Assembly (NCBI GenBank): GCA_041662525.1
Contig: JBAZSF010000002.1
Coordinates: 90,196-154,195 of the forward strand
DNA: 64,000 nucleotides
DNA from: Minisyncoccota bacterium
Lineage (GTDB): Bacteria > Patescibacteriota > Minisyncoccia > Phycocordibacterales > UBA9973
Direction of reading: 5' to 3'
Positions 1-64,000 of this stretch are shown here, piece after piece (the stretch's first letter is position 1; each line of letters starts with the position of its first letter). A program made the position numbers and the translations under genes. The notes beneath the pieces were generated by a model. That model was not told the origin of the DNA. It did not search any database and saw only the letters and a list, made by a program, of their open reading frames with translations.

Positions 1-366
1 GTTTCTACAAGAGCGCTCAATGAACTAAAAGAAATGATGGATATAAAATGGGGATATATGTGTTATGGCGCTTTGTGGTTTGATCAAACCATGGAAGCTA
101 TTAATGCGTTCAATGATTCGGTAAATGAAAGAGTGACTGGAGAGGTGACAGTAAGACTCTATAAAGGAAATCTAGAAGTGGTGGCCATTACTTCTCCTTA
201 CGCGCTTTCTTATACTTCTTTTAACAACAGCGAGGGATATGATTTTAATGTAAACAATAGTGCAGGATTTACAGAAGTGTATACATTGCAGATGAGATTG
301 GCTAAAGAAATAGACGATAAGAAAAATAAACTTGCCCGCCGTGATGGTGGGAACAAAAAAAGTTAA
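1..366 (+). CDS. argG: argininosuccinate synthase, C-terminal part (gene starts upstream of window)
   Basis: The translation (GALWFDQTMEAINAF...VTVRLYKGN...) matches the ArgG C-terminal domain. The reading frame is open to the window edge. Confidence 0.85.
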   Translation, partial: VSTRALNELKEMMDIKWGYMCYGALWFDQTMEAINAFNDSVNERVTGEVTVRLYKGNLEVVAITSPYALSYTSFNNSEGYDFNVNNSAGFTEVYTLQMRLAKEIDDKKNKLARRDGGNKKS

Positions 367-381
367 TTTAAAAAAATATTT

Positions 382-1584
382 ATGAAAAAATTGTGGGACA
401 AAAAAGGAACAAAAAATACTGATAGTAAAATAAGTCAAACCATTGAGGACTACACTGTCGGAGTGGATTATTTGCTTGATTTAGAACTTTTACCTTATGA
501 CATAGAGGGCACAATGGCTCATGCCAAAATGCTTCATAAAATAAAAATACTAAATAAAAAGGAGCTTGATACTTTGATTATCGGCCTAAATAAAATTTTA
601 GCTCTTTGGAAAGCTGGAAAATTTAAAATTGATAAGATTCAAGAAGATGGACATACGGCAATTGAAGCGTTTCTGACAGAAAATTATGGGGAAGTCGGGA
701 AAAAAGTCCATGCTGGACGATCTAGAAATGATCAATCCTTAGTGATGACTCGTCTTTTTAGTAAAGAAAAACTTTCGGAAATTAAAAAAGGAGTGGAGGT
801 TTTAATTAAAGAATTAGGGAAGCAGATTAAAAAACAGGGAAAAATAAAAATGCCCGGCTATACTCACACCCAAAGAGCGATGCCGAGCTCTGTGGGGATG
901 TGGCTTGGTTCTTTTTCCGATAGTTTAAAAGATGATCTAATTTTAATAGAGGCAGTTATGAAAATTATAGATCAAAATCCACTCGGCTCAGCGGCTGGTT
1001 ATGGGGAAAATGTTTTAGGGTTGGATAAAAAATTTACTACGGAAGTTTTAGGTTTCAAAAAGGTACAGGAGAACCCAATGTATTGTGCTATGTCTCGCGG
1101 GAAATTTGAAAATATTGTTTTGCAAGCTGTCTCGAGCGTACTGTTCGATCTCGGTAAAATATCAAACGACCTTATTCTTTTCACTACTAAAGAATTTGAT
1201 TTCTTTACTCTGCCAGACTCATTTAAAACAGGTTCAAGCATTATGCCCCAAAAGAAAAATTATGATGTCTTGGAATTAGTGAGAGGCAACGTTGCCATTT
1301 TTAATGGCTATCAACATCAAATAGAAAACATTATCAAGAATTTATTTTCTGGATACAATAGAGATTTTCAGCTGACGAAAGAGCCGTACATAAAAGGCAT
1401 TAAGCTTGCTGTGGATACTATTCGTGTGATGGTTCTTGTTATAGAAAACCTTGAAGCAAAAAAAATAAATCTGGAAAATGCTTGCAGTACTGAACTTTAT
1501 GCTACCGATGAAGCTTTCAAATTGGTGAAGGCGGGGAAAAGTTTTAGGGAAGCTTATCAAGAAGTAAAAGAAAAATATCAGTAA
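382..1584 (+). CDS. argH: argininosuccinate lyase
   Basis: Fumarate-lyase signatures GRSRNDQ and GSSIMPQKKN are present. It follows argG. Confidence 0.9.
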   Translation: MKKLWDKKGTKNTDSKISQTIEDYTVGVDYLLDLELLPYDIEGTMAHAKMLHKIKILNKKELDTLIIGLNKILALWKAGKFKIDKIQEDGHTAIEAFLTENYGEVGKKVHAGRSRNDQSLVMTRLFSKEKLSEIKKGVEVLIKELGKQIKKQGKIKMPGYTHTQRAMPSSVGMWLGSFSDSLKDDLILIEAVMKIIDQNPLGSAAGYGENVLGLDKKFTTEVLGFKKVQENPMYCAMSRGKFENIVLQAVSSVLFDLGKISNDLILFTTKEFDFFTLPDSFKTGSSIMPQKKNYDVLELVRGNVAIFNGYQHQIENIIKNLFSGYNRDFQLTKEPYIKGIKLAVDTIRVMVLVIENLEAKKINLENACSTELYATDEAFKLVKAGKSFREAYQEVKEKYQ

Positions 1585-1587
1585 AAT

Positions 1588-2568
1588 ATGGAAGACATAA
1601 ATCCTTGGAATTTAAAAAAACAAATGCTTAGAGCCATAAATGAACATGGCGGATTTGTGAGCTGTCATGCGCATTTTGATAAAGCTTATTTTATAACCAG
1701 GGAAGGCCTAGACAAAGCCATGATTGATATGGAAGTAAAATGGTTTATGAGTGATGGCATAAAAAGGAATAGCACTGTGGAAGATATCAAAGTAAGAATA
1801 AGACGAGCTTTGGATTTTCAAATTAAGCAGGGATGTGAAATAACTTGTACTTTTGTAGATGCTTATGATGCTGTCGGACATAAAGCCATCGATGCGGCCC
1901 TAGCCGTGAAAGAAGAATATAAAGATAGAATAACTTTGTTGATTGCTACTCAGCCCCTAGGTGGACTGATAGACGATAACGCTCGTGCGCTTTATGAAGA
2001 AATCACTGCGAAGGCAGATATCGCTGGTGGGCTACCTTCCAAAGATCGTCCAGATGATGAGAAAAGTTTAGATTATCTTTTTGAAATTGCTAAGAAATTA
2101 AACAAGCCAGTGCATGTGCACATCGATCAAGAAAATAATCCAAATGAGCGTGATATGGAAAAATTAATTGCTGCGGTGAAGCGACATCATTATGAGGGGA
2201 GGACTGTCGCCATTCATGGTATTTCTGTTTCTGCGCAACCAAAAGAATATCGGATGAAAATTTATAAAGAAATGGCAGAGCTCGGTATCGCTGTAGTAGT
2301 GTGTCCGTCTGCGGCGCTTTCTATGCGACAGCTTGATCAATACTCTGCTCCGGTCCATAACTCCATAGCGAATGTGCCGGAAATGCTAGAAGCCGGAGTA
2401 CTAGTAGGCCTCGGCGTGGATAACATTGCGGACTTCTATGAACCTTTCGTGGATGGAGATATGTGGGTTGAATTGCGTTTGATGCAAGAAGCTTGCCGAT
2501 ACTACAACCTTGATGAATTAGTGAAAGTCGCTTCCACCAATGGAACTAAAATTCTTTGGTATAAATAA
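1588..2568 (+). CDS. amidohydrolase-superfamily metal-dependent hydrolase (cytosine-deaminase-like)
   Basis: HxH (SCHAHFD), HVHIDQ, AIHG and GVDN motifs are spaced as in CodA-like amidohydrolases. It is translationally coupled to argH, and its GC is higher than the neighbours. Confidence 0.5.
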   Translation: MEDINPWNLKKQMLRAINEHGGFVSCHAHFDKAYFITREGLDKAMIDMEVKWFMSDGIKRNSTVEDIKVRIRRALDFQIKQGCEITCTFVDAYDAVGHKAIDAALAVKEEYKDRITLLIATQPLGGLIDDNARALYEEITAKADIAGGLPSKDRPDDEKSLDYLFEIAKKLNKPVHVHIDQENNPNERDMEKLIAAVKRHHYEGRTVAIHGISVSAQPKEYRMKIYKEMAELGIAVVVCPSAALSMRQLDQYSAPVHNSIANVPEMLEAGVLVGLGVDNIADFYEPFVDGDMWVELRLMQEACRYYNLDELVKVASTNGTKILWYK

Positions 2569-2596
2569 AAAAATACCTTATTCAGGTAAAAGTGAG

Positions 2597-2636
2597 ACAG
2601 GCAGAGCGGGTGTAAATCCTGCTCTGCCTGTTTGAT
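2597..2636 (+). terminator. rho-independent terminator hairpin
   Basis: caggcagagc ... gctctgcctg stem followed by a T-rich tail. Confidence 0.55.
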
Positions 2637-2719
2637 ATCAAACTATAAAAAAATACTAAAACTAGTGCTTAAGCCGGCTGTTTTATGCCAGATCTCTTCC
2701 TTTTGCTTCCCTTAAGAAC

Positions 2720-3076
2720 TTAAGCGGATGCTGCCGTTGGGGGTGTCAGCCGGGCCGTGGCCTCGTTCCTTGCCATCTTCTGTCCCGTGTCTATGTATGC
2801 CAGGTCGAGGGCTTTCTGTCCGGGATCCATTTTCGCCAGGTCGAGCGCCTTATATTCAACGGCTGCTACGTCCCACGTTTGTCCAGTGTCAGTCTTCGCC
2901 ACATCGGGAAGGGCCATCTCTTTTGTGTCAAGCGTCGCAGGTGTAATCGTTGCCACAGAAGGGCATATCACCGTAGGCTCAGAAGCCACAGCCATCGTTG
3001 TTCCAACGCCCGGAACCAACATCAGGCTTACCATAGTCATGCAGCCGAACAGCATCAAAAACAGAAACTTCTTCAT
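2720..3076 (-). CDS. small secreted protein, GC-rich island (~55% GC)
   Basis: N-terminal signal peptide, internal D(T/P)GQ(T/K) repeats and a strong AGGAGG Shine-Dalgarno site 6 nt before the ATG. Composition is very different from its surroundings. Confidence 0.55.
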   Translation of the reverse strand: MKKFLFLMLFGCMTMVSLMLVPGVGTTMAVASEPTVICPSVATITPATLDTKEMALPDVAKTDTGQTWDVAAVEYKALDLAKMDPGQKALDLAYIDTGQKMARNEATARLTPPTAASA

Positions 3077-3239
3077 GTTGTCCTCCTTATGAAGAAAAAA
3101 GTTTTACTCTAAATTTTATCAACAAGTTCTCTAGCTTGTCGACACGGGTTTCGAGTGTTCCCGTTTAGTGATTCAAAGAGCCTCCTCTAATTAGATACTA
3201 TCAAATAACGATTTTTCGTCAATTATGAAGAATCGTTAT

Positions 3240-3250
3240 TGTGGATAACT
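3240..3250 (-). promoter_or_regulatory. AGTTATCCACA box (DnaA-box consensus)
   Basis: Exact 11-mer on the minus strand, ~165 bp upstream of the secreted-protein gene that starts at 3076. A 9-bp inverted repeat (ataacgatt...aatcgttat) lies adjacent. Confidence 0.4.
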
Positions 3251-3264
3251 ATAAAAGTGTTAGT

Positions 3265-4320
3265 TTACTGACTCTCTAAAAACTGAAATATTTTTTCGTT
3301 AGTGAGGACATTTTCGGCGTGCATGCGGGCGCGTTCAGGGTCTGCGTCTTTGTAGTGTTCTAAGATTGCTGCGACTTCGTTGGCTACTTGCTCGTCGTCG
3401 GCGACTATCTTTTCTACTTTCGCTATTTCATTTAATATGAGAGCAAGCTTGGCTTTTTTCTCGGCATCAGTTCTGAATTCTTTTCTTAAATCTTCTTTTG
3501 TTTTATTTAAATGTTTTAGATAATCCTCAAACTTTAAGCCCATTTGGGTGATGTCGGACTCCATGCGATATAAAATCTTATCCAATTCAATTTCCACTAA
3601 AATTTCAGGCAAGTCCACTTGACTACCCTCCACTATTTCTTCAATGATTTTTAAGCGAGTTTTTTCTTTTTGCTGATTCTCTTTTTCTAGTTTTATATTT
3701 TCCTTAAGCTTGATTTTAAAATCTTCTACATCTTTAAAGGGACCAAGGCCTTTCACAAAGTTATCGTTAAGTTCAGGTATTTCTGGTTCTGGATGAACAT
3801 GTTCCTCTCCCTCCTTGTGTTCATGCTCTGCCATATGCACTTTGGGAGCGCGAGATTTCCGGATGTCCATGATGGTATTATCTAAATCTTCATCAGAGAC
3901 AACGATGTTTTTCTCAGTCTCAGTAACATCCCCGATTATTTTTTTAGAGATATTTTTATATTCAGGGAGTTTTATTTCCGGCAAAATAGCAGTTTTAATT
4001 TTAAAACCTAGAGGGTTTTTGCGCGCTAATTTTATAATAGAAATTTCTGGCCTGCCTATAACATCTATTTTCTCATCTTCAATAATTTTTGGATAATGTT
4101 CGCTCAAAGCCATCTCTGCCATTTCTTCCAAAATAGCAATTTCTGGTATATTGGAAAGCAAAACATTCTCTGGTACTTTGCCTTTTCGGAAACCGTCTAA
4201 TTTTACATTTTCACCGAGCTTTTTTAAAGCTTTTGCGTAATAAGACTCAAATATTTCAGAATCAATTTCACCTTCTATTTCTACTTCACTTTGCGGGAGT
4301 TTTTTAATTGTTGTTTTCAT
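3265..4320 (-). CDS. tig: trigger factor (short form)
   Basis: The N-terminal ribosome-binding motif GFRKGKVP is present, together with trigger-factor N and C domains. Confidence 0.8.
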   Translation of the reverse strand: MKTTIKKLPQSEVEIEGEIDSEIFESYYAKALKKLGENVKLDGFRKGKVPENVLLSNIPEIAILEEMAEMALSEHYPKIIEDEKIDVIGRPEISIIKLARKNPLGFKIKTAILPEIKLPEYKNISKKIIGDVTETEKNIVVSDEDLDNTIMDIRKSRAPKVHMAEHEHKEGEEHVHPEPEIPELNDNFVKGLGPFKDVEDFKIKLKENIKLEKENQQKEKTRLKIIEEIVEGSQVDLPEILVEIELDKILYRMESDITQMGLKFEDYLKHLNKTKEDLRKEFRTDAEKKAKLALILNEIAKVEKIVADDEQVANEVAAILEHYKDADPERARMHAENVLTNEKIFQFLESQ

Positions 4321-4359
4321 AGTTTTTTTAGTCTATATTTTTTTATGTTTTTTGTCAAA

Positions 4360-4396
4360 ATAAAAATCCCCGGAATATCCGGGGATTTTTATTTTG
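4360..4396 (-). terminator. rho-independent terminator
   Basis: aaaaatccccgg-aatat-ccggggattttt, a perfect hairpin with flanking T runs. Confidence 0.75.
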
Positions 4397-4402
4397 TGAT
4401 TT

Positions 4403-4618
4403 TTAATTTACACTATTCAAATCTACACCAGTGTTAGTATCTGTCGTTTGTAGATCTGCTTCTAAGGTATTTAGATCAGCAGAATCCTCAATGGTGATAT
4501 TTTCAGATGTGGTCAAATTTTTATTTGACTTCCAGATAAATATTCCACCAATAATAAGAATAAGAACAATCACTACTATTCCAATTGATACCCCGTTTGA
4601 TTTTTTTTCTATTTCCAT
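4403..4618 (-). CDS. small single-pass membrane protein
   Basis: One hydrophobic helix (IGIVVIVLILIIGGIFIW). Confidence 0.4.
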   Translation of the reverse strand: MEIEKKSNGVSIGIVVIVLILIIGGIFIWKSNKNLTTSENITIEDSADLNTLEADLQTTDTNTGVDLNSVN

Positions 4619-4679
4619 AGTTTTCCTCGACTAGCGAGGTAAGTTAAATTTGATTAATAATTTATTGATTATTATTTTC

Positions 4680-5525
4680 TTATGAATTATCTAGTTCCAT
4701 TTTTATCTTTACTGCATCTTTTAATGACTTTACTGCATCTTTTAGTGCTTGGTGAGCATCTTTTATAAGAGTTTGAGTATCTCTTGCAAGAATCACTAAA
4801 TTAGCTTTTTGTGTTGCAGAAAGAGCATTAATTGAAGTTGCTAAAATTGCGTTCATTTCTGTTATTTTTGCGTTAGCGGCATTTAGTTTTGTTTCAGCAG
4901 TTGCTACAAAAATTTTAGCATTAGAGACGTCTACCCCCTTTATTGTTAATTTAGCTATTTGATCATTAACTCTATTTTTTAAATCGTTTATTCTTAGAAC
5001 CGCTGCATTAAATCTCTCTAAAGCATTTTCTCGTCCAACGATTCTTGCTTCTTTAATCTTTGCTTTTGCAGCATCTTTTTCATTTTTAATTAGATTTCTT
5101 AGATCTTCCAATTTATTTTTGACTGTTTCTCTTTGCACTTGATTGGCGCGTAGTACATTATCGTTGCTGGAATTATCAATACGTACCCCAGCTGCGTTAA
5201 AATCTCCACTACCTTGATCTGGAGTTCCGTCGTCATCACTACTGTTGGAAGAATTATCAATACGTACCCCAGCTGCGTTGAAATCTCCGCTACCTTGATC
5301 TGGAGTCCCATCATCATCACTGCTATTACTGGAATTATCAATACGTACTCCGGCTGCGTTGAAATCTCCGCTACCTTGATCTGGAGTCCCATCGTCATTA
5401 CTACTAATACCACTGTTAGAGTTTCCAGAACCTGACACCCCATCTTTTGCTTGAGAATTAGTTACACCCACAATAAACGCTAACATTAAAAAAACAACAA
5501 ATAAACCAAAATATTTTTTTATCAT
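4680..5525 (-). CDS. secreted protein with 3 tandem 28-aa repeats and a coiled-coil C-terminus
   Basis: Signal peptide, then (DDGTPDQGSGDFNAAGVRIDNSSNSS)x3, then a K/E/A-rich heptad region. Confidence 0.6.
   Translation of the reverse strand: MIKKYFGLFVVFLMLAFIVGVTNSQAKDGVSGSGNSNSGISSNDDGTPDQGSGDFNAAGVRIDNSSNSSDDDGTPDQGSGDFNAAGVRIDNSSNSSDDDGTPDQGSGDFNAAGVRIDNSSNDNVLRANQVQRETVKNKLEDLRNLIKNEKDAAKAKIKEARIVGRENALERFNAAVLRINDLKNRVNDQIAKLTIKGVDVSNAKIFVATAETKLNAANAKITEMNAILATSINALSATQKANLVILARDTQTLIKDAHQALKDAVKSLKDAVKIKMELDNS
5160..5415 (-). repeat. 3 x 84-bp near-perfect tandem repeat inside the CDS
   Basis: The unit ...atcaatacgtacyccrgctgcgttgaaatctccgctaccttgatctggagtcccatc... is seen directly three times. 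Confidence 0.85.
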
Positions 5526-5602
5526 ATATATTTTTTATAGAGATTACTAATTAATAATAGTACTTATTGTAAAACAATAACATTAATTTAGTATTAACTT
5601 GA

Positions 5603-6187
5603 TTATTCGAAATTCTTTAGATAAATATCTTTATATCTTTCTTCGCATTCCTTTGTTATTTTTAGAGCTTCAGTTTTGTCAAAAAAACCTTTTGTTATTC
5701 CTGTGCTAGGTTTTTTAAGATGTTTATAATATTCCCAGAAATGAGTAGTTTCTTTTTTAAACTGTTCTCCTAAATCATCAATTGATTTAATGTGGTCACT
5801 TCTTCTATCCTCAGACAACACAGCAATTATTTTATCATCAATTTCTCCTCCATCTTCAAACTTCATTACACCGATAATACGAGCTTCAACCAAACAGCCA
5901 GGTACAAGTGGTTCGGTCACATTGGCTATACAAATATCAAGAGGATCATTGTCATAGTCCCAAGTTTGAGGTATTGCTCCATATGAAAAAGGATAAGCGA
6001 GAGACGAATAACCGACTCGGTCAAGTTTGAGTTGTCCAGATTCTGTGATTATTTCATATTTACTGATAGCGCCAGAATTTATTTCAATTATTGCGTTCAC
6101 GACATCAATCTTTTCTTCTACAAAAGGAGAAAGAGCATGCAATAAATTTAGCATGTATTTCGAGGGTTTTTGATTTATGTTTGCCAT
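5603..6187 (-). CDS. ppa: inorganic pyrophosphatase (family I)
   Basis: DPLDICI and EARIIGVMKFEDGGEIDDKIIAV motifs. Confidence 0.85.
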   Translation of the reverse strand: MANINQKPSKYMLNLLHALSPFVEEKIDVVNAIIEINSGAISKYEIITESGQLKLDRVGYSSLAYPFSYGAIPQTWDYDNDPLDICIANVTEPLVPGCLVEARIIGVMKFEDGGEIDDKIIAVLSEDRRSDHIKSIDDLGEQFKKETTHFWEYYKHLKKPSTGITKGFFDKTEALKITKECEERYKDIYLKNFE

Positions 6188-6202
6188 GTGTTTATTCTAC
6201 TT

Positions 6203-7411
6203 CTATTCCTCACTTTTTTCAACTACAGAGGAATCTTCTGTGGAAACATTTGTATCGTCTCCTTTGATGTCTATTCTCCATCCAGTGAGCTTGGCAGCTA
6301 GGCGTACATTTTGTCCACCTTTACCGATAGCGAGGGAAAGTTGGTCATTTGCTACTTCTACGATGGCTTTATGTTCTTTTTCATCTATCTCAATAGAAAT
6401 AACTTTTGCTGGAGAAAGGGAATTGGATACGAATTGTATAGGGTTTTCGGACCAAGGAATGATGTCAATTTTCTCTCCTGAAAGTTCTGTCGTAATAGTA
6501 TTTACTCGAGTTCCTTTTTGTCCGACACAAGAGCCGACTGGGTCGATATGTTCATCGTTTGAATAAACTGCAATTTTTGAACGAGCGCCTGCTTCACGAG
6601 CAACGGATTTTATTTCCACTATGCCTTTCTCTATTTCTGGCGCTTCGATGGCAAAAAGTTTTTCAACAAATTTAGGGTGAGTCCGAGAAAGACGCAAGTT
6701 TATACCTCGATGAGTGTCTTCTACACTATAAAGATAAGCTCGTATTCTTTGTCCTCGAGCCCAATATTCTCCTGGGATTTGTTCTTCGGTGGGCAATATC
6801 CCTGTCGCTCTATTGAAATCAACATAGACATTTCCACGTTCTACTTTTTGAACTATACCAGAGATAACTTCGCCTTCCTTGGTGCCATATTCGTCTATGA
6901 TAGAAGTACGTTCTGCTTCACGGATTTTCTGGATGATGACTTGCTTGGCAGTCTGTGCAGCAATACGCCCATAATCATCTTTTTGTTCCAATGGAAAAAT
7001 GATTTCATCGTTGAGCTCTGCTCCTTTCTTTATTTTTTTTGCATCTTCGAGAAGGATGTGGTGTTCAGAATTAAAATGTACTCGTTCATCAGTATTGTCT
7101 TTGAGAGAATATTCATCATCATGTTTTTTTTCTCCATCCATAATAGCAATAGTTTCATCTACCACGATTTTTACTTGGAAGAAATCTGTTTTACCAGTCT
7201 CCATATCAAAACGAGCCCGGATGATTTGTCCTTTTTTGCCGTAATCTTTTTTATAAGCAGCAGCCATTGCTTGTTCTATAGCTTCTAATATTTTTGCTTT
7301 TGGAATTTTCTTTTCTTCTTCTAATTGTTCTAAAGCAGATTTGAATGTTTTTATATCTAACATTGATTTTGCGAAATCACGTCGCGCAACCGTCCGATTA
7401 GCGTGACGCAA
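6203..7411 (-). CDS. nusA: transcription termination/antitermination factor NusA
   Basis: NusA N-terminal domain, S1 domain and two KH domains (GQKGTRVN..., GKGGQNVRLA). Confidence 0.9.
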   Translation of the reverse strand: MRHANRTVARRDFAKSMLDIKTFKSALEQLEEEKKIPKAKILEAIEQAMAAAYKKDYGKKGQIIRARFDMETGKTDFFQVKIVVDETIAIMDGEKKHDDEYSLKDNTDERVHFNSEHHILLEDAKKIKKGAELNDEIIFPLEQKDDYGRIAAQTAKQVIIQKIREAERTSIIDEYGTKEGEVISGIVQKVERGNVYVDFNRATGILPTEEQIPGEYWARGQRIRAYLYSVEDTHRGINLRLSRTHPKFVEKLFAIEAPEIEKGIVEIKSVAREAGARSKIAVYSNDEHIDPVGSCVGQKGTRVNTITTELSGEKIDIIPWSENPIQFVSNSLSPAKVISIEIDEKEHKAIVEVANDQLSLAIGKGGQNVRLAAKLTGWRIDIKGDDTNVSTEDSSVVEKSEE

Positions 7412-7505
7412 TTTTTATTAAATTTTATTAAAAAAAGCCCTGTTGCTACAGGACTCATATATAAGAATAGTATCATAGGAGCTATTTTAATGCAATCCCG
7501 TGAAT

Positions 7506-7516
7506 AGTTATCCACA
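7506..7516 (+). promoter_or_regulatory. AGTTATCCACA box within a gtgaat/attcac inverted repeat
   Basis: Exact 11-mer, 48 bp upstream of the ORF at 7564. Confidence 0.4.
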
Positions 7517-7563
7517 CCCCTGATTCACCCTTTTTATTTTTTGTTCTATACTTGAATTAACTT

Positions 7564-7833
7564 ATGAATAAAAATCAAAAGATCGCAATAATTATTTTGA
7601 TTATCATCCTTTTAGGTTTGTTTATCTTTTATTTTATCTTTAAACCGAAATCACCTCCACCTCTTACAGAAATGGAAGCAAAACAAGCTCTCATTGATTC
7701 CATTACTATCCCCACTACTGCACCAATATCAATGAATGAAAAAGAATCAAAGCAACTCATTGATTCCATTACCATACCAAAAAAAACAACAACTATTATT
7801 AATAACAAAAAAATTAAATTTAATGAAAACTAA
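7564..7833 (+). CDS. small membrane protein with duplicated LIDSITIP motif
   Basis: N-terminal TM helix and an internal duplication. It overlaps the next gene start by 11 bp. Confidence 0.35.
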   Translation: MNKNQKIAIIILIIILLGLFIFYFIFKPKSPPPLTEMEAKQALIDSITIPTTAPISMNEKESKQLIDSITIPKKTTTIINNKKIKFNEN

Positions 7834-8776
7834 AATAATCCAAAACATAAAATCAATAATCCTAGCGTTAATGTTGGTAGCCGGAGTTAGTTATGTTTCT
7901 GCTGTTGGTACGTGGAGTGGTCCAACAGCGACTGCACCTGGTAATAATACTGATACACCACTGAATGTAGGTAGTACACTTCAATCAAAAAGTGGTTGGC
8001 TTGGAGTGGGGGGGATCTTTACGCCTTCAGTTTCAATGGATATACGGAATACCGGTGGGTTATTGGGTGGTCTAACTACAACAGGAGGGGCAGTGTTAAA
8101 TACAGGTGGAGCTACTAATGGCCTTATTGTACAAAATGGTAAAGTTGGAATTGGGACAGCGACTCCAAACTCCGCGTTGGCTTTTGGCAATACTTTAAAC
8201 CCTTTAAATATAGCAAGCGGAGCCGCTCGGACAGATTCAAAAATTTTGCTTTACGATCTCGGGGCTTCTAATTGGGCGGGTATTGGCGCTGATCAGGCCG
8301 GAGCACTTTGGTTACGAAATGGAACGTCTGCTTCTAATTATTTAGTAATGTTACCAAGCAACGGTAATGTCGGGATTGGAACAACGAATCCGGTAGCGAG
8401 GCTGGATGTGAATGGAGAGATTAATGCGTATATGAAAATAATATTTGTTGGCTTACAAAAGACTCCAAATCCTGTAAGTGATTACGTGTTTTCTTTTAAT
8501 GTTCCAGCTCAATATACCATAGCTATGGCACAAAAAATTGCAGCTAGATTTTGTAGTCAAGCATTTCCCGTTTACGGAGATGATATATGTTGGTTTGGAA
8601 TCGGCTGTGCAGGACCGAATCATTATTCTGATATTGGAGCTTTTAAAATAAATAAAAATTATCAAGCTAATTTCCCGACGGGTAGTTGGAAAGAATCTGA
8701 TAATATAACCACGCCTACATATATTTTTAAGGATGAGAATAACGTTACTACGACGAATAAATGTAATTGGAACTAG
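7823..8776 (+). CDS. secreted protein with tail-fibre-like repeats and a Cys-rich C-terminus
   Basis: Signal peptide (ILALMLVAGVSYVSA), then VGIGTATPNSAL and VGIGTTNPVARLDVNG motifs typical of phage tail-fibre or glycine-rich beta-helix repeats. Six Cys residues lie in the last 100 aa. The ATG at 7823 was chosen instead of the ORF-track start. Confidence 0.55.
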   Translation: MKTKIIQNIKSIILALMLVAGVSYVSAVGTWSGPTATAPGNNTDTPLNVGSTLQSKSGWLGVGGIFTPSVSMDIRNTGGLLGGLTTTGGAVLNTGGATNGLIVQNGKVGIGTATPNSALAFGNTLNPLNIASGAARTDSKILLYDLGASNWAGIGADQAGALWLRNGTSASNYLVMLPSNGNVGIGTTNPVARLDVNGEINAYMKIIFVGLQKTPNPVSDYVFSFNVPAQYTIAMAQKIAARFCSQAFPVYGDDICWFGIGCAGPNHYSDIGAFKINKNYQANFPTGSWKESDNITTPTYIFKDENNVTTTNKCNWN

Positions 8777-8808
8777 TCTAATTAAGATTAAATTTTTACA
8801 GAAAATAC

Positions 8809-8840
8809 AAAAAACCGGGAATCGTCTCGGTTTTTTGTAT
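8809..8840 (+). terminator. terminator hairpin
   Basis: aaaaaccgggaatcgtctcggtttttt. Confidence 0.5.
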
Positions 8841-8956
8841 TTTGGAGTGCTCTTGATTTTTATTTGTTGGTATGTTAGAATAAAAATTGAAAAAAGAGGG
8901 CCTTGGGCTCTTTGAAAGTACAATAAATAAAAAAAACTAAAAGGGGGTCGAAAAAA

Positions 8957-9649
8957 ATGAAAATAAAAGGGATTGTTTTTTTATTTTTATTTACGTTATT
9001 GGTCGGTTGTGGGGGAGGCGGGTCCTCCGAAATAGTTAGCGTCACCGTAGGCCAGCCTGCGGTGAAAAAAATATGCACAGTTGGCGACAGTAACGACTGT
9101 CGCCTGACTGAGGTTGTATCTGAAACCCAGTCAGGATACGAATACTTAAATTTGGGAGTGGGTGGTTATACCACTGCCCAGATGTTGCAAAAACTGAGGA
9201 GTGACACCTCAGTTAATGGCGAATTTGGCTCCGCTTGGGTCTGGGGAGGAACGAACGATCTCATAACCGGAGTTTCGGTTGATGAGATTAAAAAAAATTT
9301 GCAGGATATTTACAACATCCTGCATTATAGGGGTATAACAGTTGTTGCTTTGACTGTCATGCCCTTCGGAAATTGGAAAGGCGACCCAGCTTTTCCACTC
9401 TGGGGTCCGTGGACTCCAGAGAAACAGGTTCAGCTTGAGGAGCTGAATCATTGGATTATCAATGAAGCTCAGGTTGACCATGTGGTTAATCTGAGCTGGG
9501 TGGCAGATCCAAACAATCCCTTTATTATCAATCCTAGACGGGATCGAGGTGATGGGGTTCATGTTACGGACGAAACCTACAGAGATGTAGGCACGTTCGT
9601 TTTAAATAAAATGCAAAATAAGCCATCGCCAACACTGGCGATGAGATAA
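8957..9649 (+). CDS. SGNH/GDSL-family hydrolase lipoprotein
   Basis: Lipobox LLVGC, GDS block (TVGDSND) and GGTND block. GC is ~50% and a strong GGGGG Shine-Dalgarno site is present. Confidence 0.7.
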   Translation: MKIKGIVFLFLFTLLVGCGGGGSSEIVSVTVGQPAVKKICTVGDSNDCRLTEVVSETQSGYEYLNLGVGGYTTAQMLQKLRSDTSVNGEFGSAWVWGGTNDLITGVSVDEIKKNLQDIYNILHYRGITVVALTVMPFGNWKGDPAFPLWGPWTPEKQVQLEELNHWIINEAQVDHVVNLSWVADPNNPFIINPRRDRGDGVHVTDETYRDVGTFVLNKMQNKPSPTLAMR

Positions 9650-9671
9650 AAGATAAAAAGGATGTATCACA

Positions 9672-9708
9672 ATGCCGGTCAGGTTTACCTGACCGGCATC
9701 TTTTATTT
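9672..9708 (+). terminator. rho-independent terminator
   Basis: atgccggtcagg-tttac-ctgaccggcat followed by ttttattt. Confidence 0.8.
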
Positions 9709-9749
9709 AAAAAACAAAAAATATTAGAATATTTTGAAGTTCAGGGTTC

Positions 9750-9760
9750 TGTGGATAAGT
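9750..9760 (-). promoter_or_regulatory. ACTTATCCACA box (perfect TTATCCACA core)
   Basis: Lies 40 bp upstream of the surface-protein gene start at 9800. Confidence 0.35.
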
Positions 9761-9799
9761 AATTTTGTAGTATTTTTTAATTGGGGATATAATATAAAA

Positions 9800-10966
9800 A
9801 TGAAAATTTCTTTTTTAAAAATCTTTTTTGTTTTAATGTTTGGAATCTTTTGTTTTTCTCCTTTGATGGTTTCAGCAAGTTCTACAGACAGCATGTCTGG
9901 TTGGGCTTGGTCGTCAAATATCGGCTGGATTAGTTTTAATTGTACGAATGATAGCAGTTGCGCGACTTCAGACTATGGTGTAAATAAAAATGCCGATGGC
10001 ACTCTCACAGGCTATGCTTGGTCATCAAATATCGGCTGGATAAAATTTGGTGGATTTATTATTTCTGATTTTCCAACAAACGGGACTGGAACACAACAAA
10101 TAAATGCAAAGATAAATGGTAATAATTTGCAAGGTTGGGCAAAAGCTCTGTCTGGAGGAGATGGTAGTAGTGGTTGGGATGGATGGATTTCTTTTTCAGG
10201 CACTACTCCAAATTATGGAGTGAGTCTAACTGGTGATAATTTTTCTGGGTATGCTTGGGGAAGTGAAGTAGTGGGTTGGGTTGATTTTAGTGGGGTGATC
10301 ATTGGTGCTGCTGTGCCTGCGATGTCTGGTACCCTGACTCCAGCAATTTCTTCTTGTATCATTGCATCAGGAACCAGTAGTTGTCCCATAAATCTATCTT
10401 GGAGTATTATAAATCCTGTTGGAACTCCGACTGCTATCACAGCTTCTGGAATGACTAATGTAAATGTAACAAATACTTTAACTACCCCTCAGTCAGGTGG
10501 TCCTACAGCTTTTACTGTTCCTTGGGGAGGTAGAACATTTTATCTCTATAACAATGGGATTTTGCTTGCTGAAAGTGTTGTTTCTGCGTCTTCTGTGACT
10601 TGCGCAATAGGAACTAGTTGGAATGGAACAATATGTACAGCGACACTTGTAAATGGTTCTTGTTCTTCTCCGGCTACTCACTATACTTGTAACTCAGGGA
10701 CAAGTGAGAATAATTTAGATAATGGTTCTGTTTACACTTGGGATTGTATGGGTTCTAATGGTGGAATGGATGAATTAGGGTGTTCTGAAGACAAGTCTTT
10801 TTCTGGAGTCGGATGTTCTTCTCCAATGATACATTATAAATGTGCTGATAATAGTGATGGCGCAAATCAAAAAGCTAGCCCTTCTAAGTGGACGTGGACT
10901 TGTGGAAATGGGTTTGCGACTTCATTTTGTTCAGAAAAGAAAAGTCCGGGGTATATTGAAAATTAA
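9800..10966 (+). CDS. secreted surface protein with G(Y/W)AWSSNIGWI(S/K)F repeats and a Cys-rich C-terminal half
   Basis: Signal peptide, then four aromatic GW-type repeats, then an S/T/G-rich region with many Cys. Confidence 0.6.
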   Translation: MKISFLKIFFVLMFGIFCFSPLMVSASSTDSMSGWAWSSNIGWISFNCTNDSSCATSDYGVNKNADGTLTGYAWSSNIGWIKFGGFIISDFPTNGTGTQQINAKINGNNLQGWAKALSGGDGSSGWDGWISFSGTTPNYGVSLTGDNFSGYAWGSEVVGWVDFSGVIIGAAVPAMSGTLTPAISSCIIASGTSSCPINLSWSIINPVGTPTAITASGMTNVNVTNTLTTPQSGGPTAFTVPWGGRTFYLYNNGILLAESVVSASSVTCAIGTSWNGTICTATLVNGSCSSPATHYTCNSGTSENNLDNGSVYTWDCMGSNGGMDELGCSEDKSFSGVGCSSPMIHYKCADNSDGANQKASPSKWTWTCGNGFATSFCSEKKSPGYIEN

Positions 10967-11052
10967 CTCTTCGAATTTACTTAGGGCAAATTAATAAAAT
11001 AAAATTAACAAAAAATTCCCTTATTAGGGAATTTTTTGTTATAATACAAGTA

Positions 11053-12837
11053 ATGCAAATCAATGAAGAACAGTTAAAGAAATTTATTTTAGACGAAGGA
11101 CTAGCGTCTAAAACGGACATAGAGGATGCATTTAAAAAAGCCGAAACTAAAAAGCAAAAAATCGGTGATGTTTTATTTTCAGAGGGGAAAATATCTGAAA
11201 CAGATTTAAAACGCATAGAAGCTTTTGTTTTAGGAATACCATTCGTTAGTTTAAACAATCAGAAAATAGATTTTTCTGTACTTTCTTTTGTTCCTGAACC
11301 AATTGCGCGTAACTATAATATTGTTGCTTATAAAAAAAGTGAAAATAGTTTAGAGGTGGCAATGCTTGATGTCGATGACCTGCCGGTAATCGATTTTATT
11401 AAAAAACGCTCTGGTTTAAAAATCTTACCTCGATTAACAGACACAGCTTCTATCAGGTCTGTTTTGGTTCAATATCGACAAAGTTTAGCATCTGAATTTC
11501 AAGATATTATTCAAAAAGAAACTGCCACCTTTAATGCTTCAGGAGGAGAGGACAGCGAAAATTCTATTGAAAAATCTTCAGAAAAAACTGGTGAAAAGTC
11601 TGAATTGGAATTAAAAAAAATGGCGGAAGATCTGCCTGTGGTAAAAATAGTTGATTCTTTGATTTTTCACGCAATTTTACAAAATGCATCTGATATTCAC
11701 ATTGAGCCCGGAGAACGTGAACTCACTGTGCGTTATAGGATAGACGGTATTTTGCATGATGCCATGGTCTTGGAGAAAAATGCTGGTTCGGGGATAACGG
11801 CACGCATAAAAGTATTGTCTAATTTAAAATTAGATGAAAAAAGATTACCCCAAGATGGTAGATTTAAAATAGAACAAAATGGAGAAAAAATTTCTTTTCG
11901 TGTTTCCACTTTGCCTACTTTTTTTGGAGAAAAGACAGTGATTAGAATTTTAAAAGAAAATACCCATGGTTTTTCTTTGGAGGTACTTGGTTTTCATGGT
12001 GAAGGATTGGAGCGAATACATAATTCATTAAAACAAAAAACGGGCATGGTGCTAGCTACTGGTCCGACTGGAAGCGGGAAAACGACTACTCTTTACACCA
12101 TGCTTGATATTTTAAATAGGCCTGAAGTCAATATTTCAACAGTAGAAGATCCTATCGAATATCAAATGCCGAGAGTTAACCAAACACAAGTCAAACCAGA
12201 GATTGGCCTAACTTTTGCCAATGGGCTTCGTTCATTATTACGTCAAGATCCAGATATAGTGATGGTAGGAGAAATTCGTGATGGAGAAACAGCCGGACTA
12301 GCAATCAATGCTTCTCTTACCGGTCACTTGGTTCTTTCTACTATTCATACTAATTCGGCCTCTGGCGCGATCCCTAGACTGATAGACATGGGAGTTGAGC
12401 CTTTTTTGATAACGGCAACAGTGAAGACAATCATTGCACAAAGATTGGTGCGCAAACTTACAGCCAATAAAGAAAAATATTTCTTGTCTTCTGCAGAGAT
12501 AGAGAATCTAGAAAAGATCGTTGATTTGGATAGAGTGCTCACTTTTTTAAAAATTGAAAACATTGTAAACGAAAAAGACACTTGGGATAAGATTCCTTTT
12601 TATAAAGCAGTAAAGAGCACCGAATTTGAAGATGGATATTCGGGTCGTGCTGGGATGCATGAAGTATTAAAAATCACACCTACCATCAAAGAAATGATTG
12701 TTAAAGGAAGCTCTCAGGATGATATAGAGGCACAAGCTAAAAAAGAAGGGATGATGACAATGATTGAAGATGGAGTTTTCCAAGCAGTCCTTGGTGTGAC
12801 TACATTAGAAGAAGTGTTTCGAGTTGTTTCGGAATAG
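11053..12837 (+). CDS. pilB: type IV pilus assembly ATPase PilB/GspE
   Basis: GspE N-terminal domain, Walker A motif GPTGSGKTT and a tetracysteine-less secretion ATPase core. Confidence 0.9.
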   Translation: MQINEEQLKKFILDEGLASKTDIEDAFKKAETKKQKIGDVLFSEGKISETDLKRIEAFVLGIPFVSLNNQKIDFSVLSFVPEPIARNYNIVAYKKSENSLEVAMLDVDDLPVIDFIKKRSGLKILPRLTDTASIRSVLVQYRQSLASEFQDIIQKETATFNASGGEDSENSIEKSSEKTGEKSELELKKMAEDLPVVKIVDSLIFHAILQNASDIHIEPGERELTVRYRIDGILHDAMVLEKNAGSGITARIKVLSNLKLDEKRLPQDGRFKIEQNGEKISFRVSTLPTFFGEKTVIRILKENTHGFSLEVLGFHGEGLERIHNSLKQKTGMVLATGPTGSGKTTTLYTMLDILNRPEVNISTVEDPIEYQMPRVNQTQVKPEIGLTFANGLRSLLRQDPDIVMVGEIRDGETAGLAINASLTGHLVLSTIHTNSASGAIPRLIDMGVEPFLITATVKTIIAQRLVRKLTANKEKYFLSSAEIENLEKIVDLDRVLTFLKIENIVNEKDTWDKIPFYKAVKSTEFEDGYSGRAGMHEVLKITPTIKEMIVKGSSQDDIEAQAKKEGMMTMIEDGVFQAVLGVTTLEEVFRVVSE

Positions 12838-12854
12838 GATTAAAATTATAAATA

Positions 12855-12948
12855 AAACTTTTTTCGGTACGGATTTTTTGAAGCTTAAAAAATCCTGAAG
12901 TTCTTGGCTCGTCAGCCTCGAAACCCCTTCAAAAGTTTATTTTTAATT
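12855..12948 (-). repeat. ~90-bp repeat family 2, copy 1
   Basis: ~85% identical to 47240-47328 in opposite orientation. It has aaactttt/aaaagttt ends and an internal ggatttttt-aagctt-aaaaaatcc hairpin. Confidence 0.6.
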
Positions 12949-12965
12949 TATAAATTAAAAATATT

Positions 12966-14183
12966 ATGCTTTTTTCATACAGCGCAAAATTAAAAACAGG
13001 GGAGATGCTCGAAGGTATTCTGGATGCCACTGATCGATATGCTCTCTCTAGAGAGTTGCGTTTTCGTGGCTATGTTCCATTGTCAATAACAGAAAAAAAA
13101 GAAAGTTTTGTTAATAAATTTTTAACATTATCTAATGTTTTTGTAAAAGTGAAGATCGGAGAAAAAATTATTTTGACTAAAAATTTAAGTGGAATGATTA
13201 AAGCCGGACTCTCACTTTCTAGAGCCTTGTCAGTTTTAAAAAAGCAAACAAAAAATTCTAAACTCAGTATAATATTAACTTCTATAACAAATGATATAGA
13301 TTCTGGAGAAACTTTTTCCTTTGCGCTCTCAAAGTTTCCTGATGTTTTTTCAAAACTTTTTATTTCAATGACTCGCGCTGGAGAAGAGTCTGGCAACCTT
13401 GCTGGAGCACTAACTGACATTGGATTAAATCTGGAAAAGTCTAATTCTTTAAATAAGAAAATAAAAGGAGCGCTTATTTATCCTGGAGTAATAATGTCGG
13501 CAATGGTCGTCATTGGTGTTTTGATGTTTGCTTTCGTGGTACCAACTTTAGCAAACACCTTCAAAGAGCTTGGTGTTAAATTACCCCTATCTACTCAAAT
13601 TATTATTTTTATTGGTAATTTTTTCTCTCATAATTTAATACTAACTTTTATAATCATATTTTGTGCAGCCTTTTGTCTCTTTTCTATTTTTCGCGCTAAA
13701 TTTATGGCGCCGTATATTGATTTTATTATTATGAAAATCCCAGTCGTTAATAATCTAACAAGAGAATTGAATACTGCTCGTACTGCGCGTACTGTTTCAT
13801 CACTTTTGTCTTCTGGTGTTTCTTTAACACGAGCGATTGAAATAACTGAAGATGTAGTACAAAATATTTATTATAAAAAAGTTTTAAATGAAGCGAAATT
13901 GAATATAGAAAAAGGAGAACCATTTTCTAAAGCATTTGAGGCTCATCTTAATTTATACCCTGTAATGATGTCAGAGATGATCCAGGTAGGAGAAGAAACA
14001 GGAAAATTGTCTGATATGTTGCTGGAGATTGCTTTATTTTATGAAGGAGAGGTAGAAAATAAAACCAAAAATCTTTCTACTATTATTGAGCCAGTACTTA
14101 TGATTTTTATTGGGTCGGCGGTAGGATTTTTTGCTATCTCTATGATTTCTCCAATGTATTCAATTTTAGGTAGCATAAATTAA
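12966..14183 (+). CDS. pilC: type IV pilus platform protein PilC/GspF
   Basis: Two GspF repeats and three TM segments. Confidence 0.85.
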   Translation: MLFSYSAKLKTGEMLEGILDATDRYALSRELRFRGYVPLSITEKKESFVNKFLTLSNVFVKVKIGEKIILTKNLSGMIKAGLSLSRALSVLKKQTKNSKLSIILTSITNDIDSGETFSFALSKFPDVFSKLFISMTRAGEESGNLAGALTDIGLNLEKSNSLNKKIKGALIYPGVIMSAMVVIGVLMFAFVVPTLANTFKELGVKLPLSTQIIIFIGNFFSHNLILTFIIIFCAAFCLFSIFRAKFMAPYIDFIIMKIPVVNNLTRELNTARTARTVSSLLSSGVSLTRAIEITEDVVQNIYYKKVLNEAKLNIEKGEPFSKAFEAHLNLYPVMMSEMIQVGEETGKLSDMLLEIALFYEGEVENKTKNLSTIIEPVLMIFIGSAVGFFAISMISPMYSILGSIN

Positions 14184-14674
14184 TGTCAATGATAAATTTT
14201 TTTAAAATCAAAAAAGCCTGCCCGCCAATGAGGCAGGGAATATCGGTGATAGAAATGTTAATTGTGATTACTGTGCTCGGCATCATCTTTTCAATTGTTA
14301 TTCCACAATTTTCAAAATCAAGAGAGATGCAAGTACTTAGAAGTGGAGTGGCTGATATCTTGTCTTCTATGGATAAGGCCCGCGGGGAAACACTTTCATC
14401 CTTTAATTCATCTTCTTATGGAGTGCATTTTCAATCTGATAAGATTATAATTTTTAAAGGCACAGTTTTTTCCGCTTTGGATGTGAATAACGAAACAATA
14501 AATATTGTAACACCAGCAAGTATTTCTAATATTGCATTAGTTGGCGGAGGAAGTGATTTTTATTTTAATCGTCTTTCAGGCTCGCCAAGTACCACTGGCA
14601 TGGTAACAATTTCTACCCCTTCTTATTCAAAAACAATTACAATTTATGCTACTGGAGTTATTAGTTCAAATTAA
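14183..14674 (+). CDS. type IV pilin / pseudopilin (prepilin-type N-terminal domain)
   Basis: N-terminal QGISVIEMLIVITVLGII class-III signal-like segment. The real start is possibly the ATG at 14228. Confidence 0.6.
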   Translation: MSMINFFKIKKACPPMRQGISVIEMLIVITVLGIIFSIVIPQFSKSREMQVLRSGVADILSSMDKARGETLSSFNSSSYGVHFQSDKIIIFKGTVFSALDVNNETINIVTPASISNIALVGGGSDFYFNRLSGSPSTTGMVTISTPSYSKTITIYATGVISSN

Positions 14675-14677
14675 ATA

Positions 14678-15154
14678 ATGAAAAAAATTATTAAAAACAG
14701 AGGGTTTGTGGTGGTGGAAGTGCTAGTAGCTGCTTCTATTATCACTGTTTCTATTTTATCTGCCATGATGGTTGCTCAAAAGTCTATTTATGTTTCTCGT
14801 CAAGCTTTTCATACAACTCAGGCAGGATTCTTATTAGAAGAAGGGGCAGAAGCGGTTCGAATACTTCGAGATAATGCCTGGAGTAATATTTCTAGTTTAA
14901 CTATTGGCACAAATTATTACCCGACTTTTTCTTCAAATACTTGGATTTTATCGCCCACAGCTAGCATTATAGGAATTTTTACTCGTACAGTCGTTATTGC
15001 AAACGTGAATCGTGACAATACCACTAAAGATATTTCTATTGTTGGTGCCGATGATCCTGGCACAAAATTAATTACAGTGACTGTGTCTTGGATGGAAGGA
15101 GGAGCAACAATTACTAAAACTTTACAATTTTATATATCTGATATATTTTCATGA
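14678..15154 (+). CDS. minor pilin / pseudopilin
   Basis: RGFVVVEVLVAASII prepilin-like N-terminus. Confidence 0.5.
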   Translation: MKKIIKNRGFVVVEVLVAASIITVSILSAMMVAQKSIYVSRQAFHTTQAGFLLEEGAEAVRILRDNAWSNISSLTIGTNYYPTFSSNTWILSPTASIIGIFTRTVVIANVNRDNTTKDISIVGADDPGTKLITVTVSWMEGGATITKTLQFYISDIFS

Positions 15155-15669
15155 CCCATTCGATAAAAACTCAGGGTCATAGTGAGCGAAGTAGAACTAT
15201 GATAAAAATTAATAAACAGAAAAATGGTTATGCTGTTCTAGAACTACTTTTTTATATTGCCTTTTTTACTGTTCTTTCCTCAGTAGTAATTAATGCGATG
15301 ATTACAATGACTAGATCATTTAAGGAAACCACAATACAGGCGGAGCTGGTGCAAAGTGGAAATATAATAGAAAGAATGTCTCGGGAAATCAGGCAAGCCA
15401 GTGATATTACCTCAATTAGTTCTACTGATTTAAAACTAAATGCAGTAGAATTTAAACTTTCAGGTTCAGATATTCAACTTTTTGAAAATGATATTTTTGT
15501 TGGGAATTTAAACACACCAAATATTATAGTGACTGCTCTTGCTTTTACCCAAATAACTACAGCAAAAGGTAAAGCTGTTAAAATAGAATTAACCTTAAAA
15601 TCAGCCAACGACACATCAGACAATACTAAAGATTTTTATGACACAATTGTATTAAGGGGTAATTATTAA
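15151..15669 (+). CDS. minor pilin / pseudopilin
   Basis: NGYAVLELLFYIAFF prepilin-like segment. Probable start at 15199. Confidence 0.45.
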   Translation: MTHSIKTQGHSERSRTMIKINKQKNGYAVLELLFYIAFFTVLSSVVINAMITMTRSFKETTIQAELVQSGNIIERMSREIRQASDITSISSTDLKLNAVEFKLSGSDIQLFENDIFVGNLNTPNIIVTALAFTQITTAKGKAVKIELTLKSANDTSDNTKDFYDTIVLRGNY

Positions 15670-15671
15670 TA

Positions 15672-16937
15672 ATGAAAAAAGATTTCAAAAAAATTAAGAA
15701 GAATAGTGGTGCAGCGATGTTGATATCTGTAATTTTCTTCCTTTTTATTTCTTTGGCAATAATTTCAGGACTGGTAGGGGGAACGGTGCGGGAATTTAAA
15801 ATAGCTAATGATTTAATAAAGTCTCGCCAGAGTTTATTTTTATCTGAATCTTCTATGGAAGATGCGTATTTTCGTCTCAAAACTGCTAAAACCATAGGAT
15901 CCAGTGAAACTATTGCTTTGGGAGGTAATTCAGCTACGTCTACAATAACAGATTCTGGTTACAATGAAAAAACTATTTCTTCTTTAGGTGATGTTAATTC
16001 TCGTCAAAGAAAAAATAAACTTATATTAAATACTGGTGCGGGAGTTTCTTTTAGTTATGGTATTCAGTCTGGTATAGGTGGGTTTGTTATTGGTAATGCG
16101 ATAGTGCATGGTAATGTTTATTCAAACGGGACCATTGCAGGATCTAATGGTGCTACTATTACAGGTTCTGCTTTTTCGGCTGGACCTTCTGGTTCTATTA
16201 ATAATGTAGATATTGGGCAGGATGGCGCAGGAGATGCTAGAGCTAATACTGTTTCTAATTCTACAATTGCCGGTAATCTTTATTGTCAAACTGGAATGAG
16301 TAATGGTGGTAAAAGTTGTGATACAGGAGAACCCAACCCAAGTATAATTGATATGCCTATTACTCAATCTATGATCGATAAATGGAAAGCTGATGCTGAA
16401 TTAGGGGAACCTGCTATTGTTGGTAATTTAACAATATCATCCCCAAGAACACTGGGACCCCAAAAAATTACTGGTGATTTAGATATCAATGCCAATCTTA
16501 CTATTACTGGAACTATTTATGTGATGGGCAATATTACTACTTCTAACGGCGCTCAAATTTCTTTAAGTAGTTCTTATGGTTCCACTGGTGGCATCATTGT
16601 TTCAGACGGACGAGTAGTCTTATCCAATAATGTTGAGTTTTTTGGTTCTGGTAGTGAGGGTAGTTATATCTTATTAACAACGACGAGTATTTGTCCCATT
16701 GGATGTTCTGGATTGAATGCTATAGAGATTTTAAATAATGTTGGTGCTATACTTGTAAATGCTCAGAATGGAACAGCTCATCTTAATAATAATGTTGAAT
16801 TAAATGAAGTGGTGGGGAATAAGATTATTGTAGATAATGGTGCAGAAATTCGTTATCTTTCAGGTCTTGCAAACTCTAATTTTTCTTCTGGTCCATCTGG
16901 TGGTTGGAATATAAAAAGTTGGGAAGAGGTGCAATAA
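15672..16937 (+). CDS. PilX-like large pilus-associated protein
   Basis: N-terminal hydrophobic GAAMLISVIFFLF segment followed by a G/S/N-rich beta-rich body. It is the last gene of the pilus operon. Confidence 0.4.
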   Translation: MKKDFKKIKKNSGAAMLISVIFFLFISLAIISGLVGGTVREFKIANDLIKSRQSLFLSESSMEDAYFRLKTAKTIGSSETIALGGNSATSTITDSGYNEKTISSLGDVNSRQRKNKLILNTGAGVSFSYGIQSGIGGFVIGNAIVHGNVYSNGTIAGSNGATITGSAFSAGPSGSINNVDIGQDGAGDARANTVSNSTIAGNLYCQTGMSNGGKSCDTGEPNPSIIDMPITQSMIDKWKADAELGEPAIVGNLTISSPRTLGPQKITGDLDINANLTITGTIYVMGNITTSNGAQISLSSSYGSTGGIIVSDGRVVLSNNVEFFGSGSEGSYILLTTTSICPIGCSGLNAIEILNNVGAILVNAQNGTAHLNNNVELNEVVGNKIIVDNGAEIRYLSGLANSNFSSGPSGGWNIKSWEEVQ

Positions 16938-16959
16938 ATTGTGTTATACTTTGTAAATT

Positions 16960-17742
16960 ATGCAAAATAAAAAAATAATTGTTGGTAATTGGAAAATGAA
17001 CCCACCTACTTCTAAAGAAGCTGAAAAGCTATTTTCTGATGTGGTAAAAGGAATTTCTGCAATAAAAAAAACAGTTAAAAAAACTGAAGTGGTGATTTGC
17101 CCACCTTTTATTTATCTAGAGAAATTAAAAAAAATTAGAACTACTAAAATAAATTTAGGCGCACAGAATGCTTTTGAAGGTGAAGTAGGTGCATTTACTG
17201 GAGAAGTTTCGCCTTATATGCTGTCTAGTATTGGTGTCAAATATGTAATATTGGGTCATTCGGAGAGACGCGCTTTTGGGGAGAGCAATAGTGACATAAA
17301 TAAAAAAATAAAATCTTCACTTGGCGCGGGGCTTAATCCGATATTGTGTGTTGGAGAAAATACTCGTGACGAGAGTCATGGTTATTTTAATTTAGTTAAA
17401 ACACAAATAGAAGAATGCTTGGCGGGAGTTTCTAGAAACTCAATTTTAAAAATTATCATTGCTTATGAACCAGTTTGGGCGCTCTCTAGTACTGTTAATC
17501 GCAAGGACGCCACCGCTTTTGATTCTAGAGAAATGACTCTTTTTATTCGCAAAATTCTTTCTGATAAATTTGGTAAAGATGCAGCCATAATGAGGATTAT
17601 TTATGGTGGTTCTGCTAATGAAAAAGATGCGGAAGATTTTCTCAAAAATGGAGGAGTAGACGGGTTACTCCCTGGTCGTGCTAGTTTGAATGCAAAAAAG
17701 TTTATAGAAATTGTAAAAATATGCGAAGCATCAAGTCAATAA
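16960..17742 (+). CDS. tpiA: triosephosphate isomerase
   Basis: IVGNWKMN and AYEPVWA motifs. Confidence 0.9.
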   Translation: MQNKKIIVGNWKMNPPTSKEAEKLFSDVVKGISAIKKTVKKTEVVICPPFIYLEKLKKIRTTKINLGAQNAFEGEVGAFTGEVSPYMLSSIGVKYVILGHSERRAFGESNSDINKKIKSSLGAGLNPILCVGENTRDESHGYFNLVKTQIEECLAGVSRNSILKIIIAYEPVWALSSTVNRKDATAFDSREMTLFIRKILSDKFGKDAAIMRIIYGGSANEKDAEDFLKNGGVDGLLPGRASLNAKKFIEIVKICEASSQ

Positions 17743-18764
17743 AAAACCTGCCTCGACTAGGCAAGGCGGGTTTAAAAGGGAAGAGGGTGATACTGCGCGT
17801 TGATTTTAATGTGCCTATTAAAAATGGGAAAGTAGAAGATGATTTTCGTATAAAAAGAGCGTTGCCGACAATTAACTTTTTGCTTAAAAAAGGCGCAAAA
17901 ATAATTTTAATCACGCATCTTGGTAAAGATGGCAAGGCAAGCTTAGAACCTGTAATAAAATATTTTTTTGCAATTTCAAAAATAGATCCAAATAAAGTTA
18001 CCTTTTTTGATAATGTTAGAAAATTTCCTGGTGAAATGAAAAATGATCCTGCTTTTGCCAAAAAACTTTCAACCATGGGGGATATTTATGTAAATGATGC
18101 TTTTTCGGTTTCTCACAGGGAACATGCTTCATTGGTAATGCTACCTAAGTATTTACCAAGTTTTGCTGGATTGGAGTTTGAGAAAGAAATAGAAAATTTA
18201 TCGCATACTTTTAAAAAACCTAAACATCCGTTTTTATTTATTTTAGGTGGGGCTAAGTTTTCTACCAAGATGCCTCTTGTAAAAAAATATTTAAAATTAG
18301 CTGACTATGTTTTTGTTGGTGGGGCCCTAGCCCATGATTTTTTGAAAGCAAAAGGTTACAAGATCGGAAAGTCTTTAATTAGTAATGATAATTATGGGAT
18401 TACAGAATTATTAAAAAATAAAAAATTGATTTTGCCTACTGATTTTGTAATGAAAGATGGAGTTATCGTGGACATTGGAGAAGAAACAGTAAAAAATTTA
18501 GCATCCTTGATAAAGAAATCAAAACTCATCCTTTGGAATGGACCACTCGGCAGATATGAAGATGGAGGCGCCGAAGCTACAAAAAAAATATTGAAATTAG
18601 TCGCGAATGCTAAGGCTGAAAGTATCGTCGGCGGAGGAGATACTGTGGCTTTAGTAGATGAAATGAACATGAGAAATAAATTTTCTTTTGTGTCTACTGG
18701 AGGCGGTGCCATGCTTGATTTTTTATCAAATGGAACCTTGCCTGGAATTAAAGCTCTGAAATAA
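17721..18764 (+). CDS. pgk: phosphoglycerate kinase (short)
   Basis: RVDFNVP N-terminal motif and GGGA/GGGD hinge motifs. Confidence 0.85.
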   Translation: MRSIKSIKNLPRLGKAGLKGKRVILRVDFNVPIKNGKVEDDFRIKRALPTINFLLKKGAKIILITHLGKDGKASLEPVIKYFFAISKIDPNKVTFFDNVRKFPGEMKNDPAFAKKLSTMGDIYVNDAFSVSHREHASLVMLPKYLPSFAGLEFEKEIENLSHTFKKPKHPFLFILGGAKFSTKMPLVKKYLKLADYVFVGGALAHDFLKAKGYKIGKSLISNDNYGITELLKNKKLILPTDFVMKDGVIVDIGEETVKNLASLIKKSKLILWNGPLGRYEDGGAEATKKILKLVANAKAESIVGGGDTVALVDEMNMRNKFSFVSTGGGAMLDFLSNGTLPGIKALK

Positions 18765-19140
18765 TTTTATTAGCAGTCTCTATTGATTCTCGGTCTTTAT
18801 ATTTTTTTGTTGGGAACATCGGCAAATTATCTTTAAAATATCTCGGAATTAAGTGAACATGAAAATGCGGAACATCTTTGCCGACGATGGATAATTGTAC
18901 GTAATCGCATCCGACTCCTTTTTTAATCGCAAGCATTAATTTTTTAGCTAATTTAAAAATTTCTGAAATTGTTTCATCATCTGCGTCTTGCATCCAAACT
19001 ATGTGTTTTTTTGGAATTATTAAAAGATGCCCATCGGAGACTGGCTGGATATCTAAAAAAGATAAAAAACTTTCGTCTTCATAGATTTGGGTGCAAGGAA
19101 TTTCTTTTTTTATTATTTTGCAAAAAATGCAGTCTGTCAT
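18748..19140 (-). CDS. HIT-family (histidine triad) hydrolase
   Basis: HFHVHLI triad and CxxC zinc motif. Confidence 0.85.
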   Translation of the reverse strand: MTDCIFCKIIKKEIPCTQIYEDESFLSFLDIQPVSDGHLLIIPKKHIVWMQDADDETISEIFKLAKKLMLAIKKGVGCDYVQLSIVGKDVPHFHVHLIPRYFKDNLPMFPTKKYKDRESIETANKIISEL

Positions 19141-19241
19141 ATAGAAAGTTTTATAAAATCAAAGTTTTCTCAGGTCCTCGGTTCTCCGGGTCCCTATCCC
19201 GGCCAGACCATTCAAAAACTTTATTTTATAAAACTTTCTAT
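19141..19241 (+). repeat. repeat family 1, copy A: 41-nt conserved core (19174-19212) flanked by a ~28-bp locus-specific inverted repeat
   Basis: Core GGTCCTCGGTTCTCCGGGTCCCTATCCCGGCCAGACCATT. The arms atagaaagttttataaaat / attttataaaactttctat are perfect reverse complements. It sits between the divergent HIT and recJ starts. Confidence 0.7.
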
Positions 19242-19263
19242 ATTGTATGCTAAAATTGCATTT

Positions 19264-20940
19264 ATGCAAAGATATGGAGAATTATTGAGAGCACTTCTAG
19301 AAAAAAGGGGAGTTGTTAATGAAGCACAAACGGAAATCTTCCTTAATCCAGATTATGAACGAGATTTTCATGATCCTCTTTTAATGCGAGATATGGAAAA
19401 AGCTTGCGTCAGGATATATGAAGCGATAGAGAATAATGAAAAAATAATTATTTATGCAGATTATGATTGTGATGGGATTCCAGGAGCTGTTATTCTCACT
19501 GATTTGTTTGTCTTATTGGGATATAAAAATTATGAAATTTACATACCTCAAAGAAATTCTGAAGGTTATGGACTTAATCTTGAAGCGATTAAACAATTTG
19601 TAAAATCCAATGTTAAACTTTTAATTACTGTTGACCTTGGTATCACTGCAATCAAGGAAGTAGCTCAAGCAGAAGTAGATGGAATTGATGTGATAATAAT
19701 TGACCATCATTTACCTAAAGAAACATTACCCCGTGCTTATGCAATTTTAAATCCAAAGATAGATGAATATCCAGAAAAAATGCTTTGTGGGGCGGGTGTT
19801 GTTTTTAAATTTGTACAGGGGTTCATTGCTAAATATGGCAAAGGAAATAAGAATTTTGATATAAAAGATGGGCAGGAAAAATGGATGCTCGATATGGCGG
19901 GATTGGCGACACTTTCTGATATGGTGCCACTCGTGGGGGAGAATAGAGCTATCGCATATTTTGGAATGAAGGTATTAAAGAAGTCTCCTCGCCCAGGGTT
20001 GCAAAAACTTTTAGCAAAAATGAAGATTGAACAAAAGTATTTATCGGTTGATGATATCGGCTTTATGGTAACACCTAGATTGAATGCTGCCTCCCGAATG
20101 GATGACCCTATGCGAGCTTATGAGCTTCTTTCTACGAGAGATGAAGCGGAAGCAGGTGCGCTCTCAGACCATTTATCAAAAATAAATGATGAGAGAAAAA
20201 ATATTGTGAAAAGTATTATGCGCGACGTAAACAAACATTTGGATAAAAAATTTGAAAGTGGGAAAGAAGTAAATGTGATAGTGATAGGTAATCCAGAATG
20301 GAAGGTGGGAGTTTTGGGATTAGTGGCAGGAAAAATATCAGATAAATATAAAAAATCTGTTTTTGTGTGGGCGAAAGATGAGAATGATTGTATTAAAGGT
20401 TCTTGCCGAAGTGATGGATCTATCTCTGTCGTGGAGCTTATGAGTGAAAATAGTGAATCATTTGTAGATTTTGGTGGGCATGAACTCGCAGGAGGATTTA
20501 CTGTGCATGATGATAAAATTCATTTTTTAGAAGAAGTTTTGTCTCTTTCTTTTCATAAAGTAAAAAGAGATAAAAAAGAAGACGTTGTAAATTATGATAT
20601 CAAATCCGATTTGGGTATTGTGAATATAAAAAATTGGAAGGAAATAGAAAAGCTCGCGCCTTTTGGAATAGGAAATCCAAAACCAGTTTTTCTCTTTCCT
20701 GACGTCAAGATAGAAAAAATAAAAAAATTTGGCAAGAATGGATCTGGAGAACATTTAGAAATCATTTTTTCTGATTTGTCTAGCAATGCTACAGCTATTT
20801 CATTCTTTTCTGATTATGATTCTTTTGATGTGCCTCTCGCAGAAGACAAAAAGGTGAATCTTCTAGCTACTTTTGACTTATCTAGATTTAGAGGGAGAGA
20901 AGAGTTAAGATTAAGGATAGAGAATATATATGAGGGATGA
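19264..20940 (+). CDS. recJ: single-stranded-DNA-specific exonuclease RecJ
   Basis: DHH motifs (DYDCDG, IIIDHH) and a DHHA1 domain. The start is taken at MQRYGELL. The ORF-track upstream extension merely reads through the repeat. Confidence 0.85.
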   Translation: MQRYGELLRALLEKRGVVNEAQTEIFLNPDYERDFHDPLLMRDMEKACVRIYEAIENNEKIIIYADYDCDGIPGAVILTDLFVLLGYKNYEIYIPQRNSEGYGLNLEAIKQFVKSNVKLLITVDLGITAIKEVAQAEVDGIDVIIIDHHLPKETLPRAYAILNPKIDEYPEKMLCGAGVVFKFVQGFIAKYGKGNKNFDIKDGQEKWMLDMAGLATLSDMVPLVGENRAIAYFGMKVLKKSPRPGLQKLLAKMKIEQKYLSVDDIGFMVTPRLNAASRMDDPMRAYELLSTRDEAEAGALSDHLSKINDERKNIVKSIMRDVNKHLDKKFESGKEVNVIVIGNPEWKVGVLGLVAGKISDKYKKSVFVWAKDENDCIKGSCRSDGSISVVELMSENSESFVDFGGHELAGGFTVHDDKIHFLEEVLSLSFHKVKRDKKEDVVNYDIKSDLGIVNIKNWKEIEKLAPFGIGNPKPVFLFPDVKIEKIKKFGKNGSGEHLEIIFSDLSSNATAISFFSDYDSFDVPLAEDKKVNLLATFDLSRFRGREELRLRIENIYEG

Positions 20941-21418
20941 AATTATGAAAATTTACACAGATGGGGCGGCGAAGGGGAATCCTGGAAGGGCTGGGTGGGG
21001 AGCTGTTTTTATCATAATGGATAAAGTTTTTGAGATTGGTGGAGGGGTAGACCATGCAACAAACAATCAAATGGAATTAACTGGACCTATTGAGGCGTTG
21101 AAGTTTCTAGCTAGGCAAGGCCTAGCTGGGGATGATGTGGAAATTGTCTCTGATTCTAAATATGTAATTTTAGGAATTACAGAGTGGATTTTTAATTGGC
21201 AGAAAAATAATTGGCGAAATGCTAAAAAAGAGCCAGTTTTAAATCGTGTTCTTTGGGAGGAATTATATAAACTTGTCCAAGAGTTTACTTGTTTGCCAAA
21301 TAGGAAGGAAATAAAATGGACTTATGTGAAAGGACATAACGGAGATAAATACAACGAAAGAGCAGATGAAATAGCTACCAGTTTTGCGGAAGGGAATCCT
21401 GTAAAATTGAAAAAATAA
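20930..21418 (+). CDS. rnhA: ribonuclease HI
   Basis: TDGAAKGNPGRAGWGAV motif plus the ...E...D...H...D catalytic pattern. Confidence 0.85.
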   Translation: MRDEIMKIYTDGAAKGNPGRAGWGAVFIIMDKVFEIGGGVDHATNNQMELTGPIEALKFLARQGLAGDDVEIVSDSKYVILGITEWIFNWQKNNWRNAKKEPVLNRVLWEELYKLVQEFTCLPNRKEIKWTYVKGHNGDKYNERADEIATSFAEGNPVKLKK

Positions 21419-21427
21419 TTATTTTTA

Positions 21428-22915
21428 ATGCGCGATAGAGTTTTTTATACAATTTGTTTTGGTTTTTTATTTGGAGTGCTTTTGCGCTCTTTTGTTTTTA
21501 TAGATTTATATTTAATTATTTTATTTAGTGTAATTGCTAGCGCTTTATTTTTGTTTTTTACATTGATTGCAAAAAGTGATTGGGCCTACCTGCGCAGGCA
21601 GGGAATTTTATTTTCAATTTTTGTTTTAACTTTTTGTTTGGGTGTTTTTAGATTTAATATGGTTGATGTTTTTAATCCTGTTGTTTTTGAATCTCAAGTA
21701 AATCAAAAAGTAACTTTTTCAGGGGAAATTATTGATGAACCGAGCATTAAAGAAAATAATCAGCAATTAATAGTAGAAATACAAATCCCCGCCAAAACGA
21801 AAATTATTTTATCGACAAGATTAGATGCTGATTATAAATACGGAGATGAAATAAAGTTTTCTGGAAAATTAGAAAAGCCGGAGAATTTTATCACTAATCA
21901 AGGAAAAGAATTTGATTATATAAATTATTTGCGTAAAGACGGAATTTTGTATGTGATGAGTTATCCAAAAATTGAAATTATTTCACACGGGAACGGTAAT
22001 GCAATTCAAAGCATATTATTTGATGTTAAAGATAAATTTTTAGAAAAAATTAATTTTGCTATTCCTGCTCCTGAGAATCTACTGATGGGTGGGCTTATTT
22101 TGGGTGAAAAATCTTCTTTTAGTCAAGAGTTGAGAGAGAGTTTTGTGAATACTGGTACGATACATATCGTGGCCCTTTCTGGATACAACGTGACGATAAT
22201 TGCTGAATGGATTATGAAATTATTTGGATTTTTACCGAAAACTTTCGGTATTGGGATAGGAATTTTGGCAATATTTTTATTTATCATTATGACTGGTGGT
22301 AGCTCGACGGCTATTCGAGCGGGGATAATGGCGATTTTAGTATTGATAGCCCGCGCGACTGGAAGAAATTATGATGTCGCGCGGGCCCTTGTGCTTGCAG
22401 GGGTAGGGATGATTTTATTTAATCCTTTTCTGCTTGTTTATGATGTTTCTTTTCAGCTTTCTTTTCTGGCAACAATTGCTGTGATATTTATCGCGCCAAG
22501 AATTGAAAAATATTTTCTATGGGTACCGAAAACTTTTGAATTGCGAGACATAGTATCTGTCACTTGCGCTGCTTATTTTTTTGTTTTTCCATTTATTCTT
22601 TACAAAATGGGTAATTTTTCACTCGTGGCTTTGCCAGCTAATTTTTTAATTTTGCCTTTTATTCCTTTCACAATGATGCTCGGATTTATTACTGGTTTTC
22701 TAGGCCTTATTTATTATATATTGGCGGTACCAGTGGGGTATCTTTCCTATTTATTTTTGCATTATGAGCTCGGAGTAGTAAGTTTTTTCTCACATCTACC
22801 GTTTGCCGCTTTTGCTTTTCCTGATTTTTCATTTTGGCTAATAGTTCTAATTTACACCTATTTTATTTATAGACTTTTTGGCAGAAATATAAAAAGTTTT
22901 TTTAGAGAAAATTAA
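21428..22915 (+). CDS. comEC: ComEC/Rec2 DNA-uptake channel (DUF4131 + competence domain, no MBL domain)
   Basis: Polytopic membrane protein with the IHIVALSGYNVTII competence-domain motif. Confidence 0.75.
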   Translation: MRDRVFYTICFGFLFGVLLRSFVFIDLYLIILFSVIASALFLFFTLIAKSDWAYLRRQGILFSIFVLTFCLGVFRFNMVDVFNPVVFESQVNQKVTFSGEIIDEPSIKENNQQLIVEIQIPAKTKIILSTRLDADYKYGDEIKFSGKLEKPENFITNQGKEFDYINYLRKDGILYVMSYPKIEIISHGNGNAIQSILFDVKDKFLEKINFAIPAPENLLMGGLILGEKSSFSQELRESFVNTGTIHIVALSGYNVTIIAEWIMKLFGFLPKTFGIGIGILAIFLFIIMTGGSSTAIRAGIMAILVLIARATGRNYDVARALVLAGVGMILFNPFLLVYDVSFQLSFLATIAVIFIAPRIEKYFLWVPKTFELRDIVSVTCAAYFFVFPFILYKMGNFSLVALPANFLILPFIPFTMMLGFITGFLGLIYYILAVPVGYLSYLFLHYELGVVSFFSHLPFAAFAFPDFSFWLIVLIYTYFIYRLFGRNIKSFFREN

Positions 22916-22929
22916 AAAACTCGTTGAAG

Positions 22930-23030
22930 TCGTAACTTTTAAGAAACATTGCGCAGGCGGGTAGCCGAGCATAGCAAAAAATCAGCAGATTTTTATGCGT
23001 GTTGAGTAAAAGTTATGACGAGAAAGAGTT
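22930..23030. other. long imperfect hairpin between convergent genes (probable bidirectional terminator)
   Basis: gaagtcgtaactttta ... taaaagttatgacgag arms enclose ~65 nt. Confidence 0.35.
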
Positions 23031-23034
23031 TTCT

Positions 23035-23646
23035 CTATTGAGCCTTTTTAAAATTTTCTTCAATCACTTCCCAATTTAGATTTTCAAAAAATGCTTCTAC
23101 GTATTTTTTCTTTTCGGAAGTTGGGTAATCATAAATGAAAGCATGTTCCCACATATCAATACCGAGAATCCAGTCGAGTCCATTTAATTGTCCTAAATGA
23201 TGTTCATCTATCCAGGTGCTAATTAATTGTTTTGTTTCTTTATCATAATAAACTACTGCCCAGCCGACCCCGCGAGTCATCGCTAGGTTTTTAAAGTCAT
23301 CAAGCCACAAATTAAAAGATGGTGAATCTTTTTCGATGAATTTTTTTAATAAAGAATCCGAAGACAGTGTCTTTGCTCCGCCTTCTAGAGATCTGAAATA
23401 ATATTCATGGTTGCGCATACCATTAAATTCAAAACCGAACCTTCTGTGCAATTCTCCTATCACATAAACAACTCCTGGGATTAAGGGTTCCCCAATTTCG
23501 GATAATTTGGTATATTCTTCAAGTTTTTCTATAATCAGATTTGTGTTTTTTACATAACCAGCATAAAGTTTTAGATGTTCCTCAGTGTTTTTCAAAGAGA
23601 TACCTTTCAAGGTTTCGATATTAAATTTTTTTTCTTCAAATTTCAT
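23035..23646 (-). CDS. Fe/Mn superoxide dismutase
   Basis: NHEYYF and D-M-W-E-H-A motifs, with metal ligands present. Confidence 0.75.
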   Translation of the reverse strand: MKFEEKKFNIETLKGISLKNTEEHLKLYAGYVKNTNLIIEKLEEYTKLSEIGEPLIPGVVYVIGELHRRFGFEFNGMRNHEYYFRSLEGGAKTLSSDSLLKKFIEKDSPSFNLWLDDFKNLAMTRGVGWAVVYYDKETKQLISTWIDEHHLGQLNGLDWILGIDMWEHAFIYDYPTSEKKKYVEAFFENLNWEVIEENFKKAQ

Positions 23647-23664
23647 GTGTGTTAGTATTGTAAC

Positions 23665-24534
23665 ATGTCTAGAAATATCAAGCAGTATTGGCTGTTAATT
23701 TTTACATTTTTTCTTTTATTTACAACAGTTTTTCTATTTTATTTAGATTGGCAAAATACTTATCGTAGTTTTACTTTTGCTATGTTGGATGTCGGTCAAG
23801 GTGACGCGCTTTTTATAGAATCTCCGACAGGGACGCAGGTGATGTTTGATGGTGGTCCATCACGTAAAGTTTTAGGTCCACTCGCTCGGGTGATATCTCC
23901 ATTTGATAAAACTATTGATGCGTTGATAATTACTAATCCAGACGCTGACCACATCGGTGGGTTTATAGATATTTTAAAAAATTATAAAGTGGGTGCCGTC
24001 TTTGAGTCGGGTACTTTGACTGATTCTAAAATTTATCAGAATTTGACAGAAGAAATGAAGAGACAAAACATACCCGATGTTTTAGCTAGAAGGGGAATGA
24101 AGTTAGACCTTGGGGGCGGAGTAGTGATTGATATTTTATTTCCAGATAGAGATGTTTCTGAGTGGGCGACCAATGATGGGGGAGTAGTAGCACGACTTTC
24201 TCATGATAAAACATCCATAATGCTTACTGGCGATGCGAGCACAAAAACAGAACAAATAATTCTTTCAGAAAATTCTGAAGTGCAATTAAAAAGTACTATT
24301 TTAAAAATCGGACATCATGGTTCGCGGACCTCTTCCTCTCTAAGTTTTGTAAAAGCTGTTTCTCCAGAATACGCGCTTATTTCAAACAGTAAAGACAATA
24401 ACTATGGTCATCCACATCAAGAAACTTTAGATACATTAGTCAAATTTGGCGCAAATATTTTCCGTACTGATTTATTAGGTACAATAGTCATGAAATCTGA
24501 TGGTCAGAATGTCAATTTTTTATTCCACAAGTAG
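23665..24534 (+). CDS. membrane-anchored MBL-fold hydrolase (ComEC C-terminal-domain-like)
   Basis: N-terminal TM helix, then a metallo-beta-lactamase fold (VGQGDALFIE, NPDADHIGG, GHHGS) as found fused to ComEC in other bacteria. Confidence 0.7.
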   Translation: MSRNIKQYWLLIFTFFLLFTTVFLFYLDWQNTYRSFTFAMLDVGQGDALFIESPTGTQVMFDGGPSRKVLGPLARVISPFDKTIDALIITNPDADHIGGFIDILKNYKVGAVFESGTLTDSKIYQNLTEEMKRQNIPDVLARRGMKLDLGGGVVIDILFPDRDVSEWATNDGGVVARLSHDKTSIMLTGDASTKTEQIILSENSEVQLKSTILKIGHHGSRTSSSLSFVKAVSPEYALISNSKDNNYGHPHQETLDTLVKFGANIFRTDLLGTIVMKSDGQNVNFLFHK

Positions 24535-24562
24535 ACAAAAATAAATATGATATACTCATTTT

Positions 24563-25753
24563 ATGAAAGATAAAAAAATTGAGAGTCTTATTAAAAATGA
24601 AACGAAGAGGCAAAAAAGTGTAATTAATCTTATACCTTCAGAGAATTATGTTTCCAAAGACGTTTTGACGGCTCTTGGTTCTATTTTTGATAACAAATAT
24701 GCTGAAGGATATCCGTATGCTCGATATTATGGAGGACAGAGATATACAGATGAGCTGGAGACTCTTTGCCAAGATCGAGCCCGAAAACTTTTCAAATTAA
24801 AAAAAGATTTATGGCATGTGAATGTTCAGCCACTTTCAGGATCACCAGCAAATTTAGCTGTGTATTTAGCGCTTGTACCACAAGGTGGCAAGATTATGGG
24901 ACTACCTCTTTCTTCTGGCGGACATTTGACTCATGGTCAGAAAGTTTCTATCACTGGTAAGGTGTGGGAGCAAGTGCCTATTAGTTTAGATTTAAAAACT
25001 GAACTTATTGATTATAAAAAAATGAAAGAGGATGCGATTAGAGAAAAGCCGAAGCTAATAATTGTTGGTTTTACTGCATATCCTAGAATTGTTGATTTTA
25101 AAAAATGTCGTGAAGCAGCTGATGCTTGCGGAGCGTACCTTATGGTGGACATGTCTCATTTTGCCGGATTGGTAGCGGGTGAAGCTTATCCAACACCTTT
25201 TGAATATGCAGACGTTGTGACCACCACTACCCACAAGACTCTTCGTGGTCCCCGAGGTGCAATTATCTTTTCTAGAAAAGATAGAAAAGTAGGAGATAAA
25301 GATATTTCAGTTTTGATTGATAAGGCCATCTTTCCAGGCATACAGGGAGGTCCGCATATGGGGCAGATTGCAGGTATTGCTGTCGCGCTCAAAGAAGATG
25401 ATTCACCTGCGTTTAAAAAATATGCAAAACAAATTCTCAATAATGCGAAAGCACTAGCTCTTGAACTTAGCCATTTGGGTTGGAGGATTGTTTCTGGCGG
25501 GACAGAGTCGCATCTTATTTTGGTGGATACTTGGATGGATGGAAAAGGTATCTCCGGAAAAGAAGCCGAGGCCAAGCTAGAAAAAGCTGGGATTATTTGT
25601 AATAAAAATACTATTCCGGGTGAGACTCGTTCACCATTTGACCCTTCTGGTATTCGCATAGGCACACCAGCTGAGACTACTTTAGGTAAAAAGGAAAAAG
25701 ACATGATAGCGATTGCGAGAAAAATAGACAAGGTTTTGAAAGGGAAGAAATAA
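24563..25753 (+). CDS. glyA: serine hydroxymethyltransferase
   Basis: TTTTHKTLRGPRG PLP-lysine motif. Confidence 0.9.
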   Translation: MKDKKIESLIKNETKRQKSVINLIPSENYVSKDVLTALGSIFDNKYAEGYPYARYYGGQRYTDELETLCQDRARKLFKLKKDLWHVNVQPLSGSPANLAVYLALVPQGGKIMGLPLSSGGHLTHGQKVSITGKVWEQVPISLDLKTELIDYKKMKEDAIREKPKLIIVGFTAYPRIVDFKKCREAADACGAYLMVDMSHFAGLVAGEAYPTPFEYADVVTTTTHKTLRGPRGAIIFSRKDRKVGDKDISVLIDKAIFPGIQGGPHMGQIAGIAVALKEDDSPAFKKYAKQILNNAKALALELSHLGWRIVSGGTESHLILVDTWMDGKGISGKEAEAKLEKAGIICNKNTIPGETRSPFDPSGIRIGTPAETTLGKKEKDMIAIARKIDKVLKGKK

Positions 25754-25808
25754 AATAATATTTTTCAAACAATTTTTCATTTTGCCCTTTTTCTGTTATA
25801 TTTTCTAT

Positions 25809-26513
25809 ATGGTCAAGAAGAAACAGAAAGGAAAACTCATAGTAATAGATGGCACGGATGGGAGCGGGAAAGCGACGCAAGTCGAGCTTTTAGCGAAGAC
25901 CCTAAAAAAAGAAGGATACATTGTTAAAATAGTTGATTTTCCAGAGTATTACAAGAATTTTTTTGGAGCTTTTTTAGGTCATTGTCTTTCCGAGCAATAT
26001 TATAATTTTTTAAATGTGCATCCAAAGATTGCTTCTGTGTTGTATGCAGCTGATCGTTTTGAGTCGAGTGAGGAGATGAGGAGTTGGCTCCAAAAAGGAT
26101 ATATCGTGATTGCTAATCGTTATGTTTCTGCTAGTCAAATTCACCAAGGTGGGAAAATTAAAGATACTAAAAAACGCAATAATTTTATAAAATGGCTGGA
26201 TGAAATGGAATACGGAGTCTTTAAAATTCCTCGTCCAGACATTACTTTGTATTTGAGTTTGCCTATCAATATCGTTTCACAGCTTTTAAAACATCGAGAC
26301 AGTAGTAAAATGAAAAGAGCTTATTTAAAAAAGAAAAAAGACGTGCATGAGGCAGATATAAATTTCCTTAAAAATTCCATAAAAAGTGCTTTAAAATTAG
26401 AAAAAGAAGTTCCTAATTTTATAAAAATTGATTGTGCACCAGAAGGGGAAATCTTATCGAGAGAAATTATTCACGAAAAAATTTATGAAAAGATTAAAAA
26501 AGTTTTAAAATAA
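25809..26513 (+). CDS. tmk: thymidylate kinase-family nucleotide kinase
   Basis: P-loop IDGTDGSGKATQ, DRF motif and lid region. Confidence 0.7.
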   Translation: MVKKKQKGKLIVIDGTDGSGKATQVELLAKTLKKEGYIVKIVDFPEYYKNFFGAFLGHCLSEQYYNFLNVHPKIASVLYAADRFESSEEMRSWLQKGYIVIANRYVSASQIHQGGKIKDTKKRNNFIKWLDEMEYGVFKIPRPDITLYLSLPINIVSQLLKHRDSSKMKRAYLKKKKDVHEADINFLKNSIKSALKLEKEVPNFIKIDCAPEGEILSREIIHEKIYEKIKKVLK

Positions 26514-26514
26514 A

Positions 26515-26940
26515 ATGATAATCAAAGTTAAAAAACTTAGAGAAGATGCGAAGTTGCCGACCCACGGACATCCAGGGGATGCAGGGATGGATTTTTATTG
26601 TGTGGAAGATGTGCGTTTTCCACCCGGCAAGCAAGAGATAGTACGTACTGGTGTGGCTATTGAAATTCCAGAAGGCTATGTCGGCCTTATTTGGGATAAA
26701 TCAAGCATTTCTTTTAATTTAGGGTTAAAAGTTATGGGGGGTGTTATAGACTCTGGTTTTAGGGGTGAAATCACAATGAATTTTTTAAACGTTTCAAATA
26801 AAGAAGTATTGATAACAAAAGATCATAAAATTGCTCAAATGATAATTCAAAAATTTGAACATTGTGATATTGTAGAAACGGACGAGCTTTCGGAAACTGT
26901 GCGAGGAGAAGGGAGGGAGGGGAGCACAGGCAAAAAATAG
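26515..26940 (+). CDS. dut: dUTP diphosphatase
   Basis: GVIDSGFRGEI motif. Confidence 0.85.
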   Translation: MIIKVKKLREDAKLPTHGHPGDAGMDFYCVEDVRFPPGKQEIVRTGVAIEIPEGYVGLIWDKSSISFNLGLKVMGGVIDSGFRGEITMNFLNVSNKEVLITKDHKIAQMIIQKFEHCDIVETDELSETVRGEGREGSTGKK

Positions 26941-26987
26941 CGCCACGCTTTAGTGGACGATTGCGCGGCATGATTTCGTAAAATCAT

Positions 26988-28730
26988 ATGGAAAAAGAGA
27001 TAAAAAATTTAATCAAAGATGCGCTTAAAAATCTAAATATAGAGGTTAGTAATATTGTTCTTGAACATCCGGAAAATCTAAGTAATGGAGATTATTCTAC
27101 AAATGTGGCTTTAGCTATAGCAAAAAGTGTTGAGAGAAATCCTAAAGAATTAGCAGAAAAAATAATCGTAGAAATTTTAAGATTAAATGTTGATAAAAAT
27201 ATAGAAAAAGTAGAAGTTGCAGGCAGTGGGTTTATAAATTTCTACCTATCAAGAAAATATTTTTCTAAAAGTGTTGAAGAAATTTTAAATAATCCGGAAA
27301 ATTTCGGGAAAAATGACTCATTAGAAGGAAAAAAAATAATGGTGGAGTATACAGATCCTAATCCTTTCAAGCCTTTTCATATCGGGCACTTAATGAGTAA
27401 TGCCATTGGAGAATCAATCTCGCGCCTTGTGGAGTTTTCTGGGGCAGAGATTGCGCGAGCAAATTATCAGGGAGATGTCGGGCTTCATGTGGCCAAAGCT
27501 ATCTATGGACTTTTAGATAATGAAAAGTTACAAAACAAAAATGGAACTCATAATTTTCAAGCAGGAAATATCGGACAAGCATATGTAGCTGGAGCAGGAG
27601 CTTATGAAAATAATCCTGAGGCTAAAAAAGAAATAGATGAAATAAATAAAAAACTTTATGATAAGAACGACCAGAAAATAAATGAAATATATGATTGGGG
27701 TTTTAAAGTGACGATGGAAGCTTTTGAAGATTTATATAAAATGCTCGGCACAAAATTTGATTTTTATTTTTTAGAAAGCATGATGGCGGATATTGGGCGC
27801 GAAATTGTAAATGAAAATATGGGTAAGGCCGTAGGTCCTGAGAATAATCGAAGGATTTTTGAAGAATCCGATGGTGCTATTGTCTTTAAAGCTGAAAAAT
27901 ATGATCCTAAATTACACACTCGAGTTTTTATTACTTCAAAAAATTTACCAGCATATGAAACTAAGGAGCTTGGCTTAGCGGTAGAAAAATTCAAAACTTA
28001 TCCAGGTATGGATTTATCGATTGTGGTAACTGCTAACGAACAGATGGATTATATGCGTGTCGTAGCAAAAGCGATATCGCTTATTCATCCAGATTTTGAA
28101 AATAAGATGAAGCATGTCACACATGGGATGATGCGTCTCACTACTGGCAAGATGGGGTCTCGAAAAGGGAATGTCATTACTGGTGAATCATTGATAAATG
28201 AAGTTCGCGATACTATTTTAGACAAAATGACCGATAGAGATTTTTCTAATGAAGAGAGGGAAAAGATTGCAACGGAAGTTGGAATTTCTGCGTTAAAATA
28301 TTCTATATTGAAACAAGGAATTGGTGGAGATATTATATTTGATTTTGAAAAATCTATTTCTTTTGAAGGGGATTCAGGGCCATATTTGCAATATTCTTAT
28401 GCTCGCGCAAATTCAATTTTAGAAAAAGCGCAAAAAGAAAATATTTTGCCAGATCCACATGCTTTTCCGCCTGAAATTTTTGAAGTGGAAAAATTATTAT
28501 ACAAATTTCCAGAAGTTGTGTTACGTTCTTCTTCTTTATATGAACCGCACCATGTTGCGAATTATCTAATAGAAGTCGCTCGTGCTTATAGCAGTTTTTA
28601 TGGGAATAATATTATTGTAAATAGAGAAGACCCTAGTTCGTCTTATAAAATTGCTTTAACTTATGCGTTTTCTTTTGTAATGAAAAATGGTTTGCACCTC
28701 TTAGGCATCGTGGCTCCAAAGAAAATGTAG
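26988..28730 (+). CDS. argS: arginine--tRNA ligase
   Basis: HIGH-like PFHIGHLMS motif and a DALR anticodon-binding C-terminus. Confidence 0.9.
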   Translation: MEKEIKNLIKDALKNLNIEVSNIVLEHPENLSNGDYSTNVALAIAKSVERNPKELAEKIIVEILRLNVDKNIEKVEVAGSGFINFYLSRKYFSKSVEEILNNPENFGKNDSLEGKKIMVEYTDPNPFKPFHIGHLMSNAIGESISRLVEFSGAEIARANYQGDVGLHVAKAIYGLLDNEKLQNKNGTHNFQAGNIGQAYVAGAGAYENNPEAKKEIDEINKKLYDKNDQKINEIYDWGFKVTMEAFEDLYKMLGTKFDFYFLESMMADIGREIVNENMGKAVGPENNRRIFEESDGAIVFKAEKYDPKLHTRVFITSKNLPAYETKELGLAVEKFKTYPGMDLSIVVTANEQMDYMRVVAKAISLIHPDFENKMKHVTHGMMRLTTGKMGSRKGNVITGESLINEVRDTILDKMTDRDFSNEEREKIATEVGISALKYSILKQGIGGDIIFDFEKSISFEGDSGPYLQYSYARANSILEKAQKENILPDPHAFPPEIFEVEKLLYKFPEVVLRSSSLYEPHHVANYLIEVARAYSSFYGNNIIVNREDPSSSYKIALTYAFSFVMKNGLHLLGIVAPKKM

Positions 28731-28741
28731 TAGAATAAAGC

Positions 28742-30337
28742 GTGACTCAAAGTGAAGCTTTAAATATTTTAAAAACTGGCGTGAATGTTTTTTTGACGGG
28801 GGAGCCGGGGGCGGGGAAGACGCACACTATAAATAATTTTGTAAATTATTTGCGCACTTGTGATATAGATCCTGCTATTACCGCTTCGACTGGTATCGCT
28901 GCCACGCATATCGGAGGGATGACGATTCATTCTTGGAGCGGTATTGGTATTAGAACTAAATTAGATAAATATGAATTAGATAAAATCGCGAGCAGTGAAT
29001 ATATTTGCAAACGTGTCCGTAAAACACGAGTACTTCTTATTGATGAAATTTCTATGCTCTCTCCTAATATGCTCGATATGGTGGACTTGGTTTGTCGGGA
29101 AATAAAACAAAATGATGAACCATTTGGTGGCATCCAAATTATTTTCGTAGGTGATTTTTTTCAATTACCACCGATTGTGAGAATGGATAATATTAAAAAT
29201 AAACAAAGCTCACTTATCCCACAAGTCGGACATGTGGGAATTTTTGCTTATGATAGCGGATCATGGGATAGAGCAGGATTGGTTGTTTGTTATTTGACTG
29301 AACAGCATCGCCAAGATGATAAAGATTTTCTTTCATTGCTTTCTGGTATCCGCGCGAATAATTTTTCGGAAGTGCATCGAAAATTTATAAATGCTCGGCA
29401 GATTGATCACGATGATATTTCGGAAGAGACTATGAAGATTACCAAACTTTTCTCGCACAATGTGGATGTAGATCGGGTAAATAATATAGAGCTTGCGAAA
29501 TTAGAGGAAGAAGCAAAATTATTTAAAATGTCTGGAAGTGGAAATGATAAAGTGGTGGAAACACTCAAGAAGGGATGTTTGTCACCAGAGAATCTTGAGC
29601 TTAAAATCGGTGCGGTGGTAATGTGTACAAAAAATAATCAAAAGGAAAGATTTGTGAATGGCACTCTCGGGGTGGTGACAGATTTTGAAGAATTTAGCGG
29701 GCATCCTGTTATTAAAACTAAAAATGGAAGAAAGATAACAGTTTCTCCTATGGATTGGATGGTGGAAGAGAATGGAAAAGTCCGCGCGCAAATAACTCAG
29801 ATTCCTCTTCGACTAGCTTGGGCCATTACAGTACACAAAAGTCAGGGGATGAGCATGGACGCCGCAGTGATGGACTTGTCGCAAGTATTTGAATTTGGAC
29901 AAGGTTATGTGGCACTCTCTCGAGTACGCAGACTCTCGGGTCTTTATTTGCTTGGCATTAATGAGCATGCGCTAAAAGTACATCCAGAAGTTTTAGAAAA
30001 AGATATTTCTTTTAAGAAAAAATCAGATGAAGCAGTTAAAGTTTTCGGAGAACTTTCAGAAAACGATCTCAAAAAAATGCATAATGATTTTGTAATTGCT
30101 TGCGGTGGAAAGATAAAAAAAGAGAAAACAAAAGGCGCACCGAGTACGGTGCGCCCAAATACTTTTTCCGAAATCAGAGAAAAACATCCAAATGCATATC
30201 GTCCATGGAATAAAGAGCAAGATGAAGAATTAAAAAAGTTATTTACGTCAGGCGTTAAAGTAGCTGACTTAATGAAAAGTTTTGGCAGAAAAAGAGGCGG
30301 GATTACAGCTAGGCTAGAAAAACTTGGGTTAGGATAG
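28742..30337 (+). CDS. Pif1/RecD-family ATP-dependent DNA helicase with C-terminal HTH
   Basis: Walker A GEPGAGKT, Walker B LLIDEISM and a C-terminal HTH_40-like tail. GTG start. Confidence 0.75.
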   Translation: MTQSEALNILKTGVNVFLTGEPGAGKTHTINNFVNYLRTCDIDPAITASTGIAATHIGGMTIHSWSGIGIRTKLDKYELDKIASSEYICKRVRKTRVLLIDEISMLSPNMLDMVDLVCREIKQNDEPFGGIQIIFVGDFFQLPPIVRMDNIKNKQSSLIPQVGHVGIFAYDSGSWDRAGLVVCYLTEQHRQDDKDFLSLLSGIRANNFSEVHRKFINARQIDHDDISEETMKITKLFSHNVDVDRVNNIELAKLEEEAKLFKMSGSGNDKVVETLKKGCLSPENLELKIGAVVMCTKNNQKERFVNGTLGVVTDFEEFSGHPVIKTKNGRKITVSPMDWMVEENGKVRAQITQIPLRLAWAITVHKSQGMSMDAAVMDLSQVFEFGQGYVALSRVRRLSGLYLLGINEHALKVHPEVLEKDISFKKKSDEAVKVFGELSENDLKKMHNDFVIACGGKIKKEKTKGAPSTVRPNTFSEIREKHPNAYRPWNKEQDEELKKLFTSGVKVADLMKSFGRKRGGITARLEKLGLG

Positions 30338-30358
30338 TATAATTATATAAATAAATTT

Positions 30359-30940
30359 ATGGGAAATAGATGTGAGAGAATTACAACAAAAAAAGATAGT
30401 GGAAAACAGATTCCTTTTTCTGGTCATGATCCAGCAGAAGTTTATGATTTTGCTAGAATGGAATTCATAGATATGCTTAAGAAAATTACTCAGGAAATGA
30501 ATTCCGGTGATAATTTTGATATTATTGATTTTATCGTCGGAAAAGATGGGGCGTCGGTTGAGCTTGCTGATGATATAGAATATTTTATAAAAAAATTAGG
30601 AAATAAAAATATTGTAGTTAATAGCAGTTCTGTGGATTTCATCCGGAATGTTTCTTCCAATATGATGGCTTTGGTTGGTAAAATAATAAGAAAAGCCCAC
30701 GAAGGTGGTCTTCCACATGAAAAATTTGAAGAGTATGCCAAAGATATAAAAGATGATTATGATGCTTTAAAAAAATATTTCAATCTTATGGAAAAAGATA
30801 AAGATTTTCAATCTTTAGAAATAGGGAGTCGCAAAGGTTATATCGCTCATATAAATCCAAAAAATATTGATATAACATCAAAAGATAGAAAGAAGTATGT
30901 GGATTGGCTTGAAAATTATTTATCTAAAAATAAAAATTAA
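30359..30940 (+). CDS. hypothetical protein
   Basis: ORF with good coding potential but no recognisable motifs. Confidence 0.4.
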   Translation: MGNRCERITTKKDSGKQIPFSGHDPAEVYDFARMEFIDMLKKITQEMNSGDNFDIIDFIVGKDGASVELADDIEYFIKKLGNKNIVVNSSSVDFIRNVSSNMMALVGKIIRKAHEGGLPHEKFEEYAKDIKDDYDALKKYFNLMEKDKDFQSLEIGSRKGYIAHINPKNIDITSKDRKKYVDWLENYLSKNKN

Positions 30941-30972
30941 CTTAAATATAAGGGATTTTTATTTGTAAAAAA

Positions 30973-31011
30973 ACGGCTCAATTCGTGGTAATTGAGCCGT
31001 TCAGGTTTTTG
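30973..31011 (+). terminator. rho-independent terminator
   Basis: acggctcaatt-cgtggt-aattgagccgt followed by ttttt. Confidence 0.7.
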
Positions 31012-31029
31012 TGTTAAAATCAGCCAATA

Positions 31030-34000
31030 ATGGCCAAAGAAATTCAGGAAGAAGAAAATAAAAGCGAAGCGGCTTTGCGGGAAGAGCGGATTTTAGAATT
31101 TTGGAAAGAAAATAAAACTTTTGAAAAAACTTTAAAACAAACGGAGGGCAAAAAAGAATTTATTTTTTACGAAGGTCCGCCGACAGCGAATGGCAAGCCA
31201 GGCATTCATCATTTAGAAGCGCGAGCATTCAAAGACGCAATTCCTAGGTATAAAACAATGCAGGGTTTCCATGTTCGTCGAAAGGGTGGATGGGATACAC
31301 ATGGGCTTCCCGTTGAGCTTCAGGTAGAAAAAAAGCTAGGGCTTAATTCTAAAAAAGCTATCGAAGAATATGGTATTGCGAAATTTAATCAAGAATGCAA
31401 AGAAAGCGTCTGGGAGTATTTAGATATTTGGAATAAATTTACTCATCGTATTGGATATTGGGTGGATCAAGAGAACCCGTATGTGACATATCACAACGAT
31501 TATATTGAATCTGTTTGGAATGTTGTTAAAGCAATAAATAAACAAAATTTACTTTATAAAGATTATAAAGTGGTGCCTTGGTGTCCTAGGTGTGGTACAG
31601 CTTTGTCCTCTCATGAACTTGCGCAGGGTTATGAAGATGTGAAAGATTTGTCTGTGTATGTGAAGTTTAAGGTTCGTTCTGTCCCCGAAAGATTTTCTCA
31701 GGTCCTCGGAACTCCCTCTCCCTATCCCGGCCAGACCATTCAAAAACCTTCCGGGGACTTTACTTATATTCTTGCTTGGACGACAACTCCGTGGACACTT
31801 CCTGGGAATGTAGCATTGGCAGTAGGAGAAAATATTATTTATGTAAAAATAGAAAAACCTGCCTCGACGCAAGGCGGGGGAAAAGAATTTTTAATTTTAG
31901 CAAAAGAAAGACTTTCTATTTTAGAAGGGGAATATAAAATAATTGAAGAATTTATAGGCAAAGATTTAATTGGATTGGAATACGAGCCTCTTTATCCATA
32001 TCTTGCTGACACAATTTCTGAAAGTGAAAAACCTAAATTAGAAAAAGCTTTCAAGGTTTATGGAGCGGATTTTGTAACGACAGAAGACGGTACAGGGGTA
32101 GTGCATACGGCAGTGATGTACGGACAGGATGACTTTGAGCTTGGTACAAAGGTTGGTTTGCCAAAGCATCATATTGTCGGTCTAGATGGAAAATTTTTAC
32201 CGGGTACTGGAATATTTGAAGGTAGATTTGTGAGAGATGAAGACGTGGCGGTAGATGTGATAAAAGATTTAGCGCATAGAGGAAATGGAGGGCTTTTATT
32301 TAAAAAAGAAAAATACGAGCATTCCTATCCGCATTGTTGGAGATGCAAAACGGCACTTATTTATTACGCTCGAGATTCTTGGTATATAAAAGTCTCTGAT
32401 CCTAAAATAAAAGAAAGAATGATAGCCGAGAACAAAGAAGTAAATTGGGAACCAGCACATATTCGGGATGGGCGTTTTGGTGAATGGTTAAGGGAGATAA
32501 AAGATTGGGCGATTTCTCGTGAGCGATATTGGGGTACACCTTTGCCTGTTTGGATTTGTGAATCTTGCAAGAAGATTGACGTCATCGGGAGCATTGAAGA
32601 TTTAAAAAATAAAACTAAAAAATTTGGCAATAAATATTTTGTAATGAGACATGGTGAAGCAGAAAATAATGCTCTTTGTATTTATTCTTCCAATCAAAAA
32701 ATAAATCATTTGACAAAGCTCGGACAAACGGAAGTTGAAAAGACATCCCAAGTTCTTTTGAACAAAAAAATTACCAAGATTTATTGCTCGCCCTTTTTAA
32801 GAACACGAGAAACTGCCGAAATCGTTGCAGAGCAGATAAATTTCCCTAAAGATAGAATTATTTACGATGATAGAATTCGAGAATTAGAATTTGGAGATTT
32901 TTCTGATTGTAGAGAGGAGGATTTTTGGGATTTTATAAAAAATAAAGATTGGGGATTTGATACAGTTGTCCCTGGAGGGGAGAGCCACCAAAATGCAAAG
33001 AATCGAATGGGAGATTTTCTTTATGAAATTGATCAAAAAAATAAAGATGAAACGATTTTAATTATTTCGCATGGATTAGCAATAGAAATGATTCCAGCTA
33101 TTATTGAAGGAGCAGATAAAAAGCGTTCACTCGAAATTTTCCATTCACATATATGCGACAAACCAGCTTCATTGCACAAAGAACATGAATTTGTTTTTCT
33201 TCCCCATAACGCAGACTATGAACTTGATTTACATAAACCTTTTATAGATGAAGTTAATCTGATGTGCACCCATTCTACTGGCAGAGGGCAAGTATGTGGG
33301 GGAAAATTAACTCGCACTCGCGAGGTGATGGATGTCTGGTTTGATTCTGGATGTATGCCATTTGCGCAAGATCATTATCCCTTCGATTTCTCTCAGGGCA
33401 AGCCTTTTGAGGAGACCGAAATTTTATACCCTGCAGATTTTATTTCGGAAGCAATAGATCAGACTCGTGGATGGTTTTATACTTTGCATGCTGTTGGAAT
33501 ACTTATGGGGCGAGGGAAAGCATATAAAAATGTAATTTGTCTTGGACATTTACTCGATTCCAAAGGTAAAAAAATGTCTAAATCTCTTGGTAATATTGTC
33601 GACCCTTGGGAGATGATAGAAAAATACGGAGTGGATACATTGAGACTCTGGATGTATTCAGTCAATCAACCTGGAGAATCTAAAAATTTTGATGAAAAAA
33701 CTGTCGCTCTTCTCCACCAACAAGTTTTTGGTTTGCTTTATAATGTGCTCGCTTTCTATGAGCTTTATCGAGATAATTCTATCAATGCCCATTCGACAAG
33801 CTCAGGACAAATATCAAGTACTAACGTTCTTGATATTTGGATTTTAGCACGGCTAGATGAATTGATTAGCGAATCCACAAAAAAAATGGATAATTATAAA
33901 TTGCTTGAACCAGTGCGAGCGATAAAGGATTTTATTGGGGACCTTTCTACTTGGTATTTGCGTCGTTCACGTGAGCGGATAAAGAATGGAGATAGGCAAG

Positions 34001-34629
34001 CGAAAGAAACTCTGTATTATGTATTAAAAACTCTTGTAAAACTTCTAGCACCTTTTGCCCCCTTTACAGCTGAAGATATTTGGATGAAATTAAAAACAGA
34101 AAAAGATGAAGAAAGTGTGCATTTGGCTGAGTGGCCCCTCGCTTCTGCTCGGGGCCTTCAGCCCAAGATTTTAGAGAATATGCAAAAAACAAGAGATATT
34201 GTGACTTTAGGACTTGAAGCTCGTCAAAAGGCTGGAATAAAAATCAGGCAACCTTTGCAATCTTTTTCTTTTGAATCAACAGATTTAGACGAATACAGCA
34301 ATCTTATCAAAGATGAGCTTAATGTAAAAGAGATCATACATGGTGACCTTATGCTTGATACAAATATTACTTCAGAATTAAAACAAGAAGGGGATTGTCG
34401 TGAGCTTATACGTGCCTTACAAGATATGCGTAAAAATCAGGGACTAACACCGAGCGATGCTATTTCAATTGTTTTTGAAACAAATGATAATGGTAAAAAA
34501 TTAATTGAAAAATTTGAAAATGATTTGAAAAAAACTGTGCTAGTTTCTGAAATAAAATATCGTGAAAATGATGGACAGGAAATAAGAATAGACGAATTTG
34601 CTTTTAAAGTGAAAATTAGTAAAATATAA
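31030..34629 (+). CDS. ileS: isoleucine--tRNA ligase carrying two insertions (repeat-encoded loop and a histidine-phosphatase domain)
   Basis: PGIHHLEA (HIGH-like), WTTTPWTLP, WAISRERYWGTPLP, DVWFDSG and KMSKS motifs. At 1199 aa it is ~200 aa longer than typical bacterial IleS. Confidence 0.9.
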   Translation: MAKEIQEEENKSEAALREERILEFWKENKTFEKTLKQTEGKKEFIFYEGPPTANGKPGIHHLEARAFKDAIPRYKTMQGFHVRRKGGWDTHGLPVELQVEKKLGLNSKKAIEEYGIAKFNQECKESVWEYLDIWNKFTHRIGYWVDQENPYVTYHNDYIESVWNVVKAINKQNLLYKDYKVVPWCPRCGTALSSHELAQGYEDVKDLSVYVKFKVRSVPERFSQVLGTPSPYPGQTIQKPSGDFTYILAWTTTPWTLPGNVALAVGENIIYVKIEKPASTQGGGKEFLILAKERLSILEGEYKIIEEFIGKDLIGLEYEPLYPYLADTISESEKPKLEKAFKVYGADFVTTEDGTGVVHTAVMYGQDDFELGTKVGLPKHHIVGLDGKFLPGTGIFEGRFVRDEDVAVDVIKDLAHRGNGGLLFKKEKYEHSYPHCWRCKTALIYYARDSWYIKVSDPKIKERMIAENKEVNWEPAHIRDGRFGEWLREIKDWAISRERYWGTPLPVWICESCKKIDVIGSIEDLKNKTKKFGNKYFVMRHGEAENNALCIYSSNQKINHLTKLGQTEVEKTSQVLLNKKITKIYCSPFLRTRETAEIVAEQINFPKDRIIYDDRIRELEFGDFSDCREEDFWDFIKNKDWGFDTVVPGGESHQNAKNRMGDFLYEIDQKNKDETILIISHGLAIEMIPAIIEGADKKRSLEIFHSHICDKPASLHKEHEFVFLPHNADYELDLHKPFIDEVNLMCTHSTGRGQVCGGKLTRTREVMDVWFDSGCMPFAQDHYPFDFSQGKPFEETEILYPADFISEAIDQTRGWFYTLHAVGILMGRGKAYKNVICLGHLLDSKGKKMSKSLGNIVDPWEMIEKYGVDTLRLWMYSVNQPGESKNFDEKTVALLHQQVFGLLYNVLAFYELYRDNSINAHSTSSGQISSTNVLDIWILARLDELISESTKKMDNYKLLEPVRAIKDFIGDLSTWYLRRSRERIKNGDRQAKETLYYVLKTLVKLLAPFAPFTAEDIWMKLKTEKDEESVHLAEWPLASARGLQPKILENMQKTRDIVTLGLEARQKAGIKIRQPLQSFSFESTDLDEYSNLIKDELNVKEIIHGDLMLDTNITSELKQEGDCRELIRALQDMRKNQGLTPSDAISIVFETNDNGKKLIEKFENDLKKTVLVSEIKYRENDGQEIRIDEFAFKVKISKI
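31681..31758 (+). repeat. repeat family 1, copy B (core 31701-31740), inserted in-frame in ileS
   Basis: Core GGTCCTCGGAACTCCCTCTCCCTATCCCGGCCAGACCATT flanked by gtccccgaaag / cttccggggac inverted arms. It encodes PERFSQVLGTPSPYPGQTIQKPSGD in a variable loop before the editing domain. Confidence 0.65.
32600..33230 (+). other. histidine-phosphatase (PGM/SixA/PhoE-like) domain inserted within ileS
   Basis: FVMRHGEAENN (RHG motif), SPFLRTRETAEIV and LIISHGLAI (second catalytic His). It lies between the WG(T/V)PLP and DVWFDSG blocks, where normal IleS has only ~60 aa. Confidence 0.55.
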
Positions 34630-34631
34630 AC

Positions 34632-35273
34632 ATGAAAATAAAAAAATTTGGGCATTGTTGTTTATTAATAGAGACAAACGGTAAAAAAATAATGGTTGAT
34701 CCTGGTTACCATACTGCGGAGGAACAAGAAAAAGAACTTAATCTAGATTTAATTTTAATAACGCACGAGCATTCAGATCATTTTAGTATTGAATCTTTAA
34801 AAGAAATTATAAAAAATAATCCGAATGCTCTTATTATTACAAATGATGGAGTAGGAAAAATACTAACCAAGGAGGGTATAAAATATGAGGTTTTGAAAGA
34901 CAAGAGCCCTAAAGATTTTTCTGGGGTAGAGATAGAGTCTCATGACTGTAGGCATGAAGAAATTTTTCAAGATTTTGGACAAGTTTTAAATACAGCTTTT
35001 TTTATAGATAAAAGATTATTTATTGGAGGAGATTCTTTTTATAACCCCGGTAAACCTGTTGAAATTTTAGCATTACCTGTTGCTGGTTCGTGGGCTACGA
35101 TAAAAGATTCAATAAAATATGCTTTAGAAATGAGGCCCAATACTTGTTTTCCTGTGCATGATGCAGATTTAAAATCTTTTGGTAGTTCACACAAACTTCC
35201 TGAAATATACTTAACAAGCATAGCAAACATAGCGTTTAAAAATTTCGAAGAAAAGGAAGAAGAGGAATTTTAA
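34632..35273 (+). CDS. MBL-fold metallo-hydrolase
   Basis: HEHSDH metal-binding motif. Confidence 0.7.
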   Translation: MKIKKFGHCCLLIETNGKKIMVDPGYHTAEEQEKELNLDLILITHEHSDHFSIESLKEIIKNNPNALIITNDGVGKILTKEGIKYEVLKDKSPKDFSGVEIESHDCRHEEIFQDFGQVLNTAFFIDKRLFIGGDSFYNPGKPVEILALPVAGSWATIKDSIKYALEMRPNTCFPVHDADLKSFGSSHKLPEIYLTSIANIAFKNFEEKEEEEF

Positions 35274-35851
35274 TGCATCACATTTATCATACTGAGGGTT
35301 TAATATTAGGAAGTAAGAATTCTGGTGAAGCAGGAAAGTATTATTATATCTTTACTCGTGACCTAGGCATGGTTTACGCTACAGCTCAAGGAGTACGCAA
35401 GATGTCCTCTAAATTACGTTTTGTTTTGCAGGATTTTGCTTATATAAAAATCGATCTAGTGCAGGGGGTAAATTTATGGAGAATCACTAGTGCTTCAAAA
35501 ACAAATATGCTGGGACAGCTCACAAAAAATTCTGGAACTTTTGAAGTTTTTTCTAATATCACTAAATTATTAAAACGGTTACTTGCCGGCATTGAACCAA
35601 ATGAAGCTTTGTTTGTTGATTTGATAAATGGTCTAACTATTTTAGAAAAAGCGAAAAAGGAAGACCTACGAAACATTGAAGCCATTATTGTTTTGCGTAT
35701 ACTAAATAATCTAGGATATGTTGGAGAAAGTGAAACATTACAAAATCTTACCAAATCTCCATTTGAAGAAAATTTAGTATTTGAAATATCTAAATCAAGA
35801 CCTGAGGTACTGCATCAAATAAACAAAGCCCTGAAAGAGACGCATTTATAG
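35273..35851 (+). CDS. recO: DNA repair protein RecO (short, no zinc finger)
   Basis: The N-terminal OB-fold aligns with RecO (GLILGS...E...G.V.A.G.RK.SS.L...LQDF). Confidence 0.65.
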   Translation: MHHIYHTEGLILGSKNSGEAGKYYYIFTRDLGMVYATAQGVRKMSSKLRFVLQDFAYIKIDLVQGVNLWRITSASKTNMLGQLTKNSGTFEVFSNITKLLKRLLAGIEPNEALFVDLINGLTILEKAKKEDLRNIEAIIVLRILNNLGYVGESETLQNLTKSPFEENLVFEISKSRPEVLHQINKALKETHL

Positions 35852-35858
35852 AAAATTT

Positions 35859-36134
35859 TTACAATTTATTCTTTTTCTCTATTATTCGTATTTCTTTTAT
35901 AAGTTTTTCAATTTTTTCAGCTATTATCTTCACATCTTGCACTCTCTTTTCTAAGTGTTCGTTTTTTTCTATTTTAGTATTTATTTTCCCAGCTTCAATA
36001 ACCCAAGATTCTAAATCTGCAACATTTTTATCATATTCTTTTATAAGTTTAGCGTGCTCTTCTCCATAATCTTTACTTTTGTCTATTGAGTAATGTACCC
36101 CATCTTTTCTGTATACAAAATCTTTTTTTTCCAT
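35859..36134 (-). CDS. hypothetical coiled-coil protein
   Basis: K/E-rich 91-aa ORF. Confidence 0.35.
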   Translation of the reverse strand: MEKKDFVYRKDGVHYSIDKSKDYGEEHAKLIKEYDKNVADLESWVIEAGKINTKIEKNEHLEKRVQDVKIIAEKIEKLIKEIRIIEKKNKL

Positions 36135-36251
36135 AATTGTATTTTTACGACTTAGTATTTTTGTTTCTGATAATAATCAAATTATACCTAATTCAAATTT
36201 ATTGTAAATGTTTCCCCCTCCTTCTAATTTTTATCCTTAGATGTTACAATT

Positions 36252-38189
36252 ATGTGTATGTCATCAGATGATATGAATAAGCTTAATAGACTTGAAGATT
36301 TAAAAAGTAAGCTTTTTAGTAAGAATTATCAGACTAAAATAGAGCATCGAGATGTATTTTCTAATTTGTATAAAAATGAAGCATCAGATTCCTGGAAGAC
36401 AAAAGAAGAATTTGAATCTAAGGATGAAGATGATTTTTTTATGAAAACATCTAGATTTAAGAAATTTTTTATTTTTTCAATAATTTTTTTTGTTTTAACT
36501 TTAGGTTATGCCGCCTATATTTTTTTTGTTGGAGGAAATACTGTTTCTAATGATAATATTGATATTTCTATACTTGGAAACAATTTTACAGCTGGAGGGG
36601 AGGAGCTTTCTCTTGTTGTTGGGATTATCAACAAAAATAATTCTGCCTTAGATTTAGTAGATCTTGTTGTAGAATATCCGAAAGGGGGAGGAGTGGATCT
36701 TTCTTTTGATACCGAACATTTTCGTACTTCCTTGGGAACAATTCCAGCTGGAGCAACTCGTAATGAGAATTTAAAATTAATACTCTTTGGAGAACAGGGT
36801 AGTGTTCGTCCGATAAAAATAACTCTTGAATATCGAGTAGCAGGGTCTAATGCTATTTTTTTGAAAGAAAAACTTTTTCAAGTGAATATAACTTCCACGC
36901 CGATAAATCTTTTAGTAGATGCCCCTCCTTCTATAAGTCCAAATCAAGACATTACTTTAAACGTAAAAGCTACCTTAAATGCTACAAAAGTAATTCCTAA
37001 AATCCTCGTCAAAGCTGATTATCCTTTTGGGTTTATTTTTAAAAATTCTATACCGGCGCCTTCTTTTGGTAATAATGTTTGGGACTTGGGGGATATAGCT
37101 CCTGGGGCAGAACACAATATTGTGATAACTGGTAAGATGGTTGGTGTTTTTGATGGGGAAGAAAAAACTTTTAATATTTCAAGCGGTTCGCAGTCTGATG
37201 CAGACAAGTCCATCATTAATGTTATTTTCAATTCTATAAAGAATGTTGTGTTGATTAAAAAACCTTTTATTGAGGCGAATCTTTTTATCAATGGCGTATC
37301 TCAAATAGAATATGCCGTAGATGCCAAGACACCAATAAGAGCAGAAATTCGTTATTTAAATAATTTAGAGACGAGGGTGGATGATTTGCAGATAAAAGCA
37401 AAGATTTCTGGAAATGCCTTTAACCGCAGTTCAATAATAGCGCAACAAGGTTTTTATGATTCATCCAAGGATACAATTACTTGGGATAAAAATTCTAAAA
37501 ATCAGTTAAAAGAATTAAACCCAGGGGACTCCGGTTCTGTTTCTTTTTCTGTTTCTCCTCTTTCTTTGTTTTCTGCTTCTGGTGGAATATTAACTAACCC
37601 AAAGATCAACATAGAATTAAGTATCTCTGGTAACCAGGCGATTGAAGGATCCGATCTAAATGAACTTAATAATTCAAATGGAGCAATTATTCATATCATC
37701 TCAGATGTTGGTTTTTCTGGAAAGGCACTTTATTATTCTGGACCTTTTACCAATACTGGTCCAATACCTCCAAAAGCTGAACAGTCGACGACTTATACCA
37801 TCATGTGGACTCTTTCTAACACCGCTAATAGTATTTCAAAAGCGCAAATAAAAGCCACCATTCCTTCATGGATAAATTTTGTTGGACCAATTTCTCCTGT
37901 TGGTGAGGGTTTGACGTACAATGATTCTACAAGGGAAATTATTTGGAATGCAGATAGAATACCGAAAGGTTCTGGGATTACCGGTCCCGCGCGAAGTGCT
38001 TCTTTTCAAGTTTCTTTTAAGCCTTCACTTTCTCAAGTTAATACAAATCCATTAATCATAAATGAGGCAGTTTTGACTGGGCATGATGATTTTGCTAATG
38101 TAGATATTGTAGTAAAAAAAGCAAGTCTCAATACTAGACTCGACAGTGATGTGGCATTTCCTTCTGGTGGAGGGACAGTCGTAAAGTAG
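36252..38189 (+). CDS. large membrane-anchored extracytoplasmic protein (Ig/CARDB-like beta-rich)
   Basis: Single N-terminal TM helix, then ~570 aa of beta-rich sequence. Confidence 0.5.
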   Translation: MCMSSDDMNKLNRLEDLKSKLFSKNYQTKIEHRDVFSNLYKNEASDSWKTKEEFESKDEDDFFMKTSRFKKFFIFSIIFFVLTLGYAAYIFFVGGNTVSNDNIDISILGNNFTAGGEELSLVVGIINKNNSALDLVDLVVEYPKGGGVDLSFDTEHFRTSLGTIPAGATRNENLKLILFGEQGSVRPIKITLEYRVAGSNAIFLKEKLFQVNITSTPINLLVDAPPSISPNQDITLNVKATLNATKVIPKILVKADYPFGFIFKNSIPAPSFGNNVWDLGDIAPGAEHNIVITGKMVGVFDGEEKTFNISSGSQSDADKSIINVIFNSIKNVVLIKKPFIEANLFINGVSQIEYAVDAKTPIRAEIRYLNNLETRVDDLQIKAKISGNAFNRSSIIAQQGFYDSSKDTITWDKNSKNQLKELNPGDSGSVSFSVSPLSLFSASGGILTNPKINIELSISGNQAIEGSDLNELNNSNGAIIHIISDVGFSGKALYYSGPFTNTGPIPPKAEQSTTYTIMWTLSNTANSISKAQIKATIPSWINFVGPISPVGEGLTYNDSTREIIWNADRIPKGSGITGPARSASFQVSFKPSLSQVNTNPLIINEAVLTGHDDFANVDIVVKKASLNTRLDSDVAFPSGGGTVVK

Positions 38190-38202
38190 ATGAATTAATT
38201 AA

Positions 38203-39648
38203 ATGAAAGAAGAAAATAAAAAAGACCCTTCGATGGGCTCAGGGCAAGATAAAAAGAATAATTTGATGGAAAAAATAGTTTCGCTATGTAAGAGGCGAGG
38301 GTTTGTGTATCCGAGTTCTGAGATTTATGGGGGGATGGCTGGTATTTATGATTATGGACACTATGGGATTTTGTTCAAAGAGAATATAAAAAATGCATGG
38401 CTTAAACATATGATTCAGCTTCGGGATGATGTTTATGGTTTAGACAGCGCTATTTTTATGCATCCACAAACCTGGGTAGCTTCTGGCCATGTCGGGGGGT
38501 TTAATGATCCGCAAGTAGATTGCAAAAATTGTAAATCTAGATTTCGAGCAGACCATCTATTAGAAAGTTTTGGAATTATTATTGACGACAAGACACCTGT
38601 TGAAACAATGAATGCTGAACTTGATAAACTACGTACAGAAAAGAAGCTTGTTTGTCCAAATTGTAAATCAATAGATCTGACTCCCGCAAAAATATTTTCC
38701 CTGATGGTTAAATCTAATCTTGGTTCTCCAGTCGATGTTTTAACTGAAGAAAATGTTACATATTTGAGGCCTGAAACTTGTGGTGGTATTTATTTGGAAT
38801 ATAAAAATACTCTTGATTCTCTACATCCCAAACTTCCTTTTGGTATTGCGCAAGTAGGCAAGGCTTTTAGGAATGAAATCGCAGCTCGTCAATATATTTT
38901 TCGCACGCGTGAATTTGAACAAATGGAAATGCAGTATTTTCATCATAAATCGCAGACGAAAGATTTGTATGAGAACTGGAAAAAAACAAGATGGACTTGG
39001 TATTTAGAATATGGTATCCCAGAGGAAAAAATAAGATGGTATAAACATGAGAAGTTAGCGCACTATGCGAGTGAAGCGTATGACATTGAATATGCTTTTG
39101 ATTTTTTTGGAGGTAGTTTTAAAGAGGTAGAGGGTATTCATGCGCGCGGAGACTGGGATTTATCACAGCATTCAAAATTTTCTGGTGTTACGCTTGATTA
39201 TTATGATGAAGAAACAAAAGAAAGATTTATCCCGCATATTATGGAAACTTCTGTTGGTTTAGCTAGATTATTTTTAATGTTTTTAGATAATGCTTATACT
39301 GAAGAAGTTAAAGATGGAGAGACACGAGTTTTTTTGAAACTTGATCCACGACTTTCTCCGATAAAATGCGCTGTTTTTCCACTTTTAAAAAATAAGCCGG
39401 AACTTGTATCGAAAGCTCGCGCGGTTTTTGAAACACTTCGTGAAGAAATTATTTGCGAATTTGATGACAATGGCAACATAGGCAAACGCTATAGAAGACA
39501 AGATGAAATCGGCACGCCATTTTGTATTGTGATTGATTTTGATACTTTGACAGATGATGCTGTGACTGTCCGTGATCGTGATACAGGGAAACAAGAGAGA
39601 GTGAAAGTGGTAGATTTGAAAAATTATATAAAAGAAAAGATTCAATAA
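38203..39648 (+). CDS. glyQS: glycine--tRNA ligase (alpha2 type)
   Basis: GFVYPSSEIYGG, class II motifs and an anticodon-binding C-terminus. Confidence 0.9.
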   Translation: MKEENKKDPSMGSGQDKKNNLMEKIVSLCKRRGFVYPSSEIYGGMAGIYDYGHYGILFKENIKNAWLKHMIQLRDDVYGLDSAIFMHPQTWVASGHVGGFNDPQVDCKNCKSRFRADHLLESFGIIIDDKTPVETMNAELDKLRTEKKLVCPNCKSIDLTPAKIFSLMVKSNLGSPVDVLTEENVTYLRPETCGGIYLEYKNTLDSLHPKLPFGIAQVGKAFRNEIAARQYIFRTREFEQMEMQYFHHKSQTKDLYENWKKTRWTWYLEYGIPEEKIRWYKHEKLAHYASEAYDIEYAFDFFGGSFKEVEGIHARGDWDLSQHSKFSGVTLDYYDEETKERFIPHIMETSVGLARLFLMFLDNAYTEEVKDGETRVFLKLDPRLSPIKCAVFPLLKNKPELVSKARAVFETLREEIICEFDDNGNIGKRYRRQDEIGTPFCIVIDFDTLTDDAVTVRDRDTGKQERVKVVDLKNYIKEKIQ

Positions 39649-39663
39649 GTGTCTAAAAAGTAA

Positions 39664-39725
39664 GAAAGCCCTTCCGTAAGAAGGGCTTTTATGATGAACG
39701 GGATAAATATTATCCCGATTTTTTG
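39664..39725 (+). terminator. two tandem terminator hairpins
   Basis: aaagcccttc-cgta-agaagggcttt and cgggataaatattatcccg followed by atttttt. Confidence 0.7.
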
Positions 39726-39900
39726 CTCTCCCCAGGCGGAGGAGGCATACGCCAACCATTTTTAGTGGATTTGCACTTCCAACCCTATGCGCACTTGGGT
39801 TGATTAGACATCCACTTGTGAACAAAGTTCACTTATAAGCCTGGCTCAAAGCCAAACTATCCGTTTCCACGGATGGTCTGCTCTCGTAGAAGAGCATGGG
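39726..39900. ncRNA. GC-rich (~48%) structured segment of unknown identity (candidate small RNA)
   Basis: Several perfect local hairpins (gtgaac-aaa-gttcac, atccgt-ttcc-acggat, ggct-caa-agcc). No ORF support. No match to tRNA, tmRNA, SRP or RNase P consensus could be confirmed by eye. Confidence 0.25.
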
Positions 39901-40001
39901 AAGATAAGAAAACAACATCTAAATAAAAAATTAGCATATTGAAGACAAAAGTCAAGAAAGCGTTATTTTTATAAATAATTTTTTGTGTTAGAATAGATTT
40001 T

Positions 40002-41270
40002 ATGAAATTCTCCAAAAAAGTTTTAAAGAATGGTCTTCGGGTTATTACGATACCGATGAAGGATAACCCTACTGCTACAGTGCTCGTACTTGTCGAGGCA
40101 GGCAGTAAATATGAAACAAAAAAAGTTAATGGCATTTCGCACTTTTTGGAACATATGTGTTTCAAGGGCACCATCAAGAGACCAAAAGCTATTGATATTT
40201 CAAAAGAATTAGATGCGCTTGGCAGTCAGTATAATGCTTTTACAGCTCAAGAATATACTGGATACTATGCTAAGTCTGATGCGAAACACTTCAGTCAGAT
40301 TTTTGATATTGTATCAGATATTTATCTCAATTCCACTTTTCCAGAAGTTGAAATGCAAAAAGAAAAGGGTGTGATTATCGAGGAAATAAATATGTATGAA
40401 GATATGCCTCAGAGACATGTGCAAGATTTGATGATGCAATTGCTCTATGGTGATCAGCCAGCGGGTTGGAATATTGCTGGCGAGAAGAAAAATATTTTAG
40501 AAATGAAACGAGATGATTTTGTAAAATATAAAAAAGAGCATTATTTGCCAGAAGCTACAGTCTTGGTAGTATCCGGAGCGGTGACAGAGAAACAAGTGAT
40601 GAATGAAGCAAATAGAATTTTTGGGAAAGTATCCAGAGGAAAGAAAATAAATAAAATAAAAGTAAAAGAAATACAAACAAAACCAGAAGTATTAATTAAT
40701 TTTAAAAAAACGGATCAGACACATTTTGTTTTAGGAGTGCGGAGCTTGAATTTATTTAGCAATAAAAATGCTCTCATTTCCGTCCTTGGAGGGGTACTCG
40801 GTGGGGGAATGAGCTCTAGACTTTTTCAAAAGCTTCGCGAGGAGATGGGTGTCGGTTATTATGTTCGAGCCTACAATGATGCTTATACCGATCATGGATT
40901 TTTCCAAATTTCTGCTGGAGTGGATAATAAAAGAATTGAAGAAGTGCTCAAGGCTGTTTTAGAAGAATGTAATAAATTAAAAAATTCTAAAGTGAGCGAA
41001 GAAGAATTAAATAAAGTAAAAGAATGTTTAGTAGGGAACATGAAGCTCTCATTAGAATCAAGCGATGATATTGCGAATTTTCACGGCGGACAAGAACTCC
41101 TAAAACGTGAAATAATTTCAGCCGAAGAAAGAGCTAAAGAAATCCGTAAAGTGACCTCAGAACAAATCCAATCCTTAGCCAAAGATATTTTTCAAAACAA
41201 TAAATTAAACCTAGCCCTCATCGGTCCGTTTAAAGAAAAAGCAAAATTTTCCAAAATATTGAAATTTTAG
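40002..41270 (+). CDS. M16-family zinc peptidase (pitrilysin-like)
   Basis: HFLEH (inverted HxxEH) zinc motif. Confidence 0.8.
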   Translation: MKFSKKVLKNGLRVITIPMKDNPTATVLVLVEAGSKYETKKVNGISHFLEHMCFKGTIKRPKAIDISKELDALGSQYNAFTAQEYTGYYAKSDAKHFSQIFDIVSDIYLNSTFPEVEMQKEKGVIIEEINMYEDMPQRHVQDLMMQLLYGDQPAGWNIAGEKKNILEMKRDDFVKYKKEHYLPEATVLVVSGAVTEKQVMNEANRIFGKVSRGKKINKIKVKEIQTKPEVLINFKKTDQTHFVLGVRSLNLFSNKNALISVLGGVLGGGMSSRLFQKLREEMGVGYYVRAYNDAYTDHGFFQISAGVDNKRIEEVLKAVLEECNKLKNSKVSEEELNKVKECLVGNMKLSLESSDDIANFHGGQELLKREIISAEERAKEIRKVTSEQIQSLAKDIFQNNKLNLALIGPFKEKAKFSKILKF

Positions 41271-41358
41271 GCAGTTTTTTAAATTGATTGACTATTTTAA
41301 AGAATAGAGTAGATTAAAAAAAGAGAAAAAAATTGAAACTTGAAAAGGGGGTAAAAAA

Positions 41359-41829
41359 ATGATTCCAAAAGAATTATTCGTGAAAGTATCGGGTAGTGTA
41401 TTCTTACTGCCTGAGTTCATTAATTGGGTAGCCGAAATTTCTATCGGCTACAAAATAGTTATCTGTGTTGGTGGAGGAACACAGATAAAACACGAATTTA
41501 TGCGTCGTGGGTGGGACACGGGAAAGTTCGGCCCCTTGGGTCGTGAGACTCAACAAAATTCTGAACAATACTGGATTGCTCGAGAGATCCTCGAGGATAA
41601 TAAGAAAAAACTCGAGGAACTGCTTAGGATAGCGGGGGTAGATAACTTCGTAGTAGAGATCCCAATGATCAACATTGGGAAATCTTATCGCCATATCAAT
41701 GGTGATCAATACATTTTGGCGGCCTATTTGGGCTTCCATGTATTGTACATTGCTACTCTCGTAAAAAGGGTAGAGGCAAAAAAACAACAATTTGCTCATT
41801 TATCCAAGATCAGGGTTAAGGCCTTCTAG
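41359..41829 (+). CDS. hypothetical protein, truncated amino-acid-kinase-like
   Basis: FVKVSGSVF ... KIVICVGGGTQIK resembles an amino-acid-kinase fold, but the protein is only 156 aa. It is a GC-rich gene with a strong GGGGG Shine-Dalgarno site. Confidence 0.35.
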   Translation: MIPKELFVKVSGSVFLLPEFINWVAEISIGYKIVICVGGGTQIKHEFMRRGWDTGKFGPLGRETQQNSEQYWIAREILEDNKKKLEELLRIAGVDNFVVEIPMINIGKSYRHINGDQYILAAYLGFHVLYIATLVKRVEAKKQQFAHLSKIRVKAF

Positions 41830-41877
41830 GGCCGAAGGAAGAGCTGAAGCTCCTCCTTCGGCCCTTTCTTATTTTTA
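41829..41877 (+). terminator. rho-independent terminator
   Basis: gggccgaaggaag-agctgaagc-tcctccttcggccc followed by a T run. Confidence 0.85.
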
Positions 41878-41901
41878 TAAATTTTATGCTATGATATTTT
41901 T

Positions 41902-42984
41902 ATGCCAGAAAAAAGTGATTTGACTCATATTTCCATATCCACCAGCACGATATTTAAGTTTTTTCTAGTACCTATTTTTATATTCCTATTATATTTTTTG
42001 AGGGATTTAGTTTTAGTGGTTTTGACGGCCATCGTAATAGCTTCTTTTATTGACTCATCTGTTCCACACTTTAAAAAAATAGGAATTAAGAATAGAATTT
42101 TTGGGATTGTTATTTTTTATACTATCTCTCTTCTCCTTTTGGGTGGCGTGTTTTATCTTTTTGCTCCGCTTTTAATAACAGAAATTTATAATTTCTCCAC
42201 TTTTCTTTCAACCTATACTCAAGATGTTTCATTCTTTAATTTTTTCAAGAACGAAGCATTCTCTGGCGCAAAAGACATAGTCGGGACTCTTTCAGGAAAT
42301 TTTTCGCTCACTACACTTTTATCTGTATCAAAAGCTTTTGTTTTGAATCTTTCTGGAGGATTTGTACAAATTCTTTTTATTGCTTTTGGTGGTCTTTTCA
42401 ATTTTGTTTTAATTATTCTTTTATCTTTCTATCTTTCAGTTCAAGAAAAAGGAATAGAGAATTTTCTTTATATTATTACTCCTCCTAAATATGATAATTA
42501 TGTTGTAGATTTATGGACGCGCTCAAGTCGTAAAATAGGTCTTTGGGTGAAAGGACAAATGCTTTTAGGTCTTGTGGTCGGAGTTCTTGTTTATTTAATT
42601 CTTTCTTTGTTAGGTATCGAATATGCATTACTTTTAGCTATTATTACAGGAATAATGGAAATGGTTCCTTATGGTATTTTAGTAGCGATGATTCCTGTTT
42701 TTGCCTTTTCTTACATTTCAAACGGTATAGGCAGTGCCTTTATGGTGGCAGGAGCTTATATCATTGTTCATGAATTTGATGTATTTCTTTTTACTCCACT
42801 ACTTATAAAAAAGATTGTTGGGCTTTCCCCGATTGTTATTATTCTCTCTGTAGTTATCGGCTTTGAATTAGGAGGAATTTGGGGAGCGATCTTAGCGATT
42901 CCACTCGCGATAATTTTAATGGAATTCTTAAATGATATTGAGAAAGATAAGATTTCGTCCAAAATAAACCAAGACAAACAATGA
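41902..42984 (+). CDS. AI-2E family (PerM/UPF0118) membrane transporter
   Basis: ~8 TM helices at the length typical of this family. Confidence 0.6.
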   Translation: MPEKSDLTHISISTSTIFKFFLVPIFIFLLYFLRDLVLVVLTAIVIASFIDSSVPHFKKIGIKNRIFGIVIFYTISLLLLGGVFYLFAPLLITEIYNFSTFLSTYTQDVSFFNFFKNEAFSGAKDIVGTLSGNFSLTTLLSVSKAFVLNLSGGFVQILFIAFGGLFNFVLIILLSFYLSVQEKGIENFLYIITPPKYDNYVVDLWTRSSRKIGLWVKGQMLLGLVVGVLVYLILSLLGIEYALLLAIITGIMEMVPYGILVAMIPVFAFSYISNGIGSAFMVAGAYIIVHEFDVFLFTPLLIKKIVGLSPIVIILSVVIGFELGGIWGAILAIPLAIILMEFLNDIEKDKISSKINQDKQ

Positions 42985-44444
42985 ACAAAAATAGTTTTTA
43001 CATCACGACGACGATACCCTATGTGAATGCTGATCCTCACATTGGTTTTGCACTCGAACTTGTGCAAGCTGATGCTGTTGCGAGATGTCAGCGTCTCATT
43101 GGTAGGGATGTTTTTTTTAGCACTGGTACTGATGAATATGGTCAGAAAATTTGGGAAGCAAGTGAAAAACAAGGTAAAAAAGTTCAAGACTACGTAGATT
43201 ATTACGCGCAGAAATTTTTAGATTTAAAAAATACTCTCAATCTTTCCTATGATAATTTTATTCGAACTACTAGTAAAGAAAATATCACAGCCGCACAAGA
43301 ATTTTGGCTCCTATGCGATAAAAAGGGAGATATTTATAAAGCAAAATATATAGGACTTTACTGTGTGGGGTGTGAGACTTTTTATACCGAAAAAGATTTA
43401 GTAGAAGAAAAGTGCCCGATACATTTGACTGTGCCAGAGAAAATAGAAGAAGAAAATTATTTTTTTAAATTGAGTAATTACAAAAAACAACTTCTTTTAT
43501 ATTTATCTAATGAAAAAGCGATCTTGCCAGAATGGAGACGCAAAGAAGCAATTTTTTTTGTAGAAAATGCAATGGAAGATTTTTCTATTTCTCGCAGTAA
43601 AAAGCGTGTTTCGTGGGGGATACCTATTCCCGGGGATGATGAACAAGTCATGTATGTTTGGTTTGGTGCTTTTGTAAATTATATTTCAACCTTAGGCTGG
43701 CCCTTCGCTTCTACTCAGGATCTCCGACCAGAAACAAAAGAAAATTTATTTGAAAAATTTTGGGAAAAAGGGGAAAAGATCCAAATGGCTGGTAAAGATA
43801 TGGTGAAGTTTCAATCAGTAATGTGGCAAGGCATGCTCATGTCCGCAGGACTCCCCAATACAGATACTATTGTTTATCATGGGTTTATAACTGGCGATGG
43901 AGGAATTAAAATGTCTAAGTCTTTGGGTAATGTGATTAACCCAAATGATATTGTAAAAGAATATAGCGCAGATGCGTTACGTTATTTTCTTTTGCGTGAG
44001 ATTTCTCCTTTTGAAGACAGTCCGTTTACCATGGAAAGGTTTAAGGAAGCATACAATGCGGGTCTAGCAAATGGATTAGGAAATTTAGCTTCAAGAATAT
44101 TAACTCTTTCAGAAAAATATTTACCCGAGTGTCCGGAAATAAGAGAGGAAATGGATCTAACAGAATTTTTTAGTTTTTTTGAAAAATTTGATGTTAAACA
44201 AGCTGTTGATTTCATTTGGAACGAGATAGGTGAATTAGATAAATTTATTCAGGAAACAGAACCATTTAAGGTGGTAAAAGTTGATGAAGAAAAAGGAAAA
44301 GAATTAATTTCTAATATGGTTGTTCGTCTGTATAAAATTGCCAGGATGTTAAATCCAATAATGCCAGAAACAAACATTATTCTCAAAAAATTAATTAAAG
44401 AAAACAAAAAACCAGACCAGCCATTATTTTTAAGAAAAGAATAA
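42981..44444 (+). CDS. metG: methionine--tRNA ligase (short form)
   Basis: PHIGF (HIGH variant) and KMSKS motifs. Confidence 0.9.
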   Translation: MNKNSFYITTTIPYVNADPHIGFALELVQADAVARCQRLIGRDVFFSTGTDEYGQKIWEASEKQGKKVQDYVDYYAQKFLDLKNTLNLSYDNFIRTTSKENITAAQEFWLLCDKKGDIYKAKYIGLYCVGCETFYTEKDLVEEKCPIHLTVPEKIEEENYFFKLSNYKKQLLLYLSNEKAILPEWRRKEAIFFVENAMEDFSISRSKKRVSWGIPIPGDDEQVMYVWFGAFVNYISTLGWPFASTQDLRPETKENLFEKFWEKGEKIQMAGKDMVKFQSVMWQGMLMSAGLPNTDTIVYHGFITGDGGIKMSKSLGNVINPNDIVKEYSADALRYFLLREISPFEDSPFTMERFKEAYNAGLANGLGNLASRILTLSEKYLPECPEIREEMDLTEFFSFFEKFDVKQAVDFIWNEIGELDKFIQETEPFKVVKVDEEKGKELISNMVVRLYKIARMLNPIMPETNIILKKLIKENKKPDQPLFLRKE

Positions 44445-44445
44445 A

Positions 44446-45297
44446 ATGACTCCCAAATACATAGACATACATTCACATTTAAATTTTAAGGCTTTTAATG
44501 ATGATAGAGATGAGGTTATTAAACATGCCTTAGATAATGATACTTGGGTGATAAATGTAGGAAGCCAGTTTAGCACTTCAAAAAGAGCAGTGGAAATTGC
44601 TAATAAATATTCCGAGGGAGTTTTTGCTATCGTTGGTCTACATCCGATTCATCTTGAAGAATCTTATCACGATGATGAAGAATTTAGTGGTTTAGGTTTT
44701 AAAACAAGAGTTGAAGAATTTGATAAAGATGTTTATAGAGAACTTTTGAAAGATCCAAAGGTAGTAGCGATAGGGGAATGTGGTTTGGATTATTTTCATT
44801 GTAGTTTAGAGACAATAGAAAAACAGAAAAAAACTTTTAGAGAGCACGTTTCTTTGTCTCAAGAAACTGGGAAGCCACTCATGTTGCATGTTAGAAATGG
44901 TTCGACAAGCTCACCACAAGTAATTCCAAAACTAAACGCGTATCAAGATGTTTTAGAAATTTTAAAAGAATTTACTGGGGTAAGGGGAAATGTACATTTT
45001 TTTGCTGGAACCTGGGAAGACGCCAAAGCATTTTTAGATTTTGGTTTTACCTTATCTTTTACTGGAGTTATTACTTTTACGCATGATTATGATGAAGTTA
45101 TTAGAAATATACCACTTGATATGATCATGTCGGAGACTGATTCTCCTTATGTAGCGCCCATTCCGCACAGAGGAAAGCGCAATGAACCTGTCTACGTAAG
45201 AGAAATAGTTAAAAAAATCGCTGAAATTAAAAATTTACCAGAACAGGAAGTGGCAGAGGCAATTGTCGCAAATGCCAAGCGAGTCTTTACTTTTTAA
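44446..45297 (+). CDS. tatD: TatD-family metal-dependent DNase/hydrolase
   Basis: IDIHSHLNF and GECGLDY motifs. Confidence 0.85.
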   Translation: MTPKYIDIHSHLNFKAFNDDRDEVIKHALDNDTWVINVGSQFSTSKRAVEIANKYSEGVFAIVGLHPIHLEESYHDDEEFSGLGFKTRVEEFDKDVYRELLKDPKVVAIGECGLDYFHCSLETIEKQKKTFREHVSLSQETGKPLMLHVRNGSTSSPQVIPKLNAYQDVLEILKEFTGVRGNVHFFAGTWEDAKAFLDFGFTLSFTGVITFTHDYDEVIRNIPLDMIMSETDSPYVAPIPHRGKRNEPVYVREIVKKIAEIKNLPEQEVAEAIVANAKRVFTF

Positions 45298-45312
45298 AGA
45301 GTTTTTGATAGT

Positions 45313-45816
45313 ATGAAACCTATGCAAGAAGTAGAAAATGAAATATTAGAAGAAGGAAATTCTAAGGTTTATGAGCTTGGTTACCATTTGGTGCCGACAC
45401 TTTCCGAAGAAGACGTACCAGTTACTTTTGGTAATTTAAAAGAGCTTATTTCATCATTGGATGGCATCTTCATTTCTGAAGAAATGCCTAAAATGATGAC
45501 ACTTGCTTACCCTATGGTTAAAGTTATAGCCAATTTACGTAATAAATTTAAAAGTGCATATTTTGGTTGGATCAAGTTTACAATGGATTCAGATAAAGTT
45601 CTTAAATTAAAAAAGAAGCTTGATCTTGATCCTAATTTTGTTCGATTTTTGATATTGAAAACAGTTAAAGAAAATACTGTCAACACAAAAAGATTTACTC
45701 GTGGAGAATTTACAAATAGAAAAACAAAGATAGATAAGAGTAGGGAAGATGAAGCATCTGCTCCTATAAATAAAGAAGAAATTGATAAAGAGATAGATGC
45801 ATTAATTTCGGTTTAA
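45313..45816 (+). CDS. rpsF: ribosomal protein S6 (extended C-terminus)
   Basis: YELGYHLVP...MMTLAYPM pattern. It sits in the classic rpsF-ssb-rpsR arrangement. Confidence 0.7.
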   Translation: MKPMQEVENEILEEGNSKVYELGYHLVPTLSEEDVPVTFGNLKELISSLDGIFISEEMPKMMTLAYPMVKVIANLRNKFKSAYFGWIKFTMDSDKVLKLKKKLDLDPNFVRFLILKTVKENTVNTKRFTRGEFTNRKTKIDKSREDEASAPINKEEIDKEIDALISV

Positions 45817-45826
45817 TAAAAAATAT

Positions 45827-46285
45827 ATGTATTTAAATAAAGCAATATTAATAGGAAATCTTACACGTGATCCAGAACTCCGTTCACTACCTTCAGGTAT
45901 AAAAGTTTGCACATTTTCTATTGCCACTAATCGTGTTTGGAAAGATAAAAATGGCGCACGTCAGGAATCAGCTGATTATCACAATATAGTAGTTTTTGGA
46001 CGCCAAGCAGAGACAGTTGCTCAATATATGAAAAAAGGAAGTTCTATATTGATTGAAGGTAGGATGCAGACCAGAAGTTGGGAAGATAAAACAAGTGGGG
46101 AGAAAAAATATCGTACGGAAATAGTCGCTGATCGTACACAATTTGGTCCTAAGGGAGGAAATACAGGTGGAGGAATGAGCACAACGAGTACTGGTTCAAA
46201 GGCTCCAGCATCAGAAGGGGGTGGAGAAATTGATTCTATAGAATATCCAGAAGAAGACATTAATCCAGAAGACATACCATTTTAA
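45827..46285 (+). CDS. ssb: single-stranded DNA-binding protein
   Basis: OB fold and acidic C-terminal tail ending in DIPF. Confidence 0.85.
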   Translation: MYLNKAILIGNLTRDPELRSLPSGIKVCTFSIATNRVWKDKNGARQESADYHNIVVFGRQAETVAQYMKKGSSILIEGRMQTRSWEDKTSGEKKYRTEIVADRTQFGPKGGNTGGGMSTTSTGSKAPASEGGGEIDSIEYPEEDINPEDIPF

Positions 46286-46295
46286 TAATTTAACA

Positions 46296-46362
46296 CAGGC
46301 GCTAGGCGCTAGGCATTAGCAATTAAAAAAGCTAGAGCCTAAAGCCTAAGGCCTAAAGCCTA
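46296..46362 (+). repeat. intergenic hexamer repeats forming an imperfect hairpin (ggcgctaggcgctaggc ... gcctaaagcctaaggcctaaagcctag)
   Basis: Direct repeats of ggcgct/aggc and agccta/aggcct are mutually reverse-complementary. They lie between ssb and rpsR. Confidence 0.5.
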
Positions 46363-46366
46363 GAAT

Positions 46367-46567
46367 ATGAAACAAGATTATTTTTCAACTAATAATATAA
46401 AATACATAGATTACAAGGATATTGAAATTCTAAAGAAATTTTTAAATCCTAATGGTAAGATAATGAACCACAAGCGGACTGGAGTTACCGCTAAGAATCA
46501 ACGCCAATTAACCACAGCCATCAAGCGTGCTAGATTTATGGGTTTGCTTCCGTTTGTAATTAAATAA
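46367..46567 (+). CDS. rpsR: ribosomal protein S18
   Basis: Conserved S18 core (YIDYKD...RTGV...QR.L..AIKRAR). Confidence 0.85.
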
Positions 46568-46580
46568 AAAAGATAAAATA

Positions 46581-46608
46581 AAAAATCCCCGAAAGGGGAT
46601 TTTTTATT
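46581..46608. terminator. bidirectional terminator
   Basis: aaaaatcccc-gaaa-ggggattttt lies between convergent rpsR and efp. Confidence 0.8.
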
Positions 46609-47187
46609 TTAAACTCTCTCTACATATTCTCCTGTTTCCGTATTTACTCGGATAATGTCTCCCTCGTTGATGAACATCGGAGTAGTGAGGGTGGCACCGT
46701 TTTCTAAAGTGATAACTTTATTGCCTCCTTTAGAAGTGTCTCCACGGACAGCTGGAGGGGCTTCTTTAACTTTAAATTCCATTTTGATAGGTAAGGTTAT
46801 TTTTATTATTACTTCTTCATCATCATTGTCCCAGATTAAGGCAGTTACATTTCCATTTTGTTTAAAGAATTTGGCAGTATTTCCAACAAGGTTCTCATCT
46901 AATTTAAATCTATTGCTTTTATCATTTGGGTCACAGAACCAATATTCGCCTTTATTATGATAAAGAAAAGTAATGTCTCTCTTAATAATATCCGCTTCCT
47001 CGGCTGATTCAGCTGCATGAAAAGTAGCAGGGAAGACCTTGCCAGATATTAAACTTCTTAGTTTAACCTGATTTTGTGGTTTGCGTTGTTGGGTACGAGC
47101 AACGTGAGATTCTATCACTTCGCAGGGTTCATCATTATGTATAATTATTTTCTTTTCGCGAATGTCGCTGTATTCTAATTTAGCCAT
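46609..47187 (-). CDS. efp: elongation factor P
   Basis: The N-terminal KOW domain aligns with EF-P, and OB domains follow. Confidence 0.85.
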   Translation of the reverse strand: MAKLEYSDIREKKIIIHNDEPCEVIESHVARTQQRKPQNQVKLRSLISGKVFPATFHAAESAEEADIIKRDITFLYHNKGEYWFCDPNDKSNRFKLDENLVGNTAKFFKQNGNVTALIWDNDDEEVIIKITLPIKMEFKVKEAPPAVRGDTSKGGNKVITLENGATLTTPMFINEGDIIRVNTETGEYVERV

Positions 47188-47239
47188 AGGTAATATACTA
47201 GCAGAAAAATTTATTAAATCAAATTAAAAAACCTTGGAT

Positions 47240-47328
47240 ATAACTTTTCGAAAGGGTTTCGAGGCTGTCGAGCCGAGAATTTCAGGAATTTTTAAGCTTC
47301 AAAAATTCCGTACTGGAGAAAAGTTTAT
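47240..47328 (+). repeat. ~90-bp repeat family 2, copy 2
   Basis: aacttttcgaaagggtttcgaggctgtcgagccgagaatttcaggaatttttaagcttcaaaaattccgtactggagaaaagttt is ~85% identical to the reverse complement of 12855-12948. Confidence 0.6.
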
Positions 47329-47346
47329 ATCCAAAGTTTTTTTTAA

Positions 47347-48420
47347 TTATGCTTCCTCTGCAAACTTCTTCTTAATCTCTTTCAAAATTTGTTCAGAAAT
47401 TTTCTTTTCTTCTTTCAAGAATTTTCGAGTAGAATCATAACCAACACCAAGCTTTACTTTTTCCTTTGCCTCGCCAGAGCCTTTGGCGGAGGCGGGTGCT
47501 TTTTCATTAGCTGATGTATAAAAATATGAATTCCCACTTTTTTCTATAATTTTAAATTTCTCTCCGAGTGCCATTATTTCACCTTCTTTAGAAATTCCTT
47601 CATTGTAAATGATGTCAAATTCCGTTTGTTTGAATGGAGCAGCTACTTTATTTTTGACAACTTTGACACGAGTACGGGAACCCACCACTTCTTCTCCCTT
47701 TTTTATTTGAGCGATTTTTCGAATATCAAGTCGAATAGAGGTATAAAATTTCAAGGCTTTTCCTCCAGGGGTAGTTTCTGGATTACCAAACATTACGCCG
47801 ATTTGCATGCGAATTTGATTTATAAAGATAACAACAGTTTTGGATCTAGAAACTATAGCAGTCAGCTTACGGAGGGCTTGAGACATTAGGCGTGCTTGTT
47901 TACCGACATGGTATGCTCCCATATCACCTTCGATTTCGTCTTTCGGGGTGAGGGCAGCTACGGAGTCTATTACGATAACATCAATCTTTCCGGTTCGTAC
48001 CAAGCTCTCTACGATTTCTAGCGCTTGCTCTCCATTGTCTGGTTGAGAAATAAGCAAGTCATTTATATTTACGCCAAGTTTTTTTGTATAATCTGGATCC
48101 ATCGCGTGTTCGGCATCAATATAGGCACACACTCCTCCTTTTTTTTGTGCTTCAGCGACGATATGGAGAGAGAGGGTAGTCTTGCCCGAAGATTCTGGAC
48201 CAAAGATTTCTATAATTCTTCCACGTGGTATTCCACCCACACCGAGCGCCATATCAAGGCCGATAGAACCAGTCGGTATGACATTGATATCTACTTTGGG
48301 TGAATTACCAAATTTCATTATTGAACCTTCTCCAAATTTTGTTTGAATAGCTTTTAAGGTATCTTCCAATACCGCTTCTCCCACTGTTTTATCTTCCTTT
48401 TTTTCTTTTTTCTTAATCAT
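47347..48420 (-). CDS. recA: recombinase RecA
   Basis: [10 protein letters not shown] Walker A and full RecA core. Confidence 0.95.
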
Positions 48421-48436
48421 TTTTTTTCATTTACTT

Positions 48437-48516
48437 AAATAATTTTACTTTTTGAAATGGTCTGGCTGGGATAGGGACCCAGAGAACCGAGGACCTTTCA
48501 AAAAGAAAAATTATTT
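48437..48516 (-). repeat. repeat family 1, copy C (core 48457-48495, minus orientation), ~25-60 bp upstream of the recA start
   Basis: Minus-strand core GGTCCTCGGTTCTCTGGGTCCCTATCCCAGCCAGACCATT with locus-specific arms aaataattttactttttgaaa / tttcaaaaagaaaaattattt. The ctggg/cccag hairpin is a compensatory variant of copy A's ccggg/cccgg. Confidence 0.65.
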
Positions 48517-48867
48517 TGGTAAATACATTATTTTATAATTTTTCTCATCAATATAGCCAAATTTATCTTTTGCTTTGATATTGATTATATTATACCCTAA
48601 AAGAAGCGCAATTGTTTCAGTAAAGTTACCTTGCTCGTCTACTGAAATATCTCGTCCGTTCAAGGTTAAATTTATTGCATTTTTTGCCTTACCGGTCAGT
48701 TTTATTGTATTGGATGTTACCGTAATGCCATCTTCTAGATTCACATTTTTAATTTTTACACCGAATATTAAATCTTTAGACCCAAAAATTGCATAAATAA
48801 TAATTAAAATAAAAAAAATAGAAATACCAATTATTTTAATTATTTTTTTAGATAATATTTTCTCCAT
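48511..48867 (-). CDS. hypothetical membrane-anchored protein
   Basis: N-terminal TM helix. Confidence 0.4.
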   Translation of the reverse strand: MEKILSKKIIKIIGISIFFILIIIYAIFGSKDLIFGVKIKNVNLEDGITVTSNTIKLTGKAKNAINLTLNGRDISVDEQGNFTETIALLLGYNIINIKAKDKFGYIDEKNYKIMYLPK

Positions 48868-51088
48868 CGGATGTACGTTCTATTTTTTCCAATACTTCTC
48901 TGGGCTTAGCACCGTCTCCAGGGCCGATGACTCCACGTTCTTCCAGTTTATCCATTAATCGTGCTGCACGCGCATACCCTAATTTTAATTTTCTTTGAAG
49001 ATAAGAAGTTGAAGCTTTACCAGCTTCCATCACACAAATACGAGCCTCTTCATACATTTCATCATCGTCATCATTATTTTCATCTTCGAGAGAACTTTCA
49101 AAGATACTTTTATCTGCTGAGATGGATCCGGCGGTTAAGGTTATTTCTTCAGAGACTTCATCTCTATATGCATCAGCTAGATATTTTACAACTTTTTTAA
49201 CTTCACTTTCGGAAATAAAGGCGCTTTGTAGTCGCTCTGGTTGAGCTTCGCCTGAAGAATACAGCATATCACCAGCACCTAAAAGTTTCTCCGCACCACC
49301 AGCATCCAATATCGTGCGTGAATCTATCTGTGAAGATACTTTGAGGGCTACACGGGCGGGGATGTTAGCTTTAATTAAACCAGTAATGACGTTTACTTCA
49401 GGGCGTTGAGTAGAGAGTATTAAATGTATTCCGACTGCTCGTGACATTTGTGCCAAGCGTACGATTGCAGCTTCGAGTTCTCTAGGATAAGTACTCATTA
49501 TGTCTGCTAGTTCGTCTATGATAATAACGATATAAGGTAGACGGTCGGCGCTTATTTCTTCTTCTGTCCCATCAATATTTGTTTTTTTCCTTTTTTGATT
49601 CTTGTTGAAAACATTATTATGATAGGATTCTATATCTCGTACGGATTCTGTTTCTAGGATATCATAACGACGATCCATTTCTTTTGCTGCCCATTTCAAG
49701 GCGAGAATTGTCTTTTTAGCTTCCGTAATCACAGGCGTAAGTAAATGTGGAATATTATTATAAAGAGTAAGTTCTACCCGTTTTGGGTCTATCAATATGA
49801 GTTTCAAATCTTCTGGTCCGTTCCTGTACAAGAGGGAAGTGATGATGGAGTGTATAGTTACTGATTTTCCTGAGCCGGTTGTTCCTGCTACGAGAGCATG
49901 TGGCATTTTAGCCAAGTTTCCAAAAGTTGCTTTACCAGAAATATTTCTACCTAAAGCTATAGTCAAAGGTTTTGCAGAATTTTGGAATTTTTCGTCAGAA
50001 AGGAGAGTCGCAAGCCCGACGATAGATTTTGATTTATTTGGAATTTCAATACCAACTAAAGATTTGCCAGGAATCGGTGCTTCGATACGGATCGGATGAG
50101 CGGCGAGAGAAAGAGAGAGATCATTTTGGAGGCCCACGATACGAGAAAGCTTTACTCCCTCGGCTGGCTTTAATGCATAACGTGTCACTGTCGGTCCGAT
50201 AGTTATTTCATCCATCTCTACCTCGATGCCAAAGTTTGCAAGTGTGCGTTTGATAATATTTGCATTTGCTTTTATGTCGCCAGTATTTGGTTTACCTTTA
50301 TCTTCTTCCAAGAGCGAGAGTGGGGGAGGGACATAAGAACTTAACCCGCTTTTTATTTTTTTAATTGGAATTTCTTCTTCCTCTTCACTTTTTTTAATAC
50401 CCAAAGCTTTTTTGACTTTTTCACTAGCAGTTTCTTTTTCTTCTTCATCTACATCAGGCATAGATTTCTCCACTTCTTTTATCTCTTCTTCATTTAAAGT
50501 ACCTTGAACATCTTCTGGAGTTTTTTTCTTTGAAAAGAAAGACCAAATTTTTGTGAAAAATGGAGCAAAGTTGGGCTTTGCATCGAGCATCATTAGAATT
50601 GAAATTATTAAAATTGCTCCGAGTAAAACAAGACTCGCGTATATATCAAAAAGAGAAACGAACGGTGTCGATAATATTTCTCCGAGTAGTCCACCGGAAT
50701 GAACGCTCGCTTCGGGATCACCAGTACCCCCTGCTATGTTTATTATTCCTAAACCCGAAAGTAAAAACATTATTCCACTCACTGTGCGTGTCCATCCTAT
50801 GTCTGGCACTTCTGATTTTATAAATGAATATCCAAGCAAGAGAAATAAAGTTGGCAGAAGAAAATATCCGACAGTACCGAGAAGCATTTGAAAAATATCG
50901 TAAATAAATACACCGGCCTTTCCTGCGATATTTGCATAAGACATTAAAAAAAATAATGCCAGAACAAAAAAAATTATTGCTATGATTCCGTGTTTGGTAT
51001 GAGTTTGTAATCCCATTGTTGGTGTTGAAACTTTTTTATCATTCTTAACATTTCTACCATTCTTTTTTCCATTTTCATTTTTCGCCAT
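48848..51088 (-). CDS. ftsK: DNA translocase FtsK/SpoIIIE
   Basis: N-terminal TM domain, Walker A GTTGSGKSV and a gamma (winged-helix) C-terminus. Confidence 0.9.
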   Translation of the reverse strand: MAKNENGKKNGRNVKNDKKVSTPTMGLQTHTKHGIIAIIFFVLALFFLMSYANIAGKAGVFIYDIFQMLLGTVGYFLLPTLFLLLGYSFIKSEVPDIGWTRTVSGIMFLLSGLGIINIAGGTGDPEASVHSGGLLGEILSTPFVSLFDIYASLVLLGAILIISILMMLDAKPNFAPFFTKIWSFFSKKKTPEDVQGTLNEEEIKEVEKSMPDVDEEEKETASEKVKKALGIKKSEEEEEIPIKKIKSGLSSYVPPPLSLLEEDKGKPNTGDIKANANIIKRTLANFGIEVEMDEITIGPTVTRYALKPAEGVKLSRIVGLQNDLSLSLAAHPIRIEAPIPGKSLVGIEIPNKSKSIVGLATLLSDEKFQNSAKPLTIALGRNISGKATFGNLAKMPHALVAGTTGSGKSVTIHSIITSLLYRNGPEDLKLILIDPKRVELTLYNNIPHLLTPVITEAKKTILALKWAAKEMDRRYDILETESVRDIESYHNNVFNKNQKRKKTNIDGTEEEISADRLPYIVIIIDELADIMSTYPRELEAAIVRLAQMSRAVGIHLILSTQRPEVNVITGLIKANIPARVALKVSSQIDSRTILDAGGAEKLLGAGDMLYSSGEAQPERLQSAFISESEVKKVVKYLADAYRDEVSEEITLTAGSISADKSIFESSLEDENNDDDDEMYEEARICVMEAGKASTSYLQRKLKLGYARAARLMDKLEERGVIGPGDGAKPREVLEKIERTSDGENII

Positions 51089-51304
51089 TTAGATATTTTA
51101 GCATAAAATAAAAAAATTAGAGTAGTCTTTTAAATGCCTTGCGCAGGAACTTAGAAAATAAAAATGGTAATCCATTTATTATTTTCTTGAGTGACGAGCA
51201 GAGCAAATTTTCAGCAGGAAATTATGTGTGCATTTTAAAGACTACTCTAATTTTTTATTAGTATTTTACCTTGCTTTTTTGGATGTCTTATATATAATGG
51301 ACAG

Positions 51305-52138
51305 ATGTTTAAGGAAGAAAAAAACATCAAAGACTCCATAAAAGACACTTCTTCTTCTCCTGTTCCATATCGAGCCTCAGGTTTTGGCATGATGTCCTAT
51401 ACAAAAACAAATAAGCTTATTACTGCACTTTATATGGTTACGGACATTATAGACAAAGATGAACCACTTAGGAATAAATTAAGGACATTGGGAGTAGAAG
51501 TTATATCAGACATGAATTCTACTTCTCTGAATGTTTGCAGTAAAATATCAGAGATAGTGTCCTTTTTAGACATTGCTTCTGCTGTAAATATTATTTCTGA
51601 GATGAATCATTCTATTCTTAAAAAAGAGTTTTTTGAATTAAATCAATCTGTAAAAAAGTCTGTGGGTGAAGTTAAAACTATAGATAAGCAAATAGATCTT
51701 TCTGAATTTTTTAGAGAGGAATTGCCTCCAGCTAGACAAAGTTTAAGCGAAGAGGGGGAGAAAGGAAATTATATAGGACATCATAACGGACATCAATATT
51801 CTACTAGAGTTGGGGTCCAGAAAGGAAGCACTTTGATGAAAGCCTTGTCCGATAAGATTAATAATAAAAGACTCCAAGATTTACATAATTCTTATGCCCA
51901 AAATTTTGACATATTTAAAAAACAAAGACGTGAAGATATAATAAATATTATTAAAGCTATTAGTGGAAACGGCACAATAAAGGACATAAAGGACAGAGCA
52001 AAGAGTTCCCCTAACGAATTTAAATCGCTCGTTTCTTCAAGTGAAAAGACGCTTCAAAGAGAGCTCGTTTCTATGGTAAAAGATGGTGTCCTTAAAAAAA
52101 CAGGGGAGAAGCGTTGGAGTAAATATTTTTTAAAATAA
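51305..52138 (+). CDS. hypothetical protein with C-terminal winged-helix-like segment
   Basis: The C-terminal LVSMVKDGVLKKTGEKRWSKY resembles a wHTH recognition helix and wing. Confidence 0.4.
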   Translation: MFKEEKNIKDSIKDTSSSPVPYRASGFGMMSYTKTNKLITALYMVTDIIDKDEPLRNKLRTLGVEVISDMNSTSLNVCSKISEIVSFLDIASAVNIISEMNHSILKKEFFELNQSVKKSVGEVKTIDKQIDLSEFFREELPPARQSLSEEGEKGNYIGHHNGHQYSTRVGVQKGSTLMKALSDKINNKRLQDLHNSYAQNFDIFKKQRREDIINIIKAISGNGTIKDIKDRAKSSPNEFKSLVSSSEKTLQRELVSMVKDGVLKKTGEKRWSKYFLK

Positions 52139-52158
52139 ATTTTATTCAACCCCTTCAA

Positions 52159-52228
52159 CCTCCCTTGTTAGGGGAGGCGTGAATATTCCCCCTGACAAGG
52201 GGGATAAAGGGGGTTGCGTTTTTATTTT
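52159..52228 (+). terminator. paired GC hairpins followed by a T run (probable terminator)
   Basis: cctccc-ttgtta-ggggagg and ccccct-gaca-aggggg, then gtttttatttt. Confidence 0.45.
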
Positions 52229-52302
52229 CTGTTCTTGCTTTTTCTCTAAAAATAAGATAAGATGAACTAGTGGATATTGGTTTCATATGGTTTATTTGAC
52301 CC

Positions 52303-52313
52303 AGTTATCCACA
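52303..52313 (+). promoter_or_regulatory. AGTTATCCACA box
   Basis: Exact 11-mer in a 590-bp AT-rich intergenic region upstream of the surface-protein gene. Confidence 0.4.
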
Positions 52314-52600
52314 TAATATATTGCTATATTTTTTAGAGATATATTATAATGTTGTTATGTTCATGAGTTACACATTCTTTGTGTAGTTTGTGTTCGAAAG
52401 TTATTTATTTTTTATTCAAGATTTCGTCGAAAAAATCTTGGAAGAAAATAGATCCCTGCTAAACATCCTGAAGTTTTACTAAAGGATTTTGGTTGGGTAA
52501 AGAAAGGTCATTGAAAACCGAATAGCTATGTTTTCAATGTTAGTTTATCTCTGTTCATTATTTATTTGTCCACCCCATTATTAGCAATTATTAATTTATT

Positions 52601-52610
52601 GGTGGATAAG
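52601..52610 (-). promoter_or_regulatory. TTATCCACC box (one mismatch)
   Basis: Second DnaA-box-like site in the same intergenic region. Confidence 0.3.
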
Positions 52611-52727
52611 AAATAATGATAGGAAAAAATACGCTTTTAGTTTTGTCGAAACTAATTAAATGGCGTAAAGTTTTGTAGTTTAATTTTAAAAAGAATTTTA
52701 TTACAAAACAAAAATTAGAAAAAATTT

Positions 52728-54797
52728 ATGAGTAAATTATTAAAATCAAAATTTCTTCTTGGAGTTATGGCTGTAGCAGTTATGTTTGTTGGTGTCGTTG
52801 CAATTTCTGCAGAGACAGCTTCAGCTGATACTTGCTCAACAGGTACAACTACATTAAGAGTAGGTTCAAGAGGTGCTGCAGTAACTTGTCTTCAAGCTAC
52901 TTTGGATGCTGGAATCGCCGCTGATGGTGTTTTCGGTCCAAAGACTCAAGCTAGAGTTATGGCTTGGCAGTCAGATCATGGTCTAGTAGCTGATGGAGTA
53001 TTCGGTCCTAAATCAAGAGCTGTATTTGTTGCTGGTGGTGCCGTAGTAGTTGTTCCTGGTCTTCCAGCAGGTTGTACATCAACCGCAGGATTCAGTTCAA
53101 CAACTGGCGCATCATGTGCAACAGGAGCAACTGGTCCTTGTACTGGTGGAGCATTATTTAATTCTGTAACAGGAGCTTCATGTTCAAGTACTCTTCCAGC
53201 AGGTTGTACAACAACCGCAGGATTCAGTCCAACAACAGGAGTTTCATGTTCTTCAACAACACCAGTTATAAGTGCAAGTGGTGAAGGTTCAATTGCAGTA
53301 ACCTACAATCCAACTCCTACAAATAGCCTTGCTATTAATAAAGGAGAGGAAAAAGAAGCCTTTGGTATAAAAATCAAAGCTTCAGGTTCTGATATGACAG
53401 TCAATCGTGTTTGGATCAACCTTACTGATGGAACAAGTGCTAGCCCACGTATATGGCTATCTGCTGACAAGGCAACCTTGTTAGACGGTTCAACTGTTCT
53501 AGGAGAAATTGCGCTTTCATCTTCAACAGTAACAGAAATTACTGCAGGAGCTGAATATCAACTTCAATTCAATGGTTTGAATGTTACAGTTCCAAAAGAT
53601 GGTACAAAAGTATTGTCAGTTAAATTCCGTCGCCCAACTCTTACTTCAGACAGTGGAACAATCTTAATCGCTGCAAACGGAGTTTCTGTAAGAGCAACTG
53701 ATGGTGCTGGTCTTTCAGATGCATATACAATTGCAGCAACACGTACTTTGAATTTTGCTAACGTTGCAGGAGCAACAGGTACATTGACAGCTACATTGGC
53801 TTCAACCTCACCAGCAAATCGAGCAGTTAATGGTCTTAGTACTACTTCTGGTGTTACCACTGATGTTAAATTGATGGATTTCAATCTTAAGGCAACAGAT
53901 GGAGCAATCAATGTTTCTGCTCTTTCTGGTACTATTACTAACGCTGGTACATGTGCTGATACAGGTACAACATCAGAGTGTCTCTCTTCAATAGAGCTTC
54001 GAGATGGTTCAACTGTTCTTGATTCAGTTACAGGAGCTAACGTTTTTGCTTTCGCTGACTTGAGTGTTGATATCTCAGCAGACACAACAAAGATGTTGTC
54101 AGTCTGGGCTAAAGTAAATCCTGTATTGGCAAGTAACGTTGTTGCAGGTGATTCAGTTTACGCAGTTGTTAACTCAATTACCGCTACAACTGGTACTGAC
54201 TTTACCGCTATCGTTGATTCCTTTAGTGTAACTGGAAACGCTCAAGTTTTCTATGCTGATGGTATAAATGTAAGCTTAGTATCAAAGAGCGCAACAAAGA
54301 CAGTTTCACCTGATACAGCAACTACAACTGATTCTGGTTCATATGTCATCAATTTTGACGTAACCGCAGTCGGTGCAGACATGTATCTTGATAAATCATC
54401 AACACTTAATATTGTTGCTGGTGGCGTAGATGCTGCTGCGGGACAAGGTGTATTGTTTGAAATCTATAAGAATGGGGTAGCTGTAGATCAAGCTGTAGCA
54501 AACTTTGCAGCTGGTCCAGCATCTGTTCTTAGTGTTGATGGTTCTACAGTTGGAACCGTAGACAACCTTACCAACAAGTTCAAGATTACTGAAGGAGAGA
54601 CTCGTCATTTTCATTTGACAGTTGCCGTCGGTCTTGATACTACAGGTACAAATGGTGATGGATTCTACCGAGTAGGTATGCCTTCTATCAACTGGACAAG
54701 TGTAACAACAGATAATGACCTAGCAGCTAACTACTACACATTTGGTCTTAGTGATTTCGTAACACCTGACTTGACTCTTAGTGACTACGCTCTTTAA
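52728..54797 (+). CDS. secreted surface protein: N-terminal peptidoglycan-binding (PG_binding_1-like) tandem domains + Cys-motif repeats + T/S/A/V-rich beta region
   Basis: Signal peptide. LRVGSRGAAVTCLQATLDAGIAADGVFGPKTQARVMAWQSDHGLVADGVFGPKS matches the PG-binding domain. Three copies of a GCT(S/T)TAGFS.TTG(A/V)SC motif follow. Confidence 0.7.
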   Translation: MSKLLKSKFLLGVMAVAVMFVGVVAISAETASADTCSTGTTTLRVGSRGAAVTCLQATLDAGIAADGVFGPKTQARVMAWQSDHGLVADGVFGPKSRAVFVAGGAVVVVPGLPAGCTSTAGFSSTTGASCATGATGPCTGGALFNSVTGASCSSTLPAGCTTTAGFSPTTGVSCSSTTPVISASGEGSIAVTYNPTPTNSLAINKGEEKEAFGIKIKASGSDMTVNRVWINLTDGTSASPRIWLSADKATLLDGSTVLGEIALSSSTVTEITAGAEYQLQFNGLNVTVPKDGTKVLSVKFRRPTLTSDSGTILIAANGVSVRATDGAGLSDAYTIAATRTLNFANVAGATGTLTATLASTSPANRAVNGLSTTSGVTTDVKLMDFNLKATDGAINVSALSGTITNAGTCADTGTTSECLSSIELRDGSTVLDSVTGANVFAFADLSVDISADTTKMLSVWAKVNPVLASNVVAGDSVYAVVNSITATTGTDFTAIVDSFSVTGNAQVFYADGINVSLVSKSATKTVSPDTATTTDSGSYVINFDVTAVGADMYLDKSSTLNIVAGGVDAAAGQGVLFEIYKNGVAVDQAVANFAAGPASVLSVDGSTVGTVDNLTNKFKITEGETRHFHLTVAVGLDTTGTNGDGFYRVGMPSINWTSVTTDNDLAANYYTFGLSDFVTPDLTLSDYAL

Positions 54798-54855
54798 TTA
54801 GAAGCTAGTTTACTTAGATAAATCAGTTCTGGTTAATACGCCTTAAAAAGTATTC

Positions 54856-54890
54856 AAAAAACCACTCTTAATTGAGTGGTTTTTTGTTTG
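54856..54890 (+). terminator. rho-independent terminator
   Basis: aaaaaccactc-ttaatt-gagtggttttt. Confidence 0.8.
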
Positions 54891-54922
54891 TGTTTTTTAA
54901 ATAATTTTTTTATTGGAAAATA

Positions 54923-54933
54923 AGTTATCCACA
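54923..54933 (+). promoter_or_regulatory. AGTTATCCACA box
   Basis: Exact 11-mer, 114 bp upstream of the surface-protein gene at 55047. Confidence 0.4.
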
Positions 54934-55046
54934 GTACATGATGATGTGATTATTTCTATTTGATTGTATAATTATAATGTTAATTCTAAATTAAGGTTGT
55001 GTTTTTTATTATTAATGTCGATTATTATTATTAATTTATTTTTATT

Positions 55047-57032
55047 ATGAAATTTAATTTAAAAAATGTTTTTCTATCAATCGGAGTTCTTGTTTTATCT
55101 TTTGTGATGTTCGCAGGCAAAGCAGATGCCGTAGCGATATCTTCTAATGGTACAGGTGGTGGTGCTTTCGGGAGTACTAGTACATGGGCGGGGGGTGTCG
55201 TTCCTTCTGCAGCCGACGATATAACAATCGTTTCGGGTGATACTGTGACCGTGGCAGATGATACTACTGATACCACAGGATCAATAACCATTGATGATGG
55301 AGGTGCTCTTACAGTTAGTGGTACTCTTACAGTTACTGACCCAGCCTTTGTGGCCAACAACGGTACCCTTACTGTTACGACTTCTTTAACAGGGGACGGT
55401 ACAGTCACAAATGGTGCTACTGGTGTATTGAACATCGGGGGAGCAGTTGACGTAACGACTCTTACTGCCACAGTATCTGGTAACATCGTAAATTACACAG
55501 GGGCTGGACAAACTTGTAAGGCAACGACTTATTACAACTTGAGATTTACTGGAAGTGGTTCAGTGACTTGTGCTCCAGTAGCTACAACTAATATTCTAAC
55601 AAGTGGTACTCCATCTTGGACTTTGTCATCAGCTTTCACTAATGCTGGGACTTTGACTGTTGGATCAGGAACTACTATCATTACTGCTGGTTTTGCTTTT
55701 ACAGTATCTGGTGTTACTACTATTAATGGTGGTACTTTGACTTTAACGAACAACACTGGAGCAAAAACATTTACTGGTCTTGTTACAGTAAACAGTGGAA
55801 CTTTAAATGGTGCAAGTACTAACATTATTACTTCAGCAGGTATTGCCAACGTTGCCGGAACAGTTTCTATTACAGGAACAGATACTATAGGTACAGCTGG
55901 AGCTACATTTAGTGGTACTAACGCTATTGCGAACTTGATTATTTCTACAGGAACAACTACTAACTCTGGAACTATGACTATTAGTGGTGCTTTGACTGTT
56001 AATGGAGCAATGACCAACAGTGGTACTTTGACTGCTGCTGCTGTCGCTGCAAGTAGTAATACACTTACAAACAGTGGAACTGCTACTATCACCACTTTTT
56101 CTGGCACATTAGTCGGACTTACAAACACTGGTACTTTAAATCTTGCGGGAGCAACTACCGCTGCCGCTGACATTACAACTTTGACTGCAGGAACAGCAGG
56201 TACAGTTAATTATAATTTAGCAGGAAATCAAACTATTAAAACTGGAACTTATTATGATCTTACTCTAAGTGGTGGTGGTTCTGCAGTAAAAACCATTTTA
56301 GCTACTACGACTGTTGTTCATGATTTAAGCATAGCTGCTTCAACAATAGCTAGTTTAACAAATGGTGGTTCTTCTACTGCTAATGGTTTGAAATTTGCTG
56401 GAAATTATCAACATGGAGGTTCATGGGGTGGTGCTGATTCTGCCGCAACACAAAAAAGTGCTACTTATTTTGCAGGAACTGTGACTGGTATTGTAACTGT
56501 TGCTGTAAGTCATACTGGTGGTAACCCAAATGAAGAAACTATAATAGTTATTCCAGCTACTCCAGCCGTTGCGCAAAGTACTGTACCTGTAACCATTCAA
56601 ATTACTCCAGAAATTACTATGGTTACGACATCTCCAGGTTGTTCTGGTGGAAATTTGTTTAATACTTCTACTGGTGCAGCTTGTGTAAATAATCCTGCAG
56701 TCCCAGAAGGATGTGGGGGAGGGAAGGCTTTTAGTCCTGTCACCGGTCAAGCTTGTCCAGCAAGTTCAACTACGACTGTCACCACTACTACAACAACAAC
56801 CACAACTTACAATTTCGGTACCACAACTCTTAAAAATGGAAGTAGAGGAGAAGCGGTGAAGGAACTTCAGAGATTCTTGAATGCTAAATTGAGTCTTGGT
56901 TTGGTAGTTGATGGAATATTAGGTCCAAAAACTATTAAAGTGATCAAACAATGGCAAAAAGATCGTGGTCTAGTAGCTGACGGTCTCATCGGTGCAAAAA
57001 CAAAAGCAAAGATGAATGCAGAAGCTAACTAA
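55047..57032 (+). CDS. secreted surface protein, T/G/S/A-rich, with C-terminal Cys-motif repeats and a peptidoglycan-binding domain (paralogue of 52728..54797)
   Basis: Signal peptide. GCSGGNLFNTSTGAACV and EGCGGGKAFSPVTGQACP motifs, a poly-Thr linker, and LKNGSRGEAVKELQRFLNAKLSLGLVVDGILGPKT...DRGLVADGLIGAKT matching the PG-binding domain. Confidence 0.7.
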   Translation: MKFNLKNVFLSIGVLVLSFVMFAGKADAVAISSNGTGGGAFGSTSTWAGGVVPSAADDITIVSGDTVTVADDTTDTTGSITIDDGGALTVSGTLTVTDPAFVANNGTLTVTTSLTGDGTVTNGATGVLNIGGAVDVTTLTATVSGNIVNYTGAGQTCKATTYYNLRFTGSGSVTCAPVATTNILTSGTPSWTLSSAFTNAGTLTVGSGTTIITAGFAFTVSGVTTINGGTLTLTNNTGAKTFTGLVTVNSGTLNGASTNIITSAGIANVAGTVSITGTDTIGTAGATFSGTNAIANLIISTGTTTNSGTMTISGALTVNGAMTNSGTLTAAAVAASSNTLTNSGTATITTFSGTLVGLTNTGTLNLAGATTAAADITTLTAGTAGTVNYNLAGNQTIKTGTYYDLTLSGGGSAVKTILATTTVVHDLSIAASTIASLTNGGSSTANGLKFAGNYQHGGSWGGADSAATQKSATYFAGTVTGIVTVAVSHTGGNPNEETIIVIPATPAVAQSTVPVTIQITPEITMVTTSPGCSGGNLFNTSTGAACVNNPAVPEGCGGGKAFSPVTGQACPASSTTTVTTTTTTTTTYNFGTTTLKNGSRGEAVKELQRFLNAKLSLGLVVDGILGPKTIKVIKQWQKDRGLVADGLIGAKTKAKMNAEAN

Positions 57033-57058
57033 CTAAACTTAATTTCTAAAGTTTATTG

Positions 57059-57100
57059 AAAACCCCGTCGCTCACGAGCGACGGGGTTTTGTTTTTGTGG
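57059..57100 (+). terminator. rho-independent terminator
   Basis: aaaaccccgtcgctc-acg-agcgacggggttttgttttt. Confidence 0.85.
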
Positions 57101-57112
57101 CTTTATTTTGAT

Positions 57113-57313
57113 ATGATATTAAATATGTTTGAACTTTTTTTTAAAATTTGGTGGATGATCGCAATCCTACCAGTTCTTATCTTTTTTGAAGCTACTAAAA
57201 AGTTTTCAGATTTCTTAAAGAAAAGAAACATCTATTCACACTGGGATTCCTGGCATTCTGGTGTCATTGTTCTAATCATTTTAATCATTATTCTCCTCCT
57301 AAACGGGTATTAA
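57113..57313 (+). CDS. small two-TM membrane protein
   Basis: Hydrophobic ORF. The ORF-track TTG start lies inside the terminator hairpin, so the internal ATG was chosen. Confidence 0.3.
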   Translation: MILNMFELFFKIWWMIAILPVLIFFEATKKFSDFLKKRNIYSHWDSWHSGVIVLIILIIILLLNGY

Positions 57314-57335
57314 TTAACATTTCCCCTAAGCTGTT

Positions 57336-57354
57336 TCGGACGTCCAACGTCCGA
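57336..57354 (+). repeat. REP hairpin copy 1
   Basis: tcggacgtccaacgtccga, preceded by tttcccctaagc. Confidence 0.8.
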
Positions 57355-57433
57355 ATAAGAATATCCACAGAAATGCGGGTATTCTTATTATTTTATGAGA
57401 TAATAGATAAATTATATTTATATTTTAAAACTT

Positions 57434-57452
57434 TCGGACGTCCAACGTCCGA
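57434..57452 (+). repeat. REP hairpin copy 2 (extended arms aaactttcggacgt / acgtccgaaa..gttt)
   Basis: Identical 19-mer, 21 bp upstream of the RAYT start codon. Confidence 0.8.
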
Positions 57453-57472
57453 AAAAAAGTTTATTATTTTGT

Positions 57473-58132
57473 ATGAGAAAAGATCCACTTATAACCAACC
57501 AATATTATCATATCTATAATAGGGGAGTTGATAAAAGAGATATTTTTATGAATGAAGCTGATCTTAATAGGTTTGTTTTAAGTGTTAAGAAATTCAATGA
57601 TATTGATCCTATAGGTAGTATAAAAGATTTAATGCTGAAAAAACCAGAGGATTCGGACGTTGGACGTCCGAATCCTCTGGTTTCGATAGTTTGTTATTGT
57701 TTTAATCCAAATCATTTTCATTTTATTATAAAACAGGAGGTGGACGGTGGTATTTCTGAATTTTTAAAGCGTTTGCTTGGTGGATATACAAAATATTTTA
57801 ATTTGACCCACAAAAGAAGTGGTGCATTGTTTCAAGGAAGGTTTAAATCAAACTTAATAGACGATAATGCATATTTTTTAAAAATTCGACCGTATGTTCA
57901 TTTAAATTATTTAGTGCACGATATTCCAAAGGAAAAAATGCACTTAGTTTTATCAAGTGAAAAAGAATACAATATGGGTGATTTCGTTATTGTTGAAGAA
58001 AAAGAGGCAAAAGAACTTTTAGATTTTTATAATGGTAACGAAAATTTTAAGAAAGAGTGTTTAGATGTAATTTCTTTTATTAAAGAAGAAAGAAAATTAA
58101 ATTTTTCTTTAGAAGAGGATCTATTTATATAA
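57473..58132 (+). CDS. REP-associated tyrosine transposase (RAYT; IS200/IS605 TnpA-like, HUH/Y1)
   Basis: YYHIYNRG N-terminal motif, HUH motif NHFHFII and GGYTKYFN...ALFQGRF (Y...Q.RF) C-terminal catalytic-Tyr motif. It is flanked by REPs. Confidence 0.7.
   Translation: MRKDPLITNQYYHIYNRGVDKRDIFMNEADLNRFVLSVKKFNDIDPIGSIKDLMLKKPEDSDVGRPNPLVSIVCYCFNPNHFHFIIKQEVDGGISEFLKRLLGGYTKYFNLTHKRSGALFQGRFKSNLIDDNAYFLKIRPYVHLNYLVHDIPKEKMHLVLSSEKEYNMGDFVIVEEKEAKELLDFYNGNENFKKECLDVISFIKEERKLNFSLEEDLFI
57647..57677 (+). repeat. REP copy 3: 31-bp perfect palindrome inside the RAYT ORF (in-frame)
   Basis: gaggattcggacgt-tgg-acgtccgaatcctc, encoding PEDSDVGRPNPLV. Confidence 0.8.
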
Positions 58133-58135
58133 AAT

Positions 58136-58154
58136 TCGGACGTCCAACGTCCGA
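58136..58154 (+). repeat. REP hairpin copy 4
   Basis: tcggacgtccaacgtccga, 4 bp after the RAYT stop. Confidence 0.8.
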
Positions 58155-58212
58155 AAGAAAAGTTTTCCACAATTTTTTTTGTAATTTATTTTATTTTTTA
58201 TATAATTTAAAA

Positions 58213-58851
58213 ATGGAAAAAATAAAAATGTTGTTCGCCCACAGAATTTTTAAAATATTTTGGTGGGTTTTTTTAATTTTGGCTGGTTTATTTATTATTT
58301 TAGTTATTGTGCGTGCTTTTCATTTTTATAATTTAGATAAGACAAATGCGCAGGTGGAGAAAATTCATGCGACGAAACTCACACTCGATGACGTAATGGG
58401 TAAAAATCTTCCACCAGATCCGGGTGCTGAAGCAGATAAAACTGTGGCGGGTATTGATGCAAACAATAACGGTATTCGGGATGATGTAGAGCTTGCGGTC
58501 TTTAAAGAATACCCAAACTCTGCGAAAACCAGAGCGGTGCTTTTGCAGTATGCATTGGCTTTGCAGATGGAGGTGATACAGCCGATGATAAATACAACTA
58601 TAGTAGATAAGGTGATAGGAGAACAAAGCAGGGGAAGTTCTTGTGTTGCTGATATTCTTGTGCCAAGGGAAAGCCCTGAATCTAGTAGAAATGATAAAGA
58701 TATGGAAAAAATTGATACATATATTAATTTTATTGAAAATAAACAATTCAATACTGAAATTCGAATTAAAGCACGGGAAGATTTTTATAAAAATCTTGGA
58801 AATTTTGCTAATTCAACAAAAGATGAAGATTGTGATCTAGATGTTTTTTAA
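58213..58851 (+). CDS. hypothetical membrane-anchored protein
   Basis: N-terminal TM helix and an acidic extracytoplasmic domain. Confidence 0.4.
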   Translation: MEKIKMLFAHRIFKIFWWVFLILAGLFIILVIVRAFHFYNLDKTNAQVEKIHATKLTLDDVMGKNLPPDPGAEADKTVAGIDANNNGIRDDVELAVFKEYPNSAKTRAVLLQYALALQMEVIQPMINTTIVDKVIGEQSRGSSCVADILVPRESPESSRNDKDMEKIDTYINFIENKQFNTEIRIKAREDFYKNLGNFANSTKDEDCDLDVF

Positions 58852-58882
58852 TTACAAAATTAAAGTTTCATAATTTTTTTAT

Positions 58883-61800
58883 ATGAAAAATAGAATATGG
58901 TTTATTTTTGTTCTGGTTTTGTTCTTTTTATTTTGTTTTAAAGATGTTTCAGCGAGCGAACTATGTTCACCAAAAGGATATAGTATTTTTACTGTAAATG
59001 GAATATTGAATAGTGAAATTGATGCTATAAAAAATAAAGATAAATTAAAAAGTAAATTTCCGCCCACTTACAATAACGAACCTTTGATTATTGACTACCT
59101 CTACAACCCCACCCATCTTGCTGGAGCAGGGGATTTGATTGATGCAGTAAAACAAGGGCTTTTTGATCAAAAATCCGATTATGATTTAGTAGAAATGTTG
59201 AATGATGCAAGTCAAAAAGTTACCACTCAAAAAGTATTACTCGTTGCTCATTCGCAGGGTAATTTTTATGCAAACAATTTTTATGACAAAGTTGCCGACC
59301 AAGAAGGGGGAGTCCCTGGTCAGTCTATAGGTATATATGGCGTAGCAAGTCCCGCAAACCGTGTCGCTGGCGGAGGAAAATATTTAACTTCTAATACCGA
59401 TAATGTTATTGCTACTATGGTAGCACGTTATATTAAAATTTTATCACCCAATATTCACATATCACTTTCAAGTAATGATGATAGAAATGGTCATGATTTT
59501 TCTGGCGTGTATTTAAAATATCAAGGAGACAGAATCGTTTCTGATATTAAATCCTCACTTAATAAATTAAAAGATAATGATGAGCAAGATTCCAGAGAAC
59601 CTTGCATATCTCCGCCAGAACTTTCTACGCTTCACAAAGTGCAAGGTCTAGCTTTTGCTGTGGCTGATCCAACAGCCAATTTTACTAAAACAGTTGCTGT
59701 TAAAACTGCCCTTGGTTCATATAAAATTGCTTCAGCCATTGGAAATGGTGTGTTAGGAGGGGTGAATTTAGTTGCTAATTCTATTTCTTCATTTACCAAA
59801 AATACAAAAGGATTGGTACCTAACAACGACGCGGGAGTAGTTTTATCTAATGGCGAGACATCTTCAAATACTAATAGTGCAAATCCAACGAACAGTACCC
59901 CAAAAAGTTCTATTGTTTCACAGATTACAAATAAAATAAAAACATTAGCGATGGGGATAGTTGATCCAAATTCTGTATCAGCTGAGAATAACGAAGATTC
60001 TTCTTTGCCTGCGCCTGTATCTATTCCTGAGAATATTGATAGCATTGATTCTATAAGTAGTGAAAATAATACAAGCGGGAGTAATGGCGGTGGTAGTGGA
60101 GGGGAAGTTGTTTTACCTGTTGAGCCTACTTTAGACACTATTCCTCCCGTCGTAATTGAACCCGAGATTATTCCTCCAGTTGTAGAACCCACACTAGTTG
60201 TAGATATTATTTCACCCGTCATCACTATTCTCGGAAATAATCCCACAGAAATTATAAAAGATACTATTTACACTGATGCTGGAGCGACTGCGCTGGATGA
60301 TATTGATGGAGTACGAGATGTCGTTGCTACAGGATTTGTAGATGTTGCTGTTGTTGGCACTTATATTATAACTTACACCGCGACTGATTTGTCTCAAAAT
60401 ATTGCGACCGTGACACGAACTGTAAATGTTGTTGCCCTTCCAGTGGTTGAAGAAGAAATTATTCCAATTATTCCACCGGTTCCAGAGGAAGAAGTTTTGC
60501 CTCCGCTTCCACCAACTCCTCCTCCGCTCAATACTGTTACGATAAATGAAAACACTACATTAGCTCCAGGCGAATACAATTATGATAATTTAATTATCAC
60601 TAACAATGCAGTTTTAACCCTCGAAGGAGACCCAACTTCTTTAAACGATTTTAAAGGAGTAAAAATAAATGCTGTGAATATTACCATTGATGCTGGTTCA
60701 TTAATTTCTGCTGATGGAAAAGGATATGGTCCCAATCAGGGTCCGGGTGCCGGGGAAGATGTATCTGCTATTTCAAACCCTGGCGCAAGTTATGGAGGAG
60801 CTAGTTCTGGTAATTCTAATGAAACAATTTATGGTTCAGCCACTCATCCAATTGATTTAGGTAGTGGTGGAATTACATATGGTGGCGGAGCTATCCGTAT
60901 TATGGTCTCTGATACTTTTACAAATAATGGAATTGTTTCTGTTAATGGAAATACCTCAAGTAGTGGTGGCAGTATTTATGTGACAGCGAAAGACATAGGA
61001 GGTAGTGGAGTATTTCGATCTAATGGTGGAGGTCTTTATGCGGGGAATTATTGGAAAAGCCCGGGCGCAGGAGGACGAGTCGCTATTTATTATCAGACTT
61101 CATCTTTTGGTGGAACTGCCGAAGCAAAAGGAGGATGTGGTAGTTATGATGGATGGAGCATGTCTTGCTCGCAAAATGGCACTGTAGGTCTTTTTGATGA
61201 ATCGGCAAATAATCTTTATATTAATAATTATTGGAATTTCCAAAAAAATGATAGTCCATTTAATTTCAATAATATTATTTTAACAGGAGCGAAAGTAATA
61301 ATTGATGATGGTACAGAAATTAATGCGAGTGGTATTATTCTCGACAAAGCTTCAACATTTACTCTTTCTGGCGAAGAAATTATTAACGTAGGAACCCTTT
61401 CTCTTTTAGGAAATTCAGATATTACTATAATTCCTGAAAAGATACTTTCTTTGAAAGTTTCAAATCTTAATATTGAAAAAGGTTCGACAATCTTTGCTGA
61501 TGACAAAGGGTACGTTAATGGACCCGGAACTTCCGAAATATATGGTGAAGCTGGGGCGAGCTACGGAGGTAAAGGAGGTGGCGCAACAGCCAAACCAGCT
61601 TATGGTTCTGATGTAGCACCGGCAGACTTCGGTAGTGGGACGGAGGGTCGTCGTGGTGGCGGGGCTATTCGCTTAATAGTGGATAATAATTTTAAAAATG
61701 ATGGTATCGTTTCAGCTAGTGGAATTTCAGAGCGTGTTAGCGGAGGCAGTATTTATGTAACAGCAAATAATATAAGCGGTAACGGTGTTTTTAAAGCAAA

Positions 61801-62671
61801 TGGTGGAAGTAGTTCTTGGCCTTATGGACCTATCGGGGGTGGGGGTGGAAGAATAGCAATTCATTATAAAACTTCTGATTTTTCTGGAACGACAAATGTT
61901 TTGTCTGGTATTTATTGTTTTTATGGTTGTGCTCCAGCGGGAGAGGCAGGCACTGTTAAAATGATAGATGATTCAATTCCAATTCTACCTCCGCCGGCTT
62001 CTCCGATTCTTAGTTCTGCAAAAATTATCACAACATTTAATTTTTCAAACTTAACACTGAACGTTATTGGAGTTCTAGATGAAACTAATCACAATGTTTC
62101 TTTAACTGTTCCTTTTAGTACTGATGTAAAAACTCTTGTTCCTACTATTACAATTTCAGAAAAAGCTTCAATCAATCCAAACACAGAGGTAGCGCAAGAC
62201 TTTACTAGTCCAGTTACTTATACAGTTACTGCCGAAGATGGCTCTACACAGAATTATGTTGTGGCGGTTTTGATTACTCCTGCTCCTGAACCTGAGCCTG
62301 AACCAGAACCTACTCCAGACATCACTCCGCCTTCAATTACGAGTTATACGTTCAATGGCGTAGCGGGTAACATTACGACTGATCCGTTAACAAATCCTGT
62401 GTCTATTGTTTTAACTGCCAATGAAAAAGTAAATTGGACTTCTATAAAAATTGAAAATCAAGATAATCCAAGCATTCATAAATATTTTTATGACGGTGCA
62501 AATTGTGTTAACGGTACTGATACTTGTACTAAAATTTGGAACGGAGAAACTTTTGGCGGAACTTTGCAAAATGGCATATATAAAATTAAAATAAAAATGA
62601 AAGATTTAGCTGGCAATGATTTCAATGATTATCTTTTCCCTTATGTAATTACAATAAACACCCATATTTAG
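58883..62671 (+). CDS. giant secreted surface protein (N-terminal alpha/beta-hydrolase-like GxSxG module, duplicated Gly-rich beta-helix modules, PEPEPEPE linker, Cys-containing C-terminal domain)
   Basis: Signal peptide. LLVAHSQGNFY nucleophile-elbow motif. Two ~140-aa internal paralogous modules (…DGKGYGPNQGPGAGE…GGAIRIMVSD… and …DDKGYVNGPGTSE…GGAIRLIVDN…). The PEPEPEPEPTPD motif follows. Confidence 0.7.
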   Translation: MKNRIWFIFVLVLFFLFCFKDVSASELCSPKGYSIFTVNGILNSEIDAIKNKDKLKSKFPPTYNNEPLIIDYLYNPTHLAGAGDLIDAVKQGLFDQKSDYDLVEMLNDASQKVTTQKVLLVAHSQGNFYANNFYDKVADQEGGVPGQSIGIYGVASPANRVAGGGKYLTSNTDNVIATMVARYIKILSPNIHISLSSNDDRNGHDFSGVYLKYQGDRIVSDIKSSLNKLKDNDEQDSREPCISPPELSTLHKVQGLAFAVADPTANFTKTVAVKTALGSYKIASAIGNGVLGGVNLVANSISSFTKNTKGLVPNNDAGVVLSNGETSSNTNSANPTNSTPKSSIVSQITNKIKTLAMGIVDPNSVSAENNEDSSLPAPVSIPENIDSIDSISSENNTSGSNGGGSGGEVVLPVEPTLDTIPPVVIEPEIIPPVVEPTLVVDIISPVITILGNNPTEIIKDTIYTDAGATALDDIDGVRDVVATGFVDVAVVGTYIITYTATDLSQNIATVTRTVNVVALPVVEEEIIPIIPPVPEEEVLPPLPPTPPPLNTVTINENTTLAPGEYNYDNLIITNNAVLTLEGDPTSLNDFKGVKINAVNITIDAGSLISADGKGYGPNQGPGAGEDVSAISNPGASYGGASSGNSNETIYGSATHPIDLGSGGITYGGGAIRIMVSDTFTNNGIVSVNGNTSSSGGSIYVTAKDIGGSGVFRSNGGGLYAGNYWKSPGAGGRVAIYYQTSSFGGTAEAKGGCGSYDGWSMSCSQNGTVGLFDESANNLYINNYWNFQKNDSPFNFNNIILTGAKVIIDDGTEINASGIILDKASTFTLSGEEIINVGTLSLLGNSDITIIPEKILSLKVSNLNIEKGSTIFADDKGYVNGPGTSEIYGEAGASYGGKGGGATAKPAYGSDVAPADFGSGTEGRRGGGAIRLIVDNNFKNDGIVSASGISERVSGGSIYVTANNISGNGVFKANGGSSSWPYGPIGGGGGRIAIHYKTSDFSGTTNVLSGIYCFYGCAPAGEAGTVKMIDDSIPILPPPASPILSSAKIITTFNFSNLTLNVIGVLDETNHNVSLTVPFSTDVKTLVPTITISEKASINPNTEVAQDFTSPVTYTVTAEDGSTQNYVVAVLITPAPEPEPEPEPTPDITPPSITSYTFNGVAGNITTDPLTNPVSIVLTANEKVNWTSIKIENQDNPSIHKYFYDGANCVNGTDTCTKIWNGETFGGTLQNGIYKIKIKMKDLAGNDFNDYLFPYVITINTHI

Positions 62672-62699
62672 TTTCCCCTAAGCCGGGCTTAGGGGAAAC
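62671..62699 (+). terminator. hairpin gtttcccctaagc-cgg-gcttaggggaaac
   Basis: Perfect 13-bp stem. The same tttcccctaagc half-site precedes REP copy 1. Confidence 0.5.
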
Positions 62700-62724
62700 C
62701 TGTCGGGTGTTGGACACCCGACAG
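62700..62724 (+). repeat. REP-like variant hairpin (ctgTCGGGTGTtggACACCCGAcag) with compensatory substitutions
   Basis: Relative to the REP, a>g and c>t changes in one arm are matched by g>a and t>c changes in the other. Confidence 0.6.
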
Positions 62725-62914
62725 CTGTTCTTGCTTCAAATATTTGAATTATAGTATAATTAAACCATGGTTACCAAACATTTCTTTAAGGTTCTGACGA
62801 TTTTTGCATCAATGATAATTCTAGGATTAATTGTGCTTTTAGCTACAGAATATTTTGGTGAGCAGGCAGTACAGGCAACGAATACAGATAGTCAAAATCA
62901 GGTTGCAAAGTAAA

Positions 62915-63025
62915 GGGAATATGGTATATTAATGATACCGCAGAGAAAGCAGGCAAACCTTAAGTCCTGTTTAGTGGGTCGATAAAGCGGTTTTTACCGT
63001 TTTTTTAATTTTATATTTAAAAAAA
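62915..63025 (+). promoter_or_regulatory. possible L10 leader / promoter region
   Basis: A 110-nt untranslated region upstream of rplJ with a small attenuator-like hairpin. The position is the one expected of the L10(L12) autoregulatory leader. Structure not verified. Confidence 0.25.
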
Positions 63026-63508
63026 ATGCTATTAAAAACAAAAAAAGAAGAAATGATCAAGGACTTGGAAGGAGTAATTAAAAACTCTGAATCTTTAGTC
63101 TTTGTTAATTTTCATGGTTTAAAAGTAAGCGATGAAACGATGCTTCGAAAGAATCTTCGAGATCAAGGCGTGAATTATAAAGTTTCCAGAAAAACATTAC
63201 TGGCCCGTGCGCTCAAAGGTAAAGCAGAGGGAGAGATCCCAGAGCTTGCCGGAGAAGTTGCTATTGCATATTCCAAAGATGCTATTTCTTCACCACGAGA
63301 AGTGTATAATTTCCAAAAAACTCACAAAGGGGCTCTTAGTATTTTGGGTGGTATTTTTGGAGGTAAATTTGTGGATGGTGCTTATATGATGGAAATGGCA
63401 ACGATCCCAAGTAGGGAAGTCTTGCTTTCCAAGATTGCATTCTTGCTCAAGTCTCCTATGCAACGTTTGGCTCTCGCAGTAAACGAAGTAGCGAAGCAAA
63501 AGAAATAA
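63026..63508 (+). CDS. rplJ: ribosomal protein L10
   Basis: L10 family pattern, followed by rplL. Confidence 0.85.
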   Translation: MLLKTKKEEMIKDLEGVIKNSESLVFVNFHGLKVSDETMLRKNLRDQGVNYKVSRKTLLARALKGKAEGEIPELAGEVAIAYSKDAISSPREVYNFQKTHKGALSILGGIFGGKFVDGAYMMEMATIPSREVLLSKIAFLLKSPMQRLALAVNEVAKQKK

Positions 63509-63544
63509 TCAGAATAATATTAATAGTTAATTATATAAAAATAT

Positions 63545-63910
63545 ATGTCAAAATTTGATTCATTTATGAAAGACCTCGAGAGCGCATCAGTCTTGGAACT
63601 CAATGACTTGGTGAAAGCAATCGAAGAAAAGTTCGGAGTATCAGCTGCCGCTGTCGCTGTGGCTGGTCCGGCTGCTGCTGCCGAAGCAGTGGAAGAGAAA
63701 GATTCATTTAGTGTTGTTCTTACATCTGCTGGTGAGCAGAAGATCGCGGTAATGAAAGTTGTCAAAGAAGCACTCGGTCTCGGTCTTAAAGATGCTAAAG
63801 ATCTAGTGGATGCTGCTCCTTCAAATCTAAAAGATGGAATGAAGAAAGCTGAAGCTGAAGATCTAAAGAAAAAGATTGAAGAAGCAGGAGGAAAAGTCGA
63901 GTTAAAATAG
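63545..63910 (+). CDS. rplL: ribosomal protein L7/L12
   Basis: Ala-rich hinge and conserved C-terminal domain ([22 protein letters not shown]...EAGGKVELK). Confidence 0.9.
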
Positions 63911-63964
63911 CAAAGCTATTTTAACGAGATACTGAACGAAGTGAATGTATAAGAGTTGAAATTT

Positions 63965-63997
63965 AAAAAAAACGGAAGCATTGCTTCCGTTTTTTTT
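63965..63997 (+). terminator. rho-independent terminator
   Basis: aaaaaaaacggaagc-att-gcttccgtttttttt. Confidence 0.85.
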
Positions 63998-64000
63998 GTG

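Follow-up and report, generated by a model that had tools for sequence, protein, structure and literature searches.

What does a DnaA-box-like sequence do when it recurs in front of secreted-protein and surface-protein genes on a Paceibacteria (CPR) chromosome segment: does it mark a regulon, or part of a replication origin? The window, i.e. the whole 64-kb stretch of DNA analysed here, contains four copies of the 11-mer AGTTATCCACA against 0.03 expected, and no shuffle reached four. The perfect 9-mer TTATCCACA occurs five times against 0.78 expected, a count attained in 0 of 100 shuffles. The fifth copy is located within ACTTATCCACA on the minus strand (9-mer 9750-9758), listed as a variant in an earlier note on this DNA and here recognized as a real site. 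A sixth site, the variant AGTTTTCCACA, had been overlooked. All six fall into the intergenic DNA, which amounts to ~4.5 kb or ~7% of the window, and lie 41-414 nt from the start codons of genes whose proteins all carry a signal peptide or an N-terminal membrane segment. The count, intergenic location, distances and signal-peptide targets reported earlier are thus borne out. Unrelated sequences flank the sites, which makes this a short motif rather than a long repeat.

Only the perfect box and intergenic TTTTCCACA stand out in the window, looser matches do not. Specifically, neither matching with one mismatch (28 versus 19.5 expected) nor TTWTNCACA (8 versus 9.6 expected) showed enrichment in the window. 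No further box was found there, including upstream of ribosomal-protein, recA and efp genes. The previously listed variant ATATCCACA at 57361, where an IS200-like element ends, is unsupported as a site. Sites, promoters and target genes are collected in the table below.

Table. Boxes, predicted promoters, target genes and further features of the window.
Feature	Position	Strand	Remarks
Box AGTTATCCACA, exact copy	3240..3250	-	9-mer 3240-3248; 17 bp upstream of -35 hexamer
Predicted sigma-70-like promoter TTGACG-16-TAGTAT	3195..3222	-	Downstream of 3240 box; followed by ~120-nt leader with hairpin CGGGAACACTCGAAACCCG
Target gene of 3240 box	2720..3076	-	118-aa secreted protein, signal peptide MKKFLFLMLFGCMTMVSL
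Box AGTTATCCACA, exact copy	7506..7516	+	Divergent region between nusA and gene 7564
Predicted promoter TTCACC-17-TATACT	7524..7552	+	7 bp downstream of 7506 box
Target genes of 7506 box	7564..8776	+	89-aa single-pass membrane protein (7564-7833), then secreted protein (ORF 7736-8776; no family match)
Box ACTTATCCACA	9750..9760	-	Inverted relative to its downstream gene; -10 TATAAT (9788-9793) 29 nt from 9-mer; ATG 6 nt past -10
Target gene of 9750 box	9800..10966	+	Secreted repeat protein (MKISFLKIFFVLM...)
Candidate alternative binder, 277 aa	51305..52138	+	Four-helix bundle and C-terminal winged helix (predicted structure)
Box AGTTATCCACA, exact copy	52303..52313	+	Upstream of main peptidoglycan-binding surface-protein gene
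Strong conserved predicted promoter TTGCTA-18-TATAAT	52321..52350	+	7 bp downstream of 52303 box
Conserved structured 5' leader, ~370 nt	52357..52727	+	Five hairpins (folding, covariation)
Target gene of 52303 box	52728..54797	+	689-aa PG_binding_1 surface protein (MSKLLKSKFLLGV...)
Box AGTTATCCACA, exact copy, then G	54923..54933	+	-10 TATAAT at 54967-54972, 33 nt downstream
Target gene of 54923 box	55047..57032	+	661-aa surface protein: signal peptide, C-terminal PG_binding_1 domain
Variant box AGTTTTCCACA	58161..58171	+	7 bp upstream of predicted promoter
Predicted promoter TTGTAA-16-TATAAT	58179..58206	+	7 bp downstream of 58161 box; ATG 6 nt past -10
Target genes of 58161 box	58213..62671	+	212-aa membrane-anchored protein (58213-58851), 1262-aa Ig-like/DUF5018 surface protein (58883-62671)

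All six boxes lie upstream of a predicted sigma-70-type promoter and are thus within or adjacent to a promoter (predicted, not mapped), as is the case for DnaA-regulated promoters. In five of them the CACA end is found 29-33 or 39 nt ahead of the -10 hexamer, while the 9750 box is inverted. Between box and -35 hexamer there are 7 bp at three sites (7506, 52303, 58161) and 17 bp at the 3240 site. No difference in strength, in either direction, was detected between boxed and unboxed promoters. UP elements, A/T-rich stretches that strong promoters generally carry between -40 and -60, are binding sites of the RNA polymerase alpha-CTD. The position of the boxes would fit, but their sequence is C-rich and specific and the other promoters of the window are unboxed, and an UP element was therefore rejected.

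Enrichment, spacing, orientation and gene class are all repeated in two independent sets of related loci totalling 1.6 Mb: set 1, comprising the window and 32 NusA-anchored Patescibacteria loci (0.56 Mb), and set 2, comprising 80 FtsK-anchored metagenome loci (1.03 Mb). In set 1, 27 perfect boxes are intergenic and 5 coding, so that their density differs 31-fold; in set 2 there are 79 and 23 boxes, respectively (18.6-fold). Of the 35 sites in set 1, 24 have a -10-like hexamer 29-43 nt downstream and 9 have one on the opposite side; for set 2, the numbers are 66 and 17 of 72 unique sites. Among box variants, only TTTTCCACA retains this association with promoters (12 of 18 sites). The position-5 variants that the DnaA consensus permits (TTATACACA and alike) show none, with TTATACACA scoring at 2 of 9 sites. 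Loci of other phyla yielded 4 boxes in ~0.8 Mb (48 loci), and distant Patescibacteria (L022-L032) contain few.

The bias in gene class can be expressed in counts. An N-terminal hydrophobic segment is encoded by 22 of 26 boxed genes; for unboxed genes that have an upstream region of their own, the number is 110 of 254 (p = 5e-5). Once orthologues are collapsed, it is 27 of 34 boxed versus 70 of 165 unboxed clusters (p = 1e-4). A box is missing from about three quarters of the envelope-protein gene families sampled. The largest boxed family is that of the 689-aa PG_binding_1 protein, with 51 of 79 members boxed.

At orthologous promoters the box is retained next to diverging flanks. The block that stays constant in relatives coincides from end to end with the 9-bp DnaA box, and at 7506, whose orthologous position carries the box in 8 related genomes, only the 9-mer is conserved. 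Here the spacing between the nusA-divergent box and the -10 of the divergent gene is constant, whereas that to the nusA promoter varies from 1 to 40 bp. In an alignment of 36 relatives, GTTATCCACA does not vary in front of the gene for the main peptidoglycan-binding surface protein, next to an unalignable 5' flank. Further, boxes of the window are retained in the strain-level and genus-level relatives L081 and L163; the 54923 box is present in these two as well as in L085 and L116, and the variant AGTTTTCCACA of 58161 is kept in L081 and L082 and, in L096 and L117, precedes genes with a similar start. In L001, the orthologue of the gene at 9800 has a box in forward orientation, at 42 nt from the -10. 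Two relatives combine a box with a LexA-type operator in the promoter of a small gene, behind which L003 has a LexA-like ORF (by-eye assignment); for such promoters a link to replication stress is possible.

Chance recurrence, or a piece of repeated or mobile sequence, would be a reading that only the genome's low GC content could favor. Yet the observed counts were never attained by shuffling, the sites have nothing in common in their flanks and the pattern recurs in both locus sets. The shuffle tests together with this replication refute it, and we consider its probability negligible. The earlier idea of a surface-protein regulon stands as far as the cis-element is concerned: based on position, orientation, conservation and gene class, a DnaA-box-type site governing a set of secreted and surface-protein genes as a cis-regulatory regulon is well supported. 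DnaA as the binder, one of the options named earlier, is drawn from motif identity and is discussed below. A conserved regulatory switch is thereby indicated in a tiny-genome groundwater Patescibacteria bacterium and about a hundred of its relatives.

It had alternatively been proposed that the region 52140-52727 is part of a replication origin. It is long, AT-rich and intergenic, contains a perfect DnaA box, and gene orientation flips nearby (51.1-51.3 kb). However, besides the box its 590 bp hold a terminator, a strong promoter and the conserved covarying leader, with the same surface-protein gene always downstream of the conserved promoter and transcribed leader in at least 35 relatives. 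The leader has a minimum free energy of -100.8 kcal/mol (z = -8.3), shows compensatory changes at 31 of 66 pairs and matched no Rfam family. The supposed second box, the variant TTATCCACC at 52601-52609, is a stem of this leader, namely one arm of a covarying hairpin that reads GGCGGAT, GGCAGAT or alike in relatives, which leaves the region with a single box. A box cluster is absent as well, with at most one TT[A/T]TNCACA per 600 bp across the window, and so are dnaA and dnaN. The cumulative GC skew, computed for the window, keeps climbing through 52 kb, thus rising at 52.2-52.7 kb, where a minimum would have pointed to an origin. For practical purposes the origin reading is refuted; that this or any other boxed region belongs to the chromosomal origin appears highly improbable.

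Similar observations bear on whether the boxes could represent a DnaA reservoir, i.e. titration sites like datA or the DnaA-box clusters of B. subtilis, without a direct role in transcription. Such a role would agree with perfect high-affinity sites that lie in non-coding DNA and are about six times more common than composition predicts. Titration loci are clusters of closely spaced boxes, though, which are not seen here: the density in the window is as given above and at most two boxes are found together in relatives. Titration would also leave the fixed distance and orientation relative to the -10, the helical phasing and the bias towards envelope genes unexplained, and we consider it improbable.

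Among candidate binders of the regulon's operator, DnaA fits the sequence best. The five TTATCCACA sites and the one TTTTCCACA site of the window conform to the DnaA consensus box, TTATNCACA or TT(A/T)TNCACA (PMC4447404). DnaA binds single consensus boxes in vitro and, away from oriC, can activate or repress transcription (PMC4447404). The 11-mer of the window is identical to the R4 box of E. coli K-12 oriC (AGTTATCCACAG; R1 is TGTTATCCACAG), which makes DnaA acting as a transcription factor the best candidate. The flanks likewise resemble those of high-affinity DnaA boxes (R4/R1 flanks, 5' G), the base 5' of the 9-mer being G in 68 of 72 sites of set 2 and 20 of 35 of set 1. Neither a dnaA gene nor an oriC of the lineage was found in the window or the 112-115 related loci fetched, so recognition of TTATCCACA by the DnaA of this lineage rests on motif identity. 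This identity strongly suggests that DnaA itself would be the binder.

The same cis-element and regulon could instead be served by a lineage-specific transcription factor, perhaps in competition with DnaA, the candidate being the 277-aa protein encoded directly upstream of the 52303 box and promoter, the most conserved ones. Its gene is present there in 74 of 80 FtsK loci, and its family has 1295 members, of which the best 120 are all Paceibacteria/Patescibacteria by the source name shown, bar one 'Chloroflexota' and one 'bacterium'; the regulon is apparently limited to the same clade, given the few boxes in L022-L032. Some members are annotated as 'HxlR family regulator', and the AF2 model shows a confident C-terminal winged helix-turn-helix fold (residues 200-277, pLDDT above 90, helix-helix-helix-wing) similar to the DNA-binding domains of MecI/BlaI, PadR and ArsR. 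The Foldseek matches (MecI, LmrR, ArsR and BlaI domains) have weak E-values of 0.04-0.3, however, and no Pfam or NCBIfam match was obtained. The gene carries no box upstream of its own start. Winged-helix regulators of such types are as a rule dimers that recognize dyads or repeats, whereas the box is single and asymmetric. Moreover, an unrelated factor would have a tiny chance of recognizing just the universal 9-bp DnaA consensus and R4 11-mer unless it had evolved to share it, and the DnaA of the lineage, if of usual specificity, would bind these perfect boxes anyway. We regard a lineage-specific binder as somewhat unlikely.

Our preferred reading, to which we would give an even chance, is that (A/G)GTT[A/T]TCCACA serves a conserved Paceibacteria cell-envelope regulon as a promoter-proximal operator, bound most likely by DnaA as a transcription factor. 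Most often, a single copy would closely precede the -35 of a common sigma-70-type promoter, with a gap of 7 bp or, one helical turn more, 17 bp. This would put the center of the 9-mer near -47 or -57, its CACA end usually pointing toward the promoter. A DnaA monomer may bind there via domain IV and, sitting on one face of the helix, make contact with RNA polymerase. We would favor activation over repression. The genes served would be those for secreted, membrane-anchored and cell-surface proteins including the main peptidoglycan-binding surface protein, whose mRNA would also bear the long structured leader. If true, synthesis of envelope and surface proteins would be coupled to the amount or state of DnaA and thus to replication and growth.

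Several known systems share features with this arrangement. S-layer and other major surface-protein mRNAs, e.g. Lactobacillus slpA, possess long structured 5' leaders, and the ~370-nt, highly structured and conserved leader between the 52303 promoter and an apparently major surface-protein gene is comparable, though without a sequence relation. The class I/II marbox sites of MarA, SoxS and Rob offer an analogy, being likewise single asymmetric sites upstream of or abutting the -35 in a scattered regulon, and their function depends on orientation and helical phase. The marbox differs in being 20 bp long and unrelated in sequence, and no AraC-family protein is encoded in the window. Arrays in oriC and datA/DBC clusters consist of the same box sequence, but the boxes described here are unclustered, away from dnaA, without a change in skew and tied to promoters. 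With DnaA targets outside oriC they share the 9-bp recognition sequence and the location at promoters of genes that have nothing to do with the origin. Known DnaA-regulated promoters usually contain several boxes, often overlapping the promoter, whereas here usually one perfect box is fixed upstream of the -35 with one-turn phasing. Finally, known targets, such as E. coli dnaA, nrdAB and mioC, B. subtilis dnaA, sda and ywlC, and Caulobacter gcrA, ftsZ and podJ, are mostly replication, nucleotide and cell-cycle genes, while those found here encode secreted and surface proteins in a lineage of the candidate phyla radiation.

Four exact copies of the 11-mer AGTTATCCACA are found in the window, far above a mean of 0.03 and a maximum of one per shuffle in dinucleotide-preserving shuffles, confirming the count and rarity that an earlier note had claimed for this DnaA-box-type motif. 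Its 9-mer core TTATCCACA occurs five times compared with 0.78 expected, and none of the shuffles contained five copies. A sixth site, overlooked at the time, carries a variant. Looser matching does not show enrichment, neither for one-mismatch matches (28 vs 19.5 expected) nor for the general DnaA consensus TTWTNCACA (8 vs 9.6 expected), and the signal is therefore due to the perfect site. According to a mechanical gene map, intergenic sequence makes up only about 4.5 kb (7%) of the window; as the note had proposed, all five perfect sites lie within it, together with the variant at 58161. The genes downstream were said to encode signal-peptide proteins, and an N-terminal membrane segment or a signal peptide is indeed present in all six products. 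Sequences flanking the sites (80 nt) share no mutual similarity, identifying the box as a short motif and ruling out a dispersed repeat; a long repeat or mobile element was rejected as the source of the motif on the same grounds.

Box sites and other features of the window, with predicted promoters given as -35, spacer length and -10
Feature	Position (strand)	Sequence	Box to -35	Predicted promoter or description
Box, exact 11-mer	3240-3250 (-)	AGTTATCCACA	17 bp	TTGACG-16-TAGTAT
Box, exact 11-mer	7506 (+)	AGTTATCCACA	7 bp	TTCACC-17-TATACT
Box, 9-mer core	9750-9758 (-)	within ACTTATCCACA		Inverted; TATAAT 29 nt from the 9-mer
Box, exact 11-mer	52303 (+)	AGTTATCCACA	7 bp	TTGCTA-18-TATAAT
Box, exact 11-mer	54923 (+)	AGTTATCCACA		TATAAT 33 nt downstream
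Box, variant	58161	AGTTTTCCACA	7 bp	TTGTAA-16-TATAAT
Hairpin loop in box-driven leader	~3110-3130 (-)	CGGGAACACUCGAAACCCG		GUCGAA/CUCGAA-like
Trigger factor gene	3265-4320 (-)			N- and C-terminal domains, PPIase-domain match absent
nusA 5' leader	~7412-7470 (-)	GAGTCCTGTAGCAACAGGGCTTTTTTTAATAAAATTTAATA		Terminator-like hairpin and U-tract between promoter and start codon
Start codon close to -10	9788-9802			6-7 nt past predicted TATAAT, Shine-Dalgarno absent
Start codon close to -10	58201-58215			6-7 nt past predicted TATAAT, Shine-Dalgarno absent
Isoleucyl-tRNA synthetase gene	31030-34629 (+)			His_Phos_1 (histidine-phosphatase) domain inserted at residues 537-702
277-aa protein gene	51305-52138 (+)			Winged-helix protein
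Structured leader	52357-52727 (+)			~370 nt
Former second box	52601	TTATCCACC		3' arm of leader stem
Former box variant	57361	ATATCCACA		Left end of IS200-like element
IS200-like element	57314-58160	TTCGGACGTCCAACGTCCGAA		Bordered by hairpin copies; Y1 transposase gene at 57473-58132

Pfam annotation describes the window as a compact chromosome segment of 35% GC. It encodes argG, argH, a short trigger factor, pyrophosphatase, NusA and a type IV pilus cluster, followed in the same annotation by TIM, PGK, RecJ, ComEC, several aminoacyl-tRNA synthetases, S6-SSB-S18, EF-P, RecA, FtsK, L10 and L7/L12 as well as two PG_binding_1 proteins, an IS200-like transposase and a 1262-aa Ig-like surface protein. 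Pfam and NCBIfam searches over the window did not identify a regulator. NusA-anchored loci from GTDB genomes place the lineage in Patescibacteria, class Paceibacteria, as 'Nomurabacteria'-like. For one protein of the window, NCBI has a record from a 'Candidatus Paceibacterota' MAG. One of the variant sites listed in the earlier note, at 57361, falls inside the IS200-like element and lacks support as a site; the related strain L081 carries other genes at this position, consistent with a recent insertion.

Promoters were predicted using a consensus scan for sigma-70-type -35/-10 pairs. In these predictions, the CACA end of the box in the window lies 29-33 nt from the -10 element, or one helical turn further away, so that the 9-mer is centred at about -47 or -57. 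The pattern is consistent from site to site, as far as predicted promoters can be compared. A comparison meant to tell activation from repression showed no difference in -35 and -10 scores between boxed and unboxed promoters. At two of the promoters the start codon follows the predicted -10 so closely that the mRNAs of these small membrane and secreted proteins would be leaderless, and the same short spacing is seen in many relatives (L004, L006, L010, L014, L032, L081).

Related loci were analyzed in two sets. Set 1 consists of the window and 32 nusA-anchored loci of Patescibacteria, together 0.56 Mb, and contains 27 intergenic and 5 coding perfect boxes, corresponding to a 31-fold difference in density. 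In 48 loci of other phyla from the same nusA scan, only 4 boxes were found in about 0.8 Mb. The box between nusA and the divergent gene at 7564 occupies the orthologous place in L001, L003, L004, L006, L007, L010, L012 and L015, with conservation limited to the 9-mer. Between this box and the nusA -35 lie anywhere from 1 to 40 bp, whereas the spacing to the -10 of the divergent gene, encoding a small membrane protein, is 30-33 or 39-42 nt; the box is thus part of the divergent gene's promoter. Considering all intergenic TTATCCACA and TTTTCCACA sites of set 1, a -10-like hexamer is present 29-43 nt past the CACA end at 24/35 sites compared with 9/35 on the opposite side. An N-terminal hydrophobic segment is encoded by 22 of 26 forward-boxed genes and by 110 of 254 unboxed genes with their own upstream region (Fisher p = 5e-5). 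The terminator-like hairpin in the nusA leader is likewise kept across many relatives (L001-L015, L021) and could be an attenuator for NusA autoregulation.

Set 2, independent of set 1, comprises 80 ftsK-anchored metagenome loci (1.03 Mb, FtsK identity 72-86%). Here, 79 perfect boxes are intergenic and 23 coding, and the box density of about 100 per Mb compares with about 13 predicted from base composition. A -10 element is located at 29-43 nt at 66 of 72 unique intergenic sites vs 17 of 72 on the other side, and the base 5' of the 9-mer is G at 68/72 unique sites. About 47 of the set 2 sites are orthologues of the 52303 site. In an alignment of 36 of these, GTTATCCACA is invariant and conservation extends to the -35 (TTGC) and -10 (TATTATAAT) elements, with a 5' flank that is unalignable. 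In another recurrent class, the box precedes a different small secreted protein, starting MKNIFKGLGLGF. When the genes of both sets were grouped into homology clusters, a hydrophobic N-terminus was found in 27/34 boxed and 70/165 unboxed clusters (p = 1.1e-4), a result independent of the few boxed clusters representing spurious ORFs inside the leader. Boxes are retained both in the strain-level relative L081 and in L163, a 672-kb contig of another genome. Exceptions exist, with boxes also found before Hsp20, argH, a tRNA/YraN region and the small gene with a LexA-type operator described below, and about three in four of the sampled envelope-gene families are boxless.

Several other arrangements were observed. 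Paired boxes, back to back and in opposite orientation, occur as TTATCCACAccctGTGGAAAA and TGTGGATAAcaaaagTTATCCACA (L005 3750/3762, L154 518/533), each box in L005 facing its own divergent promoter. An inverted box is located just past the rplL terminator, some 40-50 nt ahead of the following gene (L081 10420, L163 19741), which in L163 encodes a PKD-domain protein; the window ends (64000) short of that position. One boxed promoter (L003 10119, L005 20989) combines the box with TTGACA, a LexA-type operator GTGAACGAGCGTTCAC (GAAC-N4-GTTC) and TATACT. It precedes a gene for a small coiled-coil protein, followed in L003 by a LexA-like ORF assigned by eye, and would answer to both the box-binding factor and the SOS repressor.

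As an alternative to regulation, the earlier note had suggested a replication origin at 52140-52727. The evidence argues strongly against this: cumulative GC skew climbs over the whole window, dips only at minus-strand genes and has no minimum at 52 kb, and TT[A/T]TNCACA boxes number at most one per 600-bp stretch. Pfam annotation of the window found neither dnaA nor dnaN. The 589-bp region instead is a promoter with a conserved 5' leader, consisting of hairpins that terminate the upstream gene, the box with a strong promoter, and a structured stretch with a folding energy of -100.8 kcal/mol (z = -8.3 vs shuffles). The gene behind this stretch, starting MSKLLKSKFLLGV, is the same in at least 35 relatives. 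RNAalifold predicts five hairpins with compensatory changes in 31 of 66 pairs. The supposed second box at 52601 is not kept as a box in relatives, which read GGCGGAT, GGCAGAT and similar, with substitutions matched on the opposite arm of the stem. A separate ncRNA gene was rejected as every relative examined has the leader joined to the ORF that follows; Rfam families at gathering or E-value thresholds, tRNA and tmRNA were not detected in the region, and a plasmid origin gave no match. The leader loops containing GUCGAA are invariant (UUUCGUCGAAAAAA, UUUUGUCGAAAC), and similar GUCGAA/CUCGAA-like loops are found in other box-driven leaders of relatives (GCGUGUCGAAUGCGC) and the window. This PG_binding_1 leader may serve as a new element for cis-regulation or mRNA stabilisation, or be the target of an RNA-binding protein.

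The limits of the conserved block are those of the 9-mer DnaA box, and the window's 11-mer is identical to R4 of E. coli K-12 oriC (AGTTATCCACAG; R1 is TGTTATCCACAG). Only one variant, TTTTCCACA, keeps the promoter association (12/18 sites). The degenerate DnaA consensus had initially seemed usable as a fingerprint, with position-3 and position-5 variants apparently enriched in set 1; set 2 and the promoter-association test uphold only TTTTCCACA, position-5 variants being without the association, and the position-5 claim was dropped. As would suit a protein binding as a monomer, the box is an asymmetric single site, with a partial dyad GGTGTGG...CCACACC at a few box sites only. We also compared it with what we take to be the sites of WalR, CRP/FNR (half-sites), IHF, parS, KOPS, Chi, DNA-uptake sequences and the -35 elements of ECF and other alternative sigma factors. 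None fits the sequence or its single asymmetric form, nor the intergenic-only distribution and 30-nt distance to the -10.

For a transcription factor unrelated to DnaA, a chance match to the 9-mer has a probability of about 1 in 10^5, and DnaA of this lineage, if of usual specificity, must bind the perfect sites; DnaA is therefore ranked first as candidate binder. DnaA is known to bind single boxes in vitro and to act as an activator or repressor at non-oriC sites (PMC4447404). The regulatory alternative of the earlier note stands as far as the box is tied to promoter position and to the secreted/surface gene class in both sets; DnaA as its binder is inferred from the motif, the loci covered including neither a dnaA gene nor an oriC from the lineage. 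Specifically, dnaA is absent from the 32 Patescibacteria NusA loci and the 80 FtsK loci, and the part of the L163 contig covered, which starts some 10.4 kb in from its end, showed no dnaA nearby; a look-up of ArgH also yielded nothing. The 277-aa winged-helix protein may bind the box in place of DnaA, compete with it, or regulate something else. Its gene sits between ftsK and the boxed surface-protein promoter, directly upstream of the 52303 box, a position conserved in 74/80 loci. The family has 1295 homologues; among the best 120, the source names given are Paceibacteria or Patescibacteria except for two entries, and a few carry an HxlR-type regulator annotation. The structural model consists of a four-helix bundle resembling PDB 2gsc/2rld, a disordered linker and a confidently predicted C-terminal winged helix, recognised only through inspection of the sequence by eye and through structure prediction, and similar, with weak E-values, to the DNA-binding domains of MecI/BlaI, PadR and ArsR.

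The constant distance, one-turn phasing and dominant orientation argue for a box-bound protein touching RNA polymerase. Such a protein would contact the alpha-CTD or sigma region 4 from one helix face in a class I-like layout. Activation seems the more likely outcome, with repression or a switch dependent on DnaA-ATP as possible alternatives. With DnaA as binder, each promoter would be switched by a single perfect R4-type box lying close upstream of the -35 on one face of the helix. Genes under such control would encode adhesin-like proteins, small membrane proteins, the major surface protein that binds peptidoglycan and, in one distant relative, a pilin; functions of the envelope and of host attachment would in this way be linked directly to the replication cycle, in organisms with very few other regulators. 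We tentatively hypothesize, as a possibility somewhat short of an even chance, that DnaA has been recruited through these boxes as a master regulator of the cell-surface proteome across this family of ultra-small Patescibacteria, coupling envelope and host attachment to replication.

Organisms of the candidate phyla radiation are mostly uncultured and are not known to encode many recognisable regulators, and the surface of an epibiont is its interface with the host. To our knowledge, gene regulation in this group is hardly understood at all. Besides correcting the origin hypothesis, a conserved operator of defined geometry before surface-building genes offers a directly testable handle, usable for mutation, for reporters or as bait for its binder. 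The predicted promoters, apparent leaderless starts and new structured leader RNA are possible parts for genetic tools in these bacteria. If DnaA is the binder, the system would be an unusually clean case in which an initiator also serves as a global regulator of genes outside replication, and would show how a minimal genome links surface growth to the cell cycle. A full-text literature search found no paper linking the motif to Patescibacteria and no description of a family-wide secreted/surface-protein regulon of this kind. DnaA is already known as a transcription factor; what appears to be new here, based on comparative sequence analysis, is the presence of typically one perfect box, at a fixed position, per regulon member in a lineage of the candidate phyla radiation.

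Follow-up and report, generated by a model that had tools for sequence, protein, structure and literature searches.

Two intergenic spacers of the 64-kb stretch of DNA analyzed here (the window) hold the only two copies of a structured repeat. Copy 1 occupies positions 12840-12953 on the plus strand, between the pilB stop codon at 12837 and the pilC start codon at 12966, and copy 2 occupies 47226-47342 on the minus strand, between the recA stop codon at 47347 and the efp start codon at 47187. The flanking genes match the Pfam families T2SSE (pilB-type) and T2SSF (pilC-type) at copy 1 and RecA and EF-P at copy 2; no recorded gene encodes exactly this RecA product. The first-pass annotation had reported two similar stretches in opposite orientation at these places, and both are real: two independent sub-patterns give exactly two matches each in the window and none in 100 shuffles, and a covariance model that we built from the repeat family (R1) scores the copies at 110.9 and 104.4 bits (E values of 1e-30 and 1e-28). 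With the filters of the covariance search off, no third copy was found in the window, the next match reaching only 15.7 bits. The boundaries drawn earlier required revision. A size of about 90 bp is too small for units of 114 and 117 nt, and the aaactttt/aaaagttt motifs taken as the element ends lie within the stem, where they form the inner portion of inverted arms 23-28 nt long. Both the hairpin ggattttttaagcttcaaaaaatcc and the segment tcgaggctgNcgagcc were recovered, the earlier reading having given them as the reverse strand. A gene-length ORF cannot fit within either unit; one ORF of at least 60 aa overlaps copy 2 (47234..47440, 68 aa, TTG start), extending into recA on the opposite strand.

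Each copy is a long inverted repeat whose tip is a 62-nt core, and the core is a three-way junction formed by an outer stem (P1) and two hairpins (P2 and P3). In copy 1 (inverted-repeat pair I16, with 28-nt arms after arm extension), the 5′ arm of P1 (12840-12865) has a locus-specific sequence with an AATTA-like start at 12846, and the 3′ arm lies at 12928-12953. Between them, the core at 12866-12927 was delimited by R1, column conservation, and pair counts. It opens with the closing pairs GG/CC (12866-67 with 12926-27), its junction strands are UAC (12868-70), UGAAG (12896-900), and ACC (12923-25), and folding together with pair counts places P2 at 12871-12895 and P3 at 12901-12922. P2 is a 9-bp stem (GGAUUUUUU/AAAAAAUCC) with the loop GAAGCUU, which includes the palindrome AAGCTT, and P3 is built from UUC/GAA, a 2x2 internal loop, GGCU/AGCC, and the loop CGUC. 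The internal loop of P3 reads UU/UC in copy 1 and UC/UC in most family copies. Copy 2 (inverted-repeat pair I6, with 23-nt arms that are 87% complementary) folds at -40.1 kcal/mol (z = -7.3); on the minus strand it has its core at 47253-47314 with closing pairs AG/CU, P2 at 47285-47309 (GGAAUUUUU/AAAAAUUCC), and P3 at 47258-47279 (UUC, UC, GGCU, loop CGAC, AGCC, UC, GAA). The two cores differ at seven positions (about 89% identity over 62 nt), and some of these differences are compensatory: P2 goes from GGAU/AUCC to GGAA/UUCC, with a U-A pair of copy 1 replaced by A-U in copy 2, and the P1 closing pairs go from GG/CC to AG/CU. The outer arms of P1 have wholly different sequences in the two copies with complementarity kept, which was also counted as compensatory.

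The first-pass annotation suggested a MITE or a structured small RNA, and the structural half of that suggestion is borne out by a conserved secondary structure with covariation across the family. Of the cells scored, 88.7% are paired compared with 79.1% in shuffles, 20 of the 25 pairs scored have changed on both sides, and doubly changed cells number 247 versus 73 in shuffles; none of the 500 shuffles used as the null reached the observed values. Compensatory changes are seen in all three helices, and the junction nucleotides are invariant in 100-107 sequences. Low-complexity AT sequence is not the source of the similarity; what is conserved is the core, which is comparatively rich in GC. A P3a pairing from the first folds (CUGAAG/CUUCAG) was rejected because a G/A polymorphism there has no covariation on the 3′ side. 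The core is also asymmetric between strands. Wobble-type mismatches are split 100:20 in the arms and 28:2 in P2 and P3 together, favoring the fold of the strand complementary to GGTAC... whatever the gene context. In 99 of 100 sequences the fold of this bottom strand is better by 4.5 kcal/mol, and it is the only strand on which RNAalifold finds the complete junction. Mutation bias was rejected as the cause of the A.C excess because the count for simple hairpins located between co-directional genes of this DNA is G.U 24 : A.C 16 and the element's skew follows the core in every gene context.

A search for further copies gave 277 nhmmer matches to the repeat in 1.72 Mb of retrieved DNA. The repeat occurs in at least 115 stretches from at least 48 genomes, all of them Patescibacteria (Nomurabacteria/Paceibacterota), and an independent pattern matched at least 120 metagenome stretches; more than 100 metagenome contigs carry copies. 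These hosts are the tiny-genome bacteria of the "candidate phyla radiation". The hairpin unit has a median size of 130 nt across the family, and extrapolation from 41 extra copies in the 1.72 Mb gives roughly 20 copies per genome. Phage and plasmid collections contained no match to the repeat, and viral contigs gave one chance match in GC-rich coding DNA and none with the specific pattern. A literature search that included a MITE review found no published description of such an element in Patescibacteria. Rfam 15 at gathering thresholds had no match anywhere in the 64-kb window, and at E <= 10 the two copy loci returned chance-level matches only (E 0.75-9). It is highly improbable that the repeat carries a putative new self-cleaving ribozyme, although a three-way junction whose helices vary and whose junction nucleotides do not, present in many copies per genome with other conserved small cores alongside, would suit one, and the top strand partly resembles hammerhead core motifs (CUGAAG, GAAA, GUA). 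No hammerhead, twister, pistol, hatchet, or other Rfam match emerged even at the relaxed threshold, and ribozymes do not typically have helices of invariant sequence. Compared with the hammerhead core (CUGANGA with A6, G8, and A9; GAAA; a UH site; three helices), the repeat fails on the defining positions. The top strand reads CUGAAGU, which makes A9 a U, and its G8 position is A in 33/107 and 43/117 copies; on the bottom strand, CUGNCGA sits in the P3 hairpin loop, and A6 is variously A, U, or G.

Copies of the repeat are strictly intergenic (0 of 204 inside an ORF) and fit closely between genes, with median distances from the hairpin foot of 5 nt inward for the upstream stop codon and 8 nt outward for the next ATG. 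About half of the copies lie between co-directional genes, where the core orientation is biased 69:32, and convergent contexts outnumber divergent ones 46 to 21. From GC skew, with the coding-strand and replication components separated, no consistent orientation relative to replication emerged (79:36 overall, 11:11 among copies antisense to genes). An intrinsic terminator, or the intra-operon attenuator proposed earlier for the pilB-pilC copy, would account for the twofold excess of convergent contexts, for the run of six T that follows copy 2, and for the simple bidirectional terminator at window positions 46574-46611 that takes the place of an element present in the retrieved stretch L017. 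We nevertheless consider this reading very unlikely, and the attenuator is without support. Neither window copy has a consensus terminator, and a GC-rich stem followed directly by a U-tract is found neither at the copies nor family-wide; over 204 instances, T in the 8 nt past the hairpin foot averages 2.80 on the top strand and 2.76 on the bottom strand, a background level that is equal between strands. With half of the copies between co-directional genes, the short distance to the next start codon leaves no room for a promoter. The core orientation is not conserved, which is ill-suited to an orientation-dependent RNA signal, and a 62-nt invariant core would not be needed for termination.

Evidence of mobility comes from the full-length members of the family, in which a unit of about 143 bp is bounded by CTTTGAATTACGAAACTC...GAGTTTCGTAATTCACGA and contains a variable middle stem and the 62-nt apical core. 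A 7-bp direct duplication flanks 10 of the 21 copies bearing terminal repeats, compared with 1 of 21 in a shifted control. The element has undergone a recent burst in one genome, MFTH01, an assembly that contributed 14 of the retrieved stretches and has 12 near-identical copies in unique contexts. In the window itself, 24525-24545 is an empty orthologous site opposite an element in the retrieved stretch L013, and the hairpin is absent there as well as the core. Small size within the MITE range (about 50-500 bp) without coding capacity, terminal inverted repeats in the family, a target-site duplication of fixed length (7 bp), and dispersed copies with insertion polymorphism are all observed, and the family probably behaves as a MITE, of which the window pair would be old, immobilized copies. 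The MITE half of the earlier suggestion thus holds for the full-length members, with their terminal repeats, duplications, and presence/absence polymorphism across many copies and genomes, and less well for the window copies, whose ends are degenerate (AATTA...TAATT, inside 23-28-nt complementary arms) and whose flanks on reading showed no target-site duplication. Also against a MITE, no autonomous element (a terminal-repeat pair 0.4-4 kb apart) was found in 1.7 Mb of retrieved DNA, nor was a transposase gene with these ends. Ordinary MITEs have terminal repeats as their conserved part, whereas in this family conservation is much higher in the interior than at the ends. A more conserved and covarying interior is not explained by double-stranded DNA transposition, and the strand-asymmetric wobble mismatches are not predicted by a cut-and-paste model.

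The behavior of the core bears on what is being selected. Over 59 orthologous pairs, the core is 94% identical compared with 67-74% for the arms and 70-80% for the flanking coding DNA. Orthologous pairs have the core flipped in 41 cases and in the same orientation in 63 (about 40% inverted). The P3 variants of orthologous hairpins are no more alike than those of random pairs, indicating that cores have been re-assorted, and one genome holds several P3 variants together. Core differences average 2.4 within a genome versus 2.7 between genomes, too weak a signal for concerted evolution to explain the conservation of the core by itself. A different core sits on the same terminal repeats and scaffold in L037, L115, and L078, and three core families share one scaffold; the second of these was considered as twister-like and had no meaningful Rfam match. 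The window hairpin at 19139-19243 has another core, yet it is orthologous to hairpins in L015 and L038 with the core of the repeat. Small hairpins are inserted in the P2 loop in either orientation (L097, L107).

It is possible, if doubtful, that the junction is a host-functional structured RNA, a putative cis-acting module of intergenic transcripts for which MITE-like spread is only dispersal. For example, an RNA-binding protein or ribonuclease could dock on it and control how neighboring cistrons are processed or how stable they are. A core better conserved than adjacent protein-coding DNA, the invariant junction nucleotides, compensatory changes in every helix, a P2 loop that tolerates inserted hairpins, the tight intergenic placement, and the orientation bias in co-directional contexts are all consistent with such a role. 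However, the core is inverted in about 40% of orthologous pairs, and an unrelated core, a simple terminator, or nothing can replace the core at the same site. In two thirds of the co-directional contexts, the wobble-favored strand runs antisense to the neighboring genes. The stem sequences, too, hardly vary, an unusual trait in an RNA constrained by its fold alone.

That the core is the true mobile or recombining unit, a single-stranded DNA module whose folded strand would be read by a structure-specific enzyme as in IS200/IS605 ends, REP/RAYT, and integron attC, seems unlikely to us. Such a module would insert into, or turn around at, the tips of palindromes already in place, and a wobble signature that tracks the core and not the genes, the better folding of the bottom strand, the re-assortment of cores among orthologous hairpins, the nested P2-loop hairpins, and the scaffold common to three core families point toward it. 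Where mobility is directly visible, though, the whole unit moves with a 7-bp duplication. Single-strand transposons, IS200/IS605 and REP/RAYT among them, are not known to make a target duplication, so this is not their signature; these two types are further marked by subterminal hairpins, a conserved tetranucleotide for cleavage, and an associated Y1/HUH transposase. The empty site lacks the hairpin too and not only the core, and no candidate enzyme was identified. Sites of the attC type have terminal R″/R′ boxes (RYYYAAC / GTTRRRY) and a variable center, whereas the repeat has a conserved center and variable ends, and its neighbors are conserved housekeeping genes at orthologous positions, not mobile cassettes; the likeness to attC is a favored folded strand that is often antisense to genes. 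We regard it as quite unlikely that the 62-nt junction and not the surrounding hairpin is the selected unit. In that reading, intergenic hairpin tips would receive, invert, and exchange a strand-specific single-stranded module of RNA or DNA, one of at least three interchangeable cassettes. The module might act as a novel RNA that is catalytic or recruits a protein, or it might be the structure recognized by a hairpin-tip recombination system not yet described.

Several known repeat families resemble the element in part. The ERIC (IRU) sequences of Enterobacteria are imperfect palindromes of about 127 bp that form long, strictly intergenic hairpins, usually lie in transcribed regions, and occur in either orientation in tens to hundreds of copies, with strong cross-species conservation and variants that have inserts at fixed internal sites. 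The repeat shares with ERIC the long intergenic hairpin, either orientation, many conserved copies, and internal inserts, but it has no sequence similarity, belongs to another phylum, and differs in its three-way-junction tip, locus-specific outer arms, 7-bp duplication, and exchangeable core. REPINs are doublets of short REP palindromes with a conserved 5′ tetranucleotide, depend on RAYT, are not known to make a target duplication, and form long intergenic hairpins that persist vertically at orthologous sites and whose single-stranded fold matters. The last features are shared, whereas the repeat has one asymmetric 62-nt core at its tip and a 7-bp duplication. Correia elements have a TA duplication, conserved 26-bp terminal repeats, promoters, and an IHF site; the repeat has a 7-bp duplication, is least conserved at its ends, and shows no promoter consensus at the two window copies. 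These Neisseria elements (CREE) are MITEs with long terminal inverted repeats that are co-transcribed with neighboring genes, element inversion is documented for them, and RNase III cleaves their hairpin (PMC10969869). Inversion, nested insertion, and RNase III cleavage are known among MITEs, and an RNase E effect of ERIC is cited in the same source (PMC10969869). The pneumococcal BOX, RUP, and SPRITE repeats are small, structured, and intergenic, and they cluster and insert into one another (PMC10969869). Nesting is seen here as well, in the P2 loop, but the sequences are unrelated, BOX is linearly modular (boxA-B-C), and none of the three has a three-way-junction core.

Returning to the MITE interpretation, the element would be mobilized by a transposase acting in trans with 7-bp staggered cuts. 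The whole unit inserts with its 7-bp duplication, after which the outer arms may drift with complementarity kept. The apical core may then be inverted, or sometimes swapped for the core of another family, the probable route being recombination or template switching, either from one inverted arm to the other or with other copies. Selection on a folded single strand, the three-way junction complementary to GGTAC..., would hold the core nearly invariant, and the window elements would be passive passengers of the pilB-pilC and recA-efp spacers. Were they transcribed, the 114-117-nt hairpins would loop out and bring the upstream stop and downstream start codons close together. Our best guess for a cellular effect, by analogy with Correia and ERIC, is processing by a double-strand-specific RNase or altered mRNA stability.

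For a MITE, a core that is a covarying three-way junction, 94% identical between orthologous copies, invertible, replaceable, and strand-asymmetric is unusual. Patescibacteria have tiny, streamlined genomes with very little noncoding DNA, and yet they have kept this element, the tip of which is more conserved than the adjacent recA or pilB. The family and its sister cores account for many of the "odd" conserved intergenic hairpins of these genomes, and R1 can be used to annotate them. If the core works as RNA or folded DNA, it would be an unannotated functional element found phylum-wide. If the element is purely selfish, it would be a MITE with selection acting on its interior and not on its ends, and with inversion and exchange taking place in situ.

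Two related stretches do lie in the pilB-pilC and recA-efp spacers in opposite orientation, as the first-pass annotation had proposed, with copy 1 on the forward strand and copy 2 on the reverse strand when each is read along the strand that starts GGTAC (the top strand). Two non-overlapping sub-patterns each have exactly two matches in the 64 kb and none in 100 shuffles, and the covariance model that we built for the family scores copy 1 at 110.9 bits and copy 2 at 104.4 bits. Run over the whole 64 kb with filters off, this model returns no third copy. The size of about 90 bp first assigned to the repeat was too small. Because the aaactttt/aaaagttt repeats taken for its ends sit inside 23-28-nt inverted arms, of which they are the inner portion, the real units are 12840-12953 (+) and 47226-47342 (-). 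Copy 1 fills the spacer between the genes for a T2SSE ATPase (pilB-type) and a T2SSF protein (pilC-type), copy 2 fills that between RecA and EF-P, and in both cases the top strand is sense with respect to the adjoining genes.

Folding of the copies predicts a long outer stem, P1, topped by a three-way junction. The 62-nt core at its apex (12866-12927 in copy 1 and 47253-47314 in copy 2) begins with GG, which pairs with CC at the core 3′ end to close P1, and then runs through junction UAC, hairpin P2 (GGAUUUUUU, loop GAAGCUU, AAAAAAUCC), junction UGAAG, hairpin P3 (UUC, UC, GGCU, loop CGNC, AGCC, UC, GAA), and junction ACC. The junction nucleotides are invariant or almost so. Copies 1 and 2 show compensatory differences in P2 and in the closing pairs, and their arms are wholly different in sequence with complementarity kept. 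Extra GC-rich hairpins lie in or beside the P2 loop in five fetched stretches of other genomes or metagenomes (L031 at 6247-6399, L048, L097, L107, and L114), and L097 and L107 hold one and the same insert, about 42 nt long, in opposite orientations.

The element has no match in Rfam 15. Screening one genome per species for a pattern drawn from the 3′ half gave at least 115 stretches; those listed fall in 48 assemblies, with at most 14 stretches per assembly, and every one is from Patescibacteria (Nomurabacteria, Paceibacterota, Minisyncoccia, Vogelbacteria, and some MAGs labelled Saccharibacteria). Metagenomes, scanned for a 5′-half pattern, added at least 120 further stretches. In the 1.72 Mb of DNA fetched, nhmmer finds 277 copies, of which about 41 lie beyond the anchoring hits, or roughly one per 40 kb. 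No copy was found in viral contigs, phages, or plasmids. We found no prior description in Rfam 15 or the literature searched, although that search was incomplete and an earlier description is possible; a 2024 review of prokaryotic MITEs neither mentions Patescibacteria nor describes the element (PMC10969869). L081 (1220-1295), L182 (4858-4931), and L206 (5824-5890) carry a diverged sister core (GCACGGAUAUUUUU...AAAAAUUCCUCGUGCUCGCGCCGUCGCGCUCCCAAG), likewise placed at the tip of a hairpin, which reaches just 20-22 bits with the family profile.

The core structure is kept by compensatory change. Since the metagenome pattern left P3 unconstrained, that scan provides an unbiased view of this hairpin, whose stem appears as GGCU/AGCC, GCGC/GCGC, GUGC/GCAC, GCUC/GAGC, and other forms, with a base of UUC/GAA, UUU/AAA, CUC/GAG, or UGC/GCA. 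One variant displaces the UC/UC internal loop by two pairs with the total length still 22 nt. Among 100 sequences of less than 90% mutual identity, pairing holds in 88.7% of cells (79.1% in shuffles), both sides have changed in 20 of the 25 pairs, and doubly changed cells number 247 (73 in shuffles). These values were not approached in any of the 500 shuffles or in any slid register.

The unit moves as a whole, as seen in MFTH01, an assembly with a recent burst of copies. At least 12 near-identical copies with ends CTTTGAATTACGAAACTC...GAGTTTCGTAATTCACGA lie there in unrelated contexts with 7-bp direct repeats at both sides. The 7-bp duplication stands at a fixed offset in 10 of the 21 copies bearing these ends (a shifted control gave 1 of 21), and in several further end-bearing copies it is one base off. 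In L037, L115, and L078 a different core lies between these same ends, together with an asymmetric 6-nt block at each side. The window itself holds an empty site at 24525-24545 whose orthologous site in L013 bears the element. The tests of size, terminal repeats, target duplication, copy number, and polymorphism each came out as expected for a MITE, one of the two kinds of element suggested earlier. No autonomous partner was found in the fetched DNA. The ends of the window copies are reduced to AATTA...TAATT and no target duplication was seen at either; both are taken to be old. We infer that they are passengers in their spacers. In L017, the closest relative found for the recA-efp region, that spacer (5040-5750) is about 670 nt long with GC-rich palindromes at its borders and lacks the element; the spacer therefore turns over between related genomes.

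The interior of the element behaves differently from its surroundings. Across 59 orthologous pairs the core is 94% identical, compared with 70-80% for flanking coding DNA and 67-74% for the arms (98.4% against 71.8% in the flanks for copy 1 and L046). Orthologous pairs have the core in the same orientation in 63 cases and flipped in 41, some of the latter with recognisably homologous outer arms, and about half of the MFTH01 copies carry the interior inverted with respect to their terminal 5 nt. Cores are also exchanged. The window hairpin at 19139-19243 is orthologous to hairpins with the studied core in L015, L088, and L038 and has the outer arm ATAGAAAGTTTT in common with them, but carries a different 45-nt core, and a third core occupies 22916-23032, where L099 has the studied one. 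P3 variants are no more alike at orthologous sites (3.7-4.2 differences) than in random pairs (4.1), and a mean of 2.4 differences separates cores of the same genome, against 2.7 for either orthologous or random loci.

The 45-nt GC-rich core (CUCAGGUCCUCGGUUCUCCGGGUCCCUAUCCCGGCCAGACCAUUC) belongs to a second family at the tips of locus-specific long hairpins at 19139-19243 (+) and 48429-48524 (-), with the core also at 31697-31742 (+). It has 12 matches in fetched DNA, covaries from CCGGG/CCCGG to CUGGG/CCCAG, and has no Rfam match. The third core (UUGCGCAGG...AGCAUAGCAAAAAAUCAGCAG...) occurs at 22916-23032 and 51111-51256, has 7 matches, and in L037, L078, and L115 sits within the terminal repeats and scaffold of the studied element. 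A conserved motif of about 50 nt (GCGYCRCGCUUUARUGGACGRUUGCGCGRCAUGAUUUCGUAAAAUCA; 26935-26990 (+) and 7364-7413 (-)) is directly upstream of an ATG in nine loci and looks like a 5′-leader element; at 26935 it fills a spacer that in L039 holds the studied element. Repeated palindromes with TTCGGACGTCCAACGTCCGAA / ACGTCCGAATCC (57334-57355, 57433-57454, and 57641-57683) look like another small repeat. No Rfam family, tRNA included, reaches its gathering threshold in window 1-64000.

None of 204 instances lies within an open reading frame. Between co-directional genes, 69 are sense and 32 antisense; 46 are flanked by convergent genes and 21 by divergent ones. The stop codon of the gene before it is a median of 5 nt within the hairpin foot and the next ATG a median of 8 nt beyond it. 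Nothing favours the proposal that the copy in the pilus operon is an attenuator: neither window copy has a terminator consensus, and family-wide no T-run follows the hairpin foot on either strand. The sole promoter-like match (47375-47346, within the end of recA and upstream of copy 2) is at chance level (9/12). Ordinary terminators of this genome (4356-4396, 8802-8843, 11006-11041, 46574-46611, and 63965-63997) are hairpins of A-tract, short GC clamp, and T-tract with symmetric 16-19-nt arms, and are therefore potentially bidirectional.

One strand appears to be favoured. Where pairs depart from Watson-Crick by a transition, the top strand nearly always has A.C and the bottom strand accordingly G.U, with top-strand A.C to G.U ratios of 20:1 in P3, 28:2 in P2 and P3 together, and 100:20 in the arms (67:16 without one recurrent position). 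The skew tracks the core in every gene context, and simple hairpins from the same DNA gave G.U 24 to A.C 16 on the gene-sense strand. Furthermore, the top-strand UC/UC internal loop becomes a tandem GA/GA when the bottom strand is read, on which the same helices are predicted to be 4.5 kcal/mol more stable in 99 of 100 sequences, and RNAalifold recovers the complete junction on the bottom strand only. Core orientation is labile, two thirds of the co-directional copies have the favoured strand antisense to the genes, and GC skew gave no consistent relation between orientation and replication.

MITE family is the label that fits the element best. It does not account for an interior that, unlike the ends, is near-invariant, covarying, and constrained on one strand. 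Any of three readings may do so: mobility may be selected through a single-stranded intermediate, a folded RNA may serve the host, or an apical cassette may move independently. Parallels exist in known MITEs, namely inversion, nested insertion, and, for Correia, RNase III cleavage, along with RNase E effects for ERIC (PMC10969869). In overall behaviour the closest analogue of the studied element is ERIC.

Follow-up and report, generated by a model that had tools for sequence, protein, structure and literature searches.

The window, the 64,000-nucleotide stretch of DNA that we analysed, contains three copies of a hairpin element of 78 to 105 nt, each built on a 40-nt core between inverted arms. 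Copy A (19139..19243, + strand; arms 19139-19168 and 19214-19243, core 19173-19212) entirely occupies the divergent spacer between a HIT-family gene (18748..19140, − strand), whose start codon adjoins the left arm, and recJ (19264..20940, + strand; DHH, DHHA1, and RecJ_OB); its conserved centre, as matched by a covariance model, spans 19161-19224. Translation of recJ most likely begins at the in-frame ATG at 19264, which gives a product of 558 aa, compared with 553 to 560 aa in relatives; a 617-aa ORF beginning with TTG at 19087 is a false recJ ORF that reads through copy A. Copy C (48429..48524, − strand; arms 48429-48457 and 48496-48524, core 48456-48495) lies between a small Glucodextran_B-like gene (118 aa; 48511..48867, − strand), whose stop codon falls within the left arm, and recA (47347..48420, − strand). 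As the initial annotation had reported, copies A and C are upstream of recJ and recA and in the sense orientation relative to these genes; they end 20 and 8 nt before the respective ATGs (19264 and 48420). Copy B (31681..31758, + strand; arms 31681-31696 and 31743-31758, core 31701-31740) is in-frame within ileS (31030..34629, + strand), where it makes up codons ~218 to 243 and encodes the peptide VPERFSQVLGTPSPYPGQTIQKPSGD; residues 218 to 241 are coil, with pLDDT below 50, in the predicted IleS model. Its apical stem is atypical, with CCCTC in place of CCGGG.

All three core copies proposed from the initial reading were recovered: the core pattern matches the window three times, where none is expected by chance, and a covariance model run with filters off returned exactly three window matches (A, 91 bits; C, 81.6 bits; B, 67.2 bits), the next best scoring only 15.9 bits. 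The inverted arms flanking copies A, B, and C measure 30, 16, and 29 nt, and the folding z scores of the whole units are −10.2, −2.0, and −9.4, respectively.

The element has three layers. Outermost are inverted arms of 15 to 30 bp, which diverge about like synonymous sites while keeping their complementarity. Inside these lies a base module, consisting of an inner arm (cTTTTTcTCA), a GGTC/GACC helix, a CTC/A bulge, a GG/CC helix, and ATTCnAAAAAg; the base carries an apical hairpin, usually CCGGG-TCCCTAT-CCCGG. Read on the strand that folds better, the base is TTTTT-nGAAT-GGTC-T-GG...CC-GAG-GACC-TGAG-AAAAA. Some subfamilies retain the base but have deleted the apex or swapped it for an unrelated hairpin: the conserved module is the hairpin base, and the apical hairpin is replaceable. 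About 10 nt of inner arm per side is conserved in all copies, and information content is at background ~11 nt beyond the core. Even in orthologous copies, outer-arm identity is 43 to 52%, compared with 41 to 47% at 4-fold sites; in the inner arm plus base it is 92%. Forty-two species share an identical 20-nt stretch, the invariance of core positions 19 to 38 being partly ascertainment from the search pattern.

In a structure test, 95.9% of cells were paired, and covariation was present in seven of eight arm pairs. The apical covariation first seen between CCGGG/CCCGG and CTGGG/CCCAG is real and general: among 66 distinct copies the apical pair is C-G in 41, U-A in 22, U-G in 1, and unpaired in 2, and the C-G and U-A states both occur inside orthologous groups. 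The arms had been described as locus-specific, and the element as one that might target or create palindromes. Inverted arms are indeed present at all three window copies, but they are not purely locus-specific, since an arm related to cttcgcCGGtAATGCTTTTTcTCA is common to several non-orthologous loci and is found also at ileS in one relative (L063); such sharing is confined to some loci. Because several unrelated loci share an ancestral arm, the arms are part of the element: they travel along with it and drift while still paired. The idea that it targets or creates palindromes with arms specific to each locus is therefore not supported.

A search for the core yielded 64 canonical copies in 60 loci of 42 assemblies, nearly all from Nomurabacteria/Paceibacterota, with 1 to 7 canonical copies per metagenome-assembled genome; a covariance model applied to the loci found 78 copies, diverged ones included. 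Copies sit in short intergenic spacers or in-frame in variable loops of housekeeping proteins. By context, 34 of 77 copies are in coding sequences in the sense orientation, 11 are in coding sequences in antisense, and 32 are intergenic, so that ~58% (45/77) lie inside coding sequences. The hosts belong to at least 13 families and include the CCA-adding enzyme, TsaD, TGT, SMC, MnmA, an aminotransferase V, a glycerate-kinase-like protein, UvrA, UvrC, UvrD, KsgA, and IleS. Five of the six reading frames of the core, read from the sequence, are free of stops. All 32 ORFs that span the element are in-frame with it, and the sole stop-containing frame is never used, as expected from a frame scan that retained open frames only. 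For a selfish repeat the copies are few, and this, together with the 20-nt identity in 42 species, could equally mean a host function that needs few copies.

No Rfam family matches the element, and our literature search found no published description of it; both agree with the claim, made when the copies were first noticed, that it has not been described before. Several known classes of structured element were considered and rejected. An intrinsic terminator does not fit, as no terminator-like site occurs at copies A or C and the T-run lies within the stem beside the core rather than after it. Nor does a tRNA-like or tmRNA element: ARAGORN finds none in the window, the TCCCTAT loop does not match the T-loop consensus, and copies can do without the apical hairpin. 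A riboswitch or leader acting as cis-regulatory RNA on recA or recJ was rejected on the empty recA spacers and flipped recJ core described below, the non-wobble mismatches on the mRNA, and the lack of an Rfam match.

Empty alleles are present in close relatives at every site examined, including the site upstream of recA. Empty and occupied alleles measure 57 to 66 versus 123 to 132 nt at UvrD site 1, 57 to 63 versus 120 nt at ksgA, and ~5 to 15 versus ~100 nt in the recA-upstream spacer. At ileS they measure 81 versus 153 nt, the closest empty allele (in the syntenic L061) being 72 nt shorter than the gene with copy B. The occupants of the recA spacer (RecA identity, ~87 to 93%) have at least three unrelated arm types, which are absent from the empty alleles. 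These empty alleles and the in-frame copies in diverse genes support the earlier suggestion of a miniature mobile element that inserts in-frame in the manner of Rickettsia palindromic elements. Mobility is inferred from comparisons at 80 to 93% protein identity, among which we found no near-identical genomes differing by one copy. Four empty/occupied comparisons revealed no target motif and no consistent direct repeat; these genomes are 7 to 20% diverged, and a target-site duplication of 2 to 3 bp could escape detection.

Turnover is fast: copies are gained, decay (decayed copies exist), are lost, or give way to other hairpin families at shared hotspots. Such families also occur within the window, and all of the hairpin families have an inner CTTTT...AAAAG microhomology in common. 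At six sites (ksgA, UvrD site 2, the CCA-adding enzyme, ileS, recJ-upstream, and recA-upstream) the core has been flipped between homologous arms; for example, the orthologous copy upstream of recJ in a syntenic relative (L012) has an inverted core. Flips were observed between species only, never inside one assembly. In several relatives, element copies lie on both flanks of the Glucodextran_B-like gene.

On the written strand, 41 arm mismatches are A:C and 14 are G:T, and for 77 of 84 copies the better fold is that of the complementary strand; these counts include orthologous, non-independent copies, and antisense copies are too few to separate an element-intrinsic effect from one of the gene strand. 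Both asymmetries implicate the strand that is antisense to most host genes, which favours a single-stranded-DNA hairpin over an mRNA structure. In the examined loci we could link neither a transposase nor any other enzyme to the element; we saw no parent insertion sequence (IS) in ~1 Mb of loci and no invertase gene near the copies. HUH/Y1 (RAYT-like) genes, accompanied by REP hairpins of their own, are present in these genomes, and this class of enzyme is therefore available. The window contains a RAYT-like gene (57473-58132). Palindromes of other kinds flank both this gene and its homologues in loci L013, L072, L079, L081, and L097; at a further homologue, in L076, we detected none. The family-1 core is absent from the vicinity of the window gene and of all homologues examined.

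Our best reading is that the element acts like a selfish mobile element, of a type familiar in broad outline, and is one of several hairpin families with common insertion hotspots. It is probably a short (~80- to 105-bp), noncoding, nonautonomous mobile hairpin family, limited to one Candidatus Nomurabacteria/Paceibacterota lineage of the CPR and resembling Rickettsia palindromic elements (RPEs), REPs, and GC clusters. Movement would proceed via a single-stranded DNA hairpin, with the folded strand presumably the complement of the core as first written, antisense to most host genes. The asymmetric base may be recognised by a trans-acting, structure-specific enzyme, for which HUH/Y1-type transposases are the obvious candidate class. 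Intramolecular template switching, for which events at quasipalindromes provide a documented analogue (PMC7202029), or recombination between the arms could keep up arm complementarity and core inversion, and arm "covariation" may therefore be largely mechanistic rather than selected. The element may be tolerated within proteins because five frames out of six stay open and specify flexible peptides rich in Gly, Pro, Ser, and Arg, and the positions upstream of recA and recJ would be permissive spacers rather than sites of regulation.

A different possibility raised by the initial annotation, a cis-regulatory RNA or DNA operator of a recombination and repair regulon (recA, recJ, and others), is largely refuted, and we regard it as highly improbable. 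Both intergenic window copies do lie in sense 8 to 20 nt 5' of the recA and recJ starts, and the recA-upstream position is filled in many genomes among those found through the core; the recA spacer is nonetheless empty in many close relatives, with the family there in only ~8 of 80 RecA relatives, and copies can face either way with respect to recA and recJ. DNA-maintenance genes (UvrA, UvrC, UvrD, SMC, recA, and recJ) turn up somewhat more often than expected among hosts and neighbours (rough binomial p of 0.003 to 0.08 for host genes and 0.03 to 0.17 for spacers, by assumed background), an excess that is inseparable from gene length and the gene content of small genomes. Moreover, the majority of copies lie in coding regions of unrelated genes, no copy accompanies the window's RecO, PIF1, SSB, RNase H, and ComEC, the mRNA strand shows non-wobble mismatches, and promoter or terminator signal does not rise above background. 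A broader functional alternative is a structured nucleic acid that benefits the host, such as a site for a chromosome-organising or replication protein or a signal for RNA processing or stability: few copies would suffice, purifying selection would maintain them, and insertion would be merely their origin. The low copy number combined with extreme conservation of the base module across 42 species fits this idea, as does the logic of a functional motif (a conserved asymmetric internal loop and bulge below a covarying, replaceable apical hairpin), and one strand, which consistently folds better, has the potential for tandem G.A pairing within the internal loop. We think it unlikely, however, given the empty alleles in close relatives at all examined sites, the decayed copies, the sharing of sites with unrelated hairpin families, the orientation flips, and the lack of a positional rule relative to genes; insertion in essential proteins is also hard to square with a designed site.

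Other alternatives concern how the hairpins spread and flip. If template switching or gene conversion copied cores between dispersed hairpins, palindromes could be spread and homogenised without a dedicated enzyme, which would explain both hotspots and core swapping. The same sites do hold different cores, all families have the inner microhomology, no enzyme is linked to the element, and template switching at quasipalindromes is known to flip cores and make arms symmetrical (PMC7202029); such copying leaves unexplained the identity of a specific asymmetric base module across species and the colonisation of palindrome-free empty spacers together with new arms, and we accord it little probability. 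A programmed intragenic inverton, in which the arms are inversion sites and the loop is switched between two peptides (e.g., ...SQVLGSPGPYPGQTI... and ...ENGLAGIGTRRTEDL...) so that essential enzymes vary within a population, would account for the occurrence of both orientations at the same codon position, between homologous arms and with the frame open, in KsgA, UvrD, the CCA-adding enzyme, and IleS; five of six core frames lack stops, and intragenic invertons are known in other bacteria (10.1101/2023.03.11.532203). Yet flips separate species and never occur within one assembly, there is no common recombinase site because the arms differ between loci, empty alleles show that the proteins work loop-free, and no invertase is linked, so that we consider this very unlikely. 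A more ambitious proposal, which we also doubt, holds that the invariant base is the recognition site of a new single-stranded-DNA hairpin mobilisation system of the CPR, distinct from the co-resident REP/RAYT, and that the centre, able to flip between its arms with the frame left open, is a natural intragenic switch; if this were true, populations would have two alternative surface loops in essential enzymes such as IleS, UvrD, KsgA, and the CCA-adding enzyme.

As a mobile hairpin family, the element has partial counterparts elsewhere. RPEs are short palindromic repeats of a reduced genome that form several families, many in-frame in housekeeping genes (PMC10969869). The element is likewise short, palindromic, noncoding, multifamily, and resident in a reduced genome; like RPEs, it occurs in-frame in unrelated housekeeping genes, adding a tolerated peptide loop, with other copies intergenic, and a transposase is known for neither (PMC10969869). 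Its host is a CPR bacterium rather than an alphaproteobacterium, it is shorter (80 to 105 bp versus ~100 to 150 bp), and it has far fewer copies per genome. It may further differ in its conserved centre with fast-drifting arms, swappable apex, orientation flips at fixed sites, and families sharing codon-level hotspots; we do not claim membership in the RPEs, only a similar mode of life. With REP/REPIN-RAYT systems it shares imperfect hairpins, conserved bulges, and flanking tetranucleotides (PMC3733652), as well as strand-asymmetric folding, a probable single-stranded DNA form, and the presence of RAYT-like genes and flanking REPs in the same genomes. REPs, however, are 20 to 40 bp, extragenic, high-copy, conserved in the stem, and clustered round a RAYT gene, whereas the element is 80 to 105 bp, low-copy, ~58% intragenic, and least conserved in its arms, has no GTAG or CGTC tag, and does not flank the RAYT-like genes found.

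Yeast mitochondrial GC clusters (GC42 and related) are GC-rich hairpins in an AT-rich genome (PMC4478555), and the repetitive hairpin-forming elements of sponge mitochondria are comparable organelle elements (PMC2800124). Shared features are dispersed GC-rich hairpin cores in a compact AT-rich genome, covariation under structural constraint, quick turnover through gain and loss, modules that merge or are shuffled, and a mobilisation mechanism that is likewise unsettled. Those elements are organellar rather than bacterial, GC42 has a putative AG target-site duplication whereas none was seen here, and long AT-rich inverted arms with a conserved asymmetric base module are specific to the Nomurabacteria element. 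MITEs (Correia, ERIC, RUP, and BOX) are also small (<~500 bp), noncoding, multicopy, flanked by inverted repeats, and sometimes intragenic or cotranscribed (PMC10969869, PMC2229807), but they have target-site duplications and conserved terminal inverted repeats that match a parent IS, whereas the termini of our element are its most variable part and neither a duplication nor a parent IS was found. Intragenic invertons resemble it in having an in-frame segment between inverted repeats, in both orientations and with the frame preserved (10.1101/2023.03.11.532203). They flip within a population by means of a dedicated invertase acting at defined sites; flips of the element are documented between species, and its repeats differ by locus. 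IS200/IS605-type (PATE-like) elements transpose as single strands, with strand-specific hairpin recognition, no terminal inverted repeats or target duplication, and insertion 3' of a fixed tetra- or pentanucleotide. The element shows a strand asymmetry, and no duplication was seen, but its conserved CTCA/ATTC tetranucleotides are located within the arms, and neither a fixed target motif nor an associated TnpA came to light.

The usual picture of CPR/Patescibacteria genomes is one of streamlining and little mobile DNA. In this lineage, several hairpin families repeatedly colonise the few permissive places, namely short spacers and surface loops of essential proteins, and one element combines a conserved centre, drifting paired arms, swappable tips, and in-frame flips. 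Its ~60-nt invariant module is a concrete starting point in the search for whatever enzyme or factor recognises it. When a long stem beside repair genes covaries, palindrome dynamics at the DNA level can be the cause, and a regulatory RNA need not be involved. For annotation, hairpin elements explain large length variation among CPR orthologues, altering protein lengths, C termini, and apparent start codons, as in the false 617-aa recJ ORF.

The element, a hairpin repeat of about 80 to 105 bp with a 40-nt core between inverted arms, occurs three times in the window, whose G+C content is ∼35%. A degenerate 40-nt pattern matches the core of copy A at 19173-19212 (+; inverted arms of 30 nt), copy B at 31701-31740 (+; 16 nt), and copy C at 48456-48495 (−; 29 nt), with no match in 100 shuffles. 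A covariance model run over the 64 kb with filters off returned exactly copies A, B, and C (91, 81.6, and 67.2 bits); the next match, at 15.9 bits, is noise. Pattern matches, arms, and model all agree on the copies located by the initial annotation, and the gene context it described is borne out: copy A takes up all of the spacer separating recJ from a divergent HIT-family gene, copy B lies inside ileS with the reading frame kept, and copy C separates a small gene from recA. Folding of the whole unit against shuffles gave z = −10.2 for A and −9.4 for C, and a modest −2.0 for B. A TTG-start ORF of 617 aa, beginning at 19087, reads in frame through copy A into recJ (19087-19263), and the same is seen in a relative (L039). 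The recJ start is probably the in-frame ATG at 19264, since RecJ of relatives is 553 to 560 aa long; gene callers could report a false N-terminal extension of recJ, and open-frame hairpin elements put the annotation of these genomes at risk of error.

The CPR lineage has a reputation for carrying little mobile DNA. We scanned one genome per species for exact matches to 20 specified core bases, which yielded 60 loci in 42 assemblies, nearly all labeled Candidatus Nomurabacteria, Paceibacterota, or Patescibacteria. These loci hold 64 canonical copies (1 to 7 per MAG), every one flanked by inverted arms; the covariance model found 78 copies in them, about a dozen of which are diverged. Six contigs carry odd labels: L019 (JACPNO010000035) is labeled Candidatus Solibacter usitatus, and L007, L015, L037, L047, and L048 are labeled Saccharibacteria, but all have the element and Nomurabacteria-like genes, such as a UvrD ∼70% identical to the other UvrD sequences; mis-binning or coarse automatic taxonomy is the probable cause. 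Phage carriage was considered and rejected: 44 pattern matches in viral contigs are attributable to chance, with covariance model scores of ≤21 bits. The element had been thought undescribed, and we found nothing to the contrary: Rfam returned only generic miRNA-hairpin noise for the whole window at gathering thresholds and for copy A at E ≤ 10, and literature searches turned up no account of palindromic, hairpin, or in-frame elements in CPR, Patescibacteria, or Nomurabacteria.

In an alignment of 67 sequences (core ± 12 nt), the proposed structure was 95.9% paired, versus 33 to 60% in slid controls, and 7 of 8 arm pairs change on both sides. Core positions 19 to 38 were fixed by the scan pattern, so their invariance is partly ascertainment. 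The apical C>T change matched by G>A, first noted between copies A and C, is confirmed on this larger set: 41 copies have C-G at this pair, 22 have U-A, and just three have neither; orthologous groups contain both states. Information content is high for ∼9 to 11 nt on either side of the core (cTTTTTcTCA ... CnAAAAAg) and falls to background beyond. The conserved module is the asymmetric base, consisting of an internal loop (CTCA/ATTCn), a GGTC/GACC helix, a CTC/A bulge, and a GG/CC helix, because subfamilies found with the model retain the base (inner arms, GGTCCTCGG ... CCAGACC) and carry unrelated apical hairpins, or, in a minimal form (GGTCCTCGGaaaaaatCCCCAGACC), none; the hairpin tip is thus replaceable. 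A tRNA-like minihelix (5-bp stem, 7-nt loop, CCAGACC-A) was rejected as an interpretation: ARAGORN detected no tRNA or tmRNA in the window, the loop does not fit the T-loop consensus, and the element can do without its apex.

The arms, described in the initial annotation as locus specific, are not purely so: a related arm, cttcgcCGGtAATGCTTTTTcTCA, is common to several nonorthologous loci, namely, UvrD-helicase sites 1 and 2, a recA-upstream group, L027, and ileS of L063. We considered whether arms are inverted duplications derived from the target, or whether the element inserts into preexisting palindromes (at UvrD site 1, at ileS, and in the recA spacer), and rejected both, given armless empty alleles, arms shared by unrelated loci, and three arm types at a single junction. 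Specifically, arm sequence is absent from empty alleles of UvrD site 1, ksgA, ileS, and the recA spacer, and one identical recA junction carries at least three unrelated arm types among relatives whose RecA proteins are ∼87 to 93% identical; therefore, arms arrive together with the element. Between orthologous copies, the inner arm plus base is 92% identical, and the outer arms are 43 to 52% identical, a divergence equal to that of 4-fold degenerate third positions (41 to 47% identity); even so, the outer arms stay paired.

Both empty and occupied alleles were found at every site examined: 57 to 66 nt versus 123 to 132 nt at UvrD site 1, 57 to 63 nt versus 120 nt at ksgA, and 81 nt versus 153 nt at ileS, where the orthologue lacking the insertion was found in L061, which is syntenic and encodes an IleS 80% identical to that of the window. 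In a survey of recA spacers from 80 RecA relatives in metagenomes, family 1 (the element described here) adjoins recA in only about 8. In L065, L068, L072, L076, L080, and L096, the small-gene stop codon lies ≤∼10 nt from the recA ATG, and in other relatives the junction is occupied by family 1, its apical variants, or quite different hairpin elements. L065, along with L069 and L089, derives from Hainich groundwater (H41/H43). Likewise, UvrD site 2 and the ksgA and ileS sites contain family 1 in either orientation, decayed copies (L031 and L062), or members of two or more further families of GC-rich hairpins. Judging from these alleles, the element is inserted DNA with fast turnover. Neither of the two empty ksgA alleles is plain: that of L025 contains a short GC palindrome (ctccccc-ttcg-aggggga) and that of L007 a tandem repeat (aacctaga acctaga acctataa). 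These could be footprints, or small events that arose independently at the hotspot.

Orientation of the core is also fluid. At six sites (ksgA, UvrD site 2, the CCA-adding enzyme, ileS, recJ-upstream, and recA-upstream), different species carry the core in both orientations between homologous arms; in the recJ spacer alignment, for example, the L012 core is the reverse complement, with arms and flanks the same as those of the window and L039. Orientation relative to the gene is therefore not conserved, recJ included, contrary to the shared orientation proposed from copies A and C. Template switching at quasipalindromes is known to invert sequence between short inverted repeats and to correct imperfect palindromes to perfect ones (PMC7202029), so that the "covariation" of the arms may be largely mechanistic. 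Arm mismatches on the strand given in the initial annotation are A:C or C:A in 41 cases and G:T or T:G in 14 (P = 4e-4, with copies that are not independent), and 36 versus 12 in sense copies alone. The complementary strand is the more stable in 77 of 84 copies (−42.5 versus −37.7 kcal/mol), and its internal loop nGAAU/UGAG could form tandem G·A pairs. With some three quarters of copies running sense to their gene, the more stable hairpin forms on the strand opposite to most mRNAs. The asymmetry thus speaks against selection on mRNA structure and favors a single-stranded-DNA hairpin, although, with so few antisense copies, it may also reflect a gene-strand effect.

One of two possibilities raised in the initial annotation is that the element is a cis-regulatory motif of a recombination and repair regulon. 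Of 77 copies, 34 are sense within coding sequences, 11 are antisense, and 32 are intergenic. Host genes encode UvrC (two sites), UvrA, UvrD (two sites), KsgA, and IleS, as well as the CCA-adding enzyme, TsaD, TGT, SMC, MnmA, a class V aminotransferase, and a glycerate-kinase-like protein; intergenic neighbors include recA, recJ/HIT, holB/dus, L31/RF, RF/ABC, comEC/RNase H, ftsK, PNPase, dUTPase/argS, ftsX, ATP synthase, MetAP, and EF-P. DNA-maintenance genes are somewhat overrepresented; this bias is weak (P of ∼0.003 to 0.08 for hosts and 0.03 to 0.17 for spacers, depending on the assumed background), with gene length and the gene complement of these genomes as confounders. We reject the regulon because recA spacers are often empty, because the window genes for RecO, PIF1, SSB, RNase H, ComEC, TatD, and FtsK carry no copy, and because scans of copies A and C gave no promoter-like or terminator-like signal above shuffled expectation, which also argues against promoter or terminator function as such. 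An analogy with DNA uptake sequences, prompted by the same apparent bias, fails because a genome with 1 to 7 copies falls short by orders of magnitude and because the bias is weak. For intron-like excision from mRNA, there is no positive evidence: the 32 ORFs spanning copies use three plus-orientation phases and two minus phases, and none uses the stop-containing frame, which is expected from a scan that retained only open frames and so cannot speak to excision.

The closest analogues are the Rickettsia palindromic elements, of which several families lie in frame within unrelated genes (PMC10969869); REP/REPIN elements with their RAYTs (PMC3733652); and the GC-rich hairpin clusters of AT-rich mitochondrial genomes, which are structurally constrained, turn over rapidly, and shuffle their modules (PMC4478555, PMC2800124). 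Unlike classical MITEs, the element has no conserved termini, no recognized target duplication, and no parent insertion sequence; unlike REPs, it does not flank a RAYT gene, is not restricted to extragenic sites, and lacks a tag. We conclude that it is a new variant within an already known class, the small mobile hairpin repeats, with a mobilizing mechanism that we infer. What stands out is centre-out conservation, a modular tip, flips that keep the frame, and hotspots used by several families.

A candidate enzyme is encoded in the window at 57473-58132: a 219-aa Y1/IS200-like HUH protein (Pfam Y1_Tnp, 26.4 bits against a cutoff of 23) that distantly matches the NCBIfam REP-associated tyrosine transposase. 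Four copies of a 21-nt palindrome, TTCGGACGT-CCA-ACGTCCGAA, occur at this gene. Those at 57335, 57433, and 58135 (TTCGGACGTCCAACGTCCGAA) bracket it, giving a REP/RAYT-like unit (57335-58155); the fourth, at 57652, is in frame within the gene, where its loop reads TGG, the flipped form, and additional 11-bp arms enclose it (57641-57683). HUH homologues in L013, L072, L079, L081, and L097 each have their own, different flanking palindrome; none was detected at the L076 homologue. These genes and palindromes are REP/RAYT-like pairs, a system for which literature searches found no report in CPR. No such pair, in the window or in the relatives, uses the family 1 core, and we rejected a link between the element and the window RAYT-like gene, whose flanking REP is a different one. 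Thus, this enzyme class is present in these genomes, yet no enzyme is linked to the element.

Two long-armed hairpins of another family lie in the window, one at 47226-47342, directly downstream of recA, and one at 51111-51256 (arms of 23 and 27 nt, branched centers of 71 and 92 nt, z = −6 and −10.6). Their cores resemble gagcaaattttcagcaggaaatt, as found in UvrD and KsgA inserts of other species. With copy C on the other side, recA lies between hairpin elements belonging to two families. In a second in-frame family, the core is GC rich, ∼65 nt long, and made of two hairpins (GGGGTCTCTCGCAGGCGGACGCGCCGAGAGGGAGCGCTGTGCGAGCACGCACAGACAGCGACCCC), and it encodes ...GSLS.SADGALPLGSSACETPR...; this family sits at the same codon-level sites as family 1, in UvrD site 2 (L018, L025, L046, L052, and L038) and in IleS (P0009, P0030, P0033, P0046, P0055, and P0057). 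A third (...VLERTLGRSDGNGQRKFSAENFRGES...) occurs at both UvrD sites and in KsgA. Element copies often lie on both sides of a small Glucodextran_B-like gene (114 to 136 aa) between ftsK and recA, an arrangement noted in L014, L027, L028, L077, L078, and L089; downstream of it, an element arm supplies the last codons and the stop, rewriting the C terminus of the protein.

Read from the sequence, the five open frames of the GC-rich core encode Gly/Pro/Ser/Arg-rich peptides. A model of IleS (mean pLDDT of 65.5) places residues 218 to 241 in a coil of pLDDT <50 between strands 208-215 and 244-251, which is compatible with a tolerated loop, other segments of the model also being poor. When the encoded peptide was used to look for host proteins, a word-index search gave no match. 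An exhaustive search of 1.8 billion representatives with the 35-aa read-through peptide gave only one significant match, P0121, because so short a query cannot reach significance. This 126-aa protein is 85% identical to the peptide over residues 82 to 107 and is presumably another ORF running through an element copy. Finally, ileS (31030-34629) encodes, at residues ∼530 to 720, a histidine-phosphatase domain (His_Phos_1, PF00300; RHGE motif) that splits the class I synthetase domain and is present in all 120 listed relatives, some of which have an HD domain in addition.
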